Assembly (NCBI GenBank): GCA_013331415.1
Contig: DUGL01000188.1
Span: forward strand, 6,579 to 70,578
Direction: 5' to 3'
DNA from: Methanoregulaceae archaeon
GTDB lineage: Archaea; Halobacteriota; Methanomicrobia; Methanomicrobiales; Methanospirillaceae
Length of the DNA: 64,000 bases
Below, in pieces: positions 1 to 64,000 of the stretch; position 1 is the first letter of the stretch; every line of letters begins with the position of its first letter. Under the pieces are notes generated by a model that saw only the letters and a program-made list of their open reading frames with translations, was not told the DNA's origin and ran no database searches. Made by a program: the position numbers and the translations under genes.

Positions 1-1
1 T

Positions 2-1591
2 GTCTGGGGCGGGACGCCCCGGTATACCGGGTGGACAGATCTGACGGTCAACGACCGGGCGCTCCCACGGATCACGCTGTATGGGAGTGATGACCGGAGC
101 GGGAACGTCTATGTCTCCGGGTACGGGGTATACTGGGTTGCCTACGACACCACGGCACTGCTGGAGAGCGGCAGCAACCGGATCACGGCTGATACCAGTC
201 GGTTCGAGCCGGACAACAAGCTCGACGGCCGCATCTACTGTCTCGTGACCCTGGTCGCGGAACGGGATGCCACGGGGCTTACCACCCGCTACTTTGTCGC
301 GGAAGGGAACGAGAACCTGCATGGTGAAGGGTGGTCCGGGACTATCGAGACCACGAACGATGCATGCTCAGTCACCCTGCCGGTCGGTGAGATCCCGGGT
401 GTCCGGGCAGCCAACCTCACCGTCCTGACGCTGGCATCGACCCGGGGGGAACCAAGCTACGTGCTCTTCAACTCCCATGACCTGGGGCCGGATGTGGACT
501 ATCCCGGGTATCCTCCCGGGGTCAGGGATATCGCGGACGAGACCTCGTTCAATGCCGGGTTGTATGCCCCGGTCCCCAGCCGGTATGTGGATATCGAGGT
601 CTTTGATGTGCTCGCGCTCCTCCGTGAGGGCGAGAACACGGTCACCTTCCAGCGGGGACGCGATCTTTCCGGGGATGGTATGATCTCGGCCTCGGCAAAT
701 CCACCGGAAGGCGAGCACTACCTCCACCCGGTCCTCGCGATGCTCACCCTGGAGAGAGAGCGTGCATCTGTTTCAGGGCCGGACCTGGCGCTCTCTGGGA
801 TCGCGGTGCAGGATGCCCACGCGGGAGAGGAAGGAGCTATCATCATCACGATCCGGAACCTGGGGGCGTTCTCTCCCCTCCCGGCTGAGCTGCGGGTCCG
901 TATCGACGGCGACCTCCTCGCGACCCGGCAGGTCACGCTCGATCGGAGCGGACTCCAGCAGGCGGCGATCCCCTGGAGTCCTGGGGAGGGGAGCTTCGCC
1001 ATCCAGGCAGAGGTTGACATCCCGGGGGACAGCGATCCATCCAATAACCGGCACCAGACCATGGTCACGGTGGGGGGCCTCCCGGATCTTGCGGTCTCGC
1101 TGGAACCCCCCGTCCGCAGGGGAGACGCCGTCCAGCAGGGGGACCCCTTCCTCCAGGTCCTGACCCTCGCTGGGGCGATTGCGATCTCGCTCCTCTTCCT
1201 GGTCCGGCGGCCCCCGCAGGGCGGGAGACGGATGCTCGGCCTCCTCCTCTCCGCACTGGTCATCCTCGCCCTCCTGCCCCCCCCGCTTGCGCTGGTCCCC
1301 CCCGTTGCGGGGCAGGATACTTCGGCGCTCTTCCTCCTCCCGGTGACGGTTTCCAACCTGGGGGGGAGCGATGCCCCCGCCTTTGCGGTATCCATGTACC
1401 TGGATGGAGAACGGGTGATAACCAAGGAGTACCTGGACGGGATGCAGGCGGGTCGGACCGATCGGTCCGAGATACCCCTCTACACATCCCCCGGCAGCCA
1501 CCACCTGCGGGTCGTGATCGATGAGAATGGTCTGGTGAGGGATGCCGACCGGAGCAACAACAGCGCGGAGGCCACGTATGTCTTCACCTAG
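2..1591 (+). CDS. Surface protein, 5'-truncated by the window edge: end of a DUF3344-like A module, CARDB-like domain, two TM helices, second CARDB-like domain
   Basis: The frame is open from nt 2; track ORF 245..1591 begins at an internal GTG. LDGRIYCLVTLVAE resembles the FDGRIKxxTLVVAY motif of the A modules at 4507, 13847 and 19448. Two CARDB-like segments (IRNLGAFS...DPSNN and VSNLGGSDAPAF...DRSNN) are separated by the hydrophobic helices LTLAGAIAISLLFLV and MLGLLLSALVILALL. Confidence 0.7.
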   Translation, partial: VWGGTPRYTGWTDLTVNDRALPRITLYGSDDRSGNVYVSGYGVYWVAYDTTALLESGSNRITADTSRFEPDNKLDGRIYCLVTLVAERDATGLTTRYFVAEGNENLHGEGWSGTIETTNDACSVTLPVGEIPGVRAANLTVLTLASTRGEPSYVLFNSHDLGPDVDYPGYPPGVRDIADETSFNAGLYAPVPSRYVDIEVFDVLALLREGENTVTFQRGRDLSGDGMISASANPPEGEHYLHPVLAMLTLERERASVSGPDLALSGIAVQDAHAGEEGAIIITIRNLGAFSPLPAELRVRIDGDLLATRQVTLDRSGLQQAAIPWSPGEGSFAIQAEVDIPGDSDPSNNRHQTMVTVGGLPDLAVSLEPPVRRGDAVQQGDPFLQVLTLAGAIAISLLFLVRRPPQGGRRMLGLLLSALVILALLPPPLALVPPVAGQDTSALFLLPVTVSNLGGSDAPAFAVSMYLDGERVITKEYLDGMQAGRTDRSEIPLYTSPGSHHLRVVIDENGLVRDADRSNNSAEATYVFT

Positions 1592-2564
1592 GCGCGGGTT
1601 CCTGTTCTTCATCGGCTGCATGGCGCTTGCAGCCGTTGCCGGGGCGACCTATGCCGGGGACCGGCCCCTGGTAACCGCTTTTTCTGGAGACGGCCCGCTG
1701 CAGTACCAGTTCACGACCGGTGACAGCTCCTACCTCGGGGGGCTTGGGAGCAATGAGAACTATACGGCATCATTCTCCCTCGAACTCCCCGCTGGGGCGG
1801 AGGTCCGGTTCCAGCGGCTGTATGTGTACTGGGCCTGGAGCAACCTCAACCAGCGGCCGCTCTTTCCCGCGTTCCATGTCACCGATTCCCGGGATCCTTT
1901 GTCTGCCCTGGAGAGCGATGCCCGGTATGTAGACAGCAAGGGGGTGGTCGGCACCTATGACTTCTACTCAGGTACTGATGCGTATGCCATCCCCGCCCTG
2001 CTCCCTGGAGCGAACACGTGTACGGTCACGCTGGTACAGCGCGGCCCTCCCGGGAGCTCGGTCCTCCTCTACGGAATGGCCATCCTGGTGGTGTACGAGG
2101 AACCTGGTCAGCCTCGGCACGCGATCTGGGTCAAGGAAGGATGCGATCTCCTCTTCTCGAGTTTCGGGATCTCCCCGGAGATGGCTTCAAGCGCGATGAT
2201 CTTCGAGGGGAAGCTCCCCTCCGATGCGATTGAGGGCGCAACGCTCTTTCTCGTGGCGCCATCCGGCGGGCATTCCCGGGACCGCGACTTTGAGATCAAC
2301 AGTCTCCGGGTCAACTGGGTCGATGAGGAGCAGACCCCGCTCATGATGCGCACCATCTTCTCCCTGCTCTTCCCCAACTACCGGGGCAAGGAATGGTTCG
2401 ATATATTCCTCCCTGATTCCCGGACCCAGATTGGGTTTGAGACCCGGGAGATCAAGCCATTCCTCAAAAGGGAGAATAATCACGTTGTTGTCCGTGACCA
2501 GGGTGACTACCTGCAGCTCACGAATGCCGTCCTCGCGATCCGGACAGCAGGAGGATCTCCATGA
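1578..2564 (+). CDS. Secreted stand-alone DUF3344-like B-module protein
   Basis: ATG at 1578 gives a signal-like N-terminus, MSSPRRGFLFFIGCMALAAVAGA, and overlaps the upstream stop. The body (FQRLYVYWAWS, ARYVDSKGVVGTYDFYSGTDAY, LYGMAILVVYEEPG, IWVKEGCDLLFS) is collinear with the B modules inside the 10465, 13847 and 19448 proteins. Confidence 0.7.
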   Translation: MSSPRRGFLFFIGCMALAAVAGATYAGDRPLVTAFSGDGPLQYQFTTGDSSYLGGLGSNENYTASFSLELPAGAEVRFQRLYVYWAWSNLNQRPLFPAFHVTDSRDPLSALESDARYVDSKGVVGTYDFYSGTDAYAIPALLPGANTCTVTLVQRGPPGSSVLLYGMAILVVYEEPGQPRHAIWVKEGCDLLFSSFGISPEMASSAMIFEGKLPSDAIEGATLFLVAPSGGHSRDRDFEINSLRVNWVDEEQTPLMMRTIFSLLFPNYRGKEWFDIFLPDSRTQIGFETREIKPFLKRENNHVVVRDQGDYLQLTNAVLAIRTAGGSP

Positions 2565-3226
2565 CCGCGGGCATCCGGACCGAGTCCCTCTCCCGGCAGT
2601 TTGCAAACGGGGTCTGCGCACTCCGGGACGTCTCTGTCACCATCGCCCCCGGGGAGTTCGTTGCCCTCGTGGGGAGGAGCGGGAGCGGGAAGAGCACCCT
2701 GATGAACATCCTGGGGGGGCTCGACTCCCCCACCGCGGGATCGGTCTACCTGGATGGGGGGAAGGTCGAGTACCGTGACCGGAAGAGCCTGATCAATCTC
2801 CGGAGAACACAGGTTGGCTTCGTCTTCCAGCAGTTCAACCTCATCCCGACCCTCACCGCCCGCGAGAACGTTGCCTACCCCCTCCTCTTCAACTACCGGC
2901 CGGCAGAGGAACGGCGAGACCGGGCGCTCGGGCTCCTGGACTTGGTCGGGCTCTCGGAGCGGGCTGATCACCTCCCGCACGAGCTCTCCGGCGGGGAGCA
3001 GCAGCGGGTGGCGATTGCGCGGGCGCTGGTCTGCAGCCCCCGGATCATCCTTGCCGATGAGCCGACCGGGAACCTGGATTCGAAGACCAGTGCCGAGATC
3101 TACCATCTCATGCGCACGATCAACCAGGAACAGGCGATCACGTTCCTCGTTGTGACCCATGAGCGCGAGCTCGCGTCGTACTGCGACCGGACCATCCAGC
3201 TCCGGGACGGGATGGTGGTAGCATGA
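2561..3226 (+). CDS. ABC transporter ATP-binding protein, MacB/LolD-like
   Basis: Walker [10 protein letters not shown], signature LSGGEQQR, Walker [10 protein letters not shown]-loop VTHE. ATGA start/stop overlap with the upstream gene. Confidence 0.9.
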
Positions 3227-4443
3227 TCCAGAAGGAGGTGGATTTCCTGCGGCTCTCCGCCCGGCAGCTCCTGACCAAGCGCCTCCGCGTGGCGCTCACG
3301 GTGCTCGGTATCGCAATCGGGGTGGCGGCGATCATCGGGATTGTCGCACTCGGCGAGGGTATCCGATACCAGGCCATTGAGACGATCAGGACGCAATCGG
3401 ATCTCACCCTGATCGAGGTCTATCCGCGGACCGACCAGGAGGTTACCCAGCTGATCACCGCGGCCCGGGTGGACCAGTTCCGTGTGCTCCCCCAGGTGAC
3501 CGCCGTCGCCCCGGTCTTCACCGATTCCTATGCCACGAAACGGCAGACGTTCCTCCCGATCCTTGCGGTGAAGGCCGAGGAGATCGATCCGGTCCTCCGT
3601 CTCCGGTATGCCAGCGGCGTCGTCTTCTCACCCGGGGCGAACGAGGTGGTGGTCGGTGCGGACCTTGGTACCCTGCTCCAGCGAAACGAGGGGATCCGGG
3701 TCGGGGATACCTTCGTTGCGATGGTACGGGAGTACGATGTGCAGGGGATGCCAACCGACCGCGAGGTGCCGCTCACCGTGGTGGGGGTGCTCGCCGACCG
3801 GGATGACCGGTTCGACCGGGTGATGCTGATCGACCGGGAGACTGCCGCGATGATCCGGGGAGCCGACCAGGGGTATGATACGGTCTTTGTCCGGGTCGCG
3901 GACCCGGACCATGTCTTTCCCGTCGTGGACCGGATCACGATGCAGGGGCTCGATGCCCGAGGGGCATTTGAGCAGATACGGGCGGTCAACCAGTTCCTGG
4001 ATGCCATCCTGATCGTCTTCATGCTCTTTGCCCTCTTTGCCCTGGTGGTGGGCGGGCTGATGATCACCACCACGATGATCACCTCGGTATACGAGCGAAC
4101 GCGGGAGATTGGGATCACCATGGCAATCGGGGCCTCAGAGAACGATGTGATCCGGCTCGTGCTCTACGAGTGTCTGCTGATAGGGATACTCGGGGGGATC
4201 GTGGGAAGTATCCTTGGCGGCCTGTTCACCGTGGTGATGAACGCGGTCGGGAGGCCGTTCATCATCGCCCGGCTCGGCCCGGAGTTCTCCAGCATCTTCG
4301 GGAGCGAAATAGCCCGCCTCCCGCCGGATATGATCGTTGCCGGGATCGTGATAGCCATCGTCTTCTCCCTCGCTGCGGGTATCTATCCGGCCGTCAAGGC
4401 GACGCGGATGAACCCGGTGGAAGCGATCCGGTCGGGAGCGTGA
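3223..4443 (+). CDS. ABC transporter permease, FtsX/MacB-type with a large extracytoplasmic domain
   Basis: One N-terminal TM (LTVLGIAIGVAAIIGIVAL), a roughly 250-aa loop, then three C-terminal TMs with the FtsX-type segment ERTREIGITMAIGAS. ATGA overlap with the ATPase gene. Confidence 0.85.
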   Translation: MIQKEVDFLRLSARQLLTKRLRVALTVLGIAIGVAAIIGIVALGEGIRYQAIETIRTQSDLTLIEVYPRTDQEVTQLITAARVDQFRVLPQVTAVAPVFTDSYATKRQTFLPILAVKAEEIDPVLRLRYASGVVFSPGANEVVVGADLGTLLQRNEGIRVGDTFVAMVREYDVQGMPTDREVPLTVVGVLADRDDRFDRVMLIDRETAAMIRGADQGYDTVFVRVADPDHVFPVVDRITMQGLDARGAFEQIRAVNQFLDAILIVFMLFALFALVVGGLMITTTMITSVYERTREIGITMAIGASENDVIRLVLYECLLIGILGGIVGSILGGLFTVVMNAVGRPFIIARLGPEFSSIFGSEIARLPPDMIVAGIVIAIVFSLAAGIYPAVKATRMNPVEAIRSGA

Positions 4444-4506
4444 TGGCAGGTGGAGCGATGGTACACGAATCTGAGAGCTGGGATACACGGTACCGGAGAG
4501 AGGGAA

Positions 4507-7500
4507 ATGAGTAAGAACAGGGAGGGTGAGGTGCGCCTGCGGGCGCCCGTGGTCCTGGCAGGCTGCCTGCTGGTCCTGCTCCTGGTGCTGCAGGCACCGG
4601 CGGCGGCCGATCCCTACGTGGGAGGGATCCCGCTCACCACGGTCCAGTCAGGGGTCGTATCCGGGGACCTGTTCATCGATGCAACGGTCCCCTCCTTTGG
4701 CCAGACCACGGTCACGAAGACGGTTGCGCTCCCCACCTCTACCCAGATCCGGTGGGCACGGCTGTACGTTGCCGTCTACTGCGGGCACATGCAGAACAAC
4801 TACAACGGGACAGTGACGGTATCACTCGACGGGAACGGGGACGGGACCTACGAGACCGTCCTGGGGACGGAACGGCTGGATGTCCCCTTCACCTACCTTG
4901 CCGATGGGGGGCCCGGGTACGAGACCGTGAACTCCCACACGAACCGGGTGACGAGCGACTACGTAATGTGGTACGACGTTGCATCCCGGATCACGTCCCG
5001 GAACCCGGGTATCCGGGTGGAGACCACCCGGCTGAACCCGAGCTTTGACGGGAGGATCAAGGCGGTCACGCTGGTGGTGGCGTACGATGACGGGGATGCC
5101 GACCGGGTCTGGTACGTCGTGAACGAGGGGCACGACTCCGATACCTACTACTCCGACGAATGGCTCGGCGAAGATTACCGGGGCGAGACGAGCTTCGATC
5201 TCTCCGGGCTGTCCGGGGAAATTGAGAAGGCCACGCTCAGGGTGAATCACCTTGCGAGCCAGGACGGGTTCTACCGGTTCAACCGGGATGACCTGGACGG
5301 GGGGCAGGTCCAGGGTCCGTACTTCGGGCACAACAGCTGGGATGTGACCGACCTGGTGCGACCCGATGGATCGAACCTCCTCTCCTATGACCGGTACGGT
5401 GCCACGGGGTCTGGTTTCGAGGGTCAGTTCTACAAGATCATCCTCGCAACACTTACCGTCCGGGAGGGGGCAGAGCCTGACGAGGAGCCGGACGAGGATG
5501 AGCGGGATGATCTATCGGGCAGTACGGGGGGCTCCGGCCCCGGCCCGGTCCCCCTGTTCGGGAACGGGTATGCCGGGCAGACCATCCCTGCAGCCCTCGC
5601 GGGGATGGTGAACGGGAGCGTCGCGGTGCTGGAGACAAGTGAGTACACGGACCTGATCCCGCCCGGGGAGTCCCGGGACTTCACCCTTGCCATCCCGCTT
5701 GAACCCGGTGCTCAGGCCCGCCTCGCCCGCCTTTCCGTGTATACGACCACGGGCCACCATGAGCGCACGAAGGAAGGGCTGGCGGGACCGGCACCCCTTA
5801 TCCTTGAGTACGGGGGAGCGGCCATCCCGGCTGCTGCCCATTATACGGACCGGAAGGGCTTTGGGGAGGATGACTATCCCGTCGAGACCTTCGTCTACGA
5901 TGTCCGGGACCTGGTACTGGATGCCGGGGAGTACACGTTCACGGTGCAGAATGCCGGGCGGGGGAACGAGGTGTTCGCCGTGTACGGGGGGATGCTCGTG
6001 ATCGCGACCGAGTCGGACGGGGGTGTGCCCACGCACTACTGGATTGCGGAGGGGAGCGATATCGTGCTCGCCGACCCGGCATCCGACACCACCACGACCG
6101 ATGCGACCACGGTCTTTACCTTTACCGGTGTCCCGGGTACGGGATCGTCCGGTCTCCTGTACCTGGTCAGCACCGCGACAAACGGCACCCCGGGCAGTGA
6201 GAACCGGGTCACCTTCAACCAGGGGGGATGGGATAATCTCCTGGCATGCGGCTCAGCGGTCTGCGTGGCCAGCCGCGAGGTCTCCGATCTCCTCCGGCCC
6301 GGGGAGAACGAGGCGACCATCCAGAGCTCTCTCAAACGCGAGCCGGGCGATTACCTCGAGAACAGGGGGGCGGTCCTGGTGGCGGTCCCCTATGATGCGG
6401 CCCGTGCCGGTCCTGCCCGGACGGCTCCACCTCCAACGGTCGCAGCGGAGCCGGAAGCGCCACCCGCCACCCTCCCGGTGTCTTCCGGGGAGCCCCGGGG
6501 AATCCTCGACTGGCTGTTCCGGTTCCTGTTCGGCCCCTTCCTGCCCGATCCTGTGCTCCCGGAAGAACCGGCACCCCAGACCGTCACCCTCCCGTCCGAG
6601 GTGACCCTGACCATCTTCACGGACCCCGAGGGGGCACGGGTCACGGTCAACGGTGCTGCATATGACGACCTCACCCCGCTGGCCCTGGTGGTATCCCGCG
6701 GGGAGCTCCAGCAGGTGACAGTGACCCTGGACGGGTACGACCCGTTCCGCACGGCCCTCGCACCTGCCGCAGATGCGGACCTGCACATCGTGTTCACGCC
6801 GTTCGTCCCGGATAAGCCGGCCCCGTCCGTCCTCTTCTCCCCTGAAAATGGTCGTCTTGGCGGGGTCTACGTGGAGTCGTACCCCTCGGAGGCGACCATC
6901 ATCGTTGACGGGCGGAAGACCGACCAGGTCACCCCCCGGGTGATCTACGGGCTCCGTGAAGGGTACCACACGGTCGGGGTGGAGAAGAAGAACACTGCAT
7001 ACCCGCCGGCACAGCGGGTTGCAGTCGGTGCCGGGACCATCGTCCCGGTCAGGTTCACCGATGGCGCAGTCTTCGCCCGGACGCTGGATATCACGAGCGA
7101 TGACGTTGCCGGTGCCTCCTTTACCGTGAACGGGGTCGGGCCGTCCCGGACGATCCCTGCCACCGAAGTCCCGGTCAGCGGCACCTACCCCTACCTCGTC
7201 ATCTTCCACGAGGGGTCCTACCTGTCCCGGACCGTGCACCCGAACCTGGCGTCCGGGTCGGTGATGCGGATCCGGACCGAGCCTGCAGACCGCGTCCCGC
7301 TCTCGGTCGTGGTCAGCTCCGACCCATCGGGGAGCGAGATATTCTTCGACGGGTTCCCGACCGGGCTCCGGACTCCTGCCGTTATCACGAACGTATCGCC
7401 GGGCCTGCACCGGGTCATGGTCCAGGCCCCGGGATTCCTTCCCAGTGAGCGGGATCTCCACCTGTACGACGTGGTAAACGACCTGATAGATGAGAAGGTC

Positions 7501-7734
7501 TTCATCCGGCTTGAGCCATACCCGCATGGCAGCCTGAACCTGACCAGCAGCCCGCCCGGTGCCCGGGTCTACCTCTCGGGCCGGAACACGGGCGAGCGGA
7601 CCCCGGTCACCCTCCCCTACCTCCCGATCGGGCTCTACTCGGTCCGGCTGCTCGGGGAGCACGAGTCCCGCACCTACGAGGTGGTGGTCACGCCGGGACA
7701 GGAGAAGGGCGTGCACGCGGTCTTCCCGGTGTGA
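4507..7734 (+). CDS. Secreted protein: DUF3344-like A module, acidic linker, B-like module, five PEGA-like repeats
   Basis: Start chosen at MSKNREGEV..LLVLLLVLQAPAAA (signal peptide), followed by DPYVGGIPLTTVQSG. A-module motifs present: WARLYVAVYCGHMQNNYNGT, NRVTSDYVMWYDV, FDGRIKAVTLVVAYDDGD. Linker EPDEEPDEDERDD. B-like motif YTDRKGFGEDDYPVETFVYDV. PEGA-like repeats: IFTDPEGARVTVNG, VESYPSEATIIVDG, FTVNGVGPS, VSSDPSGSEIFFDG, LTSSPPGARVYLSG. Confidence 0.8.
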   Translation: MSKNREGEVRLRAPVVLAGCLLVLLLVLQAPAAADPYVGGIPLTTVQSGVVSGDLFIDATVPSFGQTTVTKTVALPTSTQIRWARLYVAVYCGHMQNNYNGTVTVSLDGNGDGTYETVLGTERLDVPFTYLADGGPGYETVNSHTNRVTSDYVMWYDVASRITSRNPGIRVETTRLNPSFDGRIKAVTLVVAYDDGDADRVWYVVNEGHDSDTYYSDEWLGEDYRGETSFDLSGLSGEIEKATLRVNHLASQDGFYRFNRDDLDGGQVQGPYFGHNSWDVTDLVRPDGSNLLSYDRYGATGSGFEGQFYKIILATLTVREGAEPDEEPDEDERDDLSGSTGGSGPGPVPLFGNGYAGQTIPAALAGMVNGSVAVLETSEYTDLIPPGESRDFTLAIPLEPGAQARLARLSVYTTTGHHERTKEGLAGPAPLILEYGGAAIPAAAHYTDRKGFGEDDYPVETFVYDVRDLVLDAGEYTFTVQNAGRGNEVFAVYGGMLVIATESDGGVPTHYWIAEGSDIVLADPASDTTTTDATTVFTFTGVPGTGSSGLLYLVSTATNGTPGSENRVTFNQGGWDNLLACGSAVCVASREVSDLLRPGENEATIQSSLKREPGDYLENRGAVLVAVPYDAARAGPARTAPPPTVAAEPEAPPATLPVSSGEPRGILDWLFRFLFGPFLPDPVLPEEPAPQTVTLPSEVTLTIFTDPEGARVTVNGAAYDDLTPLALVVSRGELQQVTVTLDGYDPFRTALAPAADADLHIVFTPFVPDKPAPSVLFSPENGRLGGVYVESYPSEATIIVDGRKTDQVTPRVIYGLREGYHTVGVEKKNTAYPPAQRVAVGAGTIVPVRFTDGAVFARTLDITSDDVAGASFTVNGVGPSRTIPATEVPVSGTYPYLVIFHEGSYLSRTVHPNLASGSVMRIRTEPADRVPLSVVVSSDPSGSEIFFDGFPTGLRTPAVITNVSPGLHRVMVQAPGFLPSERDLHLYDVVNDLIDEKVFIRLEPYPHGSLNLTSSPPGARVYLSGRNTGERTPVTLPYLPIGLYSVRLLGEHESRTYEVVVTPGQEKGVHAVFPV

Positions 7735-7855
7735 ACTGGGACGCAGCGTGCCGGGGTCATGGTTGCAGCCTGCGGCCTATCCCTTCTATCCCGACCAGGG
7801 ATTCGAATGGCGCCCTCAGTGCCAGGTATCTCTCAAGTGATCATGGACCTCTTCA

Positions 7856-7907
7856 GCTGCAGGGGCGCACCATCCCGGTGACCATGAAGACGGAAGGAAG
7901 GGACCAG
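7856..7907 (+). repeat. Direct repeat copy 1 (52 nt): orphan copy of the MNT gene leader plus its first 8 codons
   Basis: gctgcaggggcgcaccatcccggtgaccatgaagacggaaggaagggaccag matches 8719..8770 at 47 of 52 positions, with a perfect 30-nt core. It encodes MKTEGRDQ and then diverges into a short unrelated tail. Confidence 0.85.
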
Positions 7908-7934
7908 GAATCATCCGTCCTGATGCAGGGAAGT

Positions 7935-8324
7935 TCAGTAGGTGATAACTGATAGGCCCGGTATCTTCTCAAAATGGCGGTCGCGGGTGATAATCTTCCC
8001 GTCATGACAGAGCGTAATTGCCGCGATTATCTCGTCAAAATCCCCGACCGGAGTACCGGCACGGCTGAGGCCCGCTGCGAGCCGGCCGTACACCTCGTAC
8101 ATGGTCTCGTCAACCGCCAGGACAGTGAACAGGTCCAGGACAGTTCTTGCTTTGACCAGGTTATCGCGGTTATCCGAAAGATACGCACCTTTCAACAGTT
8201 CCATTGCGGTGATTGCGGTGGTGGCGAGGGCAATCTCTTCCCGCTCGAAACCGGCAGAGAGCCGGAGTGCGCCGGCCTCCCGCCGCATCAGGTCGATCAC
8301 AAAGGAGGTATCCGCAACCGGCAT
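7935..8324 (-). CDS. vapC: PIN-domain toxin VapC
   Basis: 129 aa. N-terminal DTSFVID acidic residue, AMEL, DFDEIIAA and a C-terminal TRDRHF motif, typical of PIN/VapC. One-nt start/stop overlap with the upstream antitoxin. Confidence 0.85.
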   Translation of the reverse strand: MPVADTSFVIDLMRREAGALRLSAGFEREEIALATTAITAMELLKGAYLSDNRDNLVKARTVLDLFTVLAVDETMYEVYGRLAAGLSRAGTPVGDFDEIIAAITLCHDGKIITRDRHFEKIPGLSVITY

Positions 8325-8551
8325 CAGAACCGTACCTCGCGCATGCTGCTCTTCCGCATGGTGCGGGAAACCTTCTCGACATGGTCGGCAAGGTCTGAGC
8401 AGTCCCCCAGCTCTGCGAGGACCTCGGAGATCTTCCGCTTGACCGGATAATACTGCACGATCACCTCAGAGAAGCTCATCTTTTCATCTTTCTTCAGCGC
8501 CTTCAGCCGCTCGTATGCCTCCTCGGTGATGCTGATGGTTTTTGTGGCCAT
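8324..8551 (-). CDS. vapB: VapB-type antitoxin (small, helical)
   Basis: Internal ATG at 8551 gives the 75-aa [31 protein letters not shown].... Its size and its position directly upstream of and overlapping vapC support the call. Confidence 0.7.
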
Positions 8552-8718
8552 GATCAGTTCTGTGTATGTATGTGTATTTAATAATGCTCCGAACACCGGG
8601 CAGTGTCCCCGGGTCTTGAAAAAGGATAAAGAAAAATGGTCATTTCCCGCTTTTTTGCAAAACATTCTGATGGCCCCATAGAACGGGTTGGAGGGTGAAA
8701 CCTCCGGCATACTCTTAT

Positions 8719-8770
8719 GCTGCAAGGGCTAACCTTCCCTGTGACCATGAAGACGGAAGGAAGGGACCAG
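8719..8770 (+). repeat. Direct repeat copy 2 (52 nt), forming the functional 5' end of the MNT gene
   Basis: See 7856..7907. This copy continues into an intact nucleotidyltransferase ORF. Confidence 0.85.
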
Positions 8771-9142
8771 TTCCTCCGTGTGCACCCGGAACTGGTACGC
8801 ATGATCCGCGATCTTCCCGATGAGGTGCATGCCGTCATCCTGTTCGGTTCCCAGGCGACGGGGAGAGCTACTCCGATCTCGGATACCGACATCTGCTTCG
8901 TGACCGCTCACCGTCCAGGTCCGGATATCCAGCGTAAGCTTCTCTCCTTTGGCTCGAAGACCGTTCAGGTCTCGCTCTTCTCCGACCTCCCCCCCTCTGT
9001 CCGGTTCCGTGTGTTCCGTGACGGGATACTCCTCTTCTGCCGTGATCCCCTTACCCTCCACCGGGCACGTGGTGCAGCCGTACGGGGATACCTGAATGTC
9101 CGCCCCCTGATCGACCGCCATATCGCCCGCACGTTTGGGTGA
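8747..9142 (+). CDS. mntA: Minimal nucleotidyltransferase (MNT) antitoxin of an MNT/HEPN pair
   Basis: The GSQATGRATPISDTDI motif fits the GSxxxGxxxxxSDxD nucleotidyltransferase signature. About 130 aa and immediately followed by a HEPN gene. Confidence 0.8.
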   Translation: MKTEGRDQFLRVHPELVRMIRDLPDEVHAVILFGSQATGRATPISDTDICFVTAHRPGPDIQRKLLSFGSKTVQVSLFSDLPPSVRFRVFRDGILLFCRDPLTLHRARGAAVRGYLNVRPLIDRHIARTFG

Positions 9143-9146
9143 TACG

Positions 9147-9587
9147 ATGTACGACACCGAGAGGATGGCACGGATCTGCGGCGATATCGACCGCTATACC
9201 AGAGACCTGTCGCTCCTCTCCATTCATGAGCGGCGTGATCTCGAGGACCGGAAGAATTTTTATGCCCTCGCTATGGTGCTGTTCTCGCTCATGAATGCCG
9301 TCATCGATCTCGCAGACGAACTGGTCTCTGCCCGGAACGCAGGGATGCCCTCAACATACCGGGAGATCTTCACCCTGCTCGTCCAGGACTCTGTCATCGA
9401 TACCAGGGAATTCGAGCTGATGTCCCGCCTGGTCTCGTACCGGAACCGGCTTGCCCATGAATATGGAGCGATCACTCCCGATGATCTGATGGACGCGCTG
9501 GACATGACAGATACCATCCGGATATTCGTGGAACGGGCGAAGGGAATGGTCCGGGAGGAGATGTCCCGGAAACCGGGAGCCTTTTAA
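9147..9587 (+). CDS. hepT: HEPN (DUF86) toxin of an MNT/HEPN pair
   Basis: The RNRLAHEY motif fits the Rx4-6H HEPN signature. About 146 aa, starting 5 nt after the MNT stop. Confidence 0.8.
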   Translation: MYDTERMARICGDIDRYTRDLSLLSIHERRDLEDRKNFYALAMVLFSLMNAVIDLADELVSARNAGMPSTYREIFTLLVQDSVIDTREFELMSRLVSYRNRLAHEYGAITPDDLMDALDMTDTIRIFVERAKGMVREEMSRKPGAF

Positions 9588-9965
9588 AGGTTAAATTCAG
9601 CGTATTTCCTGAGAATAGTCAATAATCGTCCTTTTTTCAGAGACCTTCACAGATTGCGTACAGCAGCGTTTCCCAGGGCCGGCCGATGAAATACACCGGC
9701 TCAGGAAGACGGCCTCTGGAAGCGAAATAAAGAGCATTTTTTTGGAGCAAATTTTAGGCGTATATTTTGAAAATAAAGGTATATAGAAGACTTTTCCATC
9801 CGGGTGTACACCATTTCCCATGGAATCGGGTCTGATGCAAGGAATACAGGAAAACGGAGCCTGTATCGGGCTTCTTCTGGGTGAAAAGAGGGCAACGGGT
9901 AGAATGTTCCGTGCATCTTCCCATGGATACCGGGAGTTGTCTTTATGGGTCTCACCTCTTGCAAT

Positions 9966-10139
9966 GAGCCCGGTGCCCAGGGCACCGGTAGCAGTGGCAG
10001 GAGGGGGTGAACCGGCAGATGTTCATCATCGTGGAGGCGACTGTAAATCGGGCTGCCCGGTTCACCGGAGTCCCGGACCTGCGGGGGGGCGGTCACGCCG
10101 GGAGATGAGAGGGTGGTGCACGCGGTCTTCCCGGTGTGA
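9966..10139 (+). pseudogene. Decayed duplicate of the last PEGA repeat and stop codon of the 4507..7734 gene
   Basis: 10068..10141 aligns with 7663..7736 at roughly 64 of 74 nt, with a perfect 26-nt end gtgcacgcggtcttcccggtgtgaac. It translates to ..AVTPGDERVVHAVFPV* against VVVTPGQEKGVHAVFPV*. Further upstream EPGAQGTGSSGRRG* resembles PPGARVYLSGRNTGE, but frameshifts and a stop are present. Confidence 0.7.
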
Positions 10140-10464
10140 ACGGGAACGGGCTCTGCAGGGGGGATCCCGGTATGTACGATCTCCTCAAATATCCGTTCTT
10201 TTGCACCAGCAATAGTACCGCGATGCCCTGGTCCGTGTGGAAGAATAACGGCAGCTTTTTATCCCTAATCAGTATGCGGGAATGCTTATTTCGGGATTAT
10301 AAAGTGTGTCAATTTTTTTTAAATTGTACAAAAAATTGTATTTCTATTTGATTATTGTACGTTTGGTATGAATATTTGCTAAAAAGATCATAATTTATTT
10401 ATGGTAGCCACGCCTCGTATCTGGTATACCCGCGGAATGCCACCCGCGGTTGGAGTACTGTACT

Positions 10465-12639
10465 ATGAAAGCTATGACTATTCTGGGCATTTTTGCCCTG
10501 ATGATGCTTCTGGTGATTCCGGGAGCTGTATCGGCTGCGGACGTGCAAGTGTCTGGCAGCGTTGTGGATGAAGACCTGACGGTGACTGCGCTCGCCATCA
10601 ATCCCGGTTCATCATCCGGCCATGATGTGATTTGCGCTAATGAGGCGAACACACTCCGTGCCACGGTTGCGAACTTAGGCGGGCTTGATGCCGGTGCTTT
10701 TGACGTCACCATTGTCATCGGTGCTTACACGCAGGCTGTCCGGGTAACGAGCCTTGCGGCCGGAGCGACCACGACAGTGGACTTCACCGGGTTCGCCCCT
10801 ACAATCATCGGGGATATGACTGTTGTAGTAACTGCCGATTCAAGTTCCGAGATCGAAGAATCGGACGAGACCAACAACGTGCTCTCGCAGATAAAGACCG
10901 TGTTTTACAACGGGTATAAGGGGAAGCGCTACACCGCGGGCAACGACTTCACAACCGTAGATACCTATATGGGACGTGTTGGGGTCGTCTACTCGAATGG
11001 AAATGCTGCCTATGCAAGTGCTGGTTGGACGTCATATTCTGCGAGCTTTACTGCTGGGACGAGTTCCGCTGACTTGGTCATTCCGAGCGGGGCCACTATC
11101 CTCTCTGCCCGACTCTACCAGTCCACCAACTGGGACGAGTCCACCGGTGGAGCAGGCGCAATCTGGTCCTCCGTTCAATTTAACGCCGGAGAGGTCACAC
11201 CGACAGCATCATATACCGATAGGAAGGGCTATGGCGGTTACAACTTCCCGTCCTACGTCTACATGTATGATGTCACCAGCACCTTCAACAAGGCAGGCAC
11301 TAACACATGGGCCTTGACACCTGGAACGGGCAACAAACAGGCGCTCTACCCGACCTACATAGTTGTAGTCTTCCATGACCCTGCAACCCAGACCGAGAAG
11401 ACGATCTACATCAATGACGAATGTGATCTCCTCTACTCAAGGGCATCGTACAACACCAACGACGCCGAGGCAACCGCCTACGCGCTCTTCAGCGGTGTGG
11501 ATACCACCGGCATGGGAAGCGCGAAGGCAATTGCATTCGTTGCTGCAGTCAACGAGGACGGTCAGAGCCAGTTCATCTTCAATAATGTTGACCAGGATGA
11601 CTTCTACATAAGTTCCGCCGCGAGCACCGCTCAAACGGTATCTATCAAGGAATTCACCCTGTCCAACGTTGTCGCAGGTGCGAACGAGGCAAAATTCCAG
11701 AGCCGCGACGCCATTGACGGTGATAACATGCAGGCCCAGAACGTGATCCTCGTTATCGAAAAGAGCGAGACTACCGTTACCGCTGACTTTACACCAGCAA
11801 CACAGGTATCTGGCGACAAACCCTACACCGTAAACTTTGACTCCAGCGCATCAACCGGTTACATCACCGGCTATGCATGGACCTTCGGCGATGGTGCGAC
11901 CTCAACCGAGCAGAGCCCGACCCACACCTACACCGCCCGTGGCACCTACGATGTCTCACTCATGGTCGCCGGGTTGAGCAGTTCGGACACCGAGACCAAG
12001 ACCGCGCTCGTTGTTGTCAAGGAACCGGCACCGGCCGTTGACTTCAGTGCCGACGACACCACACCCCTTGTCGGGCAGACCGTTACCTTCACCGCCACGA
12101 ATACCGGTGGACAGGTTGATAGCTGGCTCTGGAACTTTGGCGACGGACAGACCTCTACGCTGCAGAACCCGACCCACGTCTACGCAACTGAGGGCACATT
12201 CACGGTAAGCCTGACCACAACCGGGCCGGACTACTCCGACTCTGAGACCAAGAACAATTACATCCAGGTCGGCGCAGCAGTAATCGACGTGAGCGTTACA
12301 CCGGCATCCATTGACTTCGGCACCATGAGCGCCGGGGTTGACGAGACCGGCAGCACCACGGTGACCGTCGATGTCACCGCAGGTACCACCTGGTCGGTTA
12401 CCGCTGCAGCCAATAATGGAGGGTACATGAGTACCGGCACCGTGAACCTTGCGAACCCGTTCCAGCTTTCGAATGACGGGACGAACTTCCAGGCTATGAC
12501 CTCGAATTTCGCGAACTTCATGACCGGAGCAGCAGGTGTTGACGGAAGCGATACCGCAGATGTCAAGCAGGCGATCGCAGCAGCAGACGCACCCGGTGCC
12601 TACAGCATCACGCTGACCTTCACCGGCGGGTTCGCGTAA
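10465..12639 (+). CDS. Secreted protein: CARDB, DUF3344-like B module, two PKD domains, C-terminal WxL-like domain
   Basis: MKAMTILGIFALMMLLVIPGAVSA signal peptide. CARDB-like LRATVANLGGLDAGAF...ESDETNN. B module: YNGYKGKRY, GATILSARLYQ, YTDRKGYGGYNFPSYVYMYDV, IYINDECDLLYS. Two PKD repeats (WTFGDGATSTEQSPTHTYTARGTYDV; WNFGDGQTSTLQNPTHVYATEGTFTV). The last ~118 aa contain IDFG, TWSVTA and PGAYSITLTFTGGFA. Confidence 0.8.
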   Translation: MKAMTILGIFALMMLLVIPGAVSAADVQVSGSVVDEDLTVTALAINPGSSSGHDVICANEANTLRATVANLGGLDAGAFDVTIVIGAYTQAVRVTSLAAGATTTVDFTGFAPTIIGDMTVVVTADSSSEIEESDETNNVLSQIKTVFYNGYKGKRYTAGNDFTTVDTYMGRVGVVYSNGNAAYASAGWTSYSASFTAGTSSADLVIPSGATILSARLYQSTNWDESTGGAGAIWSSVQFNAGEVTPTASYTDRKGYGGYNFPSYVYMYDVTSTFNKAGTNTWALTPGTGNKQALYPTYIVVVFHDPATQTEKTIYINDECDLLYSRASYNTNDAEATAYALFSGVDTTGMGSAKAIAFVAAVNEDGQSQFIFNNVDQDDFYISSAASTAQTVSIKEFTLSNVVAGANEAKFQSRDAIDGDNMQAQNVILVIEKSETTVTADFTPATQVSGDKPYTVNFDSSASTGYITGYAWTFGDGATSTEQSPTHTYTARGTYDVSLMVAGLSSSDTETKTALVVVKEPAPAVDFSADDTTPLVGQTVTFTATNTGGQVDSWLWNFGDGQTSTLQNPTHVYATEGTFTVSLTTTGPDYSDSETKNNYIQVGAAVIDVSVTPASIDFGTMSAGVDETGSTTVTVDVTAGTTWSVTAAANNGGYMSTGTVNLANPFQLSNDGTNFQAMTSNFANFMTGAAGVDGSDTADVKQAIAAADAPGAYSITLTFTGGFA

Positions 12640-12729
12640 CGTGCCCGATGAGGTGATCTCCCCACCCACCATTTTTCCGGGACGCCCGGAGAACGATTAG
12701 AGCATGCTATCAACCGGAGCAGAACCCCC

Positions 12730-13686
12730 ATGAACCAAAATACCCGCACTCGCATCAGTATCATCGCGCTCGCGCTCATTTTAGTTATGACAGCCCTCAC
12801 CGTTCCCGCAGCCGCGCTCAAGGTCGAGGGGGCCCGGATCGCGCTCGACGTCGAACCGGGAAGGACATACACGTCCCCCATCGGTATCTCGATTTCACCT
12901 GAGGAACCGGAAGGGACGTTTGCCATCGAGGTGATGGGCTTCGGGCAGTCGCTTGCCGATGGGACCTATATGGCCCTTGACGCGGCAGCTGATACGAGCC
13001 CGTACTCGGCCCGGCCATTCATTACCATTGACCGGCCGACCGTGGCGATGAAGCCCGGTGAAAGGGCGGACGTTACCGCAACAATCGCCGTCCCTCCGGG
13101 GACTCGCGACGGAGGCCGCTACGCGATCATCCTGGTCCACCGGGCAGCTTCTGCATCAGGTGCACCGGCGGCGTTCGCCACTGCGGTCGCCATCCCGGTG
13201 TTTCTCACCGTGAAGACAGGTACGGTCACGGAAGCCGGTCAAATCTCTGCGGTGGAGCCACCCGTTGCCGAAGTCGGAAAGCCATTTGCGGTAACCACAA
13301 CTTTCCGGAACTCCGGGAACTACCACTACTACGGCGCGGTGAGCAGGGTGGAGATTGCCGACTCACAGGGCACGGTGGTGGCGAGCGCGACAACCGAGCC
13401 CTTCGTCCGGGCGATCGTCCCCGGGCAGTCGGTGACGTTTTCGAATGCGATCGCGAGCGGGCTCCCGCAGGGCACCTACGAGGTGTCTGCGCGGATAACG
13501 AAGCAGGACGGCAAGCTGCTTGCTGAGAGAATGACGACGCTGCAGGTCGGGAACCCTGCGCCCGTGCAGGCTACCGCCGCCCCTCCAAAGAACCCGATTC
13601 CCGGGTTTGGTGCATTGATCGCAATTTCGGGACTGGCCTGCGCCCTCTTCGGAGCGCTCCTGATACGGAAGGGAGGAGAAGGATGA
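12730..13686 (+). CDS. Two-domain surface protein with a PGF-CTERM anchor; resembles bacterial WxL-interacting (DUF916/DUF3324-type) proteins
   Basis: Signal peptide ISIIALALILVMTALTVPAAA, two beta-rich halves, and a C-terminus NPIPGFGALIAISGLACALFGALLIRKGGEG (PGF motif, TM helix, basic tail). Confidence 0.7.
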   Translation: MNQNTRTRISIIALALILVMTALTVPAAALKVEGARIALDVEPGRTYTSPIGISISPEEPEGTFAIEVMGFGQSLADGTYMALDAAADTSPYSARPFITIDRPTVAMKPGERADVTATIAVPPGTRDGGRYAIILVHRAASASGAPAAFATAVAIPVFLTVKTGTVTEAGQISAVEPPVAEVGKPFAVTTTFRNSGNYHYYGAVSRVEIADSQGTVVASATTEPFVRAIVPGQSVTFSNAIASGLPQGTYEVSARITKQDGKLLAERMTTLQVGNPAPVQATAAPPKNPIPGFGALIAISGLACALFGALLIRKGGEG

Positions 13687-13846
13687 TGGGATGATGAAGA
13701 AGGCGTATCGACACCGGAATCACCATCCTCCCTTCTTTTTCTCCCGGAGGTGGCAGGAGAAACCGCCTGCTGCCGCCGGCATGATGAGCATGCTCTCTTT
13801 TCGGGAAGAACACCAGCACGATCACGAAAAATCACGAGGATAACCT

Positions 13847-16800
13847 ATGAAACGGATTACGAAAAAACTGAAATGGGGTCCCGCGCTGGCCGTCCTGTTG
13901 TTGCTGCTCTTCCTTGTCGGGGTGGCGGCGGCGGACCCCTATGTCGGCGGTATCCCGCTCACCACGGTCAAGAGCGGCACGGTTTCGGGGGGGGTCTACG
14001 TGGACGCGGAGAACGACTGGTGGCCACCAAATCCCGGCCCTCATTCGGCCGAGAAAGCATTTGCCCCTATCCCGAATGTGAACAACATTGCATGGGCCCG
14101 GTTCTATGTTGCCGTCTACATCGGCCACCAGCAGAACAACTACCAGGGGACGGTTACGGTCGAATTCGACGGTGACGGTATAGGGGATTATGACACCCTC
14201 GGAACCGAGACCCTGAATGTACCATACAGCTTCCCCGGCACCGGTGGGACCGGTCCCGTGACCGTCAACGACCACTGCAACCGGGTGACGAGCGACTACC
14301 TGATGTGGTACGATGTCACCGATGATATCTACTCGCAGACGCCGGGAGCACGGGTCACCACATCTGCCCTCGATGGATCCTTCGACGGTCGGATCAAACT
14401 GATCACCCTTGTCGTCGCCTACAACGATGGCGATACTGACACCGTTTACTACTGGGTGAACCAGGGGCATGACACGGACACCTACCTGTATTCAGGCGAC
14501 TATGTAGGGGTGACGGAGTTCGACCTCACGGGGGTAACCGGCACCGTCCAGTCCGCATCCCTCATGGTAAACCACATGGCGAGCACCGATGGGTCGTATA
14601 TGTGGTATGGTGATGACATCCCCACAGATCCCTCCGGTGCCACCGTTCCCCCCGGCAGCAACTTCCAGGGAGACTATTTCGGGTACAACATCTGGGACAT
14701 GACGAACCTCGTCGAACCCGGAGACTACAACGATCTCACGTATGACCGGAACGACCAGTTCTACAAGATCCCGCTCGCCATCCTGACCGTGAAGAAACAG
14801 CCTGCAATGGTTGCCCCGGTCGCAGATTTCAGCGCGGACCCGCTCTCGGGCGAGACACCGCTCATCGTCCAGTTCACCGACCTCTCCACCGGCCCCCCGA
14901 CCTCGTGGAACTGGGAGTACCGGCTTGGAACAGGCAGCTGGACCCAGTTTTCAACGGCACAGCACCCTTCCCACACCTTCACGGACGTGGGGAGCTACCG
15001 CATCCGCCTCACTGCAACGAACACGATGGGCAGCAACACCAAAACATCGTCAGCAGGCTACATTACCGTCAGCCCGGCATCCGGCTGCGACCTGACCGTC
15101 ACCGCGATCAATCCCATCGCGAGCACCGTCTTTGCCCGTGAACCGAACACGGTCCGCGTAACGGTGAAGAACATCGGCGCTGCAGCGTCCGCGGCAACAA
15201 CCTTGCAGCTGGTCGCAAGCGACGGGTTCTCAGGGAGTGAACCCATCCCGGCTCTTGCATCCAACGAAGAGACAACCGTGGCGTTCCTGGACCCCGAGGT
15301 CCGCGACCTCGCTGGGGGGACTGTAACCTACACCGCCACCGTTGACCTGGAGGACGAGGTGGCCGAGAGTGATGAGACCAACAACGAGCTGGTTTCTCCG
15401 TTCACGGTCACCTACAACGGGTACAAGGGAAAACGCTACTGGGCCGGGGCGAGCGACATCACCACGAAGCGGACGTTTGACCTCAACGGGGGTCTCCTCC
15501 ATTCGTTCGGCGACAGCACCTACCGATCCGGGGGAACCGTTCCCGGGAGTGGCTGGTCTTCGTATACCGTAACATGGACTGCTGCGGATCTCCCGGTCCC
15601 CGCAGGTGCCACGGTCAGGGAAGCACGCCTGTACGTGCCCTACACCTGGGACGATACCGGGGAAATGCCGGATCGGTTCCATATCACATTCAACGGCAAC
15701 GACATCTCATCGGCATACCATGACCACTACCAGGACCGCAGCAACTTCGGCGGGCATTATGACAATGATTACGGCCTGCTCACATATGATGTGACCTCGC
15801 TGTTCAGCACCGCTGGAAACACGGCATACCTTTCAAAAGAGATTCAGGCCACGAAGGTAGCGATGTATGGCCTCACCCTTGTGGTGGTCTACGAAGATAC
15901 CGGTGAGCCGCGTCGCCAGATCTTCATCAACGAGGAGTTTGATATCTTCGGCGCGGACGAGTCCGGCTATGCAACAACACCGGAAGAGGCGACAGCCTAT
16001 GTGCCATTCTCTGGGCTAACGATCAATCCTACGAATGTAATTAGCGCCGACCTCATAACCTTCGTCCCCTCCGGGAATATGTACGAGGGAAATTTACTCT
16101 TTAACGATGAGACCATTGCAACCAATGTCTGGGATTATGGCTTATCGACCGGGACACAGGTTGCAGTGGACAGCAGGGATGTGAAGAACTACATTGATGA
16201 AACAGATAACGAAGCAGGAATCCAGAGCACGGCAGGTGCCGGCCCGCTGATGGCCGCAGCGCACCAGTTCCTGGTCCTGACCTACACCGAGGAAGCGCCT
16301 GTCGCCAACTTTGAAGGGACTCCCTTATCAGGTGAGGCACCGCTCACCGTCCAGTTCACCGATATCTCAGCCGGCACTATCACCGAGTGGGAATGGGACT
16401 TTGGAGACACGGAGACCTCTGTCCTGCAGAACCCGAGCCACACCTACACCGCGGCAGGCACCTATACGGTGACGCTGACGGTGACGGGTCCGGGCGGGAG
16501 CGATGTTGAGGAGAAGATCAATTACATAACAGTCAGTGCAGCTCCGCTAGCACCGGTCGCCGCGTTCACCGCAACACCGCTTCTCGGTTTGGCTCCGCTC
16601 TCGGTGACCTTCACCGACCAGTCGACCAACACCCCGACAGGGTGGAGCTGGGAGTACAATGCCGGCTCGGGCTGGGTCGAGTTCTCCACCGAAAAGAACT
16701 CATCCTACAGCTTTGCCGCCGGCCCCTACGACATCCGGCTCACCGCGACCAACAGCGGGGGCAGCGGTGTCGAGACCAAGACGCACTACATCGCGGTCGC

Positions 16801-18439
16801 CACCGGGCGCCAACCCCTGGTGAACGTCCAGAACGGGACCGTGACCGGCGACCTCTTCGTGGACTCGCCGCGGGTCTGGGATGCAAAAGAGTTCACGAAG
16901 ACCTATACCCTGCCCCCGGTATCGGTGGGCAACATCCAGTGGGCGAGGCTGTACGTGAACACCTACTCGGGTTCGGCGCAGAACACCTATGTACTCACTT
17001 CGACCGTGACGCTGGACGGGACCATCCTCGGAGTCGAGACGATGGACATCGCGTCCGAGACGAACGGCAACTCGTACCCGCTCAATGATCACGTCACCAA
17101 GGTCTACTCAGACTATGAAGCCTGGTATGATGTGACGAGCCTAATCACGACCGCAAGCCCGGTCGTTCATGTTAAGGGCGAAGCCATCCCTGGGAAGTCA
17201 TTCGATGGGCGTCTCAAGGCGGTGACGCTCGTGGTCGCCTATGACGACCCCTCGTCCACCACAGAGACCCGGTACTGGGTGAACCACGGGCACGACTGGT
17301 CGAGCCCGGGGAGCGGGCAGACCGTGTTCGACACCTCTGCGATTCCATCAGGATGGAGCAGCGCTGAAAGTAAAATCCGCCACACTGCAAGTTCCGATGG
17401 CAGTTACACCTTCAACGGTGTTTCGAAATCCGGGGGGGGCTCCACACCTGCCTATGACGGGCAAAACACCTGGGACGTGACGGCAGACATCACTGCAGGA
17501 CAGTCCAGCACCCTTGCGTACTCACAACCCGGAGGATCCTACAAGACGCCCCTGGCCACCCTGAAGGTCCAGTACCTCCCCGCACCAACCGCCGCCTTCA
17601 GCGCGGACCAGACGGTCGGCGATAAACCCCTGACCGTCCAGTTCACGGATGATTCCGGTGGAGTGATTACCGGCTGGTCATGGACGTTCGGCGACGGCGG
17701 GATTTCGACAGACCAGAGCCCGACCCACACCTACACCGGACGCGGAACCTACGACGTTGCGCTGACGGTAACCGGGCCCGGTGGATCCAGCACTGAAACG
17801 AAGACCGGGTACATCACGGTCAAGGAACCGGCACCGGTCATCGACTTCACCGCTGATGACACCACCCCTGCCATCCTGCAGACCGTCACCTTCACCGCAA
17901 CGAATACGGGTGGACAGGTTACCGACTGGCTCTGGAACTTCGGGGACGGAGGGACCTCTGACCAGCAAAACCCGACCCACCAATATACTGCTGAGGGCAC
18001 CTACACGGTCTCGCTGACCGCGACCGGTCCCGACTACTCGGACGCTGAGACCAAGACGAATTACATCCAGGTCGGTGCGGCAACGTTCGATGTGAGCGTC
18101 TCCCCGTCATCCATCGCCTTCGGCGCGATGACCGTGGGCGACCAGACCGACAGCACTTCGGTGACGGTCACGACGACCGGCGGCACTGCATGGTCAGTCG
18201 ACGCAAAGGCATCAAATGGCGGATTCATGGGAACCGGCAGCGTGAACCTCGCAAACCCGTTCCAGCTCGCGAACGGTCTTGGGGACTTCCAGGCAATGAC
18301 CTCTGACTTCGTTGGGTTCATGACCGGTGCAGCAGGTGAGGACCGGACGGACACCGCAAATGTGAAGCAGACGATCGTCTCGGGAGATGCACCAGGTGAT
18401 TACACCATCACCCTGACCTTCACCGGAGGGTTCGTATGA
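13847..18439 (+). CDS. Giant (1530 aa) secreted protein: A, PKD, CARDB, B, PKD x2, A, PKD x2, WxL-like C-terminal domain
   Basis: Signal peptide followed by DPYVGGIPLTTVKSG. A motifs occur twice (WARFYVAVYIGHQQNNYQGT / WARLYVNTYSGSAQNTY; FDGRIKLITLVVAYNDGD / FDGRLKAVTLVVAYDDPS). B motifs: YNGYKGKRYW, GATVREARLYVPYTWDD, LTLVVVYEDTGEPRRQIFINEEFDIF. Several PKD repeats. The C-terminal ~118 aa are homologous to the end of the 10465 protein (TAWSVDA, PGDYTITLTFTGGFV). Confidence 0.85.
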   Translation: MKRITKKLKWGPALAVLLLLLFLVGVAAADPYVGGIPLTTVKSGTVSGGVYVDAENDWWPPNPGPHSAEKAFAPIPNVNNIAWARFYVAVYIGHQQNNYQGTVTVEFDGDGIGDYDTLGTETLNVPYSFPGTGGTGPVTVNDHCNRVTSDYLMWYDVTDDIYSQTPGARVTTSALDGSFDGRIKLITLVVAYNDGDTDTVYYWVNQGHDTDTYLYSGDYVGVTEFDLTGVTGTVQSASLMVNHMASTDGSYMWYGDDIPTDPSGATVPPGSNFQGDYFGYNIWDMTNLVEPGDYNDLTYDRNDQFYKIPLAILTVKKQPAMVAPVADFSADPLSGETPLIVQFTDLSTGPPTSWNWEYRLGTGSWTQFSTAQHPSHTFTDVGSYRIRLTATNTMGSNTKTSSAGYITVSPASGCDLTVTAINPIASTVFAREPNTVRVTVKNIGAAASAATTLQLVASDGFSGSEPIPALASNEETTVAFLDPEVRDLAGGTVTYTATVDLEDEVAESDETNNELVSPFTVTYNGYKGKRYWAGASDITTKRTFDLNGGLLHSFGDSTYRSGGTVPGSGWSSYTVTWTAADLPVPAGATVREARLYVPYTWDDTGEMPDRFHITFNGNDISSAYHDHYQDRSNFGGHYDNDYGLLTYDVTSLFSTAGNTAYLSKEIQATKVAMYGLTLVVVYEDTGEPRRQIFINEEFDIFGADESGYATTPEEATAYVPFSGLTINPTNVISADLITFVPSGNMYEGNLLFNDETIATNVWDYGLSTGTQVAVDSRDVKNYIDETDNEAGIQSTAGAGPLMAAAHQFLVLTYTEEAPVANFEGTPLSGEAPLTVQFTDISAGTITEWEWDFGDTETSVLQNPSHTYTAAGTYTVTLTVTGPGGSDVEEKINYITVSAAPLAPVAAFTATPLLGLAPLSVTFTDQSTNTPTGWSWEYNAGSGWVEFSTEKNSSYSFAAGPYDIRLTATNSGGSGVETKTHYIAVATGRQPLVNVQNGTVTGDLFVDSPRVWDAKEFTKTYTLPPVSVGNIQWARLYVNTYSGSAQNTYVLTSTVTLDGTILGVETMDIASETNGNSYPLNDHVTKVYSDYEAWYDVTSLITTASPVVHVKGEAIPGKSFDGRLKAVTLVVAYDDPSSTTETRYWVNHGHDWSSPGSGQTVFDTSAIPSGWSSAESKIRHTASSDGSYTFNGVSKSGGGSTPAYDGQNTWDVTADITAGQSSTLAYSQPGGSYKTPLATLKVQYLPAPTAAFSADQTVGDKPLTVQFTDDSGGVITGWSWTFGDGGISTDQSPTHTYTGRGTYDVALTVTGPGGSSTETKTGYITVKEPAPVIDFTADDTTPAILQTVTFTATNTGGQVTDWLWNFGDGGTSDQQNPTHQYTAEGTYTVSLTATGPDYSDAETKTNYIQVGAATFDVSVSPSSIAFGAMTVGDQTDSTSVTVTTTGGTAWSVDAKASNGGFMGTGSVNLANPFQLANGLGDFQAMTSDFVGFMTGAAGEDRTDTANVKQTIVSGDAPGDYTITLTFTGGFV

Positions 18440-19080
18440 GATCACGTGCAGCAGGAACTGGTACAGCCATGCTCGTTGCACTCATGGTCGCTCTGGCCCT
18501 TCTCGCCGCCCCGGCCCTCGCCGGGAACACCGTCACCATCACCGGTGAAGTCTTGGTTGCAGTCCCCCCTATCGCAGATTTTTCTGCTGACCCAACCTCA
18601 GGTACTGCACCGCTCGCGGTGCAGTTCTCGGACCTTTCCACAGGGGCAATCAACAGCTGGGCATGGGACTTTGACAATGACGGCACGGTGGACAGCACGG
18701 ACCAGAACCCGGTCTTCACCTACAGTTCTGCCGGCACCTACACCGTGAAACTCACGGTCACCGGCCCTGCTGGCAGCGATTCGCTGGTGAAAACCGATTG
18801 CATCACGGTGAATGCCCCGGTCCGCAGGCCTATCGCTCTCTTCACCCAGGATGCCTATGCCGGTACGGCACCCCTCACCGTCAAGTTCACCGACCGGTCC
18901 CTCTTCAACCCGACCCAGTACCTCTGGCGCTTCGGGGACGGTGCCACCTCAACAGAGAAGAGCCCGCAGCATACCTATACCAGCCGGGGGGTCTACCCGG
19001 TCCGGCTGGATGTCTCGAACGCTGCCGGGAGTTCAACTGCATGGAGTGTCGTGGTTGTGTTGCGGTACAGCTGGTGGTGA
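18436..19080 (+). CDS. Small secreted two-PKD protein with an aromatic C-terminal tail
   Basis: ATGA overlap with the giant gene. Signal peptide MLVALMVALALLAAPALAG, two PKD repeats (WAWDFDNDGTVDS; WRFGDGATSTEKSPQHTYTSRGVYPV), ending VVVLRYSWW. Confidence 0.8.
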   Translation: MRSRAAGTGTAMLVALMVALALLAAPALAGNTVTITGEVLVAVPPIADFSADPTSGTAPLAVQFSDLSTGAINSWAWDFDNDGTVDSTDQNPVFTYSSAGTYTVKLTVTGPAGSDSLVKTDCITVNAPVRRPIALFTQDAYAGTAPLTVKFTDRSLFNPTQYLWRFGDGATSTEKSPQHTYTSRGVYPVRLDVSNAAGSSTAWSVVVVLRYSWW

Positions 19081-19084
19081 AGGG

Positions 19085-19112
19085 AGCCGGCCATCCCCGG
19101 CTGTCTCTTTTT
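19085..19112 (+). terminator. Hairpin plus T-run downstream of 18436..19080
   Basis: agccgg / ccggct 6-bp stem followed by ctcttttt. It sits at the end of the operon, just before an AT-rich intergenic region. Confidence 0.4.
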
Positions 19113-19447
19113 CGTTCCTCGCTGACAGGGTATACCCCTGGTTCTCTTTTTCGACATTTTCGAAAAATGTGGATCTCAGGGGAAAACTCCCTGCCGTATC
19201 ATCACTCAGAGGGTGCAGGGAACGGGTATTATGGATAATTTAGAGATTTTTCTTACGATATCTGAATTGTATGTTATTGGCAGATTGAATGGATCGGTCC
19301 CAATTTACGCTCACCGATCGTTGGATCCTTCATGAATCACACCTGTAATGACTCCCTGAACAGGCAGAGTGGAGCCCTCGATTCCCTGATAATTATTAAT
19401 AGTAGTGTATGAAATAATCAGATATCGATTCAACTGGTGGCTATACG

Positions 19448-22400
19448 ATGACTGTTATGACTAGAGCACGAAATCTCCGAGCGAAATCCGCAGCACTCGC
19501 CCTCCTGCTCGTCCTCTGCCTGGTGCCCGGCATCATGGCTGACGGGTATGTGGGCGGCGTACCGCCGGTAACGGTACAGTCCGGGACGGTATCCGGCGGC
19601 CTGTATGTCGATGCGGATCTCCCCTCATGGGGATCGCTTGATGTAACGAAGACCTTCTCTCCCATCCCTGCAGTACAGGATATCCCGTGGGCCCGGCTCT
19701 ACGTTGCGGTATACTGCGGCCACATGCAGAACAACTACAACGGGACCGCCACGGTCTCCTTTGACGGAGATGGAGATGGCACTTTCGAGACGATCCTCGG
19801 AACAGAAGACCTCGAAGTCGCCTACGTGTTCGTGGAAGACGGGGGCACCACGCCGGTCGTGGTCAACGACCACTGCAACCGCGTCACGAGCGACTACCTG
19901 ATGTGGTACGATGTCACCTCCCTGATCACGTCAACGACACCGAAGGCCCGGGTCGAGACCAGCCCGATCCATGGGAGCTTTGACGGCCGGATCAAGATGA
20001 TCACGCTGGTCGTCGCATACAACGATGGCAGTGCAGGCCAGGTTCACTACTGGGTGAACCAGGGGCACGATATAGACTCGTACTATGCCGATGGTGCCGG
20101 TATGCCCTATACCGGCCAGAGCATCTTTGACCTGTCCGGGGTGTCCGGGACTGTTGGATCGGCGGCCCTGACCGTCAACCACCTGGCGAGCACCGACGGT
20201 TCATATGCATGGTCCGGTGATCCTATTCCCGCCGATCCCTCCGGTGCCACAAATCCTCCCGGGAGCAGCTGGCAGGGAGCATTTTTCGGGTACAACATCT
20301 GGGATTTGACCGATCTGATCGAGTTCGGAGATGAGTACGACCTCACCTACGACCGGACCGATCAATTCTACAAGATCCCGCTCGTCACGCTCGCTGTCAG
20401 CGAGGCATCCCCGGTCTCAGACCTGGCCGTCACGTTCGTGAACCCGGACACCGGGAACGTCTTTGCCCTCGAGGAGAACCGCGTGCGTATCAACATCCGG
20501 AACAATGGCCCGGATGCATCGCCGGAGACCGAGGTCCGGCTCACCTCGACCGATGGGCTCGATGTCAGGGGCCCGGTCCACGCCATTGACCCGGGTGCGA
20601 CCATCCCGGTCTTCCTGATCGACCCGACCATCCGCCCGAACGAGGGGGGGGCCGTCACGTACACGGCATTCGTTGACCCGGACAACACCCTCGTCGAACC
20701 GAATGAAGCGAACAACAGTCTGGACAGCACGCCAAAGCCCGTGAAGTTCAACGGGTACAAGGGGAAGCGGTACTGGGAGGGGAAGAGCGATGTCACGACG
20801 AAGCGCACCTTCGATCTCCGAGGAGGCCTCCTGTACTCTGCAGGTGACAGCGTCTACCTGCCCGGCGGGGTTGGCGGAGGCGGCTGGTCGTCTTCAACCG
20901 TGACCTGGACGGGGAGTGACCTTGCGCTCCCTGCCGGGGCAACAGTCCGGGAGGCACGCCTCTATGTCCCGTACACGTGGGATGATGCCGGGCAGATCCC
21001 GGACCACTTTTCGCTCACGTTCAATGGGAGCGGGGTGACTCACGAGTACCACTATACCGACAAGAGCAATTTCGGTGGCTATGCCAACCACGTGTACGGG
21101 CTGCTCACCTACAATGTGACGGGCCAGTTCAGTCCGTCCGGCAACAGCGCCGTGCTCACGAAGGATGATGCGAACACCAACGCAGCACTGTACGGCCTCA
21201 CCCTTGCCGTGGTGTATGAGGATCCCACCGCAACCCGGAAACAGATATTCCTGAACGAAGAGTTCGACCTCCTCGGTGCGGACGCCACCATGTACGCGAC
21301 AACGCCGGAAGAGGCAACGGCGTACATCCCGTTCAGCGGGATGGTCGTCGCACCCGGAGAGGTCTCCGGCGCGGTCCTCACGACCTTCGTCCCGTCCGGG
21401 AACGGCCCCGAGGGCGACCTGCTCTTCAACGGTGACACCAGAGCGACCATGGTCTGGGACTACGGATCCACGGACGGAACCCAGGTTGCGGTGGACAGCC
21501 GGGACGTGACCGCGTACCTGCAGGCATCAGGAAACGAGGCAGGGATACGATCCACACAGGGGGCGACCCCCGCGATGGCCGCAAGCCACGCGTTCTTCGT
21601 TATCGATTACGCCGATACACCCCCGGTCGCCCAGTTCACCGCGAACACCACGTCCGGGACTGCGCCGCTCTCCGTCCAGTTCACCGACCAGTCCACCGGC
21701 ACAGTCACCACGTATGCCTGGGACTTCACCAATGACGGGATTGTGGACAGCACCGCGAAGAACGCATCGTTCACCTACTCCTCGGCAGGGACGTATACGG
21801 TGAACCTGACGGTGACCGGCCCGGGAGGAGCAGACAGCGAGGTAAAGGCGGGCTACATCACCGTGACTGCTGCCCCGGTTGCCCCGGTTGCAGCGTTCAG
21901 TGCAACACCGCTCGTGGGAGTGGCACCGCTATCCGTGACCTTCACCGATGAATCGGCCAACAACCCGACCGGATGGTCGTGGGAGTACAACGCCGGTACC
22001 GGCTGGGTCGGGTTCTCCACTCAGCAGAACCCTGTACAGGTGTTCCACGCGGCCGGACCCTACGACATCCGGCTCACCGTGAACAATGCAGCGGGAAGCG
22101 ACACCGAGACCAGGTTGCACGACATCGCGGTTGCAACCGGGATCGAACCCATCGTAAATTCCGGGAGCGGCACGGTGACCGGTGACCTGTTCGTCGAATC
22201 CCCGCTGGTATGGCCTGCGACGGAAGTAACCCCTGCCTTCACGCTGCCTGCCGCTGCGGTGGGGAACATCGAGTGGGCGAGGCTGTACGTCACCACATAC
22301 TCGGGTTCGGCGCAGAACACCTATGCACTCACCTCGACGGTTACGCTGGACGGGACCATCCTTGGAGTCGAGACCATGGACATTGCGTCCGAGACCAACG

Positions 22401-25363
22401 GCAACTCGTACCCGCTCAATGACCATGTCACCAAGGTGTACTCTGACTATGAAGCACAGTATGATGTGACGGGCCTGATCACCTCTGCAAGCCCGGTCGT
22501 CAACGTGAAGAGCGAGGCGATTGACGGAAAGAATTTCGATGGCCGGATCAAGGCAGTGACGCTGGTGGTCGCCTATGATGACCCCTCGTCTGCCACAGAG
22601 ACCCGGTACTGGGTGAACCACGGGCACCACTGGGCGAACCCCATGGACGGGCAGACCATCTTCGACACGACCGGTCTCCCGGCCGGATGGGTCAGCGCCG
22701 AGAGCGGGATACGTGTCCTCTCGGCCGGCGACGCCGCGTACAGCTTCAACGGCAACCCGAAAGCAGGCCAGGCCGGAAATAACTGGAATTACGATACCCT
22801 GAACACCTGGGATGTCACCGGGGACATTACCCCGGGAGCATCGAGCACGCTCGCCTATGCCCGGAGTGGTGCGTACAAGGCAACGCTCGCCACCCTGAAA
22901 GTGAGCTATGCCGGTGCTCCCGCTGCAGGGTTCAGCGTAAATACGACGAGTGGTGCCGCACCGCTCCCGGTTCGGTTCACGGATGAATCCACAGGGGATA
23001 TCTCGGACTGGTCATGGGTATTTGGTGATGGAGGGACTTCCAGCGAGAAGAATCCTGCCCACACGTACACCACCCCCGGCACGTACACCGTGAACCTGAC
23101 GGTCACCGGTCCGGGCGGGTCGGACAGCGCGGTGGAGACAGACTTCATCACCGTGACCGGAACTGACCTCCCCGACCTCGTGATCACGCAGATTACCCCC
23201 AATGGAAACGAGCTCTTTGCGCATGAGTCCAATACCATCAATGCAACAGTGAGGAACAACGGCACGGCAGCCGCGGGACCGTTCTCTGTCCGGATCGACG
23301 CAGCGGGGTCATTGTACGATGCTGCCCTCTCTGGCCTGGCCGCAGGCGCCCAGCAGGAAGTACAGGTAACTGACACCACGCTGCGGACTGCTGGTGATAG
23401 TGTCACCATCACCGCGACCGCGGACCCTGACCTCGCAGTAGCAGAATCCAACGAGACCAACAATGCCCTCTCCATCACGAAGACCGTGATGAGCAACGGA
23501 TACAAAGGGAAGCGCTGGACCGATGGGAATGACATCGAGACGGTGGCGACCTTCGAAGGACGGGTGGGGATGGCATACTCGACCGGCGATGCCGCTTACC
23601 GGGCTGCGGGATGGACCGGTGCGACCACAAACTGGACCGCTTCAGACCTGCCCATACCCGGGACTGCGACCATCCTCCTTGCCCGCCTCTACCAGGGGTA
23701 CACCTTCGACCAGACCCCCGGCGGCACCCCGGTCTGGACTATGACCTTCAACGGCCAGCAGGTCACCCCCGATGCCCTGTACACGGACCGGAAGGGCTAT
23801 GGCTCGTTCAACTACCCCTCGGGCCTCTATGCCTACACCGTGACCGATCTCTTCTCTATGACCGGGAATGCGGCCTCGGTCACCCCTGGTGCCGGGAACA
23901 ATAACGGCCTGTACGGGAGCTACCTCCTGGTGATCTACGAGGATGAGAACGAACCGGTCCGGAAGATCTGGATCAACGAGGAGTGCGATCTCCTGTACTC
24001 GGGGACCACCCGGTTCGTCTCGGATGAGGAGGCAACCTCCTCTGCACCGTTTGCAGGGGCTGGCGTGGACGGTCTCGATGAAGCCAGGGTCCTCGCCATC
24101 CTCTTCTCTGCAAACGAGGCAGGGAAGAGTGTATTCATCTTCAACGGGCAGGATTACGGCGACCTCTCGCCCGGGTTCCTTGCCGGGCCCCAGGTGACGC
24201 TCTCGGAATTCGATGTCACGGGCAGCGTGGTGAGCGGGGAGAATTCTGCCCTCTTCCGGAGCGTGATGGTGGGTGCCAGCGGTGACAACATGGTTGCCGC
24301 AGGGGCAGTACTCATCACCGAGTACGCCGAGGATGCACCGGTCGCAGCGTTCACCGCAGACCCCACCAGCGGCACTGCCCCGCTCCCAGTCCAGTTCACC
24401 GACGGGTCAACCGGGACGATCACCTCGAGGACCTGGGACTTCGGGGACGGTTTCACCAGTTACGACCAGAACCCGGTCCATACCTATGTGGATCCCGGCA
24501 CGTATTCCGTGAACCTGACGGTCACCGGGCCCGGTGGCTCGGACAGCGAGGTGAAGACCGGCTACATCACAATACCTGTCCAACCTGTTCCACCAGGTGC
24601 CGGATTCACGGCTGATCCCACCGATGGCACTGCCCCGCTTCCAGTCCAGTTCACCGATGAGTCAACCGGGACGATCAGCTCGTGGACCTGGAATTTCGGC
24701 GATGGTTTCACCAGTCACGACCAGAACCCGTCGCATACGTACACCGTACCCGGCACCTACACCGTGAATCTCACGGTCACCGGCCCCGGTGGATCGGACA
24801 GCGAGGTGAAGACCGGCTATATCACCGTGACCGCCCCGCCCGGAGAGATTGTGGCAGACTTCGTTGCCGCACCCCTCTCCGGGTCCCGGCCTCTCCTCGT
24901 CCGCTACACCGACCAGTCCACCGGACTGATCACCGCGTGGGCCTGGGACTTCAACAACGATGGCCGGGTGGACAGCACCCTGCAGAATCCCACTCATGCC
25001 TATTTCCTGCCGGGCAGCTACACCGTCCGGCTCACGGTGAGCGGCCCGGACGGGACAGATGAAGAGGTCAGGAAAGGATATATCACCGTGACCGAACCAG
25101 CGAAACGCCCGTTCGCCCGGTTCACCCAGGACAACCGGTTCGGGGTCGCCCCCCTCACCGTCCAGTTCACGGACCGATCGATGAACAGCCCGGACACCTA
25201 CCTCTGGAGTTTCGGTGACGGGACCACGTCATCGGAGATGAATCCGGAGCACACCTTCGGGCTCCCGGGATTGTACCGCGTCAGCCTCACCGTCTCGAAT
25301 GATGCGGGGAGCGGCAGCACATCCGGGTATGTCGTGGTGCGCAGGCCATGGGGATTCTTCTGA
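19448..25363 (+). CDS. Giant (1971 aa) secreted protein: A, CARDB, B, PKD x2, A, PKD, CARDB, B, PKD x4 with an aromatic C-terminal tail
   Basis: Signal peptide followed by DGYVGGVPPVTVQSG. Collinear with the 13847 protein over roughly the first 1250 aa. It then carries a CARDB-plus-B block collinear with the 10465 protein. The last ~190 aa are homologous to the stand-alone two-PKD proteins and end VVVRRPWGFF. Confidence 0.85.
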   Translation: MTVMTRARNLRAKSAALALLLVLCLVPGIMADGYVGGVPPVTVQSGTVSGGLYVDADLPSWGSLDVTKTFSPIPAVQDIPWARLYVAVYCGHMQNNYNGTATVSFDGDGDGTFETILGTEDLEVAYVFVEDGGTTPVVVNDHCNRVTSDYLMWYDVTSLITSTTPKARVETSPIHGSFDGRIKMITLVVAYNDGSAGQVHYWVNQGHDIDSYYADGAGMPYTGQSIFDLSGVSGTVGSAALTVNHLASTDGSYAWSGDPIPADPSGATNPPGSSWQGAFFGYNIWDLTDLIEFGDEYDLTYDRTDQFYKIPLVTLAVSEASPVSDLAVTFVNPDTGNVFALEENRVRINIRNNGPDASPETEVRLTSTDGLDVRGPVHAIDPGATIPVFLIDPTIRPNEGGAVTYTAFVDPDNTLVEPNEANNSLDSTPKPVKFNGYKGKRYWEGKSDVTTKRTFDLRGGLLYSAGDSVYLPGGVGGGGWSSSTVTWTGSDLALPAGATVREARLYVPYTWDDAGQIPDHFSLTFNGSGVTHEYHYTDKSNFGGYANHVYGLLTYNVTGQFSPSGNSAVLTKDDANTNAALYGLTLAVVYEDPTATRKQIFLNEEFDLLGADATMYATTPEEATAYIPFSGMVVAPGEVSGAVLTTFVPSGNGPEGDLLFNGDTRATMVWDYGSTDGTQVAVDSRDVTAYLQASGNEAGIRSTQGATPAMAASHAFFVIDYADTPPVAQFTANTTSGTAPLSVQFTDQSTGTVTTYAWDFTNDGIVDSTAKNASFTYSSAGTYTVNLTVTGPGGADSEVKAGYITVTAAPVAPVAAFSATPLVGVAPLSVTFTDESANNPTGWSWEYNAGTGWVGFSTQQNPVQVFHAAGPYDIRLTVNNAAGSDTETRLHDIAVATGIEPIVNSGSGTVTGDLFVESPLVWPATEVTPAFTLPAAAVGNIEWARLYVTTYSGSAQNTYALTSTVTLDGTILGVETMDIASETNGNSYPLNDHVTKVYSDYEAQYDVTGLITSASPVVNVKSEAIDGKNFDGRIKAVTLVVAYDDPSSATETRYWVNHGHHWANPMDGQTIFDTTGLPAGWVSAESGIRVLSAGDAAYSFNGNPKAGQAGNNWNYDTLNTWDVTGDITPGASSTLAYARSGAYKATLATLKVSYAGAPAAGFSVNTTSGAAPLPVRFTDESTGDISDWSWVFGDGGTSSEKNPAHTYTTPGTYTVNLTVTGPGGSDSAVETDFITVTGTDLPDLVITQITPNGNELFAHESNTINATVRNNGTAAAGPFSVRIDAAGSLYDAALSGLAAGAQQEVQVTDTTLRTAGDSVTITATADPDLAVAESNETNNALSITKTVMSNGYKGKRWTDGNDIETVATFEGRVGMAYSTGDAAYRAAGWTGATTNWTASDLPIPGTATILLARLYQGYTFDQTPGGTPVWTMTFNGQQVTPDALYTDRKGYGSFNYPSGLYAYTVTDLFSMTGNAASVTPGAGNNNGLYGSYLLVIYEDENEPVRKIWINEECDLLYSGTTRFVSDEEATSSAPFAGAGVDGLDEARVLAILFSANEAGKSVFIFNGQDYGDLSPGFLAGPQVTLSEFDVTGSVVSGENSALFRSVMVGASGDNMVAAGAVLITEYAEDAPVAAFTADPTSGTAPLPVQFTDGSTGTITSRTWDFGDGFTSYDQNPVHTYVDPGTYSVNLTVTGPGGSDSEVKTGYITIPVQPVPPGAGFTADPTDGTAPLPVQFTDESTGTISSWTWNFGDGFTSHDQNPSHTYTVPGTYTVNLTVTGPGGSDSEVKTGYITVTAPPGEIVADFVAAPLSGSRPLLVRYTDQSTGLITAWAWDFNNDGRVDSTLQNPTHAYFLPGSYTVRLTVSGPDGTDEEVRKGYITVTEPAKRPFARFTQDNRFGVAPLTVQFTDRSMNSPDTYLWSFGDGTTSSEMNPEHTFGLPGLYRVSLTVSNDAGSGSTSGYVVVRRPWGFF
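24356..24865 (+). repeat. Tandem near-identical PKD-coding units (2 x 255 bp)
   Basis: ADPTSGTAPLPVQFTDGSTGTITSRTWDFGDGFTSYDQNP.. versus ADPTDGTAPLPVQFTDESTGTISSWTWNFGDGFTSHDQNP... Long identical runs such as ggacagcgaggtgaagaccggcta occur in both units. Confidence 0.8.
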
Positions 25364-25613
25364 AGACCCCTCCCTCTTTTTCCCCCGCATGATTCCTCCA
25401 GTGTCCGGGACCATGATCAACACTACGAAGGTATCGGCAGGATAGAGGTGCGGGAACCTGCGCACCTTCCTTCCGGCGGGATTACCCGGATGGAACAATT
25501 CATCGGGAGCCTGTGCCCGGAACGATGCGTGGCAGAATCAGGTCTCACCGTTCTCCGGGAGCATATCTATATGAGGAGGTACTCCCAGTTACGTAGTATG
25601 AGAGGGTGAAAAG

Positions 25614-26255
25614 ATGTCAAATAATCTTACGATTCAAAAATACGTCATACTCTTCCTGCTCATATCTGCACTGTCCTGCATCTCCCTTGCGGACTCCACC
25701 CTCCACATCACCGGGGTGATTGAACCAGTTCACGGACCCGTTGCCAACTTCACCGGTTTCCCGCTCTCGGGCAGCGCTCCGCTCATCGTCCGCTTCACCG
25801 ACCAGTCCACCGGCCCTGTCACCGCGTGGGCCTGGGACTTTGAGAATGACGGCCGGGTGGACAGCAGGCTCCGGAATCCTCTTACCGTTTACCGGAATCC
25901 CGGGACCTATTCAGTCCGCCTCACGGTCTCGGGGCCTGACGGCAGCGGTGAACGGACCAGGGAGGACTACATCACCGTCACCATCCCGGTAAGACCACCG
26001 GTGGCCCGCTTCTCCCAGGATACCCGCTTCGGGTTTGCCCCCCTCACGGTCCGGTTCACCGACCGGTCAATCGGGAACCCAACGAGCTACCTCTGGACAT
26101 TCGGTGACGGGGCAACCTCGACTGCGGCCAACCCTGTCCACACCTACCTGGATCCCGGGTTCTACCGGGTCAGCCTGCAGGTGAGCAATGACGGCGGGAC
26201 CTCGACTGCCGGCGGGATGGTGGTCGTTCTGCGACCATGGTTCAGGCCATTCTGA
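25614..26255 (+). CDS. Small secreted two-PKD protein with an aromatic C-terminal tail (paralog of 18436..19080)
   Basis: Signal peptide YVILFLLISALSCISLA, two PKD repeats, ending VVVLRPWFRPF. Homologous to the C-terminus of the 19448 protein. Confidence 0.8.
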   Translation: MSNNLTIQKYVILFLLISALSCISLADSTLHITGVIEPVHGPVANFTGFPLSGSAPLIVRFTDQSTGPVTAWAWDFENDGRVDSRLRNPLTVYRNPGTYSVRLTVSGPDGSGERTREDYITVTIPVRPPVARFSQDTRFGFAPLTVRFTDRSIGNPTSYLWTFGDGATSTAANPVHTYLDPGFYRVSLQVSNDGGTSTAGGMVVVLRPWFRPF

Positions 26256-26452
26256 ACCGTCTATTTTTCTGACCTCTCCAGAGCAGGAGGCTGGGGACTG
26301 GATTGCCACGATATACTGGAAGACAGGTGAGGACTTCATGGTTCACAGGACCTCTCCAACGATGACAGCGCTACCGCCAGGTTATTTCATATCGTCCCGG
26401 GCTGGGGAGGGAACCTGCAGGATTCTCCCCGCTGCTTCCGGGAGAAACTAAC

Positions 26453-26468
26453 TTTTGATATATCAAAA
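26453..26468. repeat. Perfect 16-bp palindrome ttttgatatatcaaaa in an AT-rich promoter region
   Basis: Read directly. Lies about 145 nt upstream of the 26613 ATG. Confidence 0.3.
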
Positions 26469-26612
26469 ATTTTATCACAATATTTATTACGAATAAATCT
26501 ATTTGTAATATTATGGTGCAGCCTCCTCTCAGGGTGGGTGTACCAGCAGTACTGCCGATGGTCCGGGATCATCAGCGGAAAGACACCGATTGCGCATGAA
26601 AAGGACAGCAGC

Positions 26613-26966
26613 ATGGAGAACGGGAAAATAGCCAAGGAGATGCATCCCGCCAAAAAGAAGGTTGCAAACGAGAGAAAAACAGTGGAAAAAACCGTGATGC
26701 AACCGCCGGCGGAGGAGGGGAAAGCCACAGGAAAACGAGCCAGCGCTACGGGCAAAAAAGCAGGCATGGAAGCGACTGCAGCGGCAAAACCGGCGAAAAA
26801 GACTGCAGCGAAAGGAGCGGGGAAGGCGGCGGCTGCACCGGCAGGACAGGGTGCTGAAAAACAACCGGCGAAACCAGCAGCATCGGAGAAGAGGGCGAAA
26901 AAAACCGCCGCATCCCCGGCTCAGGAGGAATTGAGGAAACCAGGCAGGAAACCAGCAACCAGATAA
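26613..26966 (+). CDS. Lys/Ala-rich, highly basic low-complexity protein (histone H1/AlgP-like composition)
   Basis: MENGKIAKEMHPAKKKVANERK...AAAKPAKKTAAKGAGKAAAAP...EKRAKKTAASP. An AT-rich promoter-like stretch precedes it. The opposite-strand ORFs are its mirror images. Start codon is uncertain. Confidence 0.4.
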   Translation: MENGKIAKEMHPAKKKVANERKTVEKTVMQPPAEEGKATGKRASATGKKAGMEATAAAKPAKKTAAKGAGKAAAAPAGQGAEKQPAKPAASEKRAKKTAASPAQEELRKPGRKPATR

Positions 26967-27352
26967 CTCTCTTTTTACTACGTCCCCTCACTCATCAACC
27001 AGGAGCCCCTCACACGAGAAACCGCTGCAGGGAACGATATCCCCTCGGTATTCTTTCTGAACGCTGATGAGACTGCTCCTTTTAAAACCCCGGCAGGGCG
27101 TTCATCACTGGGATCCCTGGCGCCGGAACAGTTGGATTCAGCCGGTTACCAAGGGAGGCTGCGGTATCCAATGGCCGGATTCCCTCCCTCTCAGAGCCGT
27201 GCCAATCGCACCGACTGCAAGAGCACATACCTGCAGATCCGGCAGGATGCCATCGCTGTCAGAGCCCGGCCCGGTTGCGGCAGCGGTCAGCGGAATCTGG
27301 CTGGCAGTGCAAGAGCGAATGACACCCCCGCCGGATCCCGCAGTACCTCCCA

Positions 27353-27748
27353 TCAGTACGGTACCTTTGCTATCAGCCAGTCCCCGAGGATGAGCGGTAC
27401 CGTGAAGGTCTCCTTCCAGTCAGCGCCCCCTTCCGCCAGAACGATGACCAGGCACTCTTTCCTGTTCCTCGTGATGGATGTCGGGTCCACCCTGACGGAG
27501 AGGTGGATGCGATCGGGGAGGGTCAGGGGGATGGGAAGGGTGGGCTTCTCCAGGCAGCAGTCCCACCCGCCCTCCTTTTCGAGCGCTGCCCGGCAGGTCC
27601 GGTAGCCGAGCTGCAGGTACCGGTCCCGGGCAATCTTCCTGCCAACCTCGCCCAGTTTTGCATTCAGCTGCTGGTAGCTCGAATCCCGGTCCCACCGGGA
27701 AATACCGAGGGCATCAGCGACCACGTCGAACCACGGGGGATAGCGCAT
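27353..27748 (-). CDS. Hypothetical protein (131 aa)
   Basis: An ordinary-composition ORF with an AT-rich promoter region upstream, divergent from the MNT/HEPN pair. No recognisable motif. Confidence 0.4.
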   Translation of the reverse strand: MRYPPWFDVVADALGISRWDRDSSYQQLNAKLGEVGRKIARDRYLQLGYRTCRAALEKEGGWDCCLEKPTLPIPLTLPDRIHLSVRVDPTSITRNRKECLVIVLAEGGADWKETFTVPLILGDWLIAKVPY

Positions 27749-27912
27749 TTACCTCTGAGAGGTATAGTATTACATAATACAAAATATTTGTGAATATATG
27801 TGATTAATAATTCTGCATCGGGTGCCCAAATCACTTCTGCAGGGTACCTTCAGACCCGGAAGAGAACCATGCTTTTTTTTATCATGGAAAACCATCATCA
27901 TGTATTGGAATC

Positions 27913-28203
27913 ATGCCATCGGCTGCGGAGATACGGGAGATCCTGCGGGGATGCCTGCCGGAGATACGGGAAAAATACGGTGTAACCTCTATTGGTGTAT
28001 TCGGATCCTATGCCCGGGGAGAGGAGTCGCCGGGCAGCGATATCGATCTTATGGTTGAATTCGATCGTCCCATTGGATGGGAACTGGTGGACCTGGCGGA
28101 TTACCTTGAATCCATCCTCCATCATCGGGTCGATCTCGTCATACGGAGATCCCTGCACCCGCTCATCCGCGATGCCATCCTTGCCGAGGTACAGTATGCA
28201 TGA
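27913..28203 (+). CDS. mntA: Minimal nucleotidyltransferase (MNT) antitoxin, second pair
   Basis: GVFGSYARGEESPGSDIDLMVEF nucleotidyltransferase motif; 96 aa. Confidence 0.85.
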   Translation: MPSAAEIREILRGCLPEIREKYGVTSIGVFGSYARGEESPGSDIDLMVEFDRPIGWELVDLADYLESILHHRVDLVIRRSLHPLIRDAILAEVQYA

Positions 28204-28544
28204 CCGGGCGGTCTCCTGTATTGTATTTATCTGAAATCCTCGCATCGATGGAGAAGATCGAGCGCTATACGGCCGGGCTCTCCTACGAAGAGTTTATCCA
28301 CAGCGAACTGATCATGGATGCAGTTGAGCGCAATCTCGAAAAGATTGGGGAGGCTGCTGCCGCAATCCCGGAAACGATCAGGAACAGGCATCCCGATATA
28401 CCATGGAGAACTATTGTGGGGTTGAGAAACAAGGTTATCCATCACTATTTTACCGTGGACCAGGATGTGATATGGCAGATTGTCACAGAGAATATTCCGT
28501 CAACAAAGGGCAGAATTGCCGATATCCTCAGGGAATATTCGTAG
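28200..28544 (+). CDS. hepT: HEPN (DUF86) toxin, second pair
   Basis: GLRNKVIHHYF (RxxxxH) motif; 114 aa; ATGA overlap with the MNT gene. Confidence 0.85.
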   Translation: MTGRSPVLYLSEILASMEKIERYTAGLSYEEFIHSELIMDAVERNLEKIGEAAAAIPETIRNRHPDIPWRTIVGLRNKVIHHYFTVDQDVIWQIVTENIPSTKGRIADILREYS

Positions 28545-28808
28545 TACCGGGTTTTTTTTAAATCCTGGCATCCTTTACTTCACGTTTTTTGCATCAAAAT
28601 GGCTCTGTCGTGCACTTTACTGAGACGTATTGACCCACCACCTGGCACTAACAGGATGAAATAGTTCAACCCCGGAACGATGTGGTTCAGAAACGGGTAG
28701 GGATAACCAGCTTGATCAGGTCGATCAGGCTATTCCAAGACCCTGAGCAGCATAGCCGGTGACACATAGCTCCGCTTTCGCCTCTCCGCTCCCTGGAGAA
28801 AAAATGCC

Positions 28809-30857
28809 TCACGAAAAAGCGCCCGCGATCTCCCTGCTGGCTATCTCCCCAATGACACCTGCACCGAGGTCGCTCACTGCGTAGTACCTGCCCCCGGCCT
28901 CGTCTGCGATCTCCCGGCAGTACCCGAGCTGGAGCTTCAGGAAGGAGGCCCCCGGGTCCTCGGTGTCGATGACTACGGTATGGACTCCCCGGGAACGGAG
29001 CTCGTGCGCTGCATCCCTGAGCTCTGCCCGGACATCGCCTCCCCGCGAGACATTCGCCCTCCCGTCCGATATCAGGACCATGACCGGGACAGTATCGCCG
29101 TTTTTGCGCTGCTCCCGGTCAATGACCTCGATGGCCTTCCAGATCCCGTCGCAGAGCGGGGTCTTCCCCCCCGTCGGGAGGTCGGTCAGGCTCTTCCGTG
29201 CCAGGTCCACGCTGCGGGAGAGGGGGAGGAGGAGTTCAGCACGCTCTCCCCGGAACGCTACCATGCCGATGCGGTCCCGCTGCTGGTAGGAGTCAAGGAG
29301 GAGGGAGAGGATGGCACCCTTTGCTGCCTCCATACGCTTCCGGGCACCCATGGAGCCGCTCGCATCCACCAGGAAGACGCAGGATGCCGATACGTTCCCG
29401 ACCCGGACCCGCTCCCTCAGATCTTCTTCCCGGATAGAGATGGCCAGCGACCCGCGGGGCCGGGTAGCCTGGTGGGGCGAGGCGGCCCGGATGGTCGCAT
29501 CAAGGGCAAGGTCCGGGTTCCCGGCAGGGAGCCGCGAGGTGATGGGAAACCCGTTCTTCCCGGAGGCGAGGGTCTCGATCCGCCGTCCGTTCAGCTGCTT
29601 GCGCCGTTCGCGGTCCCGGTCGCGTGCGAGGGAGACCCTGCGGGTGTCGATCGGGTCCCCGATCCCGAAGACCTGCTCCCGGGCAGGCCCCTCCCGCCCC
29701 TGGGATTGTTGCTTCTCCTGCTGCCCGCTGGATTCAGGTGAGGATGATGGGGGTGCCTCGTGCGGTTCCTGACGCTCCTCCAGGGGGGAGTGCTCGTTGT
29801 GCTGGTCATCGTGCGGCTCCTCTGCGTTCTTCATGGCAGCGTCCAGCCGGTCGGGATCGAGCCGTGGCTCCTCGAAGGGCTTCCGGCGCATCCGGTGCGG
29901 GAGCGCGAGCTCCATCGCCTCCCGGACATCCCCGCGGGTGACCTCGCATCGCCCGTCAAGGGCGGCGATGGTCCGCGCCGTCCGGGTCACCGCGATCTCT
30001 GCCCGGTGGGTCCTGACCCCGAGCTCCAGGCATGCGCTGACCACCGACCGCAGGATCCCGTCAGAGACCGTAACACCGGGGAGCAGGTCGCGTGCCCGGA
30101 TGATGGCGTCCCGGAGTGCCGCCTGCTGTTTGTTGAACCGGGCTGCGAATCCAGCCTGGTCGATCTCGAAGGCCTCCGCGTTCCTGACGATTGCCATCCG
30201 GTCGTCAGGGTTTCCGATCGCCTCTACCGAGACCTGGAGCCCGAACCGGTCCAGGAGCTGGGGGCGGATCTCCCCCTCCTCCGGGTTCATGGTCCCGATG
30301 AGGATGAACCGGGCGGGGTGGGTAAAGGAGATCCCTTCCCGCTCGACCACGTTCACCCCGAGTGCGGCCGAGTCCAGGAGGACATCGGCGATGTGGTCAT
30401 CAAGGAGGTTCACCTCGTCGATGTACAGGATCCCGCGGTTCACCCCGGCGAGGATGCCGGGCTCGATGGCCTTCCTCCCCTCCCTGATGGCGGATTCGAT
30501 ATCGATGGTCCCCACCAGGCGGTCCTCGGTGACCCCGAGGGGGAGATCGACTACCCTGACCTGCCGCTCTTCGGACTCGAGCGGAATCCCCTCCTCCACC
30601 TTCCCCAGGCAGTTCTCGCACATCTCCCGTGGATCATCCGGGTTGCAGTGGAACGGGCACCCCTTCACCACCGCGATTCCCGGGAGGATATCGGCGAGGG
30701 CCCGGACTGCCGTGGACTTGGCGGTCCCTTTCTCCCCCCGTATCAGCACCCCGCCGATGCGGGGGTTGACCGCATTGACGAGGAGGGCCTTCTTCATTGT
30801 CTCCTGCCCGACAATGGCGGTGAAAGGGAGGATGGTGCGGTGGTTGTGGGTAGCCAT
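28809..30857 (-). CDS. Chelatase ATPase subunit fusion (ChlI/BchI-like AAA+ N-terminus plus ChlD/BchD-like VWA C-terminus)
   Basis: Walker [10 protein letters not shown], Walker [11 protein letters not shown], an acidic/Pro-rich linker ([32 protein letters not shown]), and a VWA MIDAS motif [10 protein letters not shown]. Confidence 0.8.
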
Positions 30858-30938
30858 GAATTCCTACTTACAAGTATATCTTCTTACTATTTTGTATATC
30901 TGTTGGAAGCAGTATGGTCAATAAGGAATTAAGTGAGA

Positions 30939-31369
30939 TCAACTCTTGGACTTTTTCCTGGTGAGTTCCCGGAGAAGCCCCCCGACCATCACGGTCAGGG
31001 CGCGACGGCCGGGCAGGGGAGCGCTGGTCGGTTCTGCGGCAACCGTTGCCGGGGTTACGAGGCCCTTGTTGTAGTGAAAGACATCGTGGAGGGAGTCAAC
31101 GCCCGGCAGCGATTTCGGGAAGTTAGTGAAGGTGACCCGCTGAACCGGGATACCCTTGTCTCGGAGCGCCTCTTCGAGACAATTAGCCATCTTATCAGAC
31201 TGCAGGTTCTCGATGACATACCTGACGTTGTGGTACTTCCCGGCCTCAGTATACACATCGTTTACCACTCCCCGCGTGTGTACCGTCCCCCATCGTAGAA
31301 TTTCTGTGCAAAGCCGGAGAGCGCGTTCAGGCCGAGCCACTCAACCGCTGCGTCCTTCTGCCAGATCAT
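30939..31369 (-). pseudogene. Possible frameshifted gene directly upstream of the chelatase (or two overlapping short ORFs)
   Basis: MIWQKDAAVEWLGLNALSGFAQKFYDGG (frame of ORF 31262..31495) runs into ..TVHTRGVVNDVYTEAGKYHNVRYVIENL.. (ORF 30939..31340). The junction is a C5 run at 31287..31291. Confidence 0.3.
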
Positions 31370-31662
31370 TATTACTACGTCCTGCCCCGAACTCCCCCTT
31401 TTAAAGATGTTCCATTCTTTCAGCTGAAATGGTCGCGGCGGGTATCGCAACGATAATGCCCAGGTATGCACAGGTCGTTGCTCTTTACCTACCATATTCT
31501 TGATGTCACACTACCCGGATTCCCTGCACCCGGGTTAACGTCAGTGCCGGCACCGAAGGAGCACAATCATCCGAATAGGAACGTCTTTGGAAAGTCAGAA
31601 ATACTCATCTTGAATCCCTTCCAGACCTATTATGAATTCTTAAAAGATACGTAGTCTTTCAT

Positions 31663-32034
31663 ATGGTGTCCGATTCATACAGTCGACGGGTACTGAAGCT
31701 CCTCCATGTATTTACCAGGGTCAATAACGAAAACCTTGTCGAGTTCCTCGCCCTTGTCATCCTCGGCGTCCTCCTCATTCTCGATGTACTCACCACCTCC
31801 CTGGTGCTCTCTGTCGGGGGGTACGAGACCAATGTGCTTATGGAGGGGATCGTGACAATCCCGGTGGTGCACCTCTTCCTGAAATGGCTCTTCCTGGTAT
31901 TCGTGGTTATCGCAGCCCGCTTCTGCGATTGGATGGTGCAGGGAACCGGGCTGTACATCATGTGCGTGATTATCGGGTGGTACTCGCTTGTCATCGCGAA
32001 CAACACGCTGATTTTCCTCAGGTTGCTGGCTTGA
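31663..32034 (+). CDS. Small polytopic membrane protein, DUF5658-like
   Basis: Four hydrophobic helices. DVLTTSLVLSVGGYETNVLMEGIV matches the paralog at 48706..49113 (DIITTDLILSLGGMELNRLMAGVV). Confidence 0.65.
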   Translation: MVSDSYSRRVLKLLHVFTRVNNENLVEFLALVILGVLLILDVLTTSLVLSVGGYETNVLMEGIVTIPVVHLFLKWLFLVFVVIAARFCDWMVQGTGLYIMCVIIGWYSLVIANNTLIFLRLLA

Positions 32035-32336
32035 GGGCAGAAGACAAGCTTTCGCAGAGAGAGGGAAGAGGAGATCATATCTGAAGACTATCGTCCCCGG
32101 CATCCGGAAGGTTCTCGAACGGATTGATGAGTGTTCGGCTTTCGTCGACGGAATGGTGAACGGTGAGGTTATCAGGAAACGTGTGATATCTGGTGACCGG
32201 AGGGCTTCAATCCCGGAGAATTGCAAAAAGAATGTATGGGTCTCTTATCCCCTCAGGAAAGAAACACCAGCTTGCCCCGAGCCATGATGGCATCGCTCCG
32301 CTGGGAGAGGAGGGTCCAGGTGAACTCGGGGAGAGA

Positions 32337-32837
32337 TCAGTAGAACGCCAATCTCCCGAACGCCAGGATGGCGTCACTCCGCTGTGAGAGCAGCGTCCAG
32401 GTGAATTCCTTGTTATGCTCGATCACGATAGACGACGATACTGCCGTGAAATTCGTCACCCCGGATTCATCCTTCCCCGAAAGAACAATGGTGTCGCCGG
32501 ACCGGATGAATGTAACATCGGAACCTGCCCTGTTCTTCATCTCGCAGTCAGGTCGCTTGATAGTGGCATTGGTGATCCGCAACCTCTGGTCACCCTGGTC
32601 GAGGATGATGGCAAGGTCATCGATGCTGAGCCCGTCGCCCCCCATGTGGTCAAGGTAAATGGTGGTGTTGTTGTATACGGTCCCCGTGATCGAGACCTGC
32701 GGGGGCTTCGTCTTCGTCGGTCCGAGCCCCCCGACATAGGCGCTGATGACCGCGGCGAGGATGATGGTGATGGTCAGCATCAGCATCACACCGACAACGG
32801 GTGAAACAGCCGAATCATTGCCCCTGGTACCGTTCAT
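32337..32837 (-). CDS. Archaeal type IV pilin-like protein (class III signal peptide, DUF1628-type)
   Basis: N-terminus MNGTRGNDSAVSPVVGVMLMLTITIILAAVISAYVGG. Confidence 0.8.
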   Translation of the reverse strand: MNGTRGNDSAVSPVVGVMLMLTITIILAAVISAYVGGLGPTKTKPPQVSITGTVYNNTTIYLDHMGGDGLSIDDLAIILDQGDQRLRITNATIKRPDCEMKNRAGSDVTFIRSGDTIVLSGKDESGVTNFTAVSSSIVIEHNKEFTWTLLSQRSDAILAFGRLAFY

Positions 32838-33864
32838 GACCCCCCCAGATATATTACGAATATAGAATATTATTATACAACATGATAAATATCGCGATAT
32901 TAATCATGGATATGCTGGATGGCGAGCGTCCCGGGACCACTCCTCGATCAAGGTCTCCTAGGGACGACTGCTTGAAGAATAACCACAGATTCCCCTGATT
33001 TTTGTAATACAATATAATAATTTTTTAATATTTAATGATACTACTATGAATCACTCAGCCTGGATGCTCCCCGGAGAGGAGAAACCCCCGCAGGGCATCG
33101 ATGGGAGAACCATACGAGTGAGATCGCCATGAGCAGGGCATTTCGGTTCCGGAGTCACCTGAGGACAGGTATTTTCAGAGACCTTGCATTAAAGAGCGGT
33201 TATGATGAGCAGAACCGCTGGTATGATCTGGTGCCGGAAATGGAAAATACGCCGGGGAATGAGCGGTCCGTTTACCACGGTGGCGATACCTCCCTCCCCT
33301 GATTAAGGGGAGAATGGGGGATTTATTTCCAAAAACGTGAACGAGATGCCGGGATAGCCCCAGGCCCTCCGCCCCTCATCATCTGCTGGTACCGGGAACT
33401 GATCCTTCAGGTCCACCCTTTTCGTGCTCGCCCCGGGCGTTCTCTTTCATCGGGCTCCTTTTCCCTGTCATCCCCGGTACATGACAGCAGGAACGCTACC
33501 CTGCCGGGGTATACCTCCGGCAGGAACCCGGACCACGAGGTATAGGCTTGAACCTGCCAGCTAATAGCCAGGAGCCCCGCTCCCTGACCGCCCTCCTCCA
33601 GTCTCGATTCAGGCTCATTTTGACCTTCTTTTCCTCCGTGAACAGAGCCCGGTAGAACCTCCACGGGAAATGCTGCTCACCTTCATGGAAAATATCGATA
33701 AAACCGGTTATTTATTAAAAATAAGCCATTAAATCACTTCAAATAAATGCTTTTTATTGGGCCTGCAATCGGCACAGTACCGGACAGGCAATATCTATCG
33801 ATCCAAGGTGAGATCCGGTCCTGAAACGCGAATGTGCGGGTCAGTTATATATCGACGGAAGTTG

Positions 33865-33880
33865 GGTTTTTGCAAAAACC
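33865..33880. repeat. Perfect 16-bp palindrome ggtttttgcaaaaacc in a 1.26-kb ORF-poor gap
   Basis: Read directly from the sequence. Confidence 0.3.
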
Positions 33881-34097
33881 TGTAATGATTCATAATTCGA
33901 CATTTTAAGGCATATAATGAGCCGGATATGGAATTTAGCGATTATTAACCGGTTCAATGAGGATGTGATTCTCCGGCTGGGAGTGGAACATGAGGGTGGA
34001 ACGCCGGAACGGCTCTGAAGACCCGGACCCCGCATTCACCGGGTCAGACTAAAGGGCACAAATTACTTCGCACCCTGCACGAATCGATTGTTACCTG

Positions 34098-34364
34098 ATG
34101 ACCCTCCACTGCCCTTCCTGCGGGAGCGCTGCAATCATCCTAGAGGCCGGTGGCTATGGCGGCATGGTCTACCGGTGCAAGGAGTGCGGGTACCGCGGAT
34201 CGTTCGTGGTGGAGAGCGACGCCAGCGAGACGATCGAAGGAAGGGATACGGGCGCCAGAGAGCATATCCTGCAGGAGAAGGGTGAGCGATTCCGGGTCCC
34301 GCTCTGGATAAAAGTGCTGGCGGTGGTGTTTGTACTGGTGCTGCTGGTGTACCGGTTCTGGTAG
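34098..34364 (+). CDS. Small zinc-ribbon protein with a C-terminal TM helix
   Basis: CPSCGS...CKECG (two CxxC pairs) and WIKVLAVVFVLVLLVY. Confidence 0.5.
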   Translation: MTLHCPSCGSAAIILEAGGYGGMVYRCKECGYRGSFVVESDASETIEGRDTGAREHILQEKGERFRVPLWIKVLAVVFVLVLLVYRFW

Positions 34365-34433
34365 TCGAAATCAGAACGAGTGACAGTGCAGTGGGGTGGT
34401 ATGCATTTTTTGTCGTTCCTATTCCCAACTTTT

Positions 34434-35180
34434 CTATTCCACAGAAAGGACGATGTCCAGCCGTTCGATGGTTACATTTACTGGATAATTCAGCTCACTC
34501 TCTACACCATTCACGGTGAGAGACAGTACATCCTCCTTCAAAAGTCGGACGATGGTTGCATTGAGTTTCAACTGGACGATACCATTCCCGCTTGTTGTAT
34601 TGAATCGTCCGTCTGGGGTGATATTCACGAAACTCAGGGTGACATTGTGGTTACTGTTGGAGTAGTCAGGGGGCTTTCGGAGGTTATTCAGGTACTGTGC
34701 CTGTGTCTCCTCGTACTTACTCAGGAGGGTGATAGGAACGCTCGTGTGACCTTTGGTAACGTTCACGGTCCCATTCTGCCAGGAATACCCCTGATCAAGC
34801 CAGAAGTTGGATACCGGGGTGTAGGTGATATTCGAGAGATACCCGTGGGTAAAAGGACTGCCATCGATAGTGATGGTGATCGCAGCCCCGGGCAGTTGCC
34901 GGATGCGGAGCTCGCCACCGGACCGGAGGCTGTTGAGCAGGATATCTCCTCCCCCCAGGGGGATGGGTTCGGCCATGGTCCCATTTCGCCAGAAATGTAT
35001 CGAGTTGTCGATAGCGGCACCGAACCGGACCATTCCCGTTTCCACGTCCTTCAGGTGCTCCACCTCGGCCTGCTGCTTGAAGCCCGGGAGGTAGATGGCA
35101 TTCCAGATGGATAGGAGGGTCACCACCACCACTAGGATCATCATCACCGCGACAACCGGGGCGATGGCATCGTCATTCAT
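34434..35180 (-). CDS. Pilin-like/pilus accessory protein with a class III signal peptide and many N-glycosylation sequons
   Basis: MNDDAIAPVVAVMMILVVVVTLLSIW. At least 8 NxT/S sequons (NGT, NIT, NVT, NTT, NAT). Start/stop overlap with the upstream gene. Confidence 0.7.
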   Translation of the reverse strand: MNDDAIAPVVAVMMILVVVVTLLSIWNAIYLPGFKQQAEVEHLKDVETGMVRFGAAIDNSIHFWRNGTMAEPIPLGGGDILLNSLRSGGELRIRQLPGAAITITIDGSPFTHGYLSNITYTPVSNFWLDQGYSWQNGTVNVTKGHTSVPITLLSKYEETQAQYLNNLRKPPDYSNSNHNVTLSFVNITPDGRFNTTSGNGIVQLKLNATIVRLLKEDVLSLTVNGVESELNYPVNVTIERLDIVLSVE

Positions 35181-35587
35181 GGGACCACTCCCGTATAGAT
35201 GACCGCCCTTGCTGTGCTCACCTTGATCGTCGAGCCGGAAGGGGGTCTCGAAAAGGTGATTCTGCCACCGAGATCGAACAGGATGTCCGGGTCCGCCGCC
35301 ACAGACGTTGCACCGTGGGGAACAAGAGAAAACGCTCTCCCGGTTCCCTCGACTGTGACCCTTAGGCCGGACCCGGGAATGGCATCTCCTCCCCTGTGAT
35401 GGAGAATGATAGCCGTATCGTTCACTTCCTGCAGGATTGTCACGCTCGGGTCCCGCGGCGGCGGTAGGTAGTTGGACGCAGTCGCCGAGAAAATAGCCAT
35501 CAGGATCAGCACGAGGGTGAGCATCAGCATCTCCCCCACGAGCCCCGATACCGCGTCATCCCTTCCTTTCTTAGAGGACATAGACAA
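35177..35587 (-). CDS. Archaeal type IV pilin-like protein
   Basis: GRDDAVSGLVGEMLMLTLVLILMAIFSATASNYL class III signal-like N-terminus. Overlaps both neighbouring genes. Confidence 0.7.
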   Translation of the reverse strand: MSMSSKKGRDDAVSGLVGEMLMLTLVLILMAIFSATASNYLPPPRDPSVTILQEVNDTAIILHHRGGDAIPGSGLRVTVEGTGRAFSLVPHGATSVAADPDILFDLGGRITFSRPPSGSTIKVSTARAVIYTGVVP

Positions 35588-37421
35588 ACATCACCACCGT
35601 CGCGATGAGGAAGAGGACGCTGTGCTTGAAACCCGCCATGATATTTGCCGCCGAGAGCTGCCCGGCCATTATACCGGAGAAGAGCCCGAGGATGATCGCG
35701 ATACGGAACATATCGAGCACGTTTCCGGAGATATCGATGGCCGTGTTGAGCTTCTCGAAAGAGGTAATGAAGGAGACGTTCAGCACGTAGGCGGTGTAGA
35801 GGAAGATGCCGAACGAGAGGTAGATGATCATGATATAGGCAAACGACGTGGTGAACCGGTCCCGCTTCATCTTCAGGTAGTGCTCCATGTCCCCGATGGC
35901 GATCATCAGGACGTCGCGGATGTAGTCGGTCACCTCGCTTGCGCGGACGATCAGGGAGATCGCCCGCTTGATCATCAGCACCCCGATCCGTTCCTCCATA
36001 CGGACGAGAGCGCTAGAGACCGGTGAGCCCCAGCGCACCTCGTCCGAGACGACCCTGAGCTCACTTGAGAGGAGCCCGATTTTTGAACCGGAGATAAGGT
36101 GTATAGCCCCCTGCAGGGTCATCCCGATGTCCTTCAGGTCGGCAAGCTCCCGCAGGAAGCCAGGGATCTGCTCCTCTACCCTGTTGATATACCGCCGCCG
36201 TATCTCGAAAGCCACCATGACGGGGGAGAGGGCCGCGATGCTGAGCAGGCAGATGTAGACCTCGAATGTATACCGGGGGATAAGGGAGGCGAGGGTCCCG
36301 TTCCAGAAGAGGACCGTCACGGCCACCGCCAGGATGGCCCCGAGCCCCGCGCTGAACCGGTAATCGGCGATGTAGTGGCGGAGTGGATGGCGGAGGATCT
36401 CCTGGACCCGGATCATCGACTTGGTGGACTTCATCCGCCGCGAGAATTGCCGGGACATCCCGGGGTCCCCGGAGGCCAGGGGAACACCGGCCGAATACTC
36501 GGTCTCCGTGACCTCCCGCCGGATGATCTCTAGCCGCTCGGCCGGGAGGATCAGGGAGAGGATCCAGATCATCGCCGCCGCCCCGAGCGGGAGCCCGATG
36601 AAGAAGATGACCATCAGGGACGAGAGCTGGCTCTGGCCGGTCATGGTCTCGGCCGCGGTCATGATGATCACGGCGATAGGGGCGGCCACGAACGCGGCCA
36701 CGTAGACCTCGGCCATGATCTCCATGGTCTTGAGCCCCATCTCGAGCTCGTTTCTTGCGACCTCCCGGTAGTGGGCGGATCGGGAGGCGAAGAACGCGGA
36801 GATGTCCCCTCCGCTCTCGAACATCAGGATCAGGTCGTCCATCAGGCGCTTCAGGTTCGCAGATGGCGTGGAATGCCCCAGGTTCCGCATGGCCGAGACA
36901 AGATCGTCCCCGAAGAGCTCCACATCGCGGACTATCATCCCGAACTCTTTTGAGACCTCCCCATACAGGTCGTGCTGCTCGTACACACTCCGGAAGACGT
37001 TGTACAGTGTCAGAGTCGTAGAGAGTGCCTGCATGTATGTCACGGCATAGGAAAGATCGATGTCGATCCGCGATTGCCGGCCCTTCGCTGTCAGAACCGG
37101 CTGGATGTATACAACGGCAAAGACAAGGATTGTCGGGACAGCCACGATGAGCACGTCCTGCACCCAGAGCGGGTACGGTTTCAGGACCGTGAACCGGACA
37201 GCGAACAGGTGCGTGACCACCACCAGCGCCACCATCCCCAATGCTATCATCCCGGTCTGCTGGAGGAGGTAGCGGATGTACTCGTCGTAGTTCCTGGTCA
37301 TCCGCGACCCCTTCAGTGTCCGGCTGTAGTTCTTCCGGTCAAGGAGGGTGTCTGTCACTGTTCGTACCGATTCACGGACCGGCACCAGCCATCTCCTCCG
37401 CCACCTCATCAGGGTTGACAC
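35571..37421 (-). CDS. Polytopic membrane platform protein, FlaJ/TadC (T2SS F) family
   Basis: 616 aa with alternating cytoplasmic helical domains and TM clusters, located directly downstream of the FlaI-like ATPase. The start is uncertain; 37301 is an alternative. Confidence 0.75.
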   Translation of the reverse strand: MSTLMRWRRRWLVPVRESVRTVTDTLLDRKNYSRTLKGSRMTRNYDEYIRYLLQQTGMIALGMVALVVVTHLFAVRFTVLKPYPLWVQDVLIVAVPTILVFAVVYIQPVLTAKGRQSRIDIDLSYAVTYMQALSTTLTLYNVFRSVYEQHDLYGEVSKEFGMIVRDVELFGDDLVSAMRNLGHSTPSANLKRLMDDLILMFESGGDISAFFASRSAHYREVARNELEMGLKTMEIMAEVYVAAFVAAPIAVIIMTAAETMTGQSQLSSLMVIFFIGLPLGAAAMIWILSLILPAERLEIIRREVTETEYSAGVPLASGDPGMSRQFSRRMKSTKSMIRVQEILRHPLRHYIADYRFSAGLGAILAVAVTVLFWNGTLASLIPRYTFEVYICLLSIAALSPVMVAFEIRRRYINRVEEQIPGFLRELADLKDIGMTLQGAIHLISGSKIGLLSSELRVVSDEVRWGSPVSSALVRMEERIGVLMIKRAISLIVRASEVTDYIRDVLMIAIGDMEHYLKMKRDRFTTSFAYIMIIYLSFGIFLYTAYVLNVSFITSFEKLNTAIDISGNVLDMFRIAIILGLFSGIMAGQLSAANIMAGFKHSVLFLIATVVMFVYVL

Positions 37422-39033
37422 GCTCCGATTTGCGGATCAGGTTGAAGACACCGCTCACCTCTGTCGACCGGGTGATCCCCTTCCTTGCCATCAGCTCGAG
37501 CAGGTGTTTCCTGATCGCCAGCTGCTCCTCGACCTCCCCCCTCGTCCAGCCCCGGGCATAGCCGATGCTGTCCAGCACCCGGGAGTGGTTGAAGTTTCTC
37601 TGGAACCGATCAGTCCGGGGATACCAGGTATAGAGCTCGTGGGACTGGATAGCATCGTTCCTGTCCACAGCGATCTCGTTTAAGGATGCGCACCGGCGTA
37701 TCGCCTTCCCCTCCTTGTACTGCAGAAGCTGTACCACAATCAAGTCGAGCGCCCCGAACATCGCCCGTGGGACATTGATGGGCGGGTTGACCAGTCGGTT
37801 GATTGCCTCTTCAACGCTCCCGGCGTGCAGCGTGGAGTAGGTGGTATGCCCGGTGTTCATCGACTGGAAGAGGGTCTGGGCCTCCGGGCCCCGGACCTCC
37901 CCGACGATGATGTACTCCGGCCGCTGGCGGAGGGAGGCCCGGAGCAGGGAATAGAGGTCGATATCCCCCTTGACCGATTGTCCCATCGTCTCTCTCGTCT
38001 TCGTGGGGAGCCAGTTCTTGTGCGGGAGCTGGATCTCCCGCGTGTCCTCCAGCGAGACAATCTTTGCTGTCAGGGGGATGTAGTACGAGATGGCGTTCAT
38101 GGTGGAGGTCTTGCCGCTGGCAGTCCCTCCCACCACGATCATGCTCTTCCGGTTCTCGACCGCGAGCCAGATGAAGGCCAGTATCTCCGGGCTGTAGGTG
38201 CCGTATCTGATCAGGTCCACCGGGGTCATCGGGTCGGTCTTGAACCGCCGTATGGTAAACGAGCTCCCCCGGGAGGAGACCACATCGGTATAGGAGATCT
38301 GCGCACGTGACCCGTCCGGGAGAGGAGCATCGAGGAGAGGGGAGGCGATGGAGACCTGCTTGTCCGCCTTCTGGGAGAGCTTCAGCACGTAGCGGTTGAG
38401 ATCTTCGGCCGTGAAGTGGAGGGATGTGGGCACCGACCCGAACTCGTTGTGGTAGATATAGACGGGGCTGTCGGCCCCGTTGCAGCTGATATCCTCGATG
38501 AAACGGTCGTGCATCAGGGGGTCGATGGGGCCGTACCCCTGGAGGTTCCGCTCAAGGTAGTAGAAGAGCACCGATACCCGGTCGTCCGGCATGCCGGGAG
38601 AGAACCGGTGAACCGCTTTTCTGACATCGAAAAAGGTCAGGTTCACATCGCCCTTCTTCCGGAGCGTGTCAAAGACCACAATGTCACGGAGGTACGTGTG
38701 CACCTCCTCGAGGAGGATCTGCTCATTGAAGCTGACGGGGGGTTCGATTACCCGGTAGAACAGGTCGAAGAGTTCGCTCTCCACGATAAGAGCATAGGAG
38801 TACCCCTTCTTCAGCCAGTAGCGGTCCACCATCCGCTCTCCGGGAAGAATATGCGAGAGGGCGGGAGCTTCCCCGTCCCCAGGCAGCGCAGCAGGATCAA
38901 CCCCGGAACCGTTTCCGCTCCCGTCCTTTCGGAAAAGGCGGGAGAGTTTTACAAACAGGAGTGATGGTCCGCCAGGTATCTCTTCACCCACGGCGCCTTT
39001 CCCGGAACTGGGGAACCATTCCGGAGCTCTCAT
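37372..39033 (-). CDS. Type IV pilus/archaellum-family secretion ATPase (FlaI/GspE/VirB11-like)
   Basis: Walker A GGTASGKTSTMNA, SLEDTREIQL, GEVRGPEAQTLFQSMNTGHTTYSTLHAGS. Start at MRAPEWF gives an ATGA overlap with the TPR gene stop. Confidence 0.85.
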   Translation of the reverse strand: MRAPEWFPSSGKGAVGEEIPGGPSLLFVKLSRLFRKDGSGNGSGVDPAALPGDGEAPALSHILPGERMVDRYWLKKGYSYALIVESELFDLFYRVIEPPVSFNEQILLEEVHTYLRDIVVFDTLRKKGDVNLTFFDVRKAVHRFSPGMPDDRVSVLFYYLERNLQGYGPIDPLMHDRFIEDISCNGADSPVYIYHNEFGSVPTSLHFTAEDLNRYVLKLSQKADKQVSIASPLLDAPLPDGSRAQISYTDVVSSRGSSFTIRRFKTDPMTPVDLIRYGTYSPEILAFIWLAVENRKSMIVVGGTASGKTSTMNAISYYIPLTAKIVSLEDTREIQLPHKNWLPTKTRETMGQSVKGDIDLYSLLRASLRQRPEYIIVGEVRGPEAQTLFQSMNTGHTTYSTLHAGSVEEAINRLVNPPINVPRAMFGALDLIVVQLLQYKEGKAIRRCASLNEIAVDRNDAIQSHELYTWYPRTDRFQRNFNHSRVLDSIGYARGWTRGEVEEQLAIRKHLLELMARKGITRSTEVSGVFNLIRKSERVNPDEVAEEMAGAGP

Positions 39034-41195
39034 CCGGTATCCCCCTTGTCCATGTGACCCTGTCCGCTCCACAGTGGGAGTCCCGACAATGAAAAGGGTT
39101 CCGGGGAGACCGCTGCCAGTGCTGCCTCCGCTGCGCGGAGACCTTGCCGGGCTTCATGGTTGCCCGGATCCCGGGAGAGGGCGCCGTTGAAGGACGCCAG
39201 GGCCTCCCGGTACCGCCCGAGAGCAAGCAGGGCGTGTCCCTGCATATTCTTCATCCCTGCCCCATCCTCATCTGCTTCAAGGAGCAGTTCGAGGACGGTC
39301 GCGGCCTCCTGGCCCAGTCCCATCTGGGAGAGGACAGTTCCCAGCCGCAGGATCAGGTGCGGGTCGCCGGGCCGGGCTGCCAGCGCTTTCCGGAAGTCTG
39401 CAGCTGCTTCTGCCAGCTTCCCACTCCGGGCCAGGGCGTCCCCCCGCCTCTCGGAGAAGGCAGGGTTCTCCGGGTCGATGGCAACTGCCCGGTCGTACGC
39501 AGCGGCCTCGTCATGGTACCTTCCAAGCTCACGGAACACCCCTCCCATGGCTTCCCATGTGCTGGCATCATCCGGCCGGATGGTCAGGGCCCGGTCATAC
39601 GCAGCAAGGGCTTCCCCGGACTTCCCCAGGGCATGGTGCATCCTCCCCTGGCAGATGAACAGCAACGGGTTGTCGGGGTTCGCAGCGATTCCCTGTTCGA
39701 GCGAGACCAGGGCCTCCTCCTCCCTCTTGAGACGTGCGAGCGACCGGGCACGCATCAGCCAGAGATCGGAAGACCGCGGATCGATTCCCAGTGCCCGGTC
39801 GTAGGACTGGAGTGCTTCGTGGTCCCGGTTGAGGTGGTGGAGGATCTGGCCCCGGGCCACCCAGACCTCGGCAGAATGGGGGTTGAGTGAAAGGCCCTGG
39901 TCCAGGGCATGGAGAGCCTTCTGGTTATGCCCCAGGCTCTTAAAAACCAGCCCATACTGGCGCCATGCATCGAAGCTCTCCCTGTCGATCTTCAAGGCCT
40001 GCTCGCAGGAGTACAGGGCATCCTGCTCCCTTCCCAGGCGGGCAAGCACACCGGCCCGGAGGATCCAGATACCCGCAGATCCGGGGTCCTTCGCGAGCTC
40101 CCGGTCAAAGTCCGCAAGCGCTTCGTGGTATCGCCCGAGCGAGTAGAACGCAATCCCACGGAATCCAGCCGATAGATCGGGGCTCTGTTCGAGCACCCGG
40201 TCAAACCCGTCAATGAGCTGTCCGCAGTTCCGGATACTGCAAACGCTCCGGCCACCCTGGAAGCGGAAGACCTCTCCCCCCTCCATGCAGAGGGCATCCC
40301 TGGCTGTCTGCGGTTCATGGTCCTGGCCGGCCATGACCTGGCCATGAGGGGTTGTGCTCCTGATGCGGAATTTCCGTCCCGACAGGAGACCGGAAGCGCC
40401 CCGGGACGGTTCACTACTATCGACTCCACCCTCAGGTGCGACAGTGAGAGGTTCCGGGTTGCCCACGACCGGATTCCCCTCCTCCGGGTGCTTGGGAGAA
40501 TGTCTCAGCCGTTCCCAGAATCCGGACTGATCCGGAGTAGTATCCTGTGGGACCGTACTCCCTGCCGGCAGCACGCCTGGGTCGCGGTTATCCTGGTCTG
40601 GCGATGAGAGGGAATGACGCTTCAGCCGTCCCCAGAACCCCTGGTCGTGGGGAGCATCAGTATCGGGAACGGCTGTGCCCGCTGCCGGCAGCACGCCTGG
40701 GTCGCGGTTATCCTGGTCTGGCGGTGAGAGAGAAGGACGTTTCAACCGTCCCCAGAATCCCTGATCGCGGGGAGCATCAGTATCGGGAACGGCTGGGCCC
40801 GCTGCCGGCAGTCCCGGCGTGCCTGTGCGACTGCTTTCCTGATCCGGCCGACTGAATGAAGGAATTTTCAGCTCTGTCCGGAGCCCTCCCTGATCCCGAA
40901 CCACTCCGGCCGGCCGGGAAATATCCAGGGTGCCGCTTACGGACACGGGAGACGTCTCACCCTGTTCTCTCTCACAGGCCCGTAACTCGGCAATTTTTTC
41001 CCTGCACCGGGCAGCATCCTCATTCCGTCCGGATTTGCTCAATGCATACCCCAGGTTATTCCAGGCGGCAATGTACGATGCATCGACTTCGATGGCACGA
41101 AGGTAGTACCTGATTGCCGATGGATAGTCTCCATTCCTGAAACAGTCATCACCACTTTTCTTCAGCGCTGCGGGCATATCAGGGGGGGTCGTCAT
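39030..41195 (-). CDS. TPR-repeat protein with an internal low-complexity tandem-repeat region
   Basis: An N-terminal TPR (YPSAIRYYLRAIEVDASYIAAWNNLGYAL), about ten C-terminal TPRs (repeating A..YDRAL.I.P..), and a central repeat DQGFWGRLKR.SLS.PDQDNRDPGVLPA. Confidence 0.8.
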   Translation of the reverse strand: MTTPPDMPAALKKSGDDCFRNGDYPSAIRYYLRAIEVDASYIAAWNNLGYALSKSGRNEDAARCREKIAELRACEREQGETSPVSVSGTLDISRPAGVVRDQGGLRTELKIPSFSRPDQESSRTGTPGLPAAGPAVPDTDAPRDQGFWGRLKRPSLSPPDQDNRDPGVLPAAGTAVPDTDAPHDQGFWGRLKRHSLSSPDQDNRDPGVLPAGSTVPQDTTPDQSGFWERLRHSPKHPEEGNPVVGNPEPLTVAPEGGVDSSEPSRGASGLLSGRKFRIRSTTPHGQVMAGQDHEPQTARDALCMEGGEVFRFQGGRSVCSIRNCGQLIDGFDRVLEQSPDLSAGFRGIAFYSLGRYHEALADFDRELAKDPGSAGIWILRAGVLARLGREQDALYSCEQALKIDRESFDAWRQYGLVFKSLGHNQKALHALDQGLSLNPHSAEVWVARGQILHHLNRDHEALQSYDRALGIDPRSSDLWLMRARSLARLKREEEALVSLEQGIAANPDNPLLFICQGRMHHALGKSGEALAAYDRALTIRPDDASTWEAMGGVFRELGRYHDEAAAYDRAVAIDPENPAFSERRGDALARSGKLAEAAADFRKALAARPGDPHLILRLGTVLSQMGLGQEAATVLELLLEADEDGAGMKNMQGHALLALGRYREALASFNGALSRDPGNHEARQGLRAAEAALAAVSPEPFSLSGLPLWSGQGHMDKGDTG
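40562..40801 (-). repeat. Tandem 120-bp repeat (two full copies, with degenerate flanking copies from about 40440 to 40830) inside the TPR gene
   Basis: ctgccggcagcacgcctgggtcgcggttatcctggtctggcg... recurs at 40562 and 40682. It encodes a 40-aa unit. Confidence 0.85.
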
Positions 41196-41432
41196 GGTAC
41201 GGACTTCCGGTCGTATGTATCAGCTGCAGGGTCGGGAGTGCACCCGATGGGTGAGAGACCCGGTTTGGTATCAGGCGCACAGGGATCCGCATATTCGACA
41301 TAATTTTTCTTGTTCCTCGATTATTTCATACTTTTTTATCGATATGTATTCATCTCTCACTGCGCACTCCTCATTTCAGGGTGTACCATCTCCTCTCCTC
41401 ATCACCGGTGTGAATGATGGTGTCCGGGATCC

Positions 41433-42164
41433 TCATCTCATACCTGCCATGAAGCGGATACTCTCATCCCAGGCCTCGATCCCGGGTACTTCAACGATCC
41501 ACGATGCATCTCCCGGGAGGAGAGGGAGTAACCGGGCATAGTCAATGCTCCCGCACCCCGGGGCCAGGTGGTCATCGCCGGTTCCCCGGTTGTCGTGCAG
41601 GTGGACATGGTCCGGCCTCGCAGCGGCAAGGAACTCCTCAAGCACCCCGTTGAGGTGGGCGTGGCCGACATCCAGGCAGAACGAAAGCCCGCATTCCCTG
41701 AGGAGGGGGATCAGCCCGGGGTCCCGGAAGTGACAGACCTCCCAGCTCCCCATGTTCTCTACTGCGACCGGCACCCCGTGCTCTTCCTGGATCGCCGCGA
41801 GGTCGACAAGGGAGTCGTGCAGGGCCAGCAGGGACCGGTCAAGGAGCTCGAGCCAGGGGGAGAATCCCGGATGGACGACCACGCAGGTGGCACCGATCCC
41901 TGCGGCCACCCTGCAGGTATCCCCGACCAGGTCGAGCGATGACTGCCGGATCGGTTCGCGGCAGCTGGCGATGTTGATATCGGTGGTCGGGGCATGGACG
42001 GTGTAGCGGAGGTCGAAGGAAGCACAGGCTTCCGAATCCAGCAGGAGGTCGTGGGTAGCATCCGAGAGGATCTCGACCACCCGCGTGCTCGCCGAGAGCG
42101 TCTCCAGGGCGCTGGCGAGCGACCGGTCTATGAGGCACCAGGTCGAGCATCCTAAGTCCTGCAT
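41433..42164 (-). CDS. Xylose isomerase-like TIM-barrel (sugar phosphate isomerase/epimerase/AP-endonuclease 2 family) protein
   Basis: Start at MQDLGCSTW. Motifs VVVHPG, ENMG, CLDVGHA, HLHDNRGTGDDHLAPG. Confidence 0.7.
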   Translation of the reverse strand: MQDLGCSTWCLIDRSLASALETLSASTRVVEILSDATHDLLLDSEACASFDLRYTVHAPTTDINIASCREPIRQSSLDLVGDTCRVAAGIGATCVVVHPGFSPWLELLDRSLLALHDSLVDLAAIQEEHGVPVAVENMGSWEVCHFRDPGLIPLLRECGLSFCLDVGHAHLNGVLEEFLAAARPDHVHLHDNRGTGDDHLAPGCGSIDYARLLPLLPGDASWIVEVPGIEAWDESIRFMAGMR

Positions 42165-43414
42165 GGATCCTCCCTCGTGATTGCGGCAACGGCAGCGAGT
42201 GCTGACGGGATATCCCTGACGATGATCGCACCGTCTGCAGCCAGCCGCGAAAGGGCTGCTGCCGCTTCTCCGCCGGTGAAGTCCCATGCGCCTTCCCCCT
42301 CCTGCCGGTCATCGAGGATGACGATCCCACGCACCCGCGCCGATTCGAGGAAGTGGAGGTTCCCGATGTTCCCCGGTCCCCAGAGCCCCCTGGTCATGAC
42401 GACCGCCCTGGCATCCTTGAGCATGAGAGACAGTTCGCCGAGCGAGCGCCCGGTGACCGGGCTGAACGGGGGCTCGGAGATGCAGGGGATCCCGAGTGCA
42501 GCAGCTGTGGTGTAATCAGTGTCATTGACTGCGAGCACCCCGGTCGTTACCAGGTAACCCCCGGCATGGAGGGCCTGCAGGAGTGCCGACCCCTCCCCAC
42601 CCCCGCAGATGACGTGCACGTTCCCGCATCCTCCCGCGCCGTCATCGGGCACCGGGAGGGGGGAGATGAACGGGTGTCCGGTGAACGGGTTCTTCCGGAC
42701 CGTCACCGCGATTTCAAATGCGGTCCTGATGGTATCGGGGGTGAGCACCGCTGCAGGTTCGCCCATGGCCAGGATCCGGTAGTTGTGAAGCAGGATGAGC
42801 CGGTCGCAGAAATGGGCTGCATGGTTCAGGTCATGGAAGACGCCGATCACTGCGATCGTGCGGGAGAGCTCCCGCATGGTCTGGAGGATCCCGATCTGCT
42901 GCCCGAGGTCGAGGTGGGCCGTGGGTTCATCGAGGAGGAGGAGGCGCGGTTCCTGGGCCAGTGCCCGCGCGATGATCACCCGCTGGAGCTCCCCGCCGCT
43001 GATCTCCCGGATGGAACGGTCCGCGAGGTGGGTAATCCCGGTTGTCTCCATGGCTTTCCGGCAGATATCCCGGTCTTTGTCTTTCTCTGACCCAAACCTC
43101 CCGATATGGGGATAGCGGCCCATCATCACCACGTCCCGGACCGGGAAGTCGAACCCCGAATCGGCAGCCTGGGGCACAACCGCAATGCAACGGGACAGTT
43201 CACGGGGAGAGAGGGTTTCCAGGACCAGGTCATCCAAAAGAATGGCCCCGTCAGAAGGGGTGACGATCCGGGAGATCGCCTTCAACAGCGTGGTCTTCCC
43301 CGATCCATTGGGGCCGATGATCCCCAGGAACTCTCCTTTTCCGGTCTGGAACGATATCTGCTCTAAAACCTTCCGTGCCCCATAGGCAAGGTCGACATCC
43401 CGGAGTTCGATCAT
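42152..43414 (-). CDS. ABC importer ATP-binding protein (FepC/BtuD-like) with a ~165-aa C-terminal extension
   Basis: Walker A GPNGSGKTT, LSGGELQR, LLLLDEPTAHLD. The C-terminal part (GGCGNVHVICGGGEGSALLQAL...) lies beyond the ABC core. Confidence 0.85.
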   Translation of the reverse strand: MIELRDVDLAYGARKVLEQISFQTGKGEFLGIIGPNGSGKTTLLKAISRIVTPSDGAILLDDLVLETLSPRELSRCIAVVPQAADSGFDFPVRDVVMMGRYPHIGRFGSEKDKDRDICRKAMETTGITHLADRSIREISGGELQRVIIARALAQEPRLLLLDEPTAHLDLGQQIGILQTMRELSRTIAVIGVFHDLNHAAHFCDRLILLHNYRILAMGEPAAVLTPDTIRTAFEIAVTVRKNPFTGHPFISPLPVPDDGAGGCGNVHVICGGGEGSALLQALHAGGYLVTTGVLAVNDTDYTTAAALGIPCISEPPFSPVTGRSLGELSLMLKDARAVVMTRGLWGPGNIGNLHFLESARVRGIVILDDRQEGEGAWDFTGGEAAAALSRLAADGAIIVRDIPSALAAVAAITREDPCRT

Positions 43415-44358
43415 CTCATGTACCTCCGCTTGAGAAGAAAGATGAAGAACGGGGCTCCGAAAAAGGCCGTCACCACCCCGACAGGAACCTCGTTACCAAC
43501 GGTTCGGGCCAGGGTGTCGGAGAATACCAGCAGGATCCCCCCGGCCATCATCGAGGCCGGCAGGAGAACCCGGTGGTCCGGGCCCACGACGAGTCGCATC
43601 AGGTGAGGGGTGATAAGTCCGATGAACCCGATGATCCCGGCGATGGCCACTGCGAGGCCGGTGATAAACGAGCTTACCAGGAGGAGCATTTTTTTAAATA
43701 ATTCAGTATCCACGCCGAGGTGGATGGCGTCCTCCTCACCAAGGGAGAAGATGTTCAGTTCCCGGGAGAAGAGCAGGAGAGAGAGGGATGCGGGGATGAT
43801 CAGGAGTCCTATCCAGACATCGGTCCAGGATATGTTCCAGAACCCTCCCATGAGCCACATGAAGATCTGGTGGAGACTCTTTCCTGCAGAATACATCAGG
43901 AAGGAGAGGATGGCTGACAGGAACATGGAGACGGCAATCCCGGTGAGGAGGAGCTGCTCGACCGGCATGCGGCCCCCCTGCCGGGAAATACCATACACCA
44001 GGAACGTGGCGCCTATGCAGCCGGTGAAGGCCAGCATCCACCGGAAGGCACCATTCAGGAAAATGATTGCAAGGGAGGCCCCGAGCGCCCCGCCGGCAGA
44101 TGTGCCGAGCAGGTAGGGGTCGGCCATTGAATTGCGAAACATCCCCTGCATCACCACACCCGCAGCAGCGAGGCCGAACCCGACCAGCAAGGCTGCGATC
44201 ACCCGCGGGAGCCGTACCGAGAAGATGATGATGGAAGCGGACTCATCTGCCGCCAGCCCCAGGTAGGGGATGCCGGCCGGCCCGACGACCGTGCAGACCA
44301 GGACACTTGCCACCACTGCCAGGAAGAGGAGGATGAGGAAAGGGGTGCTCTTCTGCAT
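43411..44358 (-). CDS. ABC importer permease, FecCD/BtuC family
   Basis: 315 aa with about 9 TM helices and typical FecCD motifs (RLPRVIAALLVG, GIIGFIGLITPHLMR). ATGA overlap with the ATPase gene. Confidence 0.85.
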   Translation of the reverse strand: MQKSTPFLILLFLAVVASVLVCTVVGPAGIPYLGLAADESASIIIFSVRLPRVIAALLVGFGLAAAGVVMQGMFRNSMADPYLLGTSAGGALGASLAIIFLNGAFRWMLAFTGCIGATFLVYGISRQGGRMPVEQLLLTGIAVSMFLSAILSFLMYSAGKSLHQIFMWLMGGFWNISWTDVWIGLLIIPASLSLLLFSRELNIFSLGEEDAIHLGVDTELFKKMLLLVSSFITGLAVAIAGIIGFIGLITPHLMRLVVGPDHRVLLPASMMAGGILLVFSDTLARTVGNEVPVGVVTAFFGAPFFIFLLKRRYMR

Positions 44359-44371
44359 AGTGCTGTTCCCG

Positions 44372-44740
44372 TCACCTGACCAGGCCGCTGATATGACTTC
44401 TCTCCTCTTTCAGGGTCCAGAGCACGAATGTATCTATCGAGGGGAACGGCTCCGCAGGGATGACGCGGAGCTCCACCTCCCTTGTATCCAGGTGCCTGAC
44501 CTGCGATCCGTTCCCCGGCCGGTATGCGTACCTGACCTCGTAGACCGGTTCCGGACCCCGAAGGTTCGGGTGGTGCGTCCTGCCATAGGCCAATGCGACG
44601 GCCCATTCCGTATCGCGGATGTCTACGTAGACAGTCCCCAGGAGCATGCCCCCCGCACTCTGCACCTGGGTGCTCGACTCAAACGATTCCACGGCACTTC
44701 TCACGGTGCCGGAAGGACTGTATCCAAAATATCGTGACAT
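44372..44740 (-). CDS. Hypothetical protein within the ABC importer operon
   Basis: A 122-aa ORF of ordinary composition between the binding-protein and permease genes. No motif recognised. Confidence 0.4.
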   Translation of the reverse strand: MSRYFGYSPSGTVRSAVESFESSTQVQSAGGMLLGTVYVDIRDTEWAVALAYGRTHHPNLRGPEPVYEVRYAYRPGNGSQVRHLDTREVELRVIPAEPFPSIDTFVLWTLKEERSHISGLVR

Positions 44741-44798
44741 TCCTCACACCACTTTAAAAAATAATCTCCAAATACTGGCATTTCTTCCGTTCTCCTGT

Positions 44799-45851
44799 TC
44801 AGCGCCCCTTCCTCATGGCAACCAGAGCTGCACCTGCACATGCCACAAGAGCGATCAACGTCCCGAACCCGGGTCCCTGTACACCGGGTGTCAGGGTCGC
44901 AACCGGTTTCTCGTTCCCGAACAACTCCGGGTGGATATCCTCTGCAAACTGTTCCAGTGCATCCACGATACGCGGACCCGAACGGTCCACCGTGTCGGTA
45001 TCGATCAGGAAGACGCGGTCGTCCCTTATGGCTGTGACATGGGAGAAACGTGGTTCATTAATGAAGAACTGTGCAATTGCGTCCTCCCCAGCACCCATGC
45101 CGATGCCGGTGCTCACGATCAGTACGTCGGGGTCGGCCTGGATGAAGTCCTCGATGCCGATATTCTTCCACCCTTCCACACCGGAAAATGCATTGGTCCC
45201 GCCTGCCAGCCGAATCAGCTCGTCCTGGAAGGTCCCGTTCCCGCTCACGTAGATAGGATCGTTCCAGATCACGTGGGCGACGGTGGGGCGCTCTCCAACC
45301 GTACTGACACGCCCTTCTACCGTATTGATTCGCCGCTCAAGGTCCCCTATCAGCCTGGTCGCGTTCTCCTCAGCACCAGACGCCTGGCCGATCAGCCAGG
45401 TATCATCCAGGACATTATTAAGGGTCTTGGGGTGCATGGCGATGACCGGGTACCCGAACGAACGCAGGTTCGCGAGGAGTTCCTCACCGTTGCCGTATGC
45501 AGCGACAATGAGGTCCGGTTTCAGGGCGATCACCTTCTCGATGGTCACCGTGCTGTACCCGCCGACCTTGGGCTTGCCCGGTGCTTCGGCCGGGTAGTTG
45601 CAGAACTCGGTCACTCCCACCACCCGGTCTCCCAGGCCGAGTGCGAAGAGGATCTCGGTGTTCGACGGGGAAAGGGAGATGATCCGCTGCGGCGGGGATT
45701 CGATGGTGACGGTAGAGCTCATGTCGTCGGTGATGGTGAGTGCCATGACAGGCGTGCAGGAATAATAAAGTAGGACCAGGAGAATGAGAGCGAAACCAGA
45801 GATGGACTGAAACCCCTGCCAAAAATTGAGAGAATTCGATCTTCTTTTCAT
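44799..45851 (-). CDS. Substrate-binding protein (BtuF/FepB-type) with a PGF-CTERM anchor
   Basis: Start at MKRRSNSLNFW (ATGA overlap with the pilin stop). RIISLSPSNTEILFALGLGDRVVGVT and KPDLIVA motifs. C-terminus GPGFGTLIALVACAGAALVAMRKGR. Confidence 0.8.
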   Translation of the reverse strand: MKRRSNSLNFWQGFQSISGFALILLVLLYYSCTPVMALTITDDMSSTVTIESPPQRIISLSPSNTEILFALGLGDRVVGVTEFCNYPAEAPGKPKVGGYSTVTIEKVIALKPDLIVAAYGNGEELLANLRSFGYPVIAMHPKTLNNVLDDTWLIGQASGAEENATRLIGDLERRINTVEGRVSTVGERPTVAHVIWNDPIYVSGNGTFQDELIRLAGGTNAFSGVEGWKNIGIEDFIQADPDVLIVSTGIGMGAGEDAIAQFFINEPRFSHVTAIRDDRVFLIDTDTVDRSGPRIVDALEQFAEDIHPELFGNEKPVATLTPGVQGPGFGTLIALVACAGAALVAMRKGR

Positions 45852-46480
45852 TGCAAGACGAATTCCCCTTTCTGGATGATTTTCTGACTGGCTTTGTCGA
45901 TGATGCTGTATTCGCACCTAGTGTTTAGATAAGCGGCGAATCCCTGTGCTGCGCCATCCGGCTTCCAGCTGAGAACCTTTGCCTGACCAATTACAGTTGT
46001 ATACGTCGAGTCATATACATCCTCAATACGGCAGTTATCCGCGTATACCATGAAACGGTCACCAGGTGTGATGAATCCGTCAGTCGAGCCCACCTCAGCA
46101 AAGTACTTCGTCGTTCCATCCGGAAGACAGGTCTCACTGGGAACATTGTCTGCCATCGTGATGGTGATCTTCGCATCCTGGCTCTGGAGCTGGATTGCGA
46201 TATCGCTCAGACCAAAGCCGTCCCCGCCCTTGTTCTCGAAGAGCAGGCCGTTCATCGCGGTAAAGCCTGTCGGGTAATCGGGATCCCAATTGGTCGTATC
46301 TTCATCCGCTATTGCATCAATGACCGGCGTGAGGCTCAGCGAGGCCTGCGGTGCTTTCCTGGTTTCACCCGCCAGCCCGCCGGCAAACCCGCTCACCATC
46401 GCGGCGATGATGATCGTCACCACGAGCATGAGCATAACGCCGACAACCGGTGAAACCGCTGAATCATTTTCTGACTTCAT
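45848..46480 (-). CDS. Archaeal type IV pilin-like protein (DUF1628-type)
   Basis: MKSENDSAVSPVVGVMLMLVVTIIIAAMVSGFAGGLAG. ATGA overlaps on both sides. Confidence 0.8.
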   Translation of the reverse strand: MKSENDSAVSPVVGVMLMLVVTIIIAAMVSGFAGGLAGETRKAPQASLSLTPVIDAIADEDTTNWDPDYPTGFTAMNGLLFENKGGDGFGLSDIAIQLQSQDAKITITMADNVPSETCLPDGTTKYFAEVGSTDGFITPGDRFMVYADNCRIEDVYDSTYTTVIGQAKVLSWKPDGAAQGFAAYLNTRCEYSIIDKASQKIIQKGEFVLQ

Positions 46481-47085
46481 AGGACGACCACCTCTTTGTC
46501 ATAGACGTACTTCCCGCTTGGCGAGTGGAGGATCTTCACATCGACCACGCTACCGGGTCCGAAATCGGTCTCTATTGATGGATCAATACCAAGAAGGTCA
46601 TACAATCCCTGACTGGAAGAAGCAGGGTTCGTGGAGAGTACATCCCCGGTTTTCCAGGTATAGTTCCCGAAGTCGGGCAAAGGATTCGAACTCCCTGCAT
46701 ATCCAAGTCTGGCGTCATTGAGGATTGGAACCCTATAGGTTGTAGCATAAGTACCACCAGTGTTAGTAGCAGGACTCGATGCGGTCTGATCGTGTTTATA
46801 TACATAACCTGTTTTGTTCGTGTAATATGTGATAATTGCTATATCACTCGTTGGGATTGAATCTCCGCTCAATAAAGTAAATGTCGCTCCAGGAGTTGCT
46901 GGTCCCATTCCAGTGCTCATCGCGGTATCAATCTTGACCGCAATCGACGCCTGCGGCGCCGCTTTCGTGCTCCCCGCGAGCCCGCCGGCAAACCCGCTCA
47001 CCACTGCGGCGATGATGATCGTCACCACGAGCATGAGCATGACGCCGACAACCGGTGATACGGCGTCCTCTTTTCGTTCATTCAT
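46477..47085 (-). CDS. Archaeal type IV pilin-like protein (DUF1628-type)
   Basis: Start at MNERKEDAVSPVVGVMLMLVVTIIIAAVVSGFAGGLAG. First gene of the minus-strand operon. Confidence 0.8.
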   Translation of the reverse strand: MNERKEDAVSPVVGVMLMLVVTIIIAAVVSGFAGGLAGSTKAAPQASIAVKIDTAMSTGMGPATPGATFTLLSGDSIPTSDIAIITYYTNKTGYVYKHDQTASSPATNTGGTYATTYRVPILNDARLGYAGSSNPLPDFGNYTWKTGDVLSTNPASSSQGLYDLLGIDPSIETDFGPGSVVDVKILHSPSGKYVYDKEVVVL

Positions 47086-47268
47086 CCATATTCCTCCATA
47101 GTTCTGGAGTTGTGCAGGGAGGGCCCGTCCACTGCACAACGCAACTTAATTTTAGTTAGTACTATTTAAGTTGATCAATTTGAATTGCTCTAACACAAAT
47201 TAATTATAAGTAATGCGGGAACCCATACTCATTTGGAAACAAAAATTCCTCTACCCTGGTGACCTGAC

Positions 47269-47886
47269 ATGAATTACCGCTGTTCTGACACAACCCTCGT
47301 CATCGAGGGGAACTTCCTGGCCGCCTCGACCGGGATCGAAGGCGATATCGGGCAGGCCACAGCCCTCTTCAACCATACCGTGCCGCGAAGGTGGCACGAT
47401 GACCACCCGGAGCGGCTGCTCGCAGAGATTGCGGCAAAGGAAGGGATAGGAAGTTTGTATTTCGGTATGCTCACCGCCGTTCCCATGGGTGCCCTGGTAA
47501 TCTGCCGGTCCGGGTTCCTGACCGTGTTTATCACTGCCGGGATCTCGAATCACACGATCAATATCATCGGGGTGAGCGGCGAGGGCATCACGAGGAGCGG
47601 GTTGCTGGAAGGCCTGATCACCGCTGCCAGCGCAAAGACCCTGGCCCTCCTGGAGAGCGGGAGAGCGATTCCCGGCACACCCACGGACGCGATTATCATG
47701 GCTTGTGAAGGGCCCGGGGTTCACCGGTATACCGGCACCGTGACTCCTGTGGGAAGCCGGCTTGCTGCCTGTGTCAGGAAAGGGGTGCCCCTGGCACTCT
47801 CGCGCTACGAGGAGGGTGCGACCGTACCGCTGACCATCGATCTCCCTGCTCACGGCATGACAGAAAAGAGGGTATCCATTTCATGA
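47269..47886 (+). CDS. cbiZ: Adenosylcobinamide amidohydrolase CbiZ-like
   Basis: 205 aa. TINIIGV and GTPTDAIIMAC motifs and overall CbiZ-like layout. Divergent from a BtuFCD-like operon, the usual archaeal corrinoid-salvage context. Confidence 0.6.
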   Translation: MNYRCSDTTLVIEGNFLAASTGIEGDIGQATALFNHTVPRRWHDDHPERLLAEIAAKEGIGSLYFGMLTAVPMGALVICRSGFLTVFITAGISNHTINIIGVSGEGITRSGLLEGLITAASAKTLALLESGRAIPGTPTDAIIMACEGPGVHRYTGTVTPVGSRLAACVRKGVPLALSRYEEGATVPLTIDLPAHGMTEKRVSIS

Positions 47887-47922
47887 TAATAACGACAACA
47901 TCTGTAAGATATTTATGATGCT

Positions 47923-48657
47923 ATGTCAAATATCTCCATAATGGGATCACATTCCGGCCGGCGATACATCGCGCTCATCGTGGTTCTCCTGGTAGTGGCC
48001 TGTCTCATGCCCGGATGCATCGAGATTGGGGAAGAGGCAGAGAGGGTGCCGGTTGGGGGAACCCCTGCACCTGCCCAACCTTCTGATGAGCTTTACTTTC
48101 CACCGACAGTTCAATCCCCCGTTCCAACCCCGGTCCCTCCCGGTAGTGGCACACCAGCCGGCTCTGCGGTCCCTGCAGACCCCCTCAATACCGTGTCAGT
48201 GTTCTCTCCCCAGAGCGCCTATGTGCCGGAGACGTCCCCCCTGCCCCGCCCGAACGAGATGCCCACGGCAACGTTCTTCCCGGCATCGTACAGCGCGATG
48301 TACATAAACGAAGGGTTGGCCGTCTCGGTTGAGAGAGCCCCGTTCGTCATCGAGTTCTGGACCCGCCCGTACGTGGACAACCCGCATTTCTCATACGTCA
48401 CCATAACCGTCCGGAACCCTCATACCGGGGAGATTCTTGCCGAGGACGGATACGGTGGGATATACAGTTCCGAACCGTACAAGCGCATTATCATCCTTGG
48501 GAGCGGTCAGTTCCATGTCACCATCTCGGGGATGAGGACGGGTCTGGAGGTCAGGCTGAGAGGCGGTACCGATCTTTGGGCATCTGAACCATACGGAACG
48601 GCAGTTATACCCGTGGTGGTGTACCAGGAAGTGTATCCTGAAGAAGAATACTGGTAG
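47923..48657 (+). CDS. Hypothetical secreted/lipoprotein-like protein
   Basis: N-terminal TM/signal YIALIVVLLVVACLMPGC, a Pro-rich linker, then a beta-rich domain. Confidence 0.5.
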   Translation: MSNISIMGSHSGRRYIALIVVLLVVACLMPGCIEIGEEAERVPVGGTPAPAQPSDELYFPPTVQSPVPTPVPPGSGTPAGSAVPADPLNTVSVFSPQSAYVPETSPLPRPNEMPTATFFPASYSAMYINEGLAVSVERAPFVIEFWTRPYVDNPHFSYVTITVRNPHTGEILAEDGYGGIYSSEPYKRIIILGSGQFHVTISGMRTGLEVRLRGGTDLWASEPYGTAVIPVVVYQEVYPEEEYW

Positions 48658-48705
48658 CCATCATCAGTGAACTATTTCCCCCGCATGCCCGTTACAGAGT
48701 ACCGG

Positions 48706-49113
48706 TCATGCGCCGGCCATCATCATCACGTGCAGCACGCTCATGTTGTGGAGGGCAACGACCACGTAGAACGCGACAATGACAGCCATGGCAGTGACCC
48801 CGCTCCGGGCGATCCTCTGCTCAGCCCATGTGCAGACGCCCACGATATAGATCAGCACCACGCCTTTGAGAGCAAGGTGGGCCACCGGGTACGCCACAAC
48901 GCCGGCCATGAGCCGGTTCAGCTCCATCCCGCCAAGACTGAGGATCAGGTCCGTGGTTATGATATCGATACTGAAGAGGAGGATGAGCGAGAAGATCCCC
49001 GGGATGAGCAGGAGCCCCGTCCCTGTGCTGAAAGAACCCGTACCGCGGGCAGCGAGGTCTGGGAACTCCCCCCGCGTCTTTGATCTGTGATCCTCTCTCA
49101 TATGCTCTTCCAT
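48706..49113 (-). CDS. Small polytopic membrane protein, DUF5658-like (paralog of 31663..32034)
   Basis: See the shared motif under 31663..32034. Four hydrophobic helices. Confidence 0.6.
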   Translation of the reverse strand: MEEHMREDHRSKTRGEFPDLAARGTGSFSTGTGLLLIPGIFSLILLFSIDIITTDLILSLGGMELNRLMAGVVAYPVAHLALKGVVLIYIVGVCTWAEQRIARSGVTAMAVIVAFYVVVALHNMSVLHVMMMAGA

Positions 49114-49143
49114 TCCTACGCGACTCTTAATTCCATAAATAGT

Positions 49144-49482
49144 TTATCCTGATAAACCCGTTTTTTCCGGCAGGGGCTGATTATTTCTCCGTAGTCTCAT
49201 AAAAATGGCTCTGTAGAAAACCTTCAGGATGAAAAATTGTAAGTGTCTGTGGATGTTACAGACAATTATTTTTCCAGCGATTTCTTTCATCTGGATGAGG
49301 ATGATCCTGGCTTTGACGTCGCCGCTAAACTTTCTTTTCAGGACTGAAAATTTGATTTCGACGATTTGCCGTCTTGGGTATACGGCGGTATCGAACATAC
49401 GAGCCATTTCCTGACGGTATTTCGCTGATGATATCGTTATTCCAGGAACGGATCGGAATAACTGAATTAGCAAGGAGGTCAT
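49144..49482 (-). mobile_element. C-terminal fragment of a DDE transposase (IS4/IS5-superfamily-like)
   Basis: RRQIVEIKFSVLKRKFSGDVKARI...QMKEIAGKIIVCNIHR matches the conserved C-terminal block of DDE_Tnp_1-type transposases. No N-terminal catalytic part is present. Confidence 0.55.
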
Positions 49483-49597
49483 CTCGGATCAATTGTATTC
49501 GCTCACTTAATTTTGATCCACTGCACCCACCAAAAAGTGATCCAGTCCCGGAACAAGATCACCCATTCCTCGCATATAAAGAGAGCGGTGATCACCG

Positions 49598-50300
49598 CTA
49601 CCGGTAACTCGTTCCCGTCATATTCAGAATAATAGCCCGATGGGTGATTCGGTCAAGCAGGGGGGCGGTGAGTGCTTTGTCATGGAATATTCCTGACCCA
49701 TTCAGAGAACATGAGATTGGACGTTACCATCGTGCTGGAAGTCTCATACCGGGATGCGAGCAACTGGAACAGCAGTTCATCTCCTGACAGGTCAAAGGTG
49801 ATGTACCCCAATTCATCGAGGATCGACAGGTCCACCCGCTTCAGCTGCCGGAGAAGATAGGTCAACCGTCGTTCCTGTTTTGCCTCGATCAATTCGTTCA
49901 CCAGCCCTGCCGCCGTCTTGAACACCACCCGGAAATTCTGTTCGCGGCACGGATTCCAGTGGCAATGGCCAGATGAGTCTTCCCCGTCCCCGAGTTCCCG
50001 ATCATCAGGATATTCCGGTGCTCCTCAAGGAACGTCAGGTCCTTGAGGGTAAGTATGTGGGCTCTCCCGTCGTCAGGCAGTGCATCGACAGTCAGATCAT
50101 CAAACCGTTTCATGGTAGGGAATCCTGCAATACGAATAGCGTTCAACCGATGCCTGGCCATTCTGAGTTCGGATTCCGTTTCCAGGGCATGGATAGGAAC
50201 GATTCAATCTGCTGGGTACAGGGTGCCGGGTCCCGGATCTTTTCATGTGTCAAAAAATTTGCATTGGATGATAGACCTGGATAGCGGCGATGTATTACAG
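49598..50300 (-). pseudogene. istB: IS21-family istB helper ATPase gene, broken into at least three frames
   Basis: ALETESELRMARHRLNAIRIAGFP, then Walker A MIGNSGTGKTHLA (ORF 49898..50161), then VVFKTAAGLVNEL...DELGYITF...LLFQLLASRYE (ORF 49680..49928), then a third frame FHDKALTAPLLDRITHRAIILNMTGTSYR*. The upstream boundary is approximate. Confidence 0.75.
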
Positions 50301-50591
50301 GAAGGTTGAGAACCGAGCGGTACCATGAGGGCGGGATTATGCTAAGAAAACCGAGAGAGGGGTGTGGGGGCAAAGTATCGCTCACCGTGATCATCAACGG
50401 GCAGGAATGAGAGGGCTCGGGGACACCAGACACCTATAAGCAGGTAATCTGAAATCATTTTCGTTACTGAACCTGCAGAATGCCCCTCGACTCTTTCCTT
50501 ATTTCCGGGAACTGCCACGAGCGGTGGTTGCGATTAATTTTTTTAAGCGATTTTTTTACCTCTATTCGGACGTAGGGCGTATCAGCACTGC

Positions 50592-51077
50592 TCACAGTCG
50601 TTTTCCGATGGATTCCATGGCTTCGACTACTGTGTTGGGGCGCGGTTTGATGATTGCCACAGGAATGTCAACTATTTTTTCAACGATAGAAGCGAGGACT
50701 GGTGCACAGACAATACCCGCAGCTCCCTCGCGTTGTGCAGTGACTGCTGCGATGATACATTCGTCAATAGAATTTGCCGCATATCCGCGGACTGAGCATA
50801 TCACGCCTTTGACAATTACCGTCTGTCCTTCGATTTCATCGAGCAGGAACTTGGCCGCTATCACTGCAATAAACTGGGAATACTTGGGTTCAAGGTGCCC
50901 GATGATTTTTCTGACCGTGGAAAACCGGGGATCACTTTCACCGGAGAGAATTTTATACAGCGTGGGAGCAGGGATCCCGGTCTTCTCCGCTAATTCCCGA
51001 ACGGTCATATTTCTCCGGGCAAGCTCGCTGTTGACCGCTTCGCAAAAACCCTGCGCGAATATTGTTTTTGAGAGCAT
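50592..51077 (-). CDS. XRE-type HTH transcriptional regulator with a C-terminal domain
   Basis: RNMTVRELAEKTGIPAPTLYKILSGESDPRFSTVRKI helix-turn-helix. Divergent from the 51180 operon. Confidence 0.7.
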   Translation of the reverse strand: MLSKTIFAQGFCEAVNSELARRNMTVRELAEKTGIPAPTLYKILSGESDPRFSTVRKIIGHLEPKYSQFIAVIAAKFLLDEIEGQTVIVKGVICSVRGYAANSIDECIIAAVTAQREGAAGIVCAPVLASIVEKIVDIPVAIIKPRPNTVVEAMESIGKRL

Positions 51078-51179
51078 AATAATAATTAAAGGATAATTGT
51101 TGTAATAAATTTAACCATATGGTATAAAAAATTTGTTGAAATCAGAAAATACTATAATGCCGGTCGTGTACTTCTGAGT

Positions 51180-51962
51180 ATGGAAACAGAACCGATCCAG
51201 TGCATCACGATCCTTGCCGGTCGTGACCGGAACGGGGTTGCTGAACCATTTGGACGGATCGACATAAACCCCGGTGATACTATCTCCATTGTCGGACCCA
51301 CGGGATCGGGAAAAACAGCATTCATCAATGATATCGAAGTCTTTGCCTGTGGTGATACCATCACCGGGCGAACGATTCTTGTCAATAACAGGATGCCGCC
51401 GGAATCGTTTGTCCGTGATCCGTCTAAAAAGCCCATAGCCATGATCACCCAGAATACCAAATGTTTAAGCGATCTTACCGTCCGGGAATTCCTCGCTATG
51501 CATGTGCGGGCGAGGGGGATCACAAAAGCGGATATCTGTACAAAGACCCTTGCACTTGCAAACGAGTTTACCGGAGAGAAAATGCACCTTGATATGCGCA
51601 TGACCGGCCTTTCCGGGGGGCAGACCCGCTCCCTGATGGTTGCAGATGCAGTTCTGATCAGCAATGCACCAGTAATCCTGCTGGACGAGGTGGAGAATGC
51701 GGGCATCTTTAAGGACCGCGTGATCTCCTGCCTGAAGTCCCACGGGAAAGCAGTAATCTTTGTCACCCATGACCCGCTGGTCTCTCTCCTGTCAGATCGC
51801 CGCATTGTCATGAGGAATGGTTCTGTTGAGCGTGTGCTCACTCCTGATGGCAATGAACGCGAAGCCCTCACTGTAATTTCCCGGATGGATGCACTTATGG
51901 GCAGGCTCAGGGAGAAGATCCGGGCCGGCGAACTTCTCACCGGGCCGGTCGGTTCTGCATGA
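51180..51962 (+). CDS. Stand-alone ABC-type ATPase (no permease partner in the operon)
   Basis: Walker A GPTGSGKTA, signature LSGGQTR, atypical Walker B ILLDEVENAG, H-loop VTHD. Confidence 0.75.
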   Translation: METEPIQCITILAGRDRNGVAEPFGRIDINPGDTISIVGPTGSGKTAFINDIEVFACGDTITGRTILVNNRMPPESFVRDPSKKPIAMITQNTKCLSDLTVREFLAMHVRARGITKADICTKTLALANEFTGEKMHLDMRMTGLSGGQTRSLMVADAVLISNAPVILLDEVENAGIFKDRVISCLKSHGKAVIFVTHDPLVSLLSDRRIVMRNGSVERVLTPDGNEREALTVISRMDALMGRLREKIRAGELLTGPVGSA

Positions 51963-52666
51963 AACTGCTGATTGTTGCCGGGCCACCCAGTGCGGGAAAA
52001 ACCGCGGTAGTCCGGCAGATCCTGCGCTCTGTGGCTGGTTTGTGGAAAATCGCCTACCTGAAAATAGATGTCGTCAGGGCGTTTGAAGATGAAGAGCTGA
52101 GGGCAGAGTTTTCCATACCAACAAAAAAGATCTATTCCGGCGACCTCTGTCCGGATCATATGGGGATCATGATCCTGGCAGACACACTTGTATGGGCGGA
52201 GCAGGAAAAGGCTGATATATTGATAATTGAAAGTGCGGGACTGTGCCTCCGCTGTACCCCCTACACCACCCAGTCACTGGGCATTGTCGTTTTATCCTCT
52301 GTCAGTGGGACCAATGCACCGCTCAAGATGGCCCCGATGATTGCGCTCGCTGATATTGCTGTAGTGACAAAAACCGATCTTGTTTCACAGGCTGAAAAGG
52401 AAGTCTTTAGGGAAAAGATCCGCACCGTTTCACCCACCATAGATATTGTTGAGACCAATGCGATCCAGGGTACAGGCATGCGGTACCTGATGCAGGCCGT
52501 GGTATCCACACCGGAAATCACCGATGCAAAGATGATCAGGCTCCGGGGAATCCCCCCGCTGGGAGTCTGCACGGTCTGTGCCGGAAAACAGGAGATCGGG
52601 TGGCAGAACCATTGCGGAGTTGTCAGGAAACTTGACAGCACAGAAGCCATCTTCCGGGGGGATTGA
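51959..52666 (+). CDS. P-loop NTPase of the G3E/SIMIBI type (HypB/UreG/CooC-like metallochaperone candidate)
   Basis: GPPSAGKTA, IIESAGLCLRC and VTKTDL (NKxD-like) motifs, plus Cys motifs GDLCPDH and C-terminal CTVCAG. ATGA overlap with the upstream gene. Confidence 0.6.
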   Translation: MKLLIVAGPPSAGKTAVVRQILRSVAGLWKIAYLKIDVVRAFEDEELRAEFSIPTKKIYSGDLCPDHMGIMILADTLVWAEQEKADILIIESAGLCLRCTPYTTQSLGIVVLSSVSGTNAPLKMAPMIALADIAVVTKTDLVSQAEKEVFREKIRTVSPTIDIVETNAIQGTGMRYLMQAVVSTPEITDAKMIRLRGIPPLGVCTVCAGKQEIGWQNHCGVVRKLDSTEAIFRGD

Positions 52667-53286
52667 TCACGGTTTTTACTCCCCCTAATCGTAACTGCGG
52701 AGCGTGTGGGGTTTCTTGCTGCGATGAATTTCTGGAACTGGTGAAAGAGGGAAAAAAGCAGGAGACGGACTGCCCATTTTATTGTGGGTATGAAACGCCC
52801 TGTGTGCCAGATACGGTCATGTACACGCTTACCGATATCAGGGGGAAGGCGTACGATTTTGTCGTCGCCCCTTTTCACGGCGAAATATCCGCCCGAAAAA
52901 TGATCCTGCCGTTCCGGCCGGATCTTGTCGAACGGTGGAACATCGTACAAGGTGATCTGGTCTCGGGCCGGCCAATGGGCCAGGGATGTCCGGTTCCACA
53001 TTTCCTCGAAGTGGTCAAGGCAAATCCGGTGACGGGTCTCTTGACCTGTCATGTAGTCGGTCCGCTGGCAGCCCGGGGCAGATCGTGCCACCAGATTGAG
53101 GCCTATCATGTGATTGGATTTGAAGGCAAGGCCGTACATATCATCAACGAACCTGCCATGGGACACCGCATGAGTTTTCTCCCCTCCTTCTGCATGCTCC
53201 AGATTGCACATACCGGGGTCGTGAACCAGGTGATCCAGTCCGGTGACGAGATGAACGTCCGCGTAGAGGATATCAGGATATTATGA
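52663..53286 (+). CDS. Cys-rich putative Fe-S binding protein
   Basis: The N-terminus NCGACGVSCCDEF...CPFYC resembles the putative Fe-S cluster domain at the N-terminus of RnfB or corrinoid/Fe-S proteins. Only a TTG start is available, and it overlaps the upstream TGA. Confidence 0.5.
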   Translation: MITVFTPPNRNCGACGVSCCDEFLELVKEGKKQETDCPFYCGYETPCVPDTVMYTLTDIRGKAYDFVVAPFHGEISARKMILPFRPDLVERWNIVQGDLVSGRPMGQGCPVPHFLEVVKANPVTGLLTCHVVGPLAARGRSCHQIEAYHVIGFEGKAVHIINEPAMGHRMSFLPSFCMLQIAHTGVVNQVIQSGDEMNVRVEDIRIL

Positions 53287-54527
53287 AGACCCAGGGAGAG
53301 ATCAATGCAAAGATCCGTAGCGGCACTGCGGTAGTCATGACCGCTGCAGAGTTCAAGCAGCACATCCGTAATGGGGATAAGATTACTCCTGATGAAGTGG
53401 ATGTGGTGACGACCGGGACCTTTGGCGTGATGTCTGGCACTTATGCTGTGCTCAGCATCCCTGTTGCGGAAAAAAAGACGTTTAAAACGGCCGACCGGGT
53501 ATGGCTCAACGGCGTTCCTGCTGTGCCGGGCCCGTGCCCGAACGAAAACCTTGGGCTTGTGGATCTGATCGTTTACGGGACCGCCCATGCGAACGCCAGC
53601 TATGGGGGAGGACACCTCTTCCGTGACCTTGTAGAGGGAAATCCTGTCGATGTGGTGGTAAAAGCAAAACGGAAAACGTTCAACCGCACAGTCACTCTCG
53701 GAGATATTGAATTTGCACGCCTTGCAACAACCCGGAGTGCATTCAAAAACTATACTGCGCTGGTAAACTCCCGGCACCGCCTGGTGAACTCAACAATATT
53801 TTCCGTCACGGCTATGCAGGGCCCTCTCATTGCAGCAAGTATCAGTGGGTGCGGGGAGATCAATCCACTGGAAAATGACCCCTGCATGCGGACTATCGGA
53901 CCGGGAACGCACATACTGGTAAACGGCGCTGATGGATATGTGATGGGAACAGGCACCCGCAGCTCTGCTGAACGTCCCAACCTCTCGTTTTTTGCTGACT
54001 TAAAGGGGATGGAGCCCGGTATGTTGGGGGGTTTTGTGACGTCAGCCGGTCCCGAATGTCTCGTATCCTGCGCAGTGCCGATTCCGGTTCTTGACAAAGA
54101 GTCCCTTCGGGCACTTTCGGTACTCAATGAACAGATCCCGCTTCCGGTTGCTGATGTTGCGGACCGGACTCCGCTTGCCTCAACAACCTATGGCGAGGTC
54201 TGGAATGGGACCGATCCGGTAATCAGGTTTGAGCCTTTGCTCTGTAAATCCTGTGAACCATGTACTGCGGCGGCCAGGTGTCCTGCGGGCGCAATTTCTC
54301 CCGGTGGCCGGATTGATTACCATCATTGCGTACATTGTGGAACCTGCACATTCACCTGTCCAGCCCATGCGTATCATGGCCGGCTTGGGTCGCTCACGGT
54401 AAATGCCTCGCAGGTCCCGGTCACCCTGCGGCAGTCCAGCCTTACCCATGCAAAACGGCTCTGTGAACGGCTAAAGCACAGGATAGTGAACGGTGAATTT
54501 TTCTTGACCGGCCCCTCAGGGGAGTGA
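53283..54527 (+). CDS. COG1900 (DUF39, aspartate-semialdehyde sulfurtransferase family) protein with a C-terminal 2x[4Fe-4S] ferredoxin domain; candidate sulfoacetaldehyde-to-CoM enzyme (MJ1681/ComF-type, methanogenesis marker 16)
   Basis: N-terminus EINAKIRSGTAVVMTAAEFK...VDVVTTGTFGVMSG, typical of COG1900. C-terminal CKSCEPCTAAARCP and CVHCGTCTFTCP motifs. ATGA overlap upstream, and cysteate synthase and comDE lie immediately downstream. Confidence 0.6.
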   Translation: MKTQGEINAKIRSGTAVVMTAAEFKQHIRNGDKITPDEVDVVTTGTFGVMSGTYAVLSIPVAEKKTFKTADRVWLNGVPAVPGPCPNENLGLVDLIVYGTAHANASYGGGHLFRDLVEGNPVDVVVKAKRKTFNRTVTLGDIEFARLATTRSAFKNYTALVNSRHRLVNSTIFSVTAMQGPLIAASISGCGEINPLENDPCMRTIGPGTHILVNGADGYVMGTGTRSSAERPNLSFFADLKGMEPGMLGGFVTSAGPECLVSCAVPIPVLDKESLRALSVLNEQIPLPVADVADRTPLASTTYGEVWNGTDPVIRFEPLLCKSCEPCTAAARCPAGAISPGGRIDYHHCVHCGTCTFTCPAHAYHGRLGSLTVNASQVPVTLRQSSLTHAKRLCERLKHRIVNGEFFLTGPSGE

Positions 54528-54533
54528 TTTTTT

Positions 54534-55805
54534 ATGGGAGATTACCAGATCCAGTGCGCCGCATGCGGGCAGTTGTACCCTGACACAGGCTCCAATGAAT
54601 GCCCTGACCGGCATGCCGCTCTCCAGCGCACCGTATATACCGCACAGCGCCTGCAGTGTGCTGACCTGCCGGGAATGATGAGGTTTTACGACTGGCTGCC
54701 GATTCACTGCAAGCCGGCCGTAACAGCAGGACCGGTCACCTACCGGAGCGTGGCGTTTGCAAGGGAGATGGGGTTTTCAAACCTGTATATCACGTTCAAC
54801 GGATTCTGGCCCGAGAAAGGGGCGTCTGTAAAAACCTGCTCATTTAAAGAACTGGAGGCTGTCCCGACCATGCAGCGGGCATCGGAAAAGAAGAGTGGAA
54901 TTCTTGTCGTGGCATCAGCAGGAAATACCGGTCGGGCCTTTGCACAAATTGCTGCAGAGATGAATACGCCCGTAGTTGTGGTAATTCCCAAAAAATCATT
55001 ACCCCTCATATGGACAACGATTCAGACAGATCAGGTTCTCCTTATCACGGTCGATGGGGATTATTCGGATGCGATTAGCCGGAGTATCGCGATTGCCGCA
55101 CTTCCTCATCTCACTGCGGAAGGCGGGGCAAAAAATTGTGCCCGGAGGGATGGTATGGGGACAGTGATGCTGGATGCGGCAACAACAATCGGCAGGATTC
55201 CTGATTATTACGTGCAGGCGGTGGGGAGTGGGACCGGTGCGATTGCTGCATGGGAAGCTGCACAGCGACTGGTCCGGGACGGCCGATATGGCAGCCACCT
55301 GCCTCACATGATCCTATCGCAGAACCTCCCGTTTGTACCGATGGCAAACGCGTGGAAAGCAGGGAGAAGAGAGATTGATCCAATGATTGATATGGCTGAT
55401 GCAACGCAGGCAATTTCGCAGGTCTATGCCGATGTCCTGACGAACCGGAATCCTCCCTATGGCATTACGGGAGGATTGTTTGATTGCCTCACCGAAACCG
55501 GCGGGGAGATCTTTACGGTGAGTAATGATGAAGCACGGCAGGCACAGCGGCTCTTTGAAGAGTGTGAGGGAATCGATCTGGATCCTGCAGCAGGGGTGAC
55601 CGTTGCGTCCCTTATAACGGCCGCACGGGATGGAAATATCGATCCCTGCAGGGATGTAATGATAAATATTACCGGTGGGGGTTATAAGCGGGTGCAGGAA
55701 GCGTATGATCTGGTTCCGGTAAATGCTGCATTAGCAACCGACCGCACTACCGGTATGGACCAGATCGCCGGATTCGTCAATGACTGGGTGAAAGAACATG
55801 CATGA
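54534..55805 (+). CDS. Cysteate synthase (threonine synthase-like PLP enzyme)
   Basis: Zn-ribbon-like N-terminus YQIQCAACGQLYPD..NECPDRH, PLP-lysine context CSFKELEA, and GNTGRAF. Its adjacency to and overlap with comDE matches the Methanosarcinales/Methanomicrobiales CoM pathway arrangement. Confidence 0.65.
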   Translation: MGDYQIQCAACGQLYPDTGSNECPDRHAALQRTVYTAQRLQCADLPGMMRFYDWLPIHCKPAVTAGPVTYRSVAFAREMGFSNLYITFNGFWPEKGASVKTCSFKELEAVPTMQRASEKKSGILVVASAGNTGRAFAQIAAEMNTPVVVVIPKKSLPLIWTTIQTDQVLLITVDGDYSDAISRSIAIAALPHLTAEGGAKNCARRDGMGTVMLDAATTIGRIPDYYVQAVGSGTGAIAAWEAAQRLVRDGRYGSHLPHMILSQNLPFVPMANAWKAGRREIDPMIDMADATQAISQVYADVLTNRNPPYGITGGLFDCLTETGGEIFTVSNDEARQAQRLFEECEGIDLDPAAGVTVASLITAARDGNIDPCRDVMINITGGGYKRVQEAYDLVPVNAALATDRTTGMDQIAGFVNDWVKEHA

Positions 55806-56931
55806 GGATCAATGCATCGATCTCCTTTTGGATCAGGGCATCAATCTTGCGGTCTCGCTTCCCTGTGACAAGGCAAAAGATCTCTTTGCCCTTCTGCCGT
55901 TCTCTCTTGAAACTGTAGAACTCCTGAGAGAGGAAGACGGTGTGGGCGTCTGTGCAGGTGCATATCTTGCCGGACGAAGGCCTGCAATGGTCATCCAGAG
56001 CTCAGGCCTTGGCAACATGCTCAATGCACTTCTCTCGCTCTCACGAACCTATGAACTGCCGCTGCCGGTGATCGCAAGCTGGCGGGGAGTCTACAAAGAG
56101 ACCATCCCTGCGCAGGTTCCGTTCAATGCAGCTCTTCCCGGGATTCTCAAAGCCGCCGACATCCCGTTTGTCATCGTTGATAATCCGTCCGGGTTCGACC
56201 GGATCAGAGAAATGATAGAGACGGCATACCGCTCTCACACGCCGGCCGTAGCATTGATCTCACCCCATTGCTGGGAGGGGACTCCGGTAAGCGAACGGGA
56301 GGAAGAGATTACAGACCGGTCACGGAAGATCGACTTTGTCCATGAACGGACCATCCCCTCCCCGACAATGACCCGGCTGGACGCAATCCGCTCGATTGTC
56401 CCGCATCTACATGACGCTGCTGTAGTCTCAAATATCGGCTTTCCGAGTAAGGAACTGTTCTGGACAGAGGATCGTAAGGAAAATTTCTACATGCTCGGTA
56501 GTTACACGCAGGCATCCCCAGTTGGTTTTGGGATAGCGCTCTCCTCGCGCCGCAGAACGATTATCATAGATGGGGATGGAAGCCTGCTCGGCACTGCCAT
56601 CCTCCCGGTAATCGCTGCAAAAAAGCCACGCAACCTCACCATTGCCTGTCTTGATAACGGCGTATTCGGCAGCACCGGAAACCAGATGACCCCGGCGTAT
56701 CGGAAGGTTGATCTTGAACTCTATGTCCGTGCGTGCGGTTTTGAGCAGACGGCAAAGGTTACGTCTGCAGAAGAGATTGGCGGGGCAATTGCATCCCTTG
56801 AACAAGGGCCCTCATTCATTCATGTGGTAATCAGGCCGGGCAACTCAGATGCTCCCAACATCCCTCTCACCCCTCACGAGATCCGGGATCGATTCATGAA
56901 GACGATCCGAAACGACGCGATACAAGACTGA
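55798..56931 (+). CDS. comDE: Sulfopyruvate decarboxylase, fused alpha/beta subunits
   Basis: 377 aa. The N-terminal half is ComD-like (VSLPCDKAKDL...QSSGLGN). The C-terminal half carries a ThDP-binding motif IIIDGDGSLLG...LDNGVFGSTGNQ. Confidence 0.8.
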   Translation: MHEDQCIDLLLDQGINLAVSLPCDKAKDLFALLPFSLETVELLREEDGVGVCAGAYLAGRRPAMVIQSSGLGNMLNALLSLSRTYELPLPVIASWRGVYKETIPAQVPFNAALPGILKAADIPFVIVDNPSGFDRIREMIETAYRSHTPAVALISPHCWEGTPVSEREEEITDRSRKIDFVHERTIPSPTMTRLDAIRSIVPHLHDAAVVSNIGFPSKELFWTEDRKENFYMLGSYTQASPVGFGIALSSRRRTIIIDGDGSLLGTAILPVIAAKKPRNLTIACLDNGVFGSTGNQMTPAYRKVDLELYVRACGFEQTAKVTSAEEIGGAIASLEQGPSFIHVVIRPGNSDAPNIPLTPHEIRDRFMKTIRNDAIQD

Positions 56932-57044
56932 CGCATTCATGAGAGTTAAGCTGAGACCAGGGGCCGGCCCATGAAAATGTATGAGCTGGCTAACCCCATC
57001 CATGAGATTATGGATTGTATCGAAAGTCAAATTGCGTCGGTGCA

Positions 57045-57064
57045 CCCCGCTGCAAGCAGCGGGG
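57045..57064. repeat. GC-rich hairpin, copy 1 (ccccgctg caag cagcgggg)
   Basis: Perfect 8-bp stem with a 4-nt loop, in the convergent intergenic region between comDE and the kinase gene. Confidence 0.6.
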
Positions 57065-57144
57065 CATGATTCGCACCGCCGCCTTGTTGCACTGTTGACT
57101 GCATAATTCTTGGTTTTATGTAATCCAAGATCGCCTTACCTTCT

Positions 57145-57164
57145 CCCCGCTGCAAGCTGCGGGG
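57145..57164. repeat. GC-rich hairpin, copy 2 (ccccgctgcaagctgcgggg)
   Basis: Same 20-mer with one substitution, exactly 100 nt downstream of copy 1. Confidence 0.6.
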
Positions 57165-57373
57165 TATACGAATAAAATCAAGCAAGACAGCCGATGAAGT
57201 AACAGGCCCAGAGACCGTAGAATGACCGGGATTGGGGCATCAGAGACCAGTTAAATTCACAGACCGTCTCCCCGGGGTTTGGAGCCCGGATTATTCGTGC
57301 ACGCGTGTGTACCCGACAATACCCTGGAGTGGGATGCGGATCGGGGCATTGAATGCGGATCAGGGTGTTGAGA

Positions 57374-59173
57374 TTAGCAAGCTGATTGAGGATCCGGGCT
57401 ATCTGGTTTTGTTGAGTGCCGGTTGTACCGGTACGCCCCCTCCGGAACCAGCATCTCAAACCGTGCGCCTTCGCCCGGCTCCCCTGTCTCGGTGATGGTG
57501 ATCCCGGTGATCGAGAGGATCTCCCGGATCAGGAACAACCCGAGCCCGGTATTCTTCCCGACACCGCGTTCAAAGATCCGGGTCTTTTCACTGGTAACGA
57601 CCCCTACCCCGTTATCCTCCCAGACAATTACCATCCCGTCATCCCGCGGCTCCTGTGAGATCGTGATGCAGGTGACCCGCTCCCCGTGTTTCACCGAGTT
57701 GTCGAGCAGGTTGAAGAAGACCTTCGGAAGCATCGGGTCGGCATAGACGAAAACACCGCTGAGGTCGGTATCCAGCCTGATTCCCCGGGGAACGTCAGCG
57801 CGGGGAATGATCTCTTCGATCTCCTGCCACTGTGGCTCGTGGCTCCCGAGGTCCTGGTAGACCCGGGTGAACTCGATCTGTGACCGGATCGTCTTTGTGG
57901 CAGATTCTATCTCCCGCAAATATTCGTCCATCGCTGGATCCACGGCATCGACCCGTGCGAGCGCCACGTATCCCAGGATCACCATGACCTGGTTCAGGAT
58001 ATCGTGCCGGGAGACGCTCCCGAGCAGGGAGAGCTTCCGGTTCGCGAGCCGCAGGGAATCCTCTGCCCGTTTGCGTTCGGCGATTTCCTGCCGGAGCTGC
58101 TCATTGCTTTCTGTCAGCTCGGCGGTGCGCACTACCACCAGTTCCTGAAGATGATTACGGTGTTTTTCCAGTTCCACTTCTGCCTGTTTTAATTCGGTGA
58201 TGTCAACATTGACCTCCGCCACCAGCCATTCGCCATTCTCGTCCTGGAACGGGATAGTCGTTACCTGTATGGGCCGGTTACCCTCCCTGACCAGTATCTC
58301 TTCTGTGACAAACGGGGCCTTACCTGCCAGAGCTTTCGGGATCCCGCATCCGGGACATTCTTCCGTCCTGCCCATGAAATACTCATAGCACTTCCTCCCC
58401 TCCGGGTCACCGTAAACCTTCTGCCATTCCGGATCTACATATCGCAGATTGAAATCCGAATCGATGATATCAAGGCCGGTCTTTGTCGCCCCAAGGATGA
58501 ATTCGATCTGCTTCTGAATCTGCGCTACTTTCATTTCCGCCCGTTTGCGTTCAGTGATATCCTTGAAATCCTCCACAATACCGATCAGTTCGCCGTCCGG
58601 GTGCCGGAACGGAGTTGCCGTGATGAGGCAGGGGACTTTGCTGCCATTCACCCTTTCCTTTTCTATCTCACCCGTTACGCGCTCTTCACCGGCAAGAATC
58701 CTGGTCTGGGGACAACCGGGAGTATGACAGAGGGGGCCGGAAAATACCTCGTAGCATTTCCTGCCCGCTGCCTCGTCCCTGCGCATGCCCGCCAGTTTCA
58801 GGAATGTCTCGTTCATCCGGAGCACGTTGAAATCCTTGTCGATTATCCGCATACCATCGGCGGCAGTCTGGAATATCTGGTCCAGTTCTGCATGAGTCTT
58901 CCTGGTCTCCTCTTCCGCATGCTTCTGCCTGTTGAATAAGATCTGGGCAGAAGTCCCGAATATGATGATAACGACAAGGGCCAGTGTACGCATCCAGAGC
59001 TCGTGAGAGTCCGGTAAGACCAACTGCTCGACAAAAGTGCCCTCGCTGAATACAAAGAAATGGAGGACGGATTCAAGAACCCACCAGATTAATGCGATTC
59101 CTAACCCGATCAGGACGATTTTGTTATCACGTAATATCATGGCAGTACCATTCGCTGAGATCATCTTGCCCAC
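57374..59173 (-). CDS. Membrane-associated PAS-domain sensor histidine kinase
   Basis: Two N-terminal TM helices, three PAS-like segments separated by ITERKRAE/ITELKQAE linkers, H-box LLGSVSRHDILNQ, and an ATPase core NLLDNSVKHG...GKNTGLGLFLIREI. Confidence 0.85.
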   Translation of the reverse strand: MGKMISANGTAMILRDNKIVLIGLGIALIWWVLESVLHFFVFSEGTFVEQLVLPDSHELWMRTLALVVIIIFGTSAQILFNRQKHAEEETRKTHAELDQIFQTAADGMRIIDKDFNVLRMNETFLKLAGMRRDEAAGRKCYEVFSGPLCHTPGCPQTRILAGEERVTGEIEKERVNGSKVPCLITATPFRHPDGELIGIVEDFKDITERKRAEMKVAQIQKQIEFILGATKTGLDIIDSDFNLRYVDPEWQKVYGDPEGRKCYEYFMGRTEECPGCGIPKALAGKAPFVTEEILVREGNRPIQVTTIPFQDENGEWLVAEVNVDITELKQAEVELEKHRNHLQELVVVRTAELTESNEQLRQEIAERKRAEDSLRLANRKLSLLGSVSRHDILNQVMVILGYVALARVDAVDPAMDEYLREIESATKTIRSQIEFTRVYQDLGSHEPQWQEIEEIIPRADVPRGIRLDTDLSGVFVYADPMLPKVFFNLLDNSVKHGERVTCITISQEPRDDGMVIVWEDNGVGVVTSEKTRIFERGVGKNTGLGLFLIREILSITGITITETGEPGEGARFEMLVPEGAYRYNRHSTKPDSPDPQSAC

Positions 59174-59339
59174 CCTGCCCTAACACCGGGACAGTGTGCC
59201 CCTTGCCGGACGGGTTTTCCAATAGTACGGGAATCATACGGGCATGTGGGGGGATTGGACAATCTGGGAACAAACGGGGATGAAAGCCGGATGACCTTCA
59301 TGCACATTCGGGGATGCGCCGGACTTTTTCATGCCAAAA

Positions 59340-62300
59340 TCACCGGGCCCCGCCAAACCGATACGCCCCTTTCGGCACGGTAATTTCGAACCGTGCGCCT
59401 TTGCCGGGTTCTCCGGTTTCGGTGATGGTGATCCCGGTGATCAAGAGGATCTCCTGGATCAGGAATAACCCGAGCCCGGTATTCTTCCCGACATCGCATT
59501 CAAAGATCCGGTTCTTCTCACTGGTGACGACCCCTGCTCCATCATCTTCCCAGACAATTACCATCCCGTTCTCCCGCTGGTCCTGTGAGACCGTGATGCG
59601 GGTGACCCGCTCCCCGTGCTTTACCGTGTTGTCGAGCAGGTTGAAAAAGACCTTCGGAAGCATCGGGTCTGCGTACACGAGAATACCGCTGAGATCTGCA
59701 TCCAGCGTGATTCCCCCCGGAACGTCAGCACGGGGGATAATCTCGTCGATCTCCTGCCACTGCGGCTCGTGGCTCCCGATGTCCTGGTAGACGCGGGTGA
59801 ACTCGATCTGCGACCGGATCGTCTTTGTCGCAGACTCTATCTCCCGCAATGACTCTTCCATCGCGGGATCCCCTGCCTCTTCCCGCGCAAGCGCCACGTA
59901 TCCCAGGATCACCATGACCTGGTTCAGGATATCGTGCCGGGTAATACCGGACAGGAGATTCAGGTTCTTGCTGGCGAGGGCGAGGTAGTCTTCCATCTGT
60001 TTGCGCTCGGTGATGTTAATCATTGCATGGACGACACCGGCAACCGAACCTTTCTCATCCATCACGGGATTGCACCTCACGAGGAATACCCTCCCGTCAG
60101 GGAGCGTGACCTCCCTATCAGCAATATCCCGAACCTTCGCGGACATACATGCAGGGCAGTCCGGACAGCGTTCTTTCCTGTTCTGGATCACCTCGTAACA
60201 GTGTTCTCCCCTGACTTCACCGGGAGAAATCCCGAATTCTTTTGCCATCTCTTCATTTGCCCAGAGAATTGTTAACGACGGATCAAGGTATTCGACCACC
60301 ACGCCACGCAGGCCCTTGAGCACCGCAGCCATCTCTCGCTGCTTTTTCTGCAGTTCCTCTTCTGCATGTTTTAATTCAGTGATGTCAACGAGGACTCCTC
60401 TTACTCCCACCGGAGTATTCTGATGAAGAATTGCATTAGCATAGATGATAACAGGGAATGTACTGCCATCTTTTCTCATTGCCGTATACTCAATACCACC
60501 CAGCAGCTCTCCGTTTAAGGCTCTCTGCATATTCTTCCTTGCCCGATCACGGTCCCCGGGAGCGATTACATCAAAGCCATTCAGCCCTCTATCGAGATCC
60601 TCTTGTGTATACCCAAAGGATTTCAATGCAATGTGATTGGCGGATATAATTATCCCCCGTTCATCAAGTTCAAAAACCGTCTGCGGCAATAACTCAACCA
60701 AATCCCGGTATTTTCTCTCACTTTCACGCAGCTCGTGTTCTTTTTTACTGAGCTCATCATAGTTCTGCCGCAGTTCCTCCTCGGTTGCCGTGATCTCCTC
60801 ACAGGCGGCTTCAAGATCCTCATGCTTCTTGATAAGCATCTCTTCTGCACGCTTCTGCTTGGTGATATCATGGGAAATACATCGGCAGTAAACCGACTCT
60901 CCATTAACAAATTTAGAAGTGCAACTTCTCTCAACTATGATCTCCCGGCCATCCTTGGAGACAAGGGTGGTTTCAATCACGCCTACATCTTCTCCAGACA
61001 TCACCCTCCGAAATACCTCCCTGGAGTGTTCCACCTTATCAGGGTGTATTATGTCAAAGGCTGAAAGACCGGCAATTTCTTTCTCACTGTACCCAAGTGT
61101 TTCCCGCCAGGCAGGGTTAACATATAAAATTCTTCCATCAGGAGCTACCATCTGAATAAGATCCTTGGCATTTTCAAATAGATCCCGATATCTCTCCTCG
61201 CTCTCCTGCAGTATCTCCTCCGCCCGTTTGCGTTCAGTGATATCCTTGAAATCCTCCACAATCCCGATCAGTTCGCCGTCCGGGTGCCGGAACGGGGTTG
61301 CCGTCACAATGCAGGGGACTCTGCTGCCGTCCCTCCGTTCCTTTTCAATCTCATCGGATACCTGCGCTTCACCACTGAGGATCCTGGTAAGAGGACAACC
61401 AGGAGTATGACACCGGGGGCCGGGAAACACCTCATAACACTTCCTGCCACTTGCATCCTCCCTGCGTATGCCGGCCAGTTTCAGGAACGTCCCGTTCATC
61501 CGGAGCACGTTGAAATCCCTGTCAACCACCCGCATACCATCAGCGGCAGTCTGGAATATCTGATCGAGTTCCTCAGCGAACTGCCGCAACTGCTCCTCTG
61601 CCTGTTTGCGCTCGGTGATATCACGGGCGATGCTCATCACGAGTGGCTTCTTGCCAAGATGGAAAAGAACCGCACTGACTTCCGCGGGAATCTGCCGGCC
61701 ATCCCGCGCGATGTGGACGGTTTCAAAGATGATGTGACCTTTTTTAGTAAGTTCGTGAATTTTTTCCCCCACATTACGGGCATGATCCGGGACGTTGACA
61801 TCACCCACGTTCATCTGCAGCATCTCGTCACGGGTATAGCCAAAACGCCTGCAGATGACATCGTTCACCTCAACGAAATGTCCTTCAAGGTCATGTATCG
61901 CGATCGCATCACCGGCATTTTTGAATATGGTGCGGTATTTCTCCTCGCTTTCACACAGCGCCTGCTCTTTTTGACTGAGCTCATCATAGTTCTGCCACAG
62001 CTCCTCCTCGGTTGCGGCCAGTTGTTCATATGCAGCATGGAGTTCCGTGTTCTTGCGGAGCAGTTCCTCTTCTGCCCGCTTGCGTTCGGTGATGTCCTGG
62101 TTCGCACCGTGGGTTTTAACCGTTCTGCCATCAGCATCTTTCGTGATTCCAAACTGCACAGTGATATGCCGGATCTCGCCATCCCTACAGATAATCCGGT
62201 GCTCGATATGCGTCGTATAGTTCGGGTCAGTGGCAGTTATCGCGTTTTGCACTTCATCGGCGACTACACTTACTTCATCCGGGTGAACGAATTCCCGCGC

Positions 62301-63656
62301 GTATACTTCCGCCGGCATCTGGTACCCGCCTTCCCGCTCTGCAGTGGTGCCGTACAGGGCGTAGAACCGGTCGTTGAAGGTAAAGATGCCTGAGGCAACA
62401 TCAAATTCCCAGTTCACCAGATTTGCGAGGTCCATCGCTTCAGCGAGTTGGATCTGGCTCTTCGTGAGCGCTTCTTCCGCCCGCTTGCGTTCGGTGATGT
62501 CCATCAGTGATGCAACGCTTCTCTTTGTGCCAGGAATCATGTCAATGGAAAGGAAGATGGTGCGGATCTCGCCGGATTTTGTGACGACCCGAAATTCGTA
62601 ATGCTTCAGGGCGGCTTCCTTTCTCTCTCTTCTCAGGCGGTGCTGGGCAAGCATCCGTTCCAGATCGTCTTTTACCACGAATTCCGTCCACCTCATCTTC
62701 CCTTCGATCTCTTCCTTCGGATACCCTGAAAGGCGTTCGAATTCCCGGTTGGCAAGGCATATGACAGTATTTTCTTCAATGAGAACCGTGGCGGTTCCGG
62801 TATTGTCAAAGAGAGTCCTGTATTGTTCTTCCGAATTCCGCAACTCACTCTCCATCCACCTGAGTTCTGTGATATCACGTATGGATTCAATGGCGCCGGC
62901 AGCATGGCCTTTTCTGTCATAGAGCGGTGCTGCCGTGAAGCTGACATACGCACCTTCCCCCTCCTTCAGCACCGGGATAAAATTTTCTGATATCAGTGTG
63001 TCATCCCGTTTCACAATCCTAGGATACTTTTTTTCGGTTTCTTTATCCTCTTTTAATACAAGATCGATAAGGACCGGGCTCCTCTCGCCATAGAACGGGA
63101 TTGCATATTCATAGTTCCCTTTTCCCAGGATATCCTGCCTTTTTATCCCGGTCAGCTCCTCCATCGACCGGTTCCATATGATAACCGTTCCCTGGCAGTC
63201 GATCGCAAATATCGCATCCGGCAGGAAATTTACCATATCCTCCATCCGCTGCTGTGATTCCTCGAGCTGGCATTCCGTCCGTGTTTTTACTACAGCCACA
63301 GTGACTTTATGCTCGAGTTCGGCGAACTGGGAAGTCGGATCCCCCCCTTTCTGGACATAGAAATCGGCGTCGTTGTTTAATGCATCAATAACGACTTCTT
63401 CTCTCCCCCGCCCGGTAAAAAGAATGAACGGGAGGTATTCATAGTGAGCGCGGACATACTTGAGAAACGCGATCCCATCCATCTCCGGCATCTGGTAATC
63501 CGAGATGATGCCGTCATAGCTCCGGGACTGCAGCTTCGTAATCGCTTCCGCTGCCGAGACTGCCGTATCTACCGTGAAATTCCTTGATCGTTCAAGATAC
63601 CGTTTCCCGAGTTCGAGGAGGGCTGGTTCGTCGTCAACATAGAGGATTAAGGTCAT
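59340..63656 (-). CDS. Hybrid response-regulator / multi-PAS sensor histidine kinase (1438 aa)
   Basis: N-terminal receiver domain (ILYVDDEPALL...DGIISDYQMPEMDG). At least 8 PAS-like units punctuated by ITERKRAEE/ITELK linkers. The C-terminal kinase core is nearly identical to that of 57374..59173. Confidence 0.85.
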   Translation of the reverse strand: MTLILYVDDEPALLELGKRYLERSRNFTVDTAVSAAEAITKLQSRSYDGIISDYQMPEMDGIAFLKYVRAHYEYLPFILFTGRGREEVVIDALNNDADFYVQKGGDPTSQFAELEHKVTVAVVKTRTECQLEESQQRMEDMVNFLPDAIFAIDCQGTVIIWNRSMEELTGIKRQDILGKGNYEYAIPFYGERSPVLIDLVLKEDKETEKKYPRIVKRDDTLISENFIPVLKEGEGAYVSFTAAPLYDRKGHAAGAIESIRDITELRWMESELRNSEEQYRTLFDNTGTATVLIEENTVICLANREFERLSGYPKEEIEGKMRWTEFVVKDDLERMLAQHRLRRERKEAALKHYEFRVVTKSGEIRTIFLSIDMIPGTKRSVASLMDITERKRAEEALTKSQIQLAEAMDLANLVNWEFDVASGIFTFNDRFYALYGTTAEREGGYQMPAEVYAREFVHPDEVSVVADEVQNAITATDPNYTTHIEHRIICRDGEIRHITVQFGITKDADGRTVKTHGANQDITERKRAEEELLRKNTELHAAYEQLAATEEELWQNYDELSQKEQALCESEEKYRTIFKNAGDAIAIHDLEGHFVEVNDVICRRFGYTRDEMLQMNVGDVNVPDHARNVGEKIHELTKKGHIIFETVHIARDGRQIPAEVSAVLFHLGKKPLVMSIARDITERKQAEEQLRQFAEELDQIFQTAADGMRVVDRDFNVLRMNGTFLKLAGIRREDASGRKCYEVFPGPRCHTPGCPLTRILSGEAQVSDEIEKERRDGSRVPCIVTATPFRHPDGELIGIVEDFKDITERKRAEEILQESEERYRDLFENAKDLIQMVAPDGRILYVNPAWRETLGYSEKEIAGLSAFDIIHPDKVEHSREVFRRVMSGEDVGVIETTLVSKDGREIIVERSCTSKFVNGESVYCRCISHDITKQKRAEEMLIKKHEDLEAACEEITATEEELRQNYDELSKKEHELRESERKYRDLVELLPQTVFELDERGIIISANHIALKSFGYTQEDLDRGLNGFDVIAPGDRDRARKNMQRALNGELLGGIEYTAMRKDGSTFPVIIYANAILHQNTPVGVRGVLVDITELKHAEEELQKKQREMAAVLKGLRGVVVEYLDPSLTILWANEEMAKEFGISPGEVRGEHCYEVIQNRKERCPDCPACMSAKVRDIADREVTLPDGRVFLVRCNPVMDEKGSVAGVVHAMINITERKQMEDYLALASKNLNLLSGITRHDILNQVMVILGYVALAREEAGDPAMEESLREIESATKTIRSQIEFTRVYQDIGSHEPQWQEIDEIIPRADVPGGITLDADLSGILVYADPMLPKVFFNLLDNTVKHGERVTRITVSQDQRENGMVIVWEDDGAGVVTSEKNRIFECDVGKNTGLGLFLIQEILLITGITITETGEPGKGARFEITVPKGAYRFGGAR

Positions 63657-63931
63657 CGCACCTCACATTCTTCAAGCTTAATAATTCCCCTAACACATGC
63701 CCGATGTTTGCGGCAGCTCATTTTCTTCATGGTATCATGAATACTGTTACGAGATTTGCCTGCAAGCCCGGCACCGATGCCGGTCATGCGGCCACCGCGC
63801 TGCATGATGACAATCCTGCCCACCGCTATCTGTTCAGCGATGATCTCCGGATCGATCCCCTCAGCACAGGAGACCGTCTTCATCTGGTGCGTTATTTTGC
63901 CATTTTCAGCATACCTGATACGTGTATCCAT
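63653..63931 (-). pseudogene. thiC: N-terminal fragment of thiC (HMP-phosphate synthase), about 60 homologous residues followed by an unrelated tail
   Basis: AENGKITHQMKTVSCAEGIDPEIIAEQIAVGRIVIMQRGGRMTGIGAGLAGK resembles archaeal ThiC N-termini (ARxGxIT.EM..VA..EG...E.....VA.GRIVIP.N......GIG.GL.TK). The conserved VNANIG block and the rest of the ~430-aa enzyme are absent. ATGA overlap with the kinase start. Confidence 0.45.
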
Positions 63932-64000
63932 GTAAATCCCGTATGTTGATTTTCCTGATCCGGTTCACAGCTCATTTTACCTCACGGCAAGTTGGTGCAA

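Follow-up and report, generated by a model that had tools for sequence, protein, structure and literature searches.

The window analysed here, a 64,000-nt stretch of contig DUGL01000188.1 from a Methanoregulaceae archaeon, carries about 26 kb (positions 2..26255) of genes for secreted surface proteins assembled from two types of DUF3344 module, termed A and B (Table 1). The DUF3344 genes (g1, g2, g5, g6, g8 and g10) all lie on the forward strand, and g9 and g11 encode small PKD proteins besides. An N-terminal signal-like segment is present on every one of these proteins, which fits the cell-surface system proposed in the first-pass annotation. The proteins g5, g6, g8 and g10 each lack an anchor of their own. 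The size of 1094 aa given there for g5 holds from the GTG start at 4450; translation from the ATG yields 1075 aa. The small protein g9 shares 54–56% identity with g11 and with the C-terminal end of g10. An insert standing outside the surface system carries two toxin–antitoxin pairs, shows a dip in GC content, and lies between two copies of a 114-nt direct repeat. Islands of this kind vary between strains and carry mobile inserts.

Table 1. Genes, domains and repeats of the DUF3344 island (nucleotide positions in the window; domains in order from the N-terminus)
Feature	Position	Strand	Description
g1	2..1591	+	5' end truncated by window edge; divergent A-type DUF3344 (A'), CARDB, two-helix membrane hairpin, second CARDB
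g2	1578..2564	+	signal peptide, single B-type DUF3344 (B'), no other domain
g3 + g4	2561..4443	+	ABC transporter
g3	2561..3226	+	ABC ATPase, LolD/FtsE/MacB type
g4	3223..4443	+	type VII ABC permease: MacB-like extracytoplasmic core domain, FtsX domain
g5	4507..7734	+	signal peptide, A (4597-5481), acidic linker, B (5554-6396), at least four PEGA repeats
direct repeat, copy 1	7643-7756
insert	7935..9587	-/+	VapC (PIN) and VapB on -; MNT nucleotidyltransferase and HepT (HEPN) on + (Pfam)
direct repeat, copy 2	10048-10161
g6	10465..12639	+	signal peptide, CARDB, B (10900-11769), two PKD, CT (12262-12636)
g7	12730..13686	+	signal peptide, two Ig-like halves, PGF-CTERM-like tail
g8	13847..18439	+	1530 aa; signal peptide, A1 (13922-14851), PKD, CARDB, B (15407-16291), PKD domains, A2 (16790-17620), two PKD, CT (18062-18436)
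g9	18436..19080	+	small secreted protein; two PKD (Pfam), aromatic C-terminal tail VVVVLRYSWW; 4-nt overlap with g8
g10	19448..25363	+	1971 aa; signal peptide, A1 (19532-20437), CARDB, B1 (20741-21616), PKD domains, A2 (22124-22954), PKD, CARDB, B2 (23486-24331), PKD domains, aromatic tail VVVRRPWGFF
g11	25614..26255	+	small secreted protein; two PKD (Pfam), aromatic tail VVVLRPWFRPF

The earlier suggestion that both modules fall in the DUF3344 family proved true for all copies. PF11824 matched 12/12 modules (1, 1, 2, 1, 3 and 4 in g1, g2, g5, g6, g8 and g10, respectively), with whole-protein scores of 83–761 bits for the six proteins against a cut-off of 27.2 bits, and most modules covered the full length of the model (positions 2–275 of 275). 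Pfam matches to CARDB, PKD and PEGA fell between the DUF3344 modules, and the four families named in the first reading were all found in island proteins: DUF3344 (2.9e-23) and CARDB (4e-18) in g1, DUF3344 (4.4e-53) in g2, two DUF3344 and four PEGA in g5, three DUF3344 with PKD and CARDB in g8, and four DUF3344, seven PKD and two CARDB in g10. No family of established function matched A or B; NCBIfam has no named model for DUF3344 and the PDB no sequence relative, in agreement with the statement that the family has no assigned function. PF11824 is an uncharacterised family found in surface proteins of archaea and some bacteria, and its other members have the same types of neighbouring domain (CARDB, PKD, PEGA, dockerin and beta-helix). 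At the family level, the island modules are no different.

Identity among the 12 modules was 40–72% between A modules, 21–65% between B modules and 14–22% between A and B. Profiles of A and B, built from relatives of this window, aligned with each other over ~250 columns (hhalign probability 98.8%, E 7e-17), and this end-to-end homology indicates that they are old paralogous sister subfamilies of a single domain. The A motifs quoted in the first-pass annotation were found in g5, in g8 (twice) and in g10 (twice). Those of B were recovered in g6, g8 and g10 (twice), whereas g2 and g5 carry them only in a relaxed form. The A module assigned to g1 lacks all the strict A motifs, and only profile–profile comparison shows it to be A-like: in pairwise comparison it is ambiguous, with 19–24% identity to every other module, and its full-length orthologues (~600–650 aa) scored 178 against A and 124 against B in hhalign. 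The profiles gave 221 bits for B and no A match in g2, 406 bits for A and 211 bits for B in g5, and 305 bits for B in g6.

The genes g1 to g5 are tightly packed, with overlaps of 14 nt (g1/g2), 4 nt (g2/g3) and 4 nt (g3/g4), and with g5 directly after g4. Hydrophobic segments place the membrane hairpin of g1 at residues 381–425 of the fragment. The orthologues of g2 have a common mature N-terminus, A(T/S)YAGD(R/K)PL, and lack a lipobox Cys. In Pfam, g3 matched ABC_tran (1.4e-37) and g4 matched MacB_PCD (9e-22) and FtsX (5.6e-19); the best NCBIfam models for g3 were LolD, YbbA, FtsE and MacB, and the PDB sequence matches of g4 were MacB, YtrF, LolC/E and LolF. Like the type VII ABC transporters (MacB, LolCDE, FtsEX, YtrEF), g3 and g4 combine an ATPase with a four-helix permease containing MacB_PCD and FtsX, but they score below every NCBIfam equivalog cut-off and are therefore not LolCDE, FtsEX or MacB proper. 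FtsEX and MacAB are also encoded in operons with extracytoplasmic proteins. In contrast to the known systems, however, the partners here are DUF3344 proteins, with no adaptor, outer-membrane factor or lipoprotein substrate.

Among 154 related loci from genomes and metagenomes, which are partly redundant, the order B'–ABC–permease occurred in 31/76 and 25/78 loci. The complete order A'–B'–ABC–permease–A–B was found in Methanoculleus, Methanolinea, Methanoregula, Methanofollis, Methanocalculus, Methanogenium and Methanocella, and orthologues of g5 sat after the permease in all complete cassettes. In Methanomicrobiales and Methanocella, g1–g5 form a conserved operon. Its link to a MacB/LolC-type ABC transporter had been passed over in the first-pass annotation. 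The cassette was not found in the loci of Methanosarcina, Methanobacterium and ANME that have A and B, so the modules do not, as a rule, require the transporter.

The DUF3344 proteins of the cassette could be extracytoplasmic working partners or substrates of this transporter, which would pass ATP-driven movements on to A', B' and the A–B–PEGA protein, as FtsEX acts on EnvC/PcsB and LolCDE on lipoproteins; the large PKD-rich paralogues of the island would then be secondary derivatives. Such a role would suit the overlap of g1–g4 with g5 directly next to them, a gene order kept across seven genera from Methanoculleus to Methanocella, the membrane anchoring of A' beside the transporter, and the presence in g4 of a MacB-type extracytoplasmic core domain, which contacts partner proteins in known systems. 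We nevertheless regard it as rather unlikely: lineages and loci that have no transporter are rich in A and B modules, B' is not a Lol-type substrate because it has no lipobox, and the association with the transporter was drawn from loci seeded with DUF3344.

AlphaFold predicted the DUF3344 module as a compact, two-lobed, all-beta domain of ~290 residues (A1 of g8 alone: pLDDT 94.3, pTM 0.92). Prediction of residues 29–723 of g10 (695 residues, A–CARDB–B) gave a pLDDT of 94.6 and a pTM of 0.71, which is above the expectation for freely hinged domains and suggests that the three may adopt a defined arrangement. In 54 A sequences, 13 columns were invariant and 34 were at least 90% conserved, the conserved residues including D3, E94, H116, R119, S122, D123, D153, R155, K157, N178, H181 and D182. 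With two all-beta lobes and many invariant polar residues, the modules are not the generic Ig-like spacers considered earlier as a possibility. The nearest solved folds found by Foldseek were two-jelly-roll or sugar-handling proteins (PNGase F, alpha-L-rhamnosidase, the GH2 N-terminal region, GH86 and GH172), and phage tail and receptor-binding proteins as well. PNGase F, other two-jelly-roll proteins and the sugar-binding N-terminal domains of GH2 likewise have two all-beta lobes and ~300 residues; their matches had probabilities of up to 1.0 and E values of 1e-5 to 1e-3, but TM scores of 0.25–0.33, an rmsd of 15–20 Å and ~10% identity, and the modules have no Pfam N-glycanase match. Overall, the Foldseek matches are weak (E about 1e-5, TM at most 0.33, rmsd 10–20 Å) and say little beyond 'jelly roll', so that we lean only slightly towards a glycan as the ligand.

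These folds raise the question of an extracellular enzyme domain whose active site, as in PNGase F, would occupy the inter-lobe cleft; a hydrolase or amidase that modifies glycans or peptides is one example. A and B would then be a catalytic and a non-catalytic paralogue, and the large proteins would be 'fibrillar enzymes' remodelling a glycosylated envelope, the cell's own or that of a partner. Invariant polar or charged residues are unusually numerous in the module (two His and several Asp, Glu, Arg and Lys), and PNGase F (3pms, 1png, 1pnf), PNGase Bb (9vla), rhamnosidase, GH86 and GH172 are among its top fold neighbours over the full length. Moreover, DUF3344 was picked up as cluster 23 in a screen for fibrillar adhesins and filed under 'ambiguous function', with a catalytic role left open (PMC9210967). 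Such a function appears distinctly improbable to us, however, as the motif Cys and one His are gone in the internal A2 copies (GH to GS, DHC to DHV), the polar residue set of B differs from that of A, no enzyme family matched the modules by sequence in Pfam, NCBIfam or the PDB, and a TM score of at most 0.33 does not support a common cleft geometry.

In the window, A and B are paired on one chain in g5, g8 and g10 and on adjacent overlapping genes in g1/g2. Two modules, the B in g6 and the second A in g8, have no partner within their own polypeptide; in g6 and the tail of g8, A and B sit on two chains with a common stalk and C-terminal domain. In the surveyed loci, the next DUF3344 module on the strand after an A was a B in most cases (124/133 in genome loci, 117/131 in metagenome loci), and a same-strand B lay no more than 4 kb downstream of A in 68/76 and 84/87 cases (89–97%), or in 71/81 clusters (88%) after de-duplication at 80% identity. 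Both modules were present on 86/110 large representative proteins. A-to-A transitions were rare (9 + 14 versus 124 + 117 A-to-B), B-to-B tandems were common (41 and 55 transitions), very large proteins also showed BA and BAAB orders, and A stood alone in a few loci with ample flank (L019, L066). The pairing is directional, A first and then B, yet it is not one-to-one, a point passed over in the first-pass annotation. Conservation of the A-then-B order in 154 other loci speaks against independent occurrence of the modules, whereas the claim that they are always paired was too strict. Stand-alone A proteins (306–320 aa) and B' proteins have no anchor, A' carries the membrane hairpin, and many stand-alone CARDB–B proteins end in PEF/PGF-CTERM-like tails or dockerin; such a division into soluble and anchored halves would be expected if one partner tethered the other to the surface.

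We likewise find it improbable that the modules serve as passive structural units from which an outer coat or matrix is made, a strain-variable accessory wall layer with no specific ligand in which A/B alternation merely reflects repeated duplication of an ancestral A–B unit: whole units have indeed been duplicated (g8 and g10 are 65% identical over 1145 aligned residues, the tails of g6 and g8 70%), architectures differ widely among relatives, and islands differ from strain to strain and have mobile inserts, but duplication alone explains neither the rarity of A-to-A neighbours nor the A-then-B order kept by separate genes, the strong conservation of polar surface motifs over distances of 30–40% identity argues for a specific site, and, apart from the anchor tail of g7, the island proteins did not match this order's S-layer glycoprotein model.

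The CT domain common to g6 and g8 is an unannotated C-terminal domain of ~115 aa with no match in Pfam or the PDB. The gene between them, g7, ends in a hydrophobic, PGF-CTERM-like tail, PIPGFGALIAISGLACALFGALLIRKGGEG; its orthologues are 56–72% identical to it and keep PGF, the TM segment and RKGG. Neither g7 nor the CT domain passed any Pfam threshold, and the sub-threshold WxLIP_PGBD match in g7 (14–16.5 bits versus a cut-off of 27.3) reflects a generic Ig-like motif only. A g7-like gene was present in 19/21 loci with a CT domain, and a CT domain in 19/20 loci with a g7-like gene; in the surveyed loci the domain was always at the extreme C-terminus. Both A and B occurred in all distinct trios (11/11), and the modules nearest to CT were complementary (A versus B) in 8/11. 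The first-pass annotation had passed over the common C-terminal domain and its tie to g7.

The trio follows the same gene logic as bacterial WxL clusters, which consist of two proteins with a C-terminal WxL domain and one WxLIP (DUF916–DUF3324–TM) and are reported almost only from Firmicutes (PMC10599100, PMC9772566). In both, two secreted proteins with a common, strictly C-terminal domain stand on either side of a membrane-anchored protein with two Ig-like domains; one of the secreted proteins is small, the other large and rich in adhesin-type domains. No sequence homology between the trio and WxL clusters was detectable, and the CT domain had no WxL match. In contrast to WxL clusters, the anchor of g7 is PGF-CTERM-like instead of a plain TM helix, and the host is an archaeon without peptidoglycan.

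Taken together, these results lead us to propose, with a probability of roughly 0.45, that the DUF3344 proteins display A and B modules as paired binding heads, carry them on Ig-like stalks and dock to a membrane anchor. A and B would associate into a hetero-pair that may act as the head binding a ligand outside the cell, a glycan or other cell-envelope polymer being the likeliest candidate, and the PKD, CARDB and PEGA domains would be the stalk that keeps this head off the cell. In g1–g5, the membrane-anchored A', the soluble B' and the A–B–PEGA protein would be joined to a type VII (MacB/LolCDE/FtsEX-like) transporter, which might release, assemble or mechanically act on them outside the membrane. 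The PGF-CTERM-anchored g7, with its two Ig-like domains, would dock g6 and g8 to the cell via their CT domains. Fibrillar adhesins also have a signal peptide, long repeated Ig-like stalks and a non-stalk head domain (PMC9210967). In contrast to them, the heads proposed here fall into two paralogous kinds, follow a set order and often lie inside the chain rather than only at its tip; most island proteins have no recognisable anchor, and the head role is a predicted one.

The DUF3344 family was already known; beyond PF11824, the present analysis adds its division into A and B, the set order in which these are paired, the cassette with the ABC transporter, and the trio of g7 with two CT proteins. 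We found no description of these four features in the literature searched, and the organisation seen here appears undescribed. In our reading, the island of this Methanomicrobiales-type archaeon encodes multidomain proteins that are secreted to the cell surface, with the DUF3344 modules as their working parts.

The eleven plus-strand genes that belong together at positions 2-26255 of the window (g1 to g11; see the table below) are best read as encoding a cell-surface display system. Paired heads of two types, A and B, would be carried on Ig-like stalks, some heads would be docked to a partner with a putative PGF-CTERM anchor via a common C-terminal domain (CT), and a core set would be coupled to a type VII ABC transporter. 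The first-pass annotation had distinguished 12 A and B modules and had tentatively assigned both types to DUF3344. Pfam searches confirmed that they represent one family, PF11824 (DUF3344), as the whole-protein scores were 83 (g1), 181 (g2), 332 (g5, 2 stretches), 175 (g6), 587 (g8, 3 stretches) and 761 bits (g10, 4 stretches) against a gathering score of 27.2 bits. An isolated A1 module, the first A copy on its polypeptide, matched positions 2-275 of the 275-position model with 215 bits. The sequence motifs quoted in that annotation were found as well, although g2 and g5 have them only in relaxed form and g1 has none of them. A Pfam scan of 54 A sequences at E up to 1 detected no second family, and an NCBIfam search returned no named function for the DUF3344 proteins. 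Among named organisms, Methanoregulaceae and Methanolinea have the modules most closely related to these.

Genes and other features of the island (+ and - denote strands; domain content is according to Pfam where marked)
Feature	Position	Strand	Content
g1	2..1591	+	DUF3344, CARDB; cut by window edge (Pfam)
g2	1578..2564	+	DUF3344 alone (Pfam)
g3	2561..3226	+	ABC ATPase (Pfam)
g4	3223..4443	+	permease, MacB_PCD + FtsX (Pfam)
g5	4507..7734	+	2x DUF3344, 4x PEGA (Pfam)
VapC (PIN)	7935-8324	-	between g5 and g6
VapB	8324-8554	-	between g5 and g6
MNT nucleotidyltransferase	8717-9142	+	between g5 and g6
HepT/HEPN protein	9135-9587	+	between g5 and g6
g6	10465..12639	+	CARDB, DUF3344, 2x PKD (Pfam)
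CT domain of g6	12262-12636	+	shared unannotated C-terminal domain
g7	12730..13686	+	nothing above Pfam threshold
g8	13847..18439	+	3x DUF3344, PKD, CARDB (Pfam)
CT domain of g8	18062-18436	+	shared unannotated C-terminal domain
g9	18436..19080	+	2x PKD (Pfam)
g10	19448..25363	+	4x DUF3344, 7x PKD, 2x CARDB (Pfam)
g11	25614..26255	+	2x PKD (Pfam)

The A and B modules are subfamilies of a single domain, homologous over about 250 columns of sequence. Identity is 40-72% inside A and 21-65% inside B, but 14-22% between A and B, and single-sequence searches seeded with A returned A alone, as those seeded with B returned B alone. Nevertheless, hhalign aligned A with B over 253 columns (probability 98.8%, E 7e-17), and in MAFFT the two could be aligned end to end. 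An alignment of 54 A sequences contains 13 invariant columns and 34 with at least 90% conservation, many of which hold charged or polar residues; in B, a separate set of motifs is conserved (NGYKGKRY, YTDR..G, VVYED, NE..D.L and EEATA). The truncated module of g1 was ambiguous by itself (41 bits with our A profile, 48 bits with our B profile). Low-scoring modules such as A' are hard to class, and both profiles were built from relatives of the window. However, a profile of 40 full-length g1 orthologues from related loci clearly favored A, with a score of 178 (E 3e-25) against 124 (E 1.5e-17) for B. Moreover, the g1-type module directly follows the signal peptide, as A does, and retains the WAR.Y, DGR and Y.(V/I)..GN/H motifs. 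The earlier placing of g1 in A can thus be upheld, with g1 as a divergent A'.

To describe the order of the modules, we scanned related loci with our A and B profiles: about 74-76 A-seeded loci from reference genomes and 78 B-seeded loci from metagenomes, which are partly redundant. On the same strand, A was followed by B 124 times in the genome set and 117 times in the metagenome set, and by another A only 9 and 14 times; B was followed by A 86 and 77 times, and by B 41 and 55 times. In 68/76 and 84/87 cases, a B lay no more than 4 kb downstream of an A module scoring at least 100 bits, and after clustering of A modules at 80% identity this was so in 71/81 clusters. Both types were present in 86 of the 110 large proteins representing 50%-identity clusters, most commonly in the orders AB (42) and ABB (10); the orders BA (13) and BAAB (3) were seen in very large proteins. 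In shorter proteins, the first domain after the signal peptide was almost always A, and CARDB usually stood directly before B. Two long-flanked loci (L019, L066) contained A without B. These transition and downstream counts, together with the proteins carrying both types, establish that the A/B pairing is real and directional; it is also old, and neither 1:1 nor universal. DUF3344 is widespread, with about 3,400 matches in UniProtKB and 9,700 in MGnify (PMC9210967). Our own search of a representative library gave 6,370 matches at E up to 1e-3, a number unusable as a family size given the PKD columns that sequence tails had brought into the profile, and its top matches were used for architecture counts only.

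In a Methanosarcina locus (L004, M. siciliae CP009507.1, 2892779-2910308), modules occur without the ABC cassette, with A fused to PF27237 (AF_1625_C) and B at the end of NosD/beta-helix-PKD-CARDB proteins. Short contigs from bacterial bins (Spirochaetaceae, Bacteroidales, Anaerotignum and Cloacimonetes) and from a nanohaloarchaeal bin also carried A-type modules (Spirochaetaceae contig L076, Nanohalarchaeota contig L057, and proteins P0099, P0103 and P0119), which may reflect mis-binning or horizontal transfer.

The first-pass annotation had named, as an outcome that would refute its reading, a structure prediction of the modules as generic Ig-like spacers. AlphaFold2 models speak for a different architecture: residues 29-723 of g10, comprising A, CARDB and B (84-sequence alignment), were modelled with a mean pLDDT of 94.6 and a pTM of 0.71, and g8 A1 alone (54 sequences) with a pLDDT of 94.3 and a pTM of 0.92, and in these models A and B are all-beta and two-lobed (module residues roughly 1-165 and 170-295). 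The DUF3344 module is thus predicted to be a rigid unit of two jelly-roll-type lobes, with evidence that extends as far as the fold class. The three-domain g10 model matched GH2 enzymes in their N-terminal sugar-binding and Ig region, as well as 3idu, a CARDB structure, but otherwise gave low-TM multidomain matches in the PDB; the search was repeated with the isolated A model. Foldseek matches to the PDB were weak (E 1e-5 to 1e-3, TM 0.25-0.33) and included 4h3w, a Parabacteroides secreted protein of unknown function on which we found nothing functional in the literature, PNGase F, alpha-L-rhamnosidase, GH86, GH172/DUF2961 and meprin, as well as a phage baseplate protein and double-jelly-roll capsid proteins. 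In a viral structure library, the matches were mycobacteriophage minor tail proteins and generic tail-protein and capsid jelly rolls. Single-protein and profile searches of the PDB returned no sequence relatives of A, the CT domain or g7.

The predicted fold neighbours lean to sugar-handling and receptor-binding proteins, and judging from them we lean to a glycan or envelope polymer as the ligand of the heads. A rival reading is an enzymatic role for DUF3344, to which the invariant polar residues of the module and the PNGase F-like folds among its neighbours point. However, the structural match to PNGase F-like amidases reached only TM 0.29-0.32, and the module did not match the N-glycanase N- and C-terminal Pfam domains, DUF3344 being its sole Pfam match.

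Every island protein starts with a signal-like hydrophobic N-terminal segment. Further membrane segments were found solely in g1, as an internal two-helix hairpin that is conserved between two CARDB domains in g1-type A' proteins, and in g7, as a C-terminal tail. With their secretion signals and stalks of repeated PKD, CARDB and PEGA domains, the island proteins resemble fibrillar adhesins, but g5, g6, g8 and g10 lack the surface anchor that such adhesins carry on the same protein, having neither a C-terminal TM segment nor a sorting signal. DUF3344 was listed under 'ambiguous function' in a fibrillar-adhesin screen, as a candidate adhesive domain (PMC9210967), and its members have also been flagged as probable surface proteins (PMC9674854). 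Stand-alone A proteins, which have 306-320 aa and are common in Methanoculleus, stop directly after the module and have no anchor, and many stand-alone CARDB-B proteins end in PEF-/PGF-CTERM-like tails or dockerin. A soluble protein of one type beside an anchored one of the other type is the pattern that would be expected if A binds B. The g2-type B' proteins consist of a signal peptide and the module, with the mature N-terminus (T/S)YAGD(R/K)PL; B' was rejected as a Lol-type lipoprotein substrate, as its mature N-terminus, (T/S)YAGD, lacks the conserved lipobox Cys. Type I dockerin was seen in some relatives of the A-only and CARDB-B types from digester metagenomes (P0004, P0057, P0093, P0142, P0143, P0193, P0196-P0198), which implies attachment to cohesin-bearing scaffolds in some archaea. 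Additionally, the last PKD domain of g9, g10 and g11 is followed by an aromatic C-terminal tail of similar sequence: VVVVLRYSWW (19051-19080), VVVRRPWGFF (25334-25363) and VVVLRPWFRPF (26223-26255), respectively. A general sorting signal of this kind was discarded, since a pattern search of the 154 related loci (3,392 ORFs, each at least 150 aa long) did not find the tail outside the window.

A possible route of anchoring is offered by the trio g6-g7-g8. The tails of g6 and g8, which are 70% identical, consist of two PKD domains and CT, a domain of about 115 residues with no match in Pfam or the PDB. In related loci, CT without exception formed the very C-terminus of a DUF3344 protein; a g7-like gene was present in 19 of the 21 CT loci, and CT in 19 of the 20 g7-like loci. 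The g7-like gene started about 100 nt or less from the stop codon of one CT gene and was usually followed by another. Besides the trio of the window, we found 10 further distinct trios. A and B were both present in all 11 trios, and the modules nearest to CT were complementary in 8/11. In the window, these are B-PKD-PKD-CT in g6 and A2-PKD-PKD-CT in g8, where A2 is the second A copy of g8. The two stalks are therefore equal in length, which accounts for B of g6 and A2 of g8, seemingly unpaired on their own chains. The g7-like proteins, 56-72% identical to g7, comprise two Ig-like halves, and PGF, a membrane helix and RKGG are conserved in their tail. The C-terminus of g7 itself is PIPGFGALIAISGLACALFGALLIRKGGEG. 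The PGF motif is present in most of the 14 g7 orthologues listed, the exact P-G-F triplet missing from two, and with PF18204 (PGF-CTERM), whose cut-off is 18.8 bits, g7 scored 13.4 bits and its orthologues at most 16.6.

This layout resembles that of bacterial WxL clusters, in which a membrane-anchored WxLIP with two Ig-like domains accompanies two proteins with strictly C-terminal WxL domains (PMC10599100, PMC9772566). The trio matches it in the arrangement of an anchored partner and two CT-sharing proteins, and g7 shares with WxLIP the two Ig-like halves and the C-terminal TM segment. We treat the likeness as an analogy and not as membership, as the sequences do not support the latter. They gave no support for CT as a true WxL domain (PF13731), with 0/19 CT sequences matching at E up to 10. 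Nor did they support g7 as a true WxLIP: scores with WxLIP_PGBD (DUF916) were 14-16.5 bits against a cut-off of 27.3, and HBD (DUF3324) was not matched. The WxLIP_PGBD match was to a generic motif (model positions 62-111), and other Ig-like families scored equally or better.

The first genes of the island, g1 to g5, form a cassette with an ABC transporter. Genes g1/g2 overlap by 14 nt and g2/g3 and g3/g4 by 4 nt each, and g5 follows at most 64 nt further on. An ATPase (g3, ABC_tran 1.4e-37), nearest to those of LolD, FtsE and MacB, and a permease with a MacB-like core and FtsX domain (g4, MacB_PCD 9e-22, FtsX 5.6e-19), nearest to LolC/E, MacB, YtrF and FtsX, match the make-up of type VII ABC transporters (MacB/LolCDE/FtsEX superfamily). 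The PDB sequence matches of the transporter were MacB, YtrF and LolC/E/F. However, g3 and g4 scored under every NCBIfam equivalog cut-off for LolCDE, FtsEX and MacB proper (LolD 230/308, FtsE 214/265, lolCE 82/362, MacB 81/966, FtsX models 22-38 versus 225-255). The order A', B', ATPase, permease, A-B(-PEGA) was also found in Methanoculleus contigs. In the genome and metagenome sets, respectively, the sub-order B'-ABC-permease occurred in 31/76 and 25/78 loci, and the full string A'/B-B'-ABC-permease-A-B in 25 and 10 loci, the cassette being spread over Methanoculleus, Methanolinea, Methanoregula, Methanofollis, Methanocalculus, Methanogenium and Methanocella. In Methanocella sp. PtaU1.Bin125 (L068, MVRA01000097.1), 2-3 tandem A'-B'-(ABC)-permease units are packed in 16 kb, and in one unit no ATPase gene could be detected.

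Transporters of this superfamily perform mechanical work on partners outside the membrane. As the DUF3344 genes share an operon with such a transporter, a rival to the display system is that DUF3344 proteins are its working partners or cargo. By analogy, the association, as surveyed from DUF3344-seeded loci, suggests such a role for the DUF3344 proteins of the cassette; the A- and B-bearing loci of Methanosarcina, Methanobacterium, ANME-2, Methanoperedens and Methanophagales are devoid of the cassette. We found nothing functional in the literature on MacB/FtsX in methanogens.

Between g5 and g6, the island is interrupted by two toxin-antitoxin pairs (7935-9587), and GC falls from about 0.64 to 0.53-0.55 across 8-12 kb of the window. 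A 114-nt direct repeat (77% identical), located at the 3' end of g5 (7643-7756) and just upstream of g6 (10048-10161), brackets this insert, and a 59-nt repeat (88% identical; 7849-7907 and 8712-8770) surrounds VapBC. From its sequence, the region looks like a nested insertion of mobile toxin-antitoxin cassettes with flank duplication. The syntenic Methanoculleus locus L001 also ends in a HepT/MNT pair. Downstream of the island, the window encodes an AAA/MoxR-like protein with a VWA domain (28809-30857), a T2SSF-type membrane platform with a T2SSE-type ATPase, as in type IV pilus-like assembly (35571-39072, minus strand), and a 721-aa TPR protein (39030-41195).

A passive coat is a further possible rival to the display system. 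We regard as improbable a more far-reaching form of the display system, namely an obligate A/B heterodimeric head served by an unrecognised archaeal envelope machine. There, the ATP-driven transporter would act outside the membrane on DUF3344 pairs, which it would assemble, release or actuate mechanically, and the putatively PGF-CTERM-anchored protein would dock A- and B-bearing chains via CT, as an archaeal counterpart of the WxL/WxLIP clusters of Firmicutes, convergent or very remotely related, that might serve syntrophic cell-cell contact. Methanomicrobiales live in close contact with syntrophic bacteria, and the surface proteins that would mediate it seem to have received little study.

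Our literature search found no function for DUF3344/PF11824, and no experiment or proteomic record of the island proteins. What was known already is the family, as a candidate adhesive (PMC9210967) and as probable surface proteins (PMC9674854); the A/B split and the ordered pairing, as well as the ABC cassette and the CT/g7 trio, seem not to have been described before. Some genomes devote tens of kb to DUF3344, a domain that lacks an assigned function and a solved structure and has hardly any literature. This anonymous domain now has testable leads in an ordered pair of sister forms, a core set wired to an ABC transporter of the mechanotransmission type and a putative docking domain shared by another set with a membrane-anchored partner. 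If the trio works like WxL/WxLIP, the same logic of surface display would have arisen in organisms without peptidoglycan.

What the first reader, a model, noticed from the sequence alone, without database searches (positions are those of the whole stretch)
51180..56931. Six-gene operon coupling an ABC-like ATPase, a G3E-type NTPase and a Cys-rich Fe-S protein to coenzyme M biosynthesis
**Coupling.** Genes 51180, 51959, 52663, 53283, 54534 and 55798 are joined by ATGA or TTGA overlaps (51959, 52663, 53283), a 6-nt gap (54527/54534) and an 8-nt overlap (55798/55805).

**Last three genes.** They are a COG1900-ferredoxin protein, cysteate synthase and ComDE. The COG1900-ferredoxin protein is of the type reported for M. 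jannaschii MJ1681 as converting sulfoacetaldehyde to CoM. Together these make up the phosphoserine/cysteate route to coenzyme M.

**First three genes.** They have no assigned role. One is an ABC ATPase without a permease and with an atypical Walker B (DEVEN). One is a HypB/UreG/CooC-like P-loop protein with Cys motifs. One is a protein with a CGACGxxCC Fe-S-type N-terminus.

The sulfur donor and the cluster or metal maturation for the thiol-forming step are not understood. This trio is therefore a candidate maturation or sulfur-relay module for that enzyme.
Basis: partly seen in the sequence, partly recalled or inferred. Interest (0 to 1): 0.6.

Follow-up and report, generated by a model that had tools for sequence, protein, structure and literature searches.

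The report
Unexplained ATPase-GTPase-FeS trio heading CoM operon
This methanogen's coenzyme M operon starts with three conserved genes of unknown function (a soluble ABC ATPase, a nickel-chaperone-like GTPase and a small iron-sulfur protein) that, across archaea and some bacteria, travel with the enzymes that build sulfonates from sulfite, not only with the final thiol-forming enzyme.

Summary
Six + strand genes (51180-56931) are joined by 4-nt or 8-nt overlaps and one 6-nt gap.

**Last three genes.** They are MMP16/ComF, cysteate synthase (CS) and ComDE, all above curated cut-offs.

**First three genes.** They form a fixed cassette, ABC ATPase > G3E GTPase > COG2000 Fe-S protein, present in 39 of 40 and about 78 of 80 related loci. 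Chadwick et al. 2025 (PMC12068725, Fig 2B legend) already noted this co-localisation and called the role unknown. This scan has also met the trio several times on other DNA.

**What I add:**
- The COG2000 tree has two deep clades. This window's clade sits before MMP16 and was co-transferred with it. The other clade sits directly behind CS (Methanosarcinales-type genomes) or behind the non-homologous ComA (45 of 47 Methanobacteriota genomes).
- 93 of 95 trio-bearing genomes in the phylum sample have CS, but only 80 of 95 have MMP16.
- One genus keeps trio-CS-ComDE with no MMP16.
- Trio-bearing Bacteroidales and Spirochaetota have CS or ComA, and 3 of 5 have no COG1900 protein.

The trio is therefore not an MMP16-specific maturase. 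My best reading is a metal/Fe-S module serving the inorganic-sulfur steps of sulfonate/CoM synthesis. Two tests for a "missing sulfite source" showed no complementarity. The mechanism remains open.

The parts
50592..51077 (-). Divergent HTH_3 regulator (161 aa) with an unassigned C-terminal domain. It is conserved beside the trio-led operon in relatives.
   Evidence: Pfam HTH_3. tblastn finds it at 53-61% identity, divergent from the trio, in 10 Methanomicrobiales loci. It is at 40% identity in a Methanotrichaceae CS-trio locus and at 37% in one Methanobacteriaceae locus (L107).
51078..51179 (.). AT-rich intergenic region with TATA-like stretches. It is the likely shared promoter region.
   Evidence: Sequence read directly; GC falls to 0.446 here. 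This is inferred, not mapped.
51180..51962 (+). Soluble ABC-type ATPase (260 aa), first gene of the cassette.
   Evidence: PF00005. Invariant across 36 homologues: Walker A, Q-loop Gln, LSGGQxR, D-E-x-ENAGI and THDP. No permease is adjacent.
51959..52666 (+). G3E-family (HypB/UreG-like) P-loop GTPase (235 aa) with Cys/His metal motifs.
   Evidence: PF02492. HypB model scores 67.5 bits, below its 121.2 cut-off. Best solved relatives are UreG and HypB. Invariant features: C64-P-D-H67, GLC96xRC99, TKxD, C204xxC207...H218.
52663..53286 (+). COG2000 Fe-S protein (207 aa). It has an N-terminal 4-Cys domain and a beta-rich domain with no solved relative found.
   Evidence: PF04060. Invariant in 71 sequences: C12 C15 C20 C37 R103 C109 P110 H113 C177 H183. 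AF2 model pLDDT 90.2. Foldseek finds no hit at E<=0.001 and VIA-wide best Z is 3.7.
53283..54527 (+). MMP16 / ComF (COG1900 plus a 2x[4Fe-4S] ferredoxin domain), the coenzyme M synthase.
   Evidence: TIGR03287 509.7 bits and PF01837 342 bits. It falls in the trio-linked MMP16 clade.
54534..55805 (+). Cysteate synthase (PLP-dependent; phosphoserine + sulfite).
   Evidence: TIGR03844 590.6 bits against a cut-off of 324.9.
55798..56931 (+). Fused sulfopyruvate decarboxylase ComDE.
   Evidence: TIGR03845 198.9 bits and TIGR03846 237.3 bits, both above cut-off.
57045..57164 (.). Two near-identical GC-rich hairpins 100 nt apart, between the convergent ComDE and kinase genes. They may mark the end of the transcript.
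   Evidence: Exact pattern search gives 2 matches against 0 expected. Their function was not tested.

Best explanation
**The operon.** The six genes are one operon for coenzyme M synthesis by the phosphoserine/cysteate route (cysteate synthase, ComDE, MMP16/ComF). It is led by an autonomous, widely distributed three-gene cassette.

**Proposed roles (inferred).**
- COG2000 is the working metalloprotein. It would carry a [4Fe-4S] cluster on four N-terminal Cys and a second site built from the invariant Cys109, His113, Cys177 and His183.
- The G3E GTPase has a UreG-like C-P-x-H motif and further invariant Cys/His. It would load or exchange the metal on COG2000.
- The soluble ABC ATPase would drive assembly or turnover.

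**Proposed function (inferred).** The module prepares, carries or hands over the inorganic sulfur co-substrate of sulfonate/CoM synthesis. Its most general partner is the sulfite-consuming enzyme (cysteate synthase or ComA). In this window's clade it is also coupled to MMP16. It is not an MMP16-specific maturase.

**Shown versus inferred.** Shown here: gene identities, cassette conservation, neighbourhoods, co-occurrence and invariant residues. Inferred: metal binding, division of labour among the three proteins, and the sulfur-supply role.
For: **Cassette conservation.** Order and strand are fixed in 39 of 40 loci of the phylum and in about 78 of 80 loci from Methanobacteriota, Methanotrichaceae, Bacteroidales and Spirochaetota.

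**Neighbourhoods.**
- trio-MMP16-CS-ComDE: 12 loci.
- trio-CS-ComDE without MMP16: 4 loci.
- CS-trio: 10 loci.
- trio-MMP16: 4 loci (all).
- ComA-trio: 41 loci, and 45 of 47 trio-bearing genomes in a Methanobacteriota sample.

Two non-homologous sulfite-using enzymes thus occupy the same slot within one COG2000 clade.

**Co-occurrence.**
- 93 of 95 trio genomes have CS (baseline 187 of 400).
- 80 of 95 have MMP16.
- 47 of 47 have ComA in Methanobacteriota (baseline 95 of 101).
- 6 of 6 trio-bearing bacteria have CS or ComA.

**Sulfur-handling neighbours.** A class-V aminotransferase (cysteine-desulfurase-like) lies inside the cassette in one family, and ThiI lies directly downstream in another.

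**Invariant residues.** Cys/His sets and catalytic motifs are conserved in all three proteins.

**Transcript hint.** RNA-library contigs from two studies bridge the 53283 junction. This is a weak hint only.
Against: - No biochemical or genetic data exist for any trio member. Chadwick 2025 calls the role unknown.
- Many CS-, ComA- and MMP16-bearing genomes lack the trio: 94 CS genomes and 94 MMP16 genomes in the phylum sample, 48 ComA genomes in Methanobacteriota, and 88 of 89 CS- or ComA-bearing genomes in the Bacteroidales sample. It is therefore dispensable for these enzymes as such.
- One complete genome (G254) has a trio but no CS, ComA or MMP16.
- Second trio copies and the Methanocaldococcus and Methanopyri copies lie away from CoM genes.
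- The bacterial co-occurrence is weak: 59% of sampled Bacteroidales have CS or ComA anyway.
- Related genomes are not independent samples.
Confidence: 0.45

Rival explanations
1. First reader's idea. The trio matures the metal/Fe-S centre of MMP16, the thiol-forming COG1900 enzyme, or relays sulfur to it.
For: - The trio lies directly upstream of MMP16 with a 4-nt overlap here and in 16 related loci.
- Trio-adjacent MMP16s form one clade (SH-aLRT 93-98). That clade includes extra MMP16 copies in two Methanosarcinaceae-family genomes; native copies from three genomes of that family, including one of these two, lie in the other clade. So trio and MMP16 moved together.
- In another group MMP16 lies convergent about 1.1 kb from the CS-trio unit.
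Against: - 15 of 95 trio genomes have no MMP16, and 94 MMP16 genomes have no trio.
- 3 of 5 trio-bearing bacteria have no PF01837 protein.
- The clade II trio follows ComA or CS.
- Conserved Cys/His of MMP16 are the same in the trio-linked and trio-free clades, except Cys259.
- MMP16 works in M. acetivorans (PMC12068725). I did not test that genome for the trio.
Confidence: 0.15
2. The trio is an ATP-driven low-potential electron-delivery unit, comparable in principle to the ABC-type A2 protein of MCR activation or to RACo/CFeSP. It would feed the reductive thiolation step.
For: - The N-terminal PF04060 4-Cys domain is the type found at the N-termini of the CFeSP large subunit and RnfB.
- The ABC ATPase is soluble and catalytically intact.
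- MMP16 has a ferredoxin domain that must be reduced.
Against: - This does not explain the link to ComA or CS, which need no electrons.
- It does not explain the trio in bacteria without COG1900.
- It does not explain why a metal-chaperone-type GTPase is always present.
Confidence: 0.1
3. The trio is a general SUF-like Fe-S or metal-centre assembly system with housekeeping clients. It merely sits beside CoM genes through inherited gene order.
For: - It has an ABC ATPase without a permease (as SufC is, from my own knowledge), and a cysteine-desulfurase-like gene lies inside some cassettes.
- Some copies lie in unrelated neighbourhoods.
- G254 keeps a trio without any CoM gene.
Against: - The neighbourhood has been re-made at least four ways (before MMP16, before CS, behind CS, behind ComA) in distant lineages.
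- In Methanomicrobiales, trio and CS are gained and lost together: both 43, one only 2, neither 22.
- The family is small, with 111 clusters among 1.84 billion representatives, and is absent from most prokaryotes (1 of 150 Bacteroidales).
Confidence: 0.12

Closest known systems
'ATPase / Ni2+-binding GTPase / COG2000-domain Fe-S protein' genes beside CoM genes (Chadwick, Williams, Shalvarjian & Nayak 2025, PLoS Genet, PMC12068725, Fig 2B legend)
   Same: It is the same three gene families in the same kind of operon with MMP16, cysteate synthase and ComDE. This window is an instance of that published observation.
   Different: The paper gives no role and no analysis of the trio. Added here:
- two clades;
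- the ComA and CS slot;
- occurrence without MMP16 and in bacteria;
- invariant residues;
- no solved structural relative found for the COG2000 domain.
UreG/HypB G3E GTPases that deliver nickel to urease and [NiFe]-hydrogenase
   Same: Gene 2 shares the P-loop fold family (PF02492). It has a Cys-Pro-x-His motif at the position of the UreG CPH motif, a Cys in the switch region, and a (N/T)KxD motif.
   Different: It scores below the HypB and UreG equivalog cut-offs (67.5 against 121.2; 29.3 against 204.2). It has an extra invariant C-terminal CxxC...H motif. No urease or hydrogenase genes are adjacent. The metal is unknown.
SufBC2D Fe-S assembly complex (SufC is a soluble ABC ATPase; SufS is a class-V cysteine desulfurase)
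   Same: Both have a permease-less ABC ATPase working with a Cys-rich partner. A PF00266 gene is inserted in the cassette in one family.
   Different: No SufB/SufD-like protein is present. The ABC protein matches no SufC model and has ENAGI in place of the D-loop. A G3E GTPase is an obligatory member.
Dsr-LP / Fsr siroheme proteins, proposed as the sulfite source for CoM (Susanti & Mukhopadhyay 2012, PMC3448663)
   Same: Both are candidates for the unresolved origin of the sulfite needed by ComA and cysteate synthase.
   Different: There is no sequence or fold relation. NIR_SIR proteins are present in trio-bearing and in trio-free methanogens alike, so the two are not alternatives.

Membership tests
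ABC ATPase superfamily (PF00005) | Walker A, Q-loop, LSGGQ signature, Walker B Asp-Glu, H-loop | tested here: met
   All are present in gene 1 and invariant in 36 homologues.
ABC transporter (importer/exporter) | A partner permease or fused membrane domain | tested here: not met
   No membrane-protein gene lies in the operon or its flanks. The same three-gene cassette recurs without one in about 120 loci.
G3E P-loop GTPases (PF02492 CobW/HypB/UreG) | Family domain above the Pfam cut-off, with P-loop and (N/T)KxD motifs | tested here: met
   51.8 bits against a cut-off of 20.7. GxxGxGKT and TKxD are conserved.
HypB or UreG proper (TIGR00073, TIGR00101) | Score above the equivalog cut-off | tested here: not met
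   HypB 67.5 bits against 121.2; UreG 29.3 bits against 204.2.
PF04060 'putative Fe-S cluster' domain (as at the N-termini of RnfB and the CFeSP large subunit) | Four conserved Cys, with score above cut-off | tested here: met
   30.7 bits against 23. C12, C15, C20 and C37 are invariant in 71 sequences. Cluster binding itself was not tested.
Methanogenesis marker 16 / ComF (TIGR03287) | Score above cut-off; COG1900 domain plus ferredoxin domain | tested here: met
   509.7 bits against 363.95; PF01837 plus Fer4 hits. The CoM synthase role rests on PMC12068725.
Cysteate synthase (TIGR03844) | Score above the equivalog cut-off | tested here: met
   590.6 bits against 324.9.
Sulfopyruvate decarboxylase ComDE (TIGR03845 + TIGR03846) | Both halves above cut-off | tested here: met
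   198.9 bits against 147.95 and 237.3 bits against 221.5, in one fused ORF.
Published CoM-associated trio (Chadwick 2025) | ATPase, Ni-type GTPase and COG2000 Fe-S protein co-localised with CoM genes | tested here: met
SUF-type Fe-S assembly | SufB/SufD scaffold with a SufC ATPase | tested here: inconclusive
   No SufB/D-like gene was seen and no SufC model ranks among the top NCBIfam hits. No direct profile comparison was made.

The most novel reading that the evidence does not exclude
The cassette is the long-missing system by which strict anaerobes obtain, or safely hand over, sulfite for sulfonate synthesis (coenzyme M, cysteate, sulfolactate). It would be a non-siroheme enzyme: a metal plus [4Fe-4S] protein (COG2000), matured by a G3E GTPase and powered by an ABC ATPase. 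It would convert reduced sulfur (sulfide or a cysteine-derived persulfide) to sulfite, or channel sulfite to cysteate synthase or ComA.
Probability: 0.2. Interest if true: 0.9.

Novelty: new variant of a known kind. Interest (0 to 1): 0.6.

Why it matters
Coenzyme M is essential for all methane formation and for anaerobic alkane oxidation. Two parts of its synthesis are still unexplained: where the sulfite for the first C-S bond comes from (PMC3448663), and what donates sulfur and electrons at the last step (PMC12068725).

A conserved three-protein module tracks the sulfite-using enzymes of both non-homologous routes, and in this clade also MMP16. It is the most concrete genetic handle on these questions.

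Its Fe-S protein has no solved structural relative. The module also occurs in anaerobic bacteria that have cysteate synthase or ComA, so a result would reach beyond methanogens.

Tried and rejected
- **Complex prediction.** Complex prediction on ABC + G3E + COG2000 with alignments gave no verdict (score 0.00). It counts neither way.
- **Fold searches.** The COG2000 model (pLDDT 90) gave no Foldseek hit at E<=0.001 and a best VIA-wide Z of 3.7. Sequence search of PDB found only the N-terminal motif, at E about 0.8. The Atlas returned only the protein's own family.
- **Complementarity test in bacteria.** Under a "missing sulfite source" idea, trio-bearing bacteria should lack assimilatory sulfate reduction. 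CysD and NIR_SIR are present in 3 of 5 and absent in 2 of 5. This gives no support.
- **Complementarity test in methanogens.** Trio-bearing methanogens should lack Dsr-LP/Fsr-type proteins. NIR_SIR is present in 5 of 5 trio-bearing and 4 of 5 trio-free genomes. This gives no support.
- **MMP16 ligands.** The trio-linked and trio-free MMP16 clades have the same ligand Cys/His, except Cys259.
- **Promoter/terminator scan.** The sigma-70 and terminator scan was at chance level and is not suited to archaea.
- **Literature.** A search for 'source of sulfite' with coenzyme M found nothing.
- **RNA contigs.** They cover the whole operon, but contigs cannot show a transcript, its ends or its level.
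- **Model coordinates.** They were not available to scripts, so I could not check whether Cys109, His113, Cys177 and His183 lie together.


Full report
**1. Observation**

They are joined by ATGA (51959), TTGA (52663) and ATGA (53283) overlaps, a 6-nt gap (54527/54534) and an 8-nt overlap (55798/55805).

The unit is bounded upstream by an AT-rich intergenic region and a divergent HTH gene. Downstream it is bounded by two GC-rich hairpins and a convergent PAS histidine kinase.

The last three genes score far above curated cut-offs:
- MMP16, TIGR03287: 510 bits.
- Cysteate synthase, TIGR03844: 591 bits.
- Fused ComDE, TIGR03845 plus TIGR03846.

The first three genes are:
- an ABC ATPase (PF00005);
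- a G3E GTPase (PF02492; HypB model 67.5 bits, below its cut-off);
- a 207-aa protein whose first 40 residues match the 4-Cys PF04060 domain.

The window belongs to a 1.73-Mb, 80%-complete MAG. The closest homologues of gene 3 are named Methanoregula. The DNA recurs in hydrocarbon, coal, oil-facility and sediment metagenomes.

**2. Already in the literature**

Chadwick et al. 2025 (PMC12068725) showed that MMP16 is the main CoM synthase in M. acetivorans. [quoted passage not shown] Apart from one unrelated engineering article, no other paper in the library mentions COG2000.

This scan has also met the trio on other genomes. I reached my reading before seeing those notes, and they are not independent evidence.

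**3. The trio is a fixed cassette**

The COG2000 family is small: 111 clusters at 50% identity among 1.84 billion representatives.

In a 400-genome sample of the window's phylum, 95 genomes have a full-length COG2000 match (E < 1e-50). Weaker matches cover only the N-terminal Fe-S domain, inside ORFs of about 470 aa.

I fetched 40 loci around full-length matches. In 39 of them ABC, G3E and COG2000 lie in that order on one strand; the fortieth is cut by a contig end.

A divergent subfamily (about 30% identity) was found in 562 places of the species-genome collection. In the best 80 loci the same cassette is present almost throughout: 72 loci show all three genes, 6 loci with the cassette near a contig or locus start show G3E and COG2000 only, and two ANME-2 loci show COG2000 alone. 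These loci come from Methanobacteriaceae, Methanopyri, Methanocaldococcus, Methanotrichaceae, Bacteroidales and a Spirochaetota MAG.

**4. Neighbourhoods**

| Arrangement | Loci | Where |
|---|---|---|
| trio-MMP16-CS-ComDE | 12 | five Methanomicrobiales families |
| trio-CS-ComDE, no MMP16 | 4 | one genus (g4); no TIGR03287 match anywhere in its genomes, and the four genomes tested have a single long COG1900 protein |
| CS-trio | 10 | six of them with MMP16 convergent about 1.1 kb away |
| trio-MMP16 alone | 4 | - |
| trio alone | 9 | - |

In one family a class-V aminotransferase (cysteine-desulfurase-like) lies between the GTPase and COG2000 genes. In another family ThiI follows COG2000 directly.

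In 41 Methanobacteriaceae-type loci the gene directly upstream, on the same strand, is ComA (PF02679). In a 100-genome sample of that phylum, 45 of 47 trio-bearing genomes have ComA 1.6-3.3 kb upstream on the same strand.

**5. Trees**

The COG2000 tree has two deep clades, each with SH-aLRT 99.
- **Clade I** holds this window. It includes the trio>MMP16, trio>CS and trio>ThiI arrangements and those with the desulfurase-like gene inside.
- **Clade II** holds ComA>trio, CS>trio, the bacterial copies and the Methanocaldococcus and Methanopyri copies.

Within clade II, two non-homologous enzymes that share only the co-substrate sulfite occupy the same slot.

The MMP16 tree shows that trio-adjacent MMP16s form one clade. 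That clade includes extra MMP16 copies in two Methanosarcinaceae-family genomes. Native copies from three genomes of that family, including one of these two, lie in the other clade. So clade I trio and MMP16 moved together. Two MMP16s inside this clade have lost the trio.

**6. Co-occurrence (same 400 genomes)**

- CS is present in 93 of 95 trio genomes (baseline 187 of 400).
- MMP16 is present in 80 of 95 (baseline 174 of 400).
- In Methanomicrobiales (67 genomes): both trio and CS 43, trio only 1, CS only 1, neither 22. Four of the "neither" genomes were tested and also lack ComA.
- In Methanobacteriota: 47 of 47 trio genomes have ComA, but so do 48 of 54 others.
- Five trio-bearing bacteria each have exactly one of CS or ComA. 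Only 2 of 5 have any COG1900 protein.
- In 150 sampled Bacteroidales the trio is rare (1 genome, which has CS). CS (32) or ComA (57) are common and mutually exclusive. The bacterial association is therefore weak, roughly p = 0.04, and related genomes are not independent.

**7. The proteins**

- **ABC ATPase.** All catalytic motifs are invariant, and ENAGI replaces the usual D-loop.
- **G3E GTPase.** Invariant features are C-P-D-H, GLCxRC, TKxD and a C-terminal CxxC...H motif, giving five Cys and two His. Its nearest solved relatives are UreG and HypB.
- **COG2000.** Four N-terminal Cys are invariant, as are R103, C109, P110, H113, C177 and H183, across 71 archaeal and bacterial sequences. The AF2 model is confident (pLDDT 90.2) and shows a beta-rich domain at 62-207 with no solved relative.

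**8. Tests of specific ideas**

- **MMP16-specific maturation** is contradicted by the genomes without MMP16 or without any COG1900 protein, and by the many MMP16 genomes without the trio. MMP16 ligand residues do not differ between trio-linked and trio-free clades, except Cys259.
- **The trio as the only sulfite source** gains no support. Canonical CysD and sulfite-reductase genes occur in 3 of 5 trio-bearing bacteria. Dsr-LP-type genes occur in trio-bearing and trio-free methanogens alike.
- The source of sulfite for CoM remains an acknowledged open question (PMC3448663).

**9. Reading**

The evidence shows a dedicated accessory module of sulfonate/CoM synthesis. It is most generally tied to the sulfite-consuming enzyme, and in this clade also to MMP16.

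I infer that COG2000 is a metal plus Fe-S protein. It would be served by a metal-chaperone GTPase and an ABC ATPase, and would act on the inorganic sulfur co-substrate. I hold this at about 0.45. The sharper version, sulfite formation or hand-over, I hold at about 0.2.

**10. Local history**

- Four of five other species of the same genus lack the trio, CS and MMP16.
- The fifth (G359) has MMP16-CS-ComDE at only about 50% identity to the window's proteins and no trio.

This operon was therefore probably acquired horizontally. RNA-library contigs from two studies bridge the trio/MMP16 junction, which is a weak hint of co-transcription.

Noticed in passing
window 50592-51077 (-): An HTH_3 regulator with an unassigned C-terminal domain lies divergent from the operon. 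It is conserved in that position in 10 Methanomicrobiales loci (53-61% identity), including those without MMP16. It is also beside a Methanotrichaceae CS-trio locus (40% identity). It is a candidate CoM-operon regulator.
   Followed up: partly
window 49144-57200; G359:C11 (L162): The operon looks horizontally acquired. Four of five same-genus species lack the trio, CS and MMP16. The fifth has MMP16-CS-ComDE at only about 50% protein identity and no trio. IS remnants lie upstream, and GC is somewhat lower than in the preceding block.
   Followed up: partly
window 57045-57064 and 57145-57164: Two near-identical 20-nt GC-rich hairpins lie exactly 100 nt apart between the convergent ComDE and kinase genes (2 matches, 0 expected by chance).
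   Followed up: partly
L041 9965-11128, L063 8266-9471; L045 8474-9697: In one family (f14) a class-V aminotransferase (cysteine-desulfurase-like) sits inside the cassette and a zf-AN1 protein follows it. In another family (f10) ThiI follows COG2000 directly.
   Followed up: partly
L033, L034, L037, L039 (G254, G354, G274, G279): Some Methanomicrobiales carry a second trio copy away from CoM genes. One complete genome (G254) has only such a copy and has no CS, ComA or MMP16. The role of this copy is unexplained.
   Followed up: no
phylum sample, families f1-f6: 22 of 67 Methanomicrobiales genomes (mostly over 95% complete) have no CS and no trio. All but one (G309) also lack MMP16, and the four tested have no ComA. 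They are probable CoM auxotrophs or users of an unknown route.
   Followed up: partly
150 Bacteroidales genomes (order of G401): Cysteate synthase (32 genomes) and ComA (57 genomes) are mutually exclusive in the sample. This looks like two alternative routes to sulfonates in this order.
   Followed up: no
L156 8649-9152 (-), Methanocaldococcus sp. 16A: A stand-alone McrD-like gene lies convergent, immediately after the trio. No CoM gene is adjacent there.
   Followed up: no
L142, L143 (ANME-2 MAGs): COG2000 stands without an adjacent ABC or G3E gene, next to CcmE-like and polyprenyl synthetase genes.
   Followed up: no
L111 4401-4979 (-) and 38 other Methanobacteriaceae-type loci: A small protein with a pyruvate-kinase C-terminal-like domain (PF02887) is conserved divergent from ComA-trio.
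   Followed up: no
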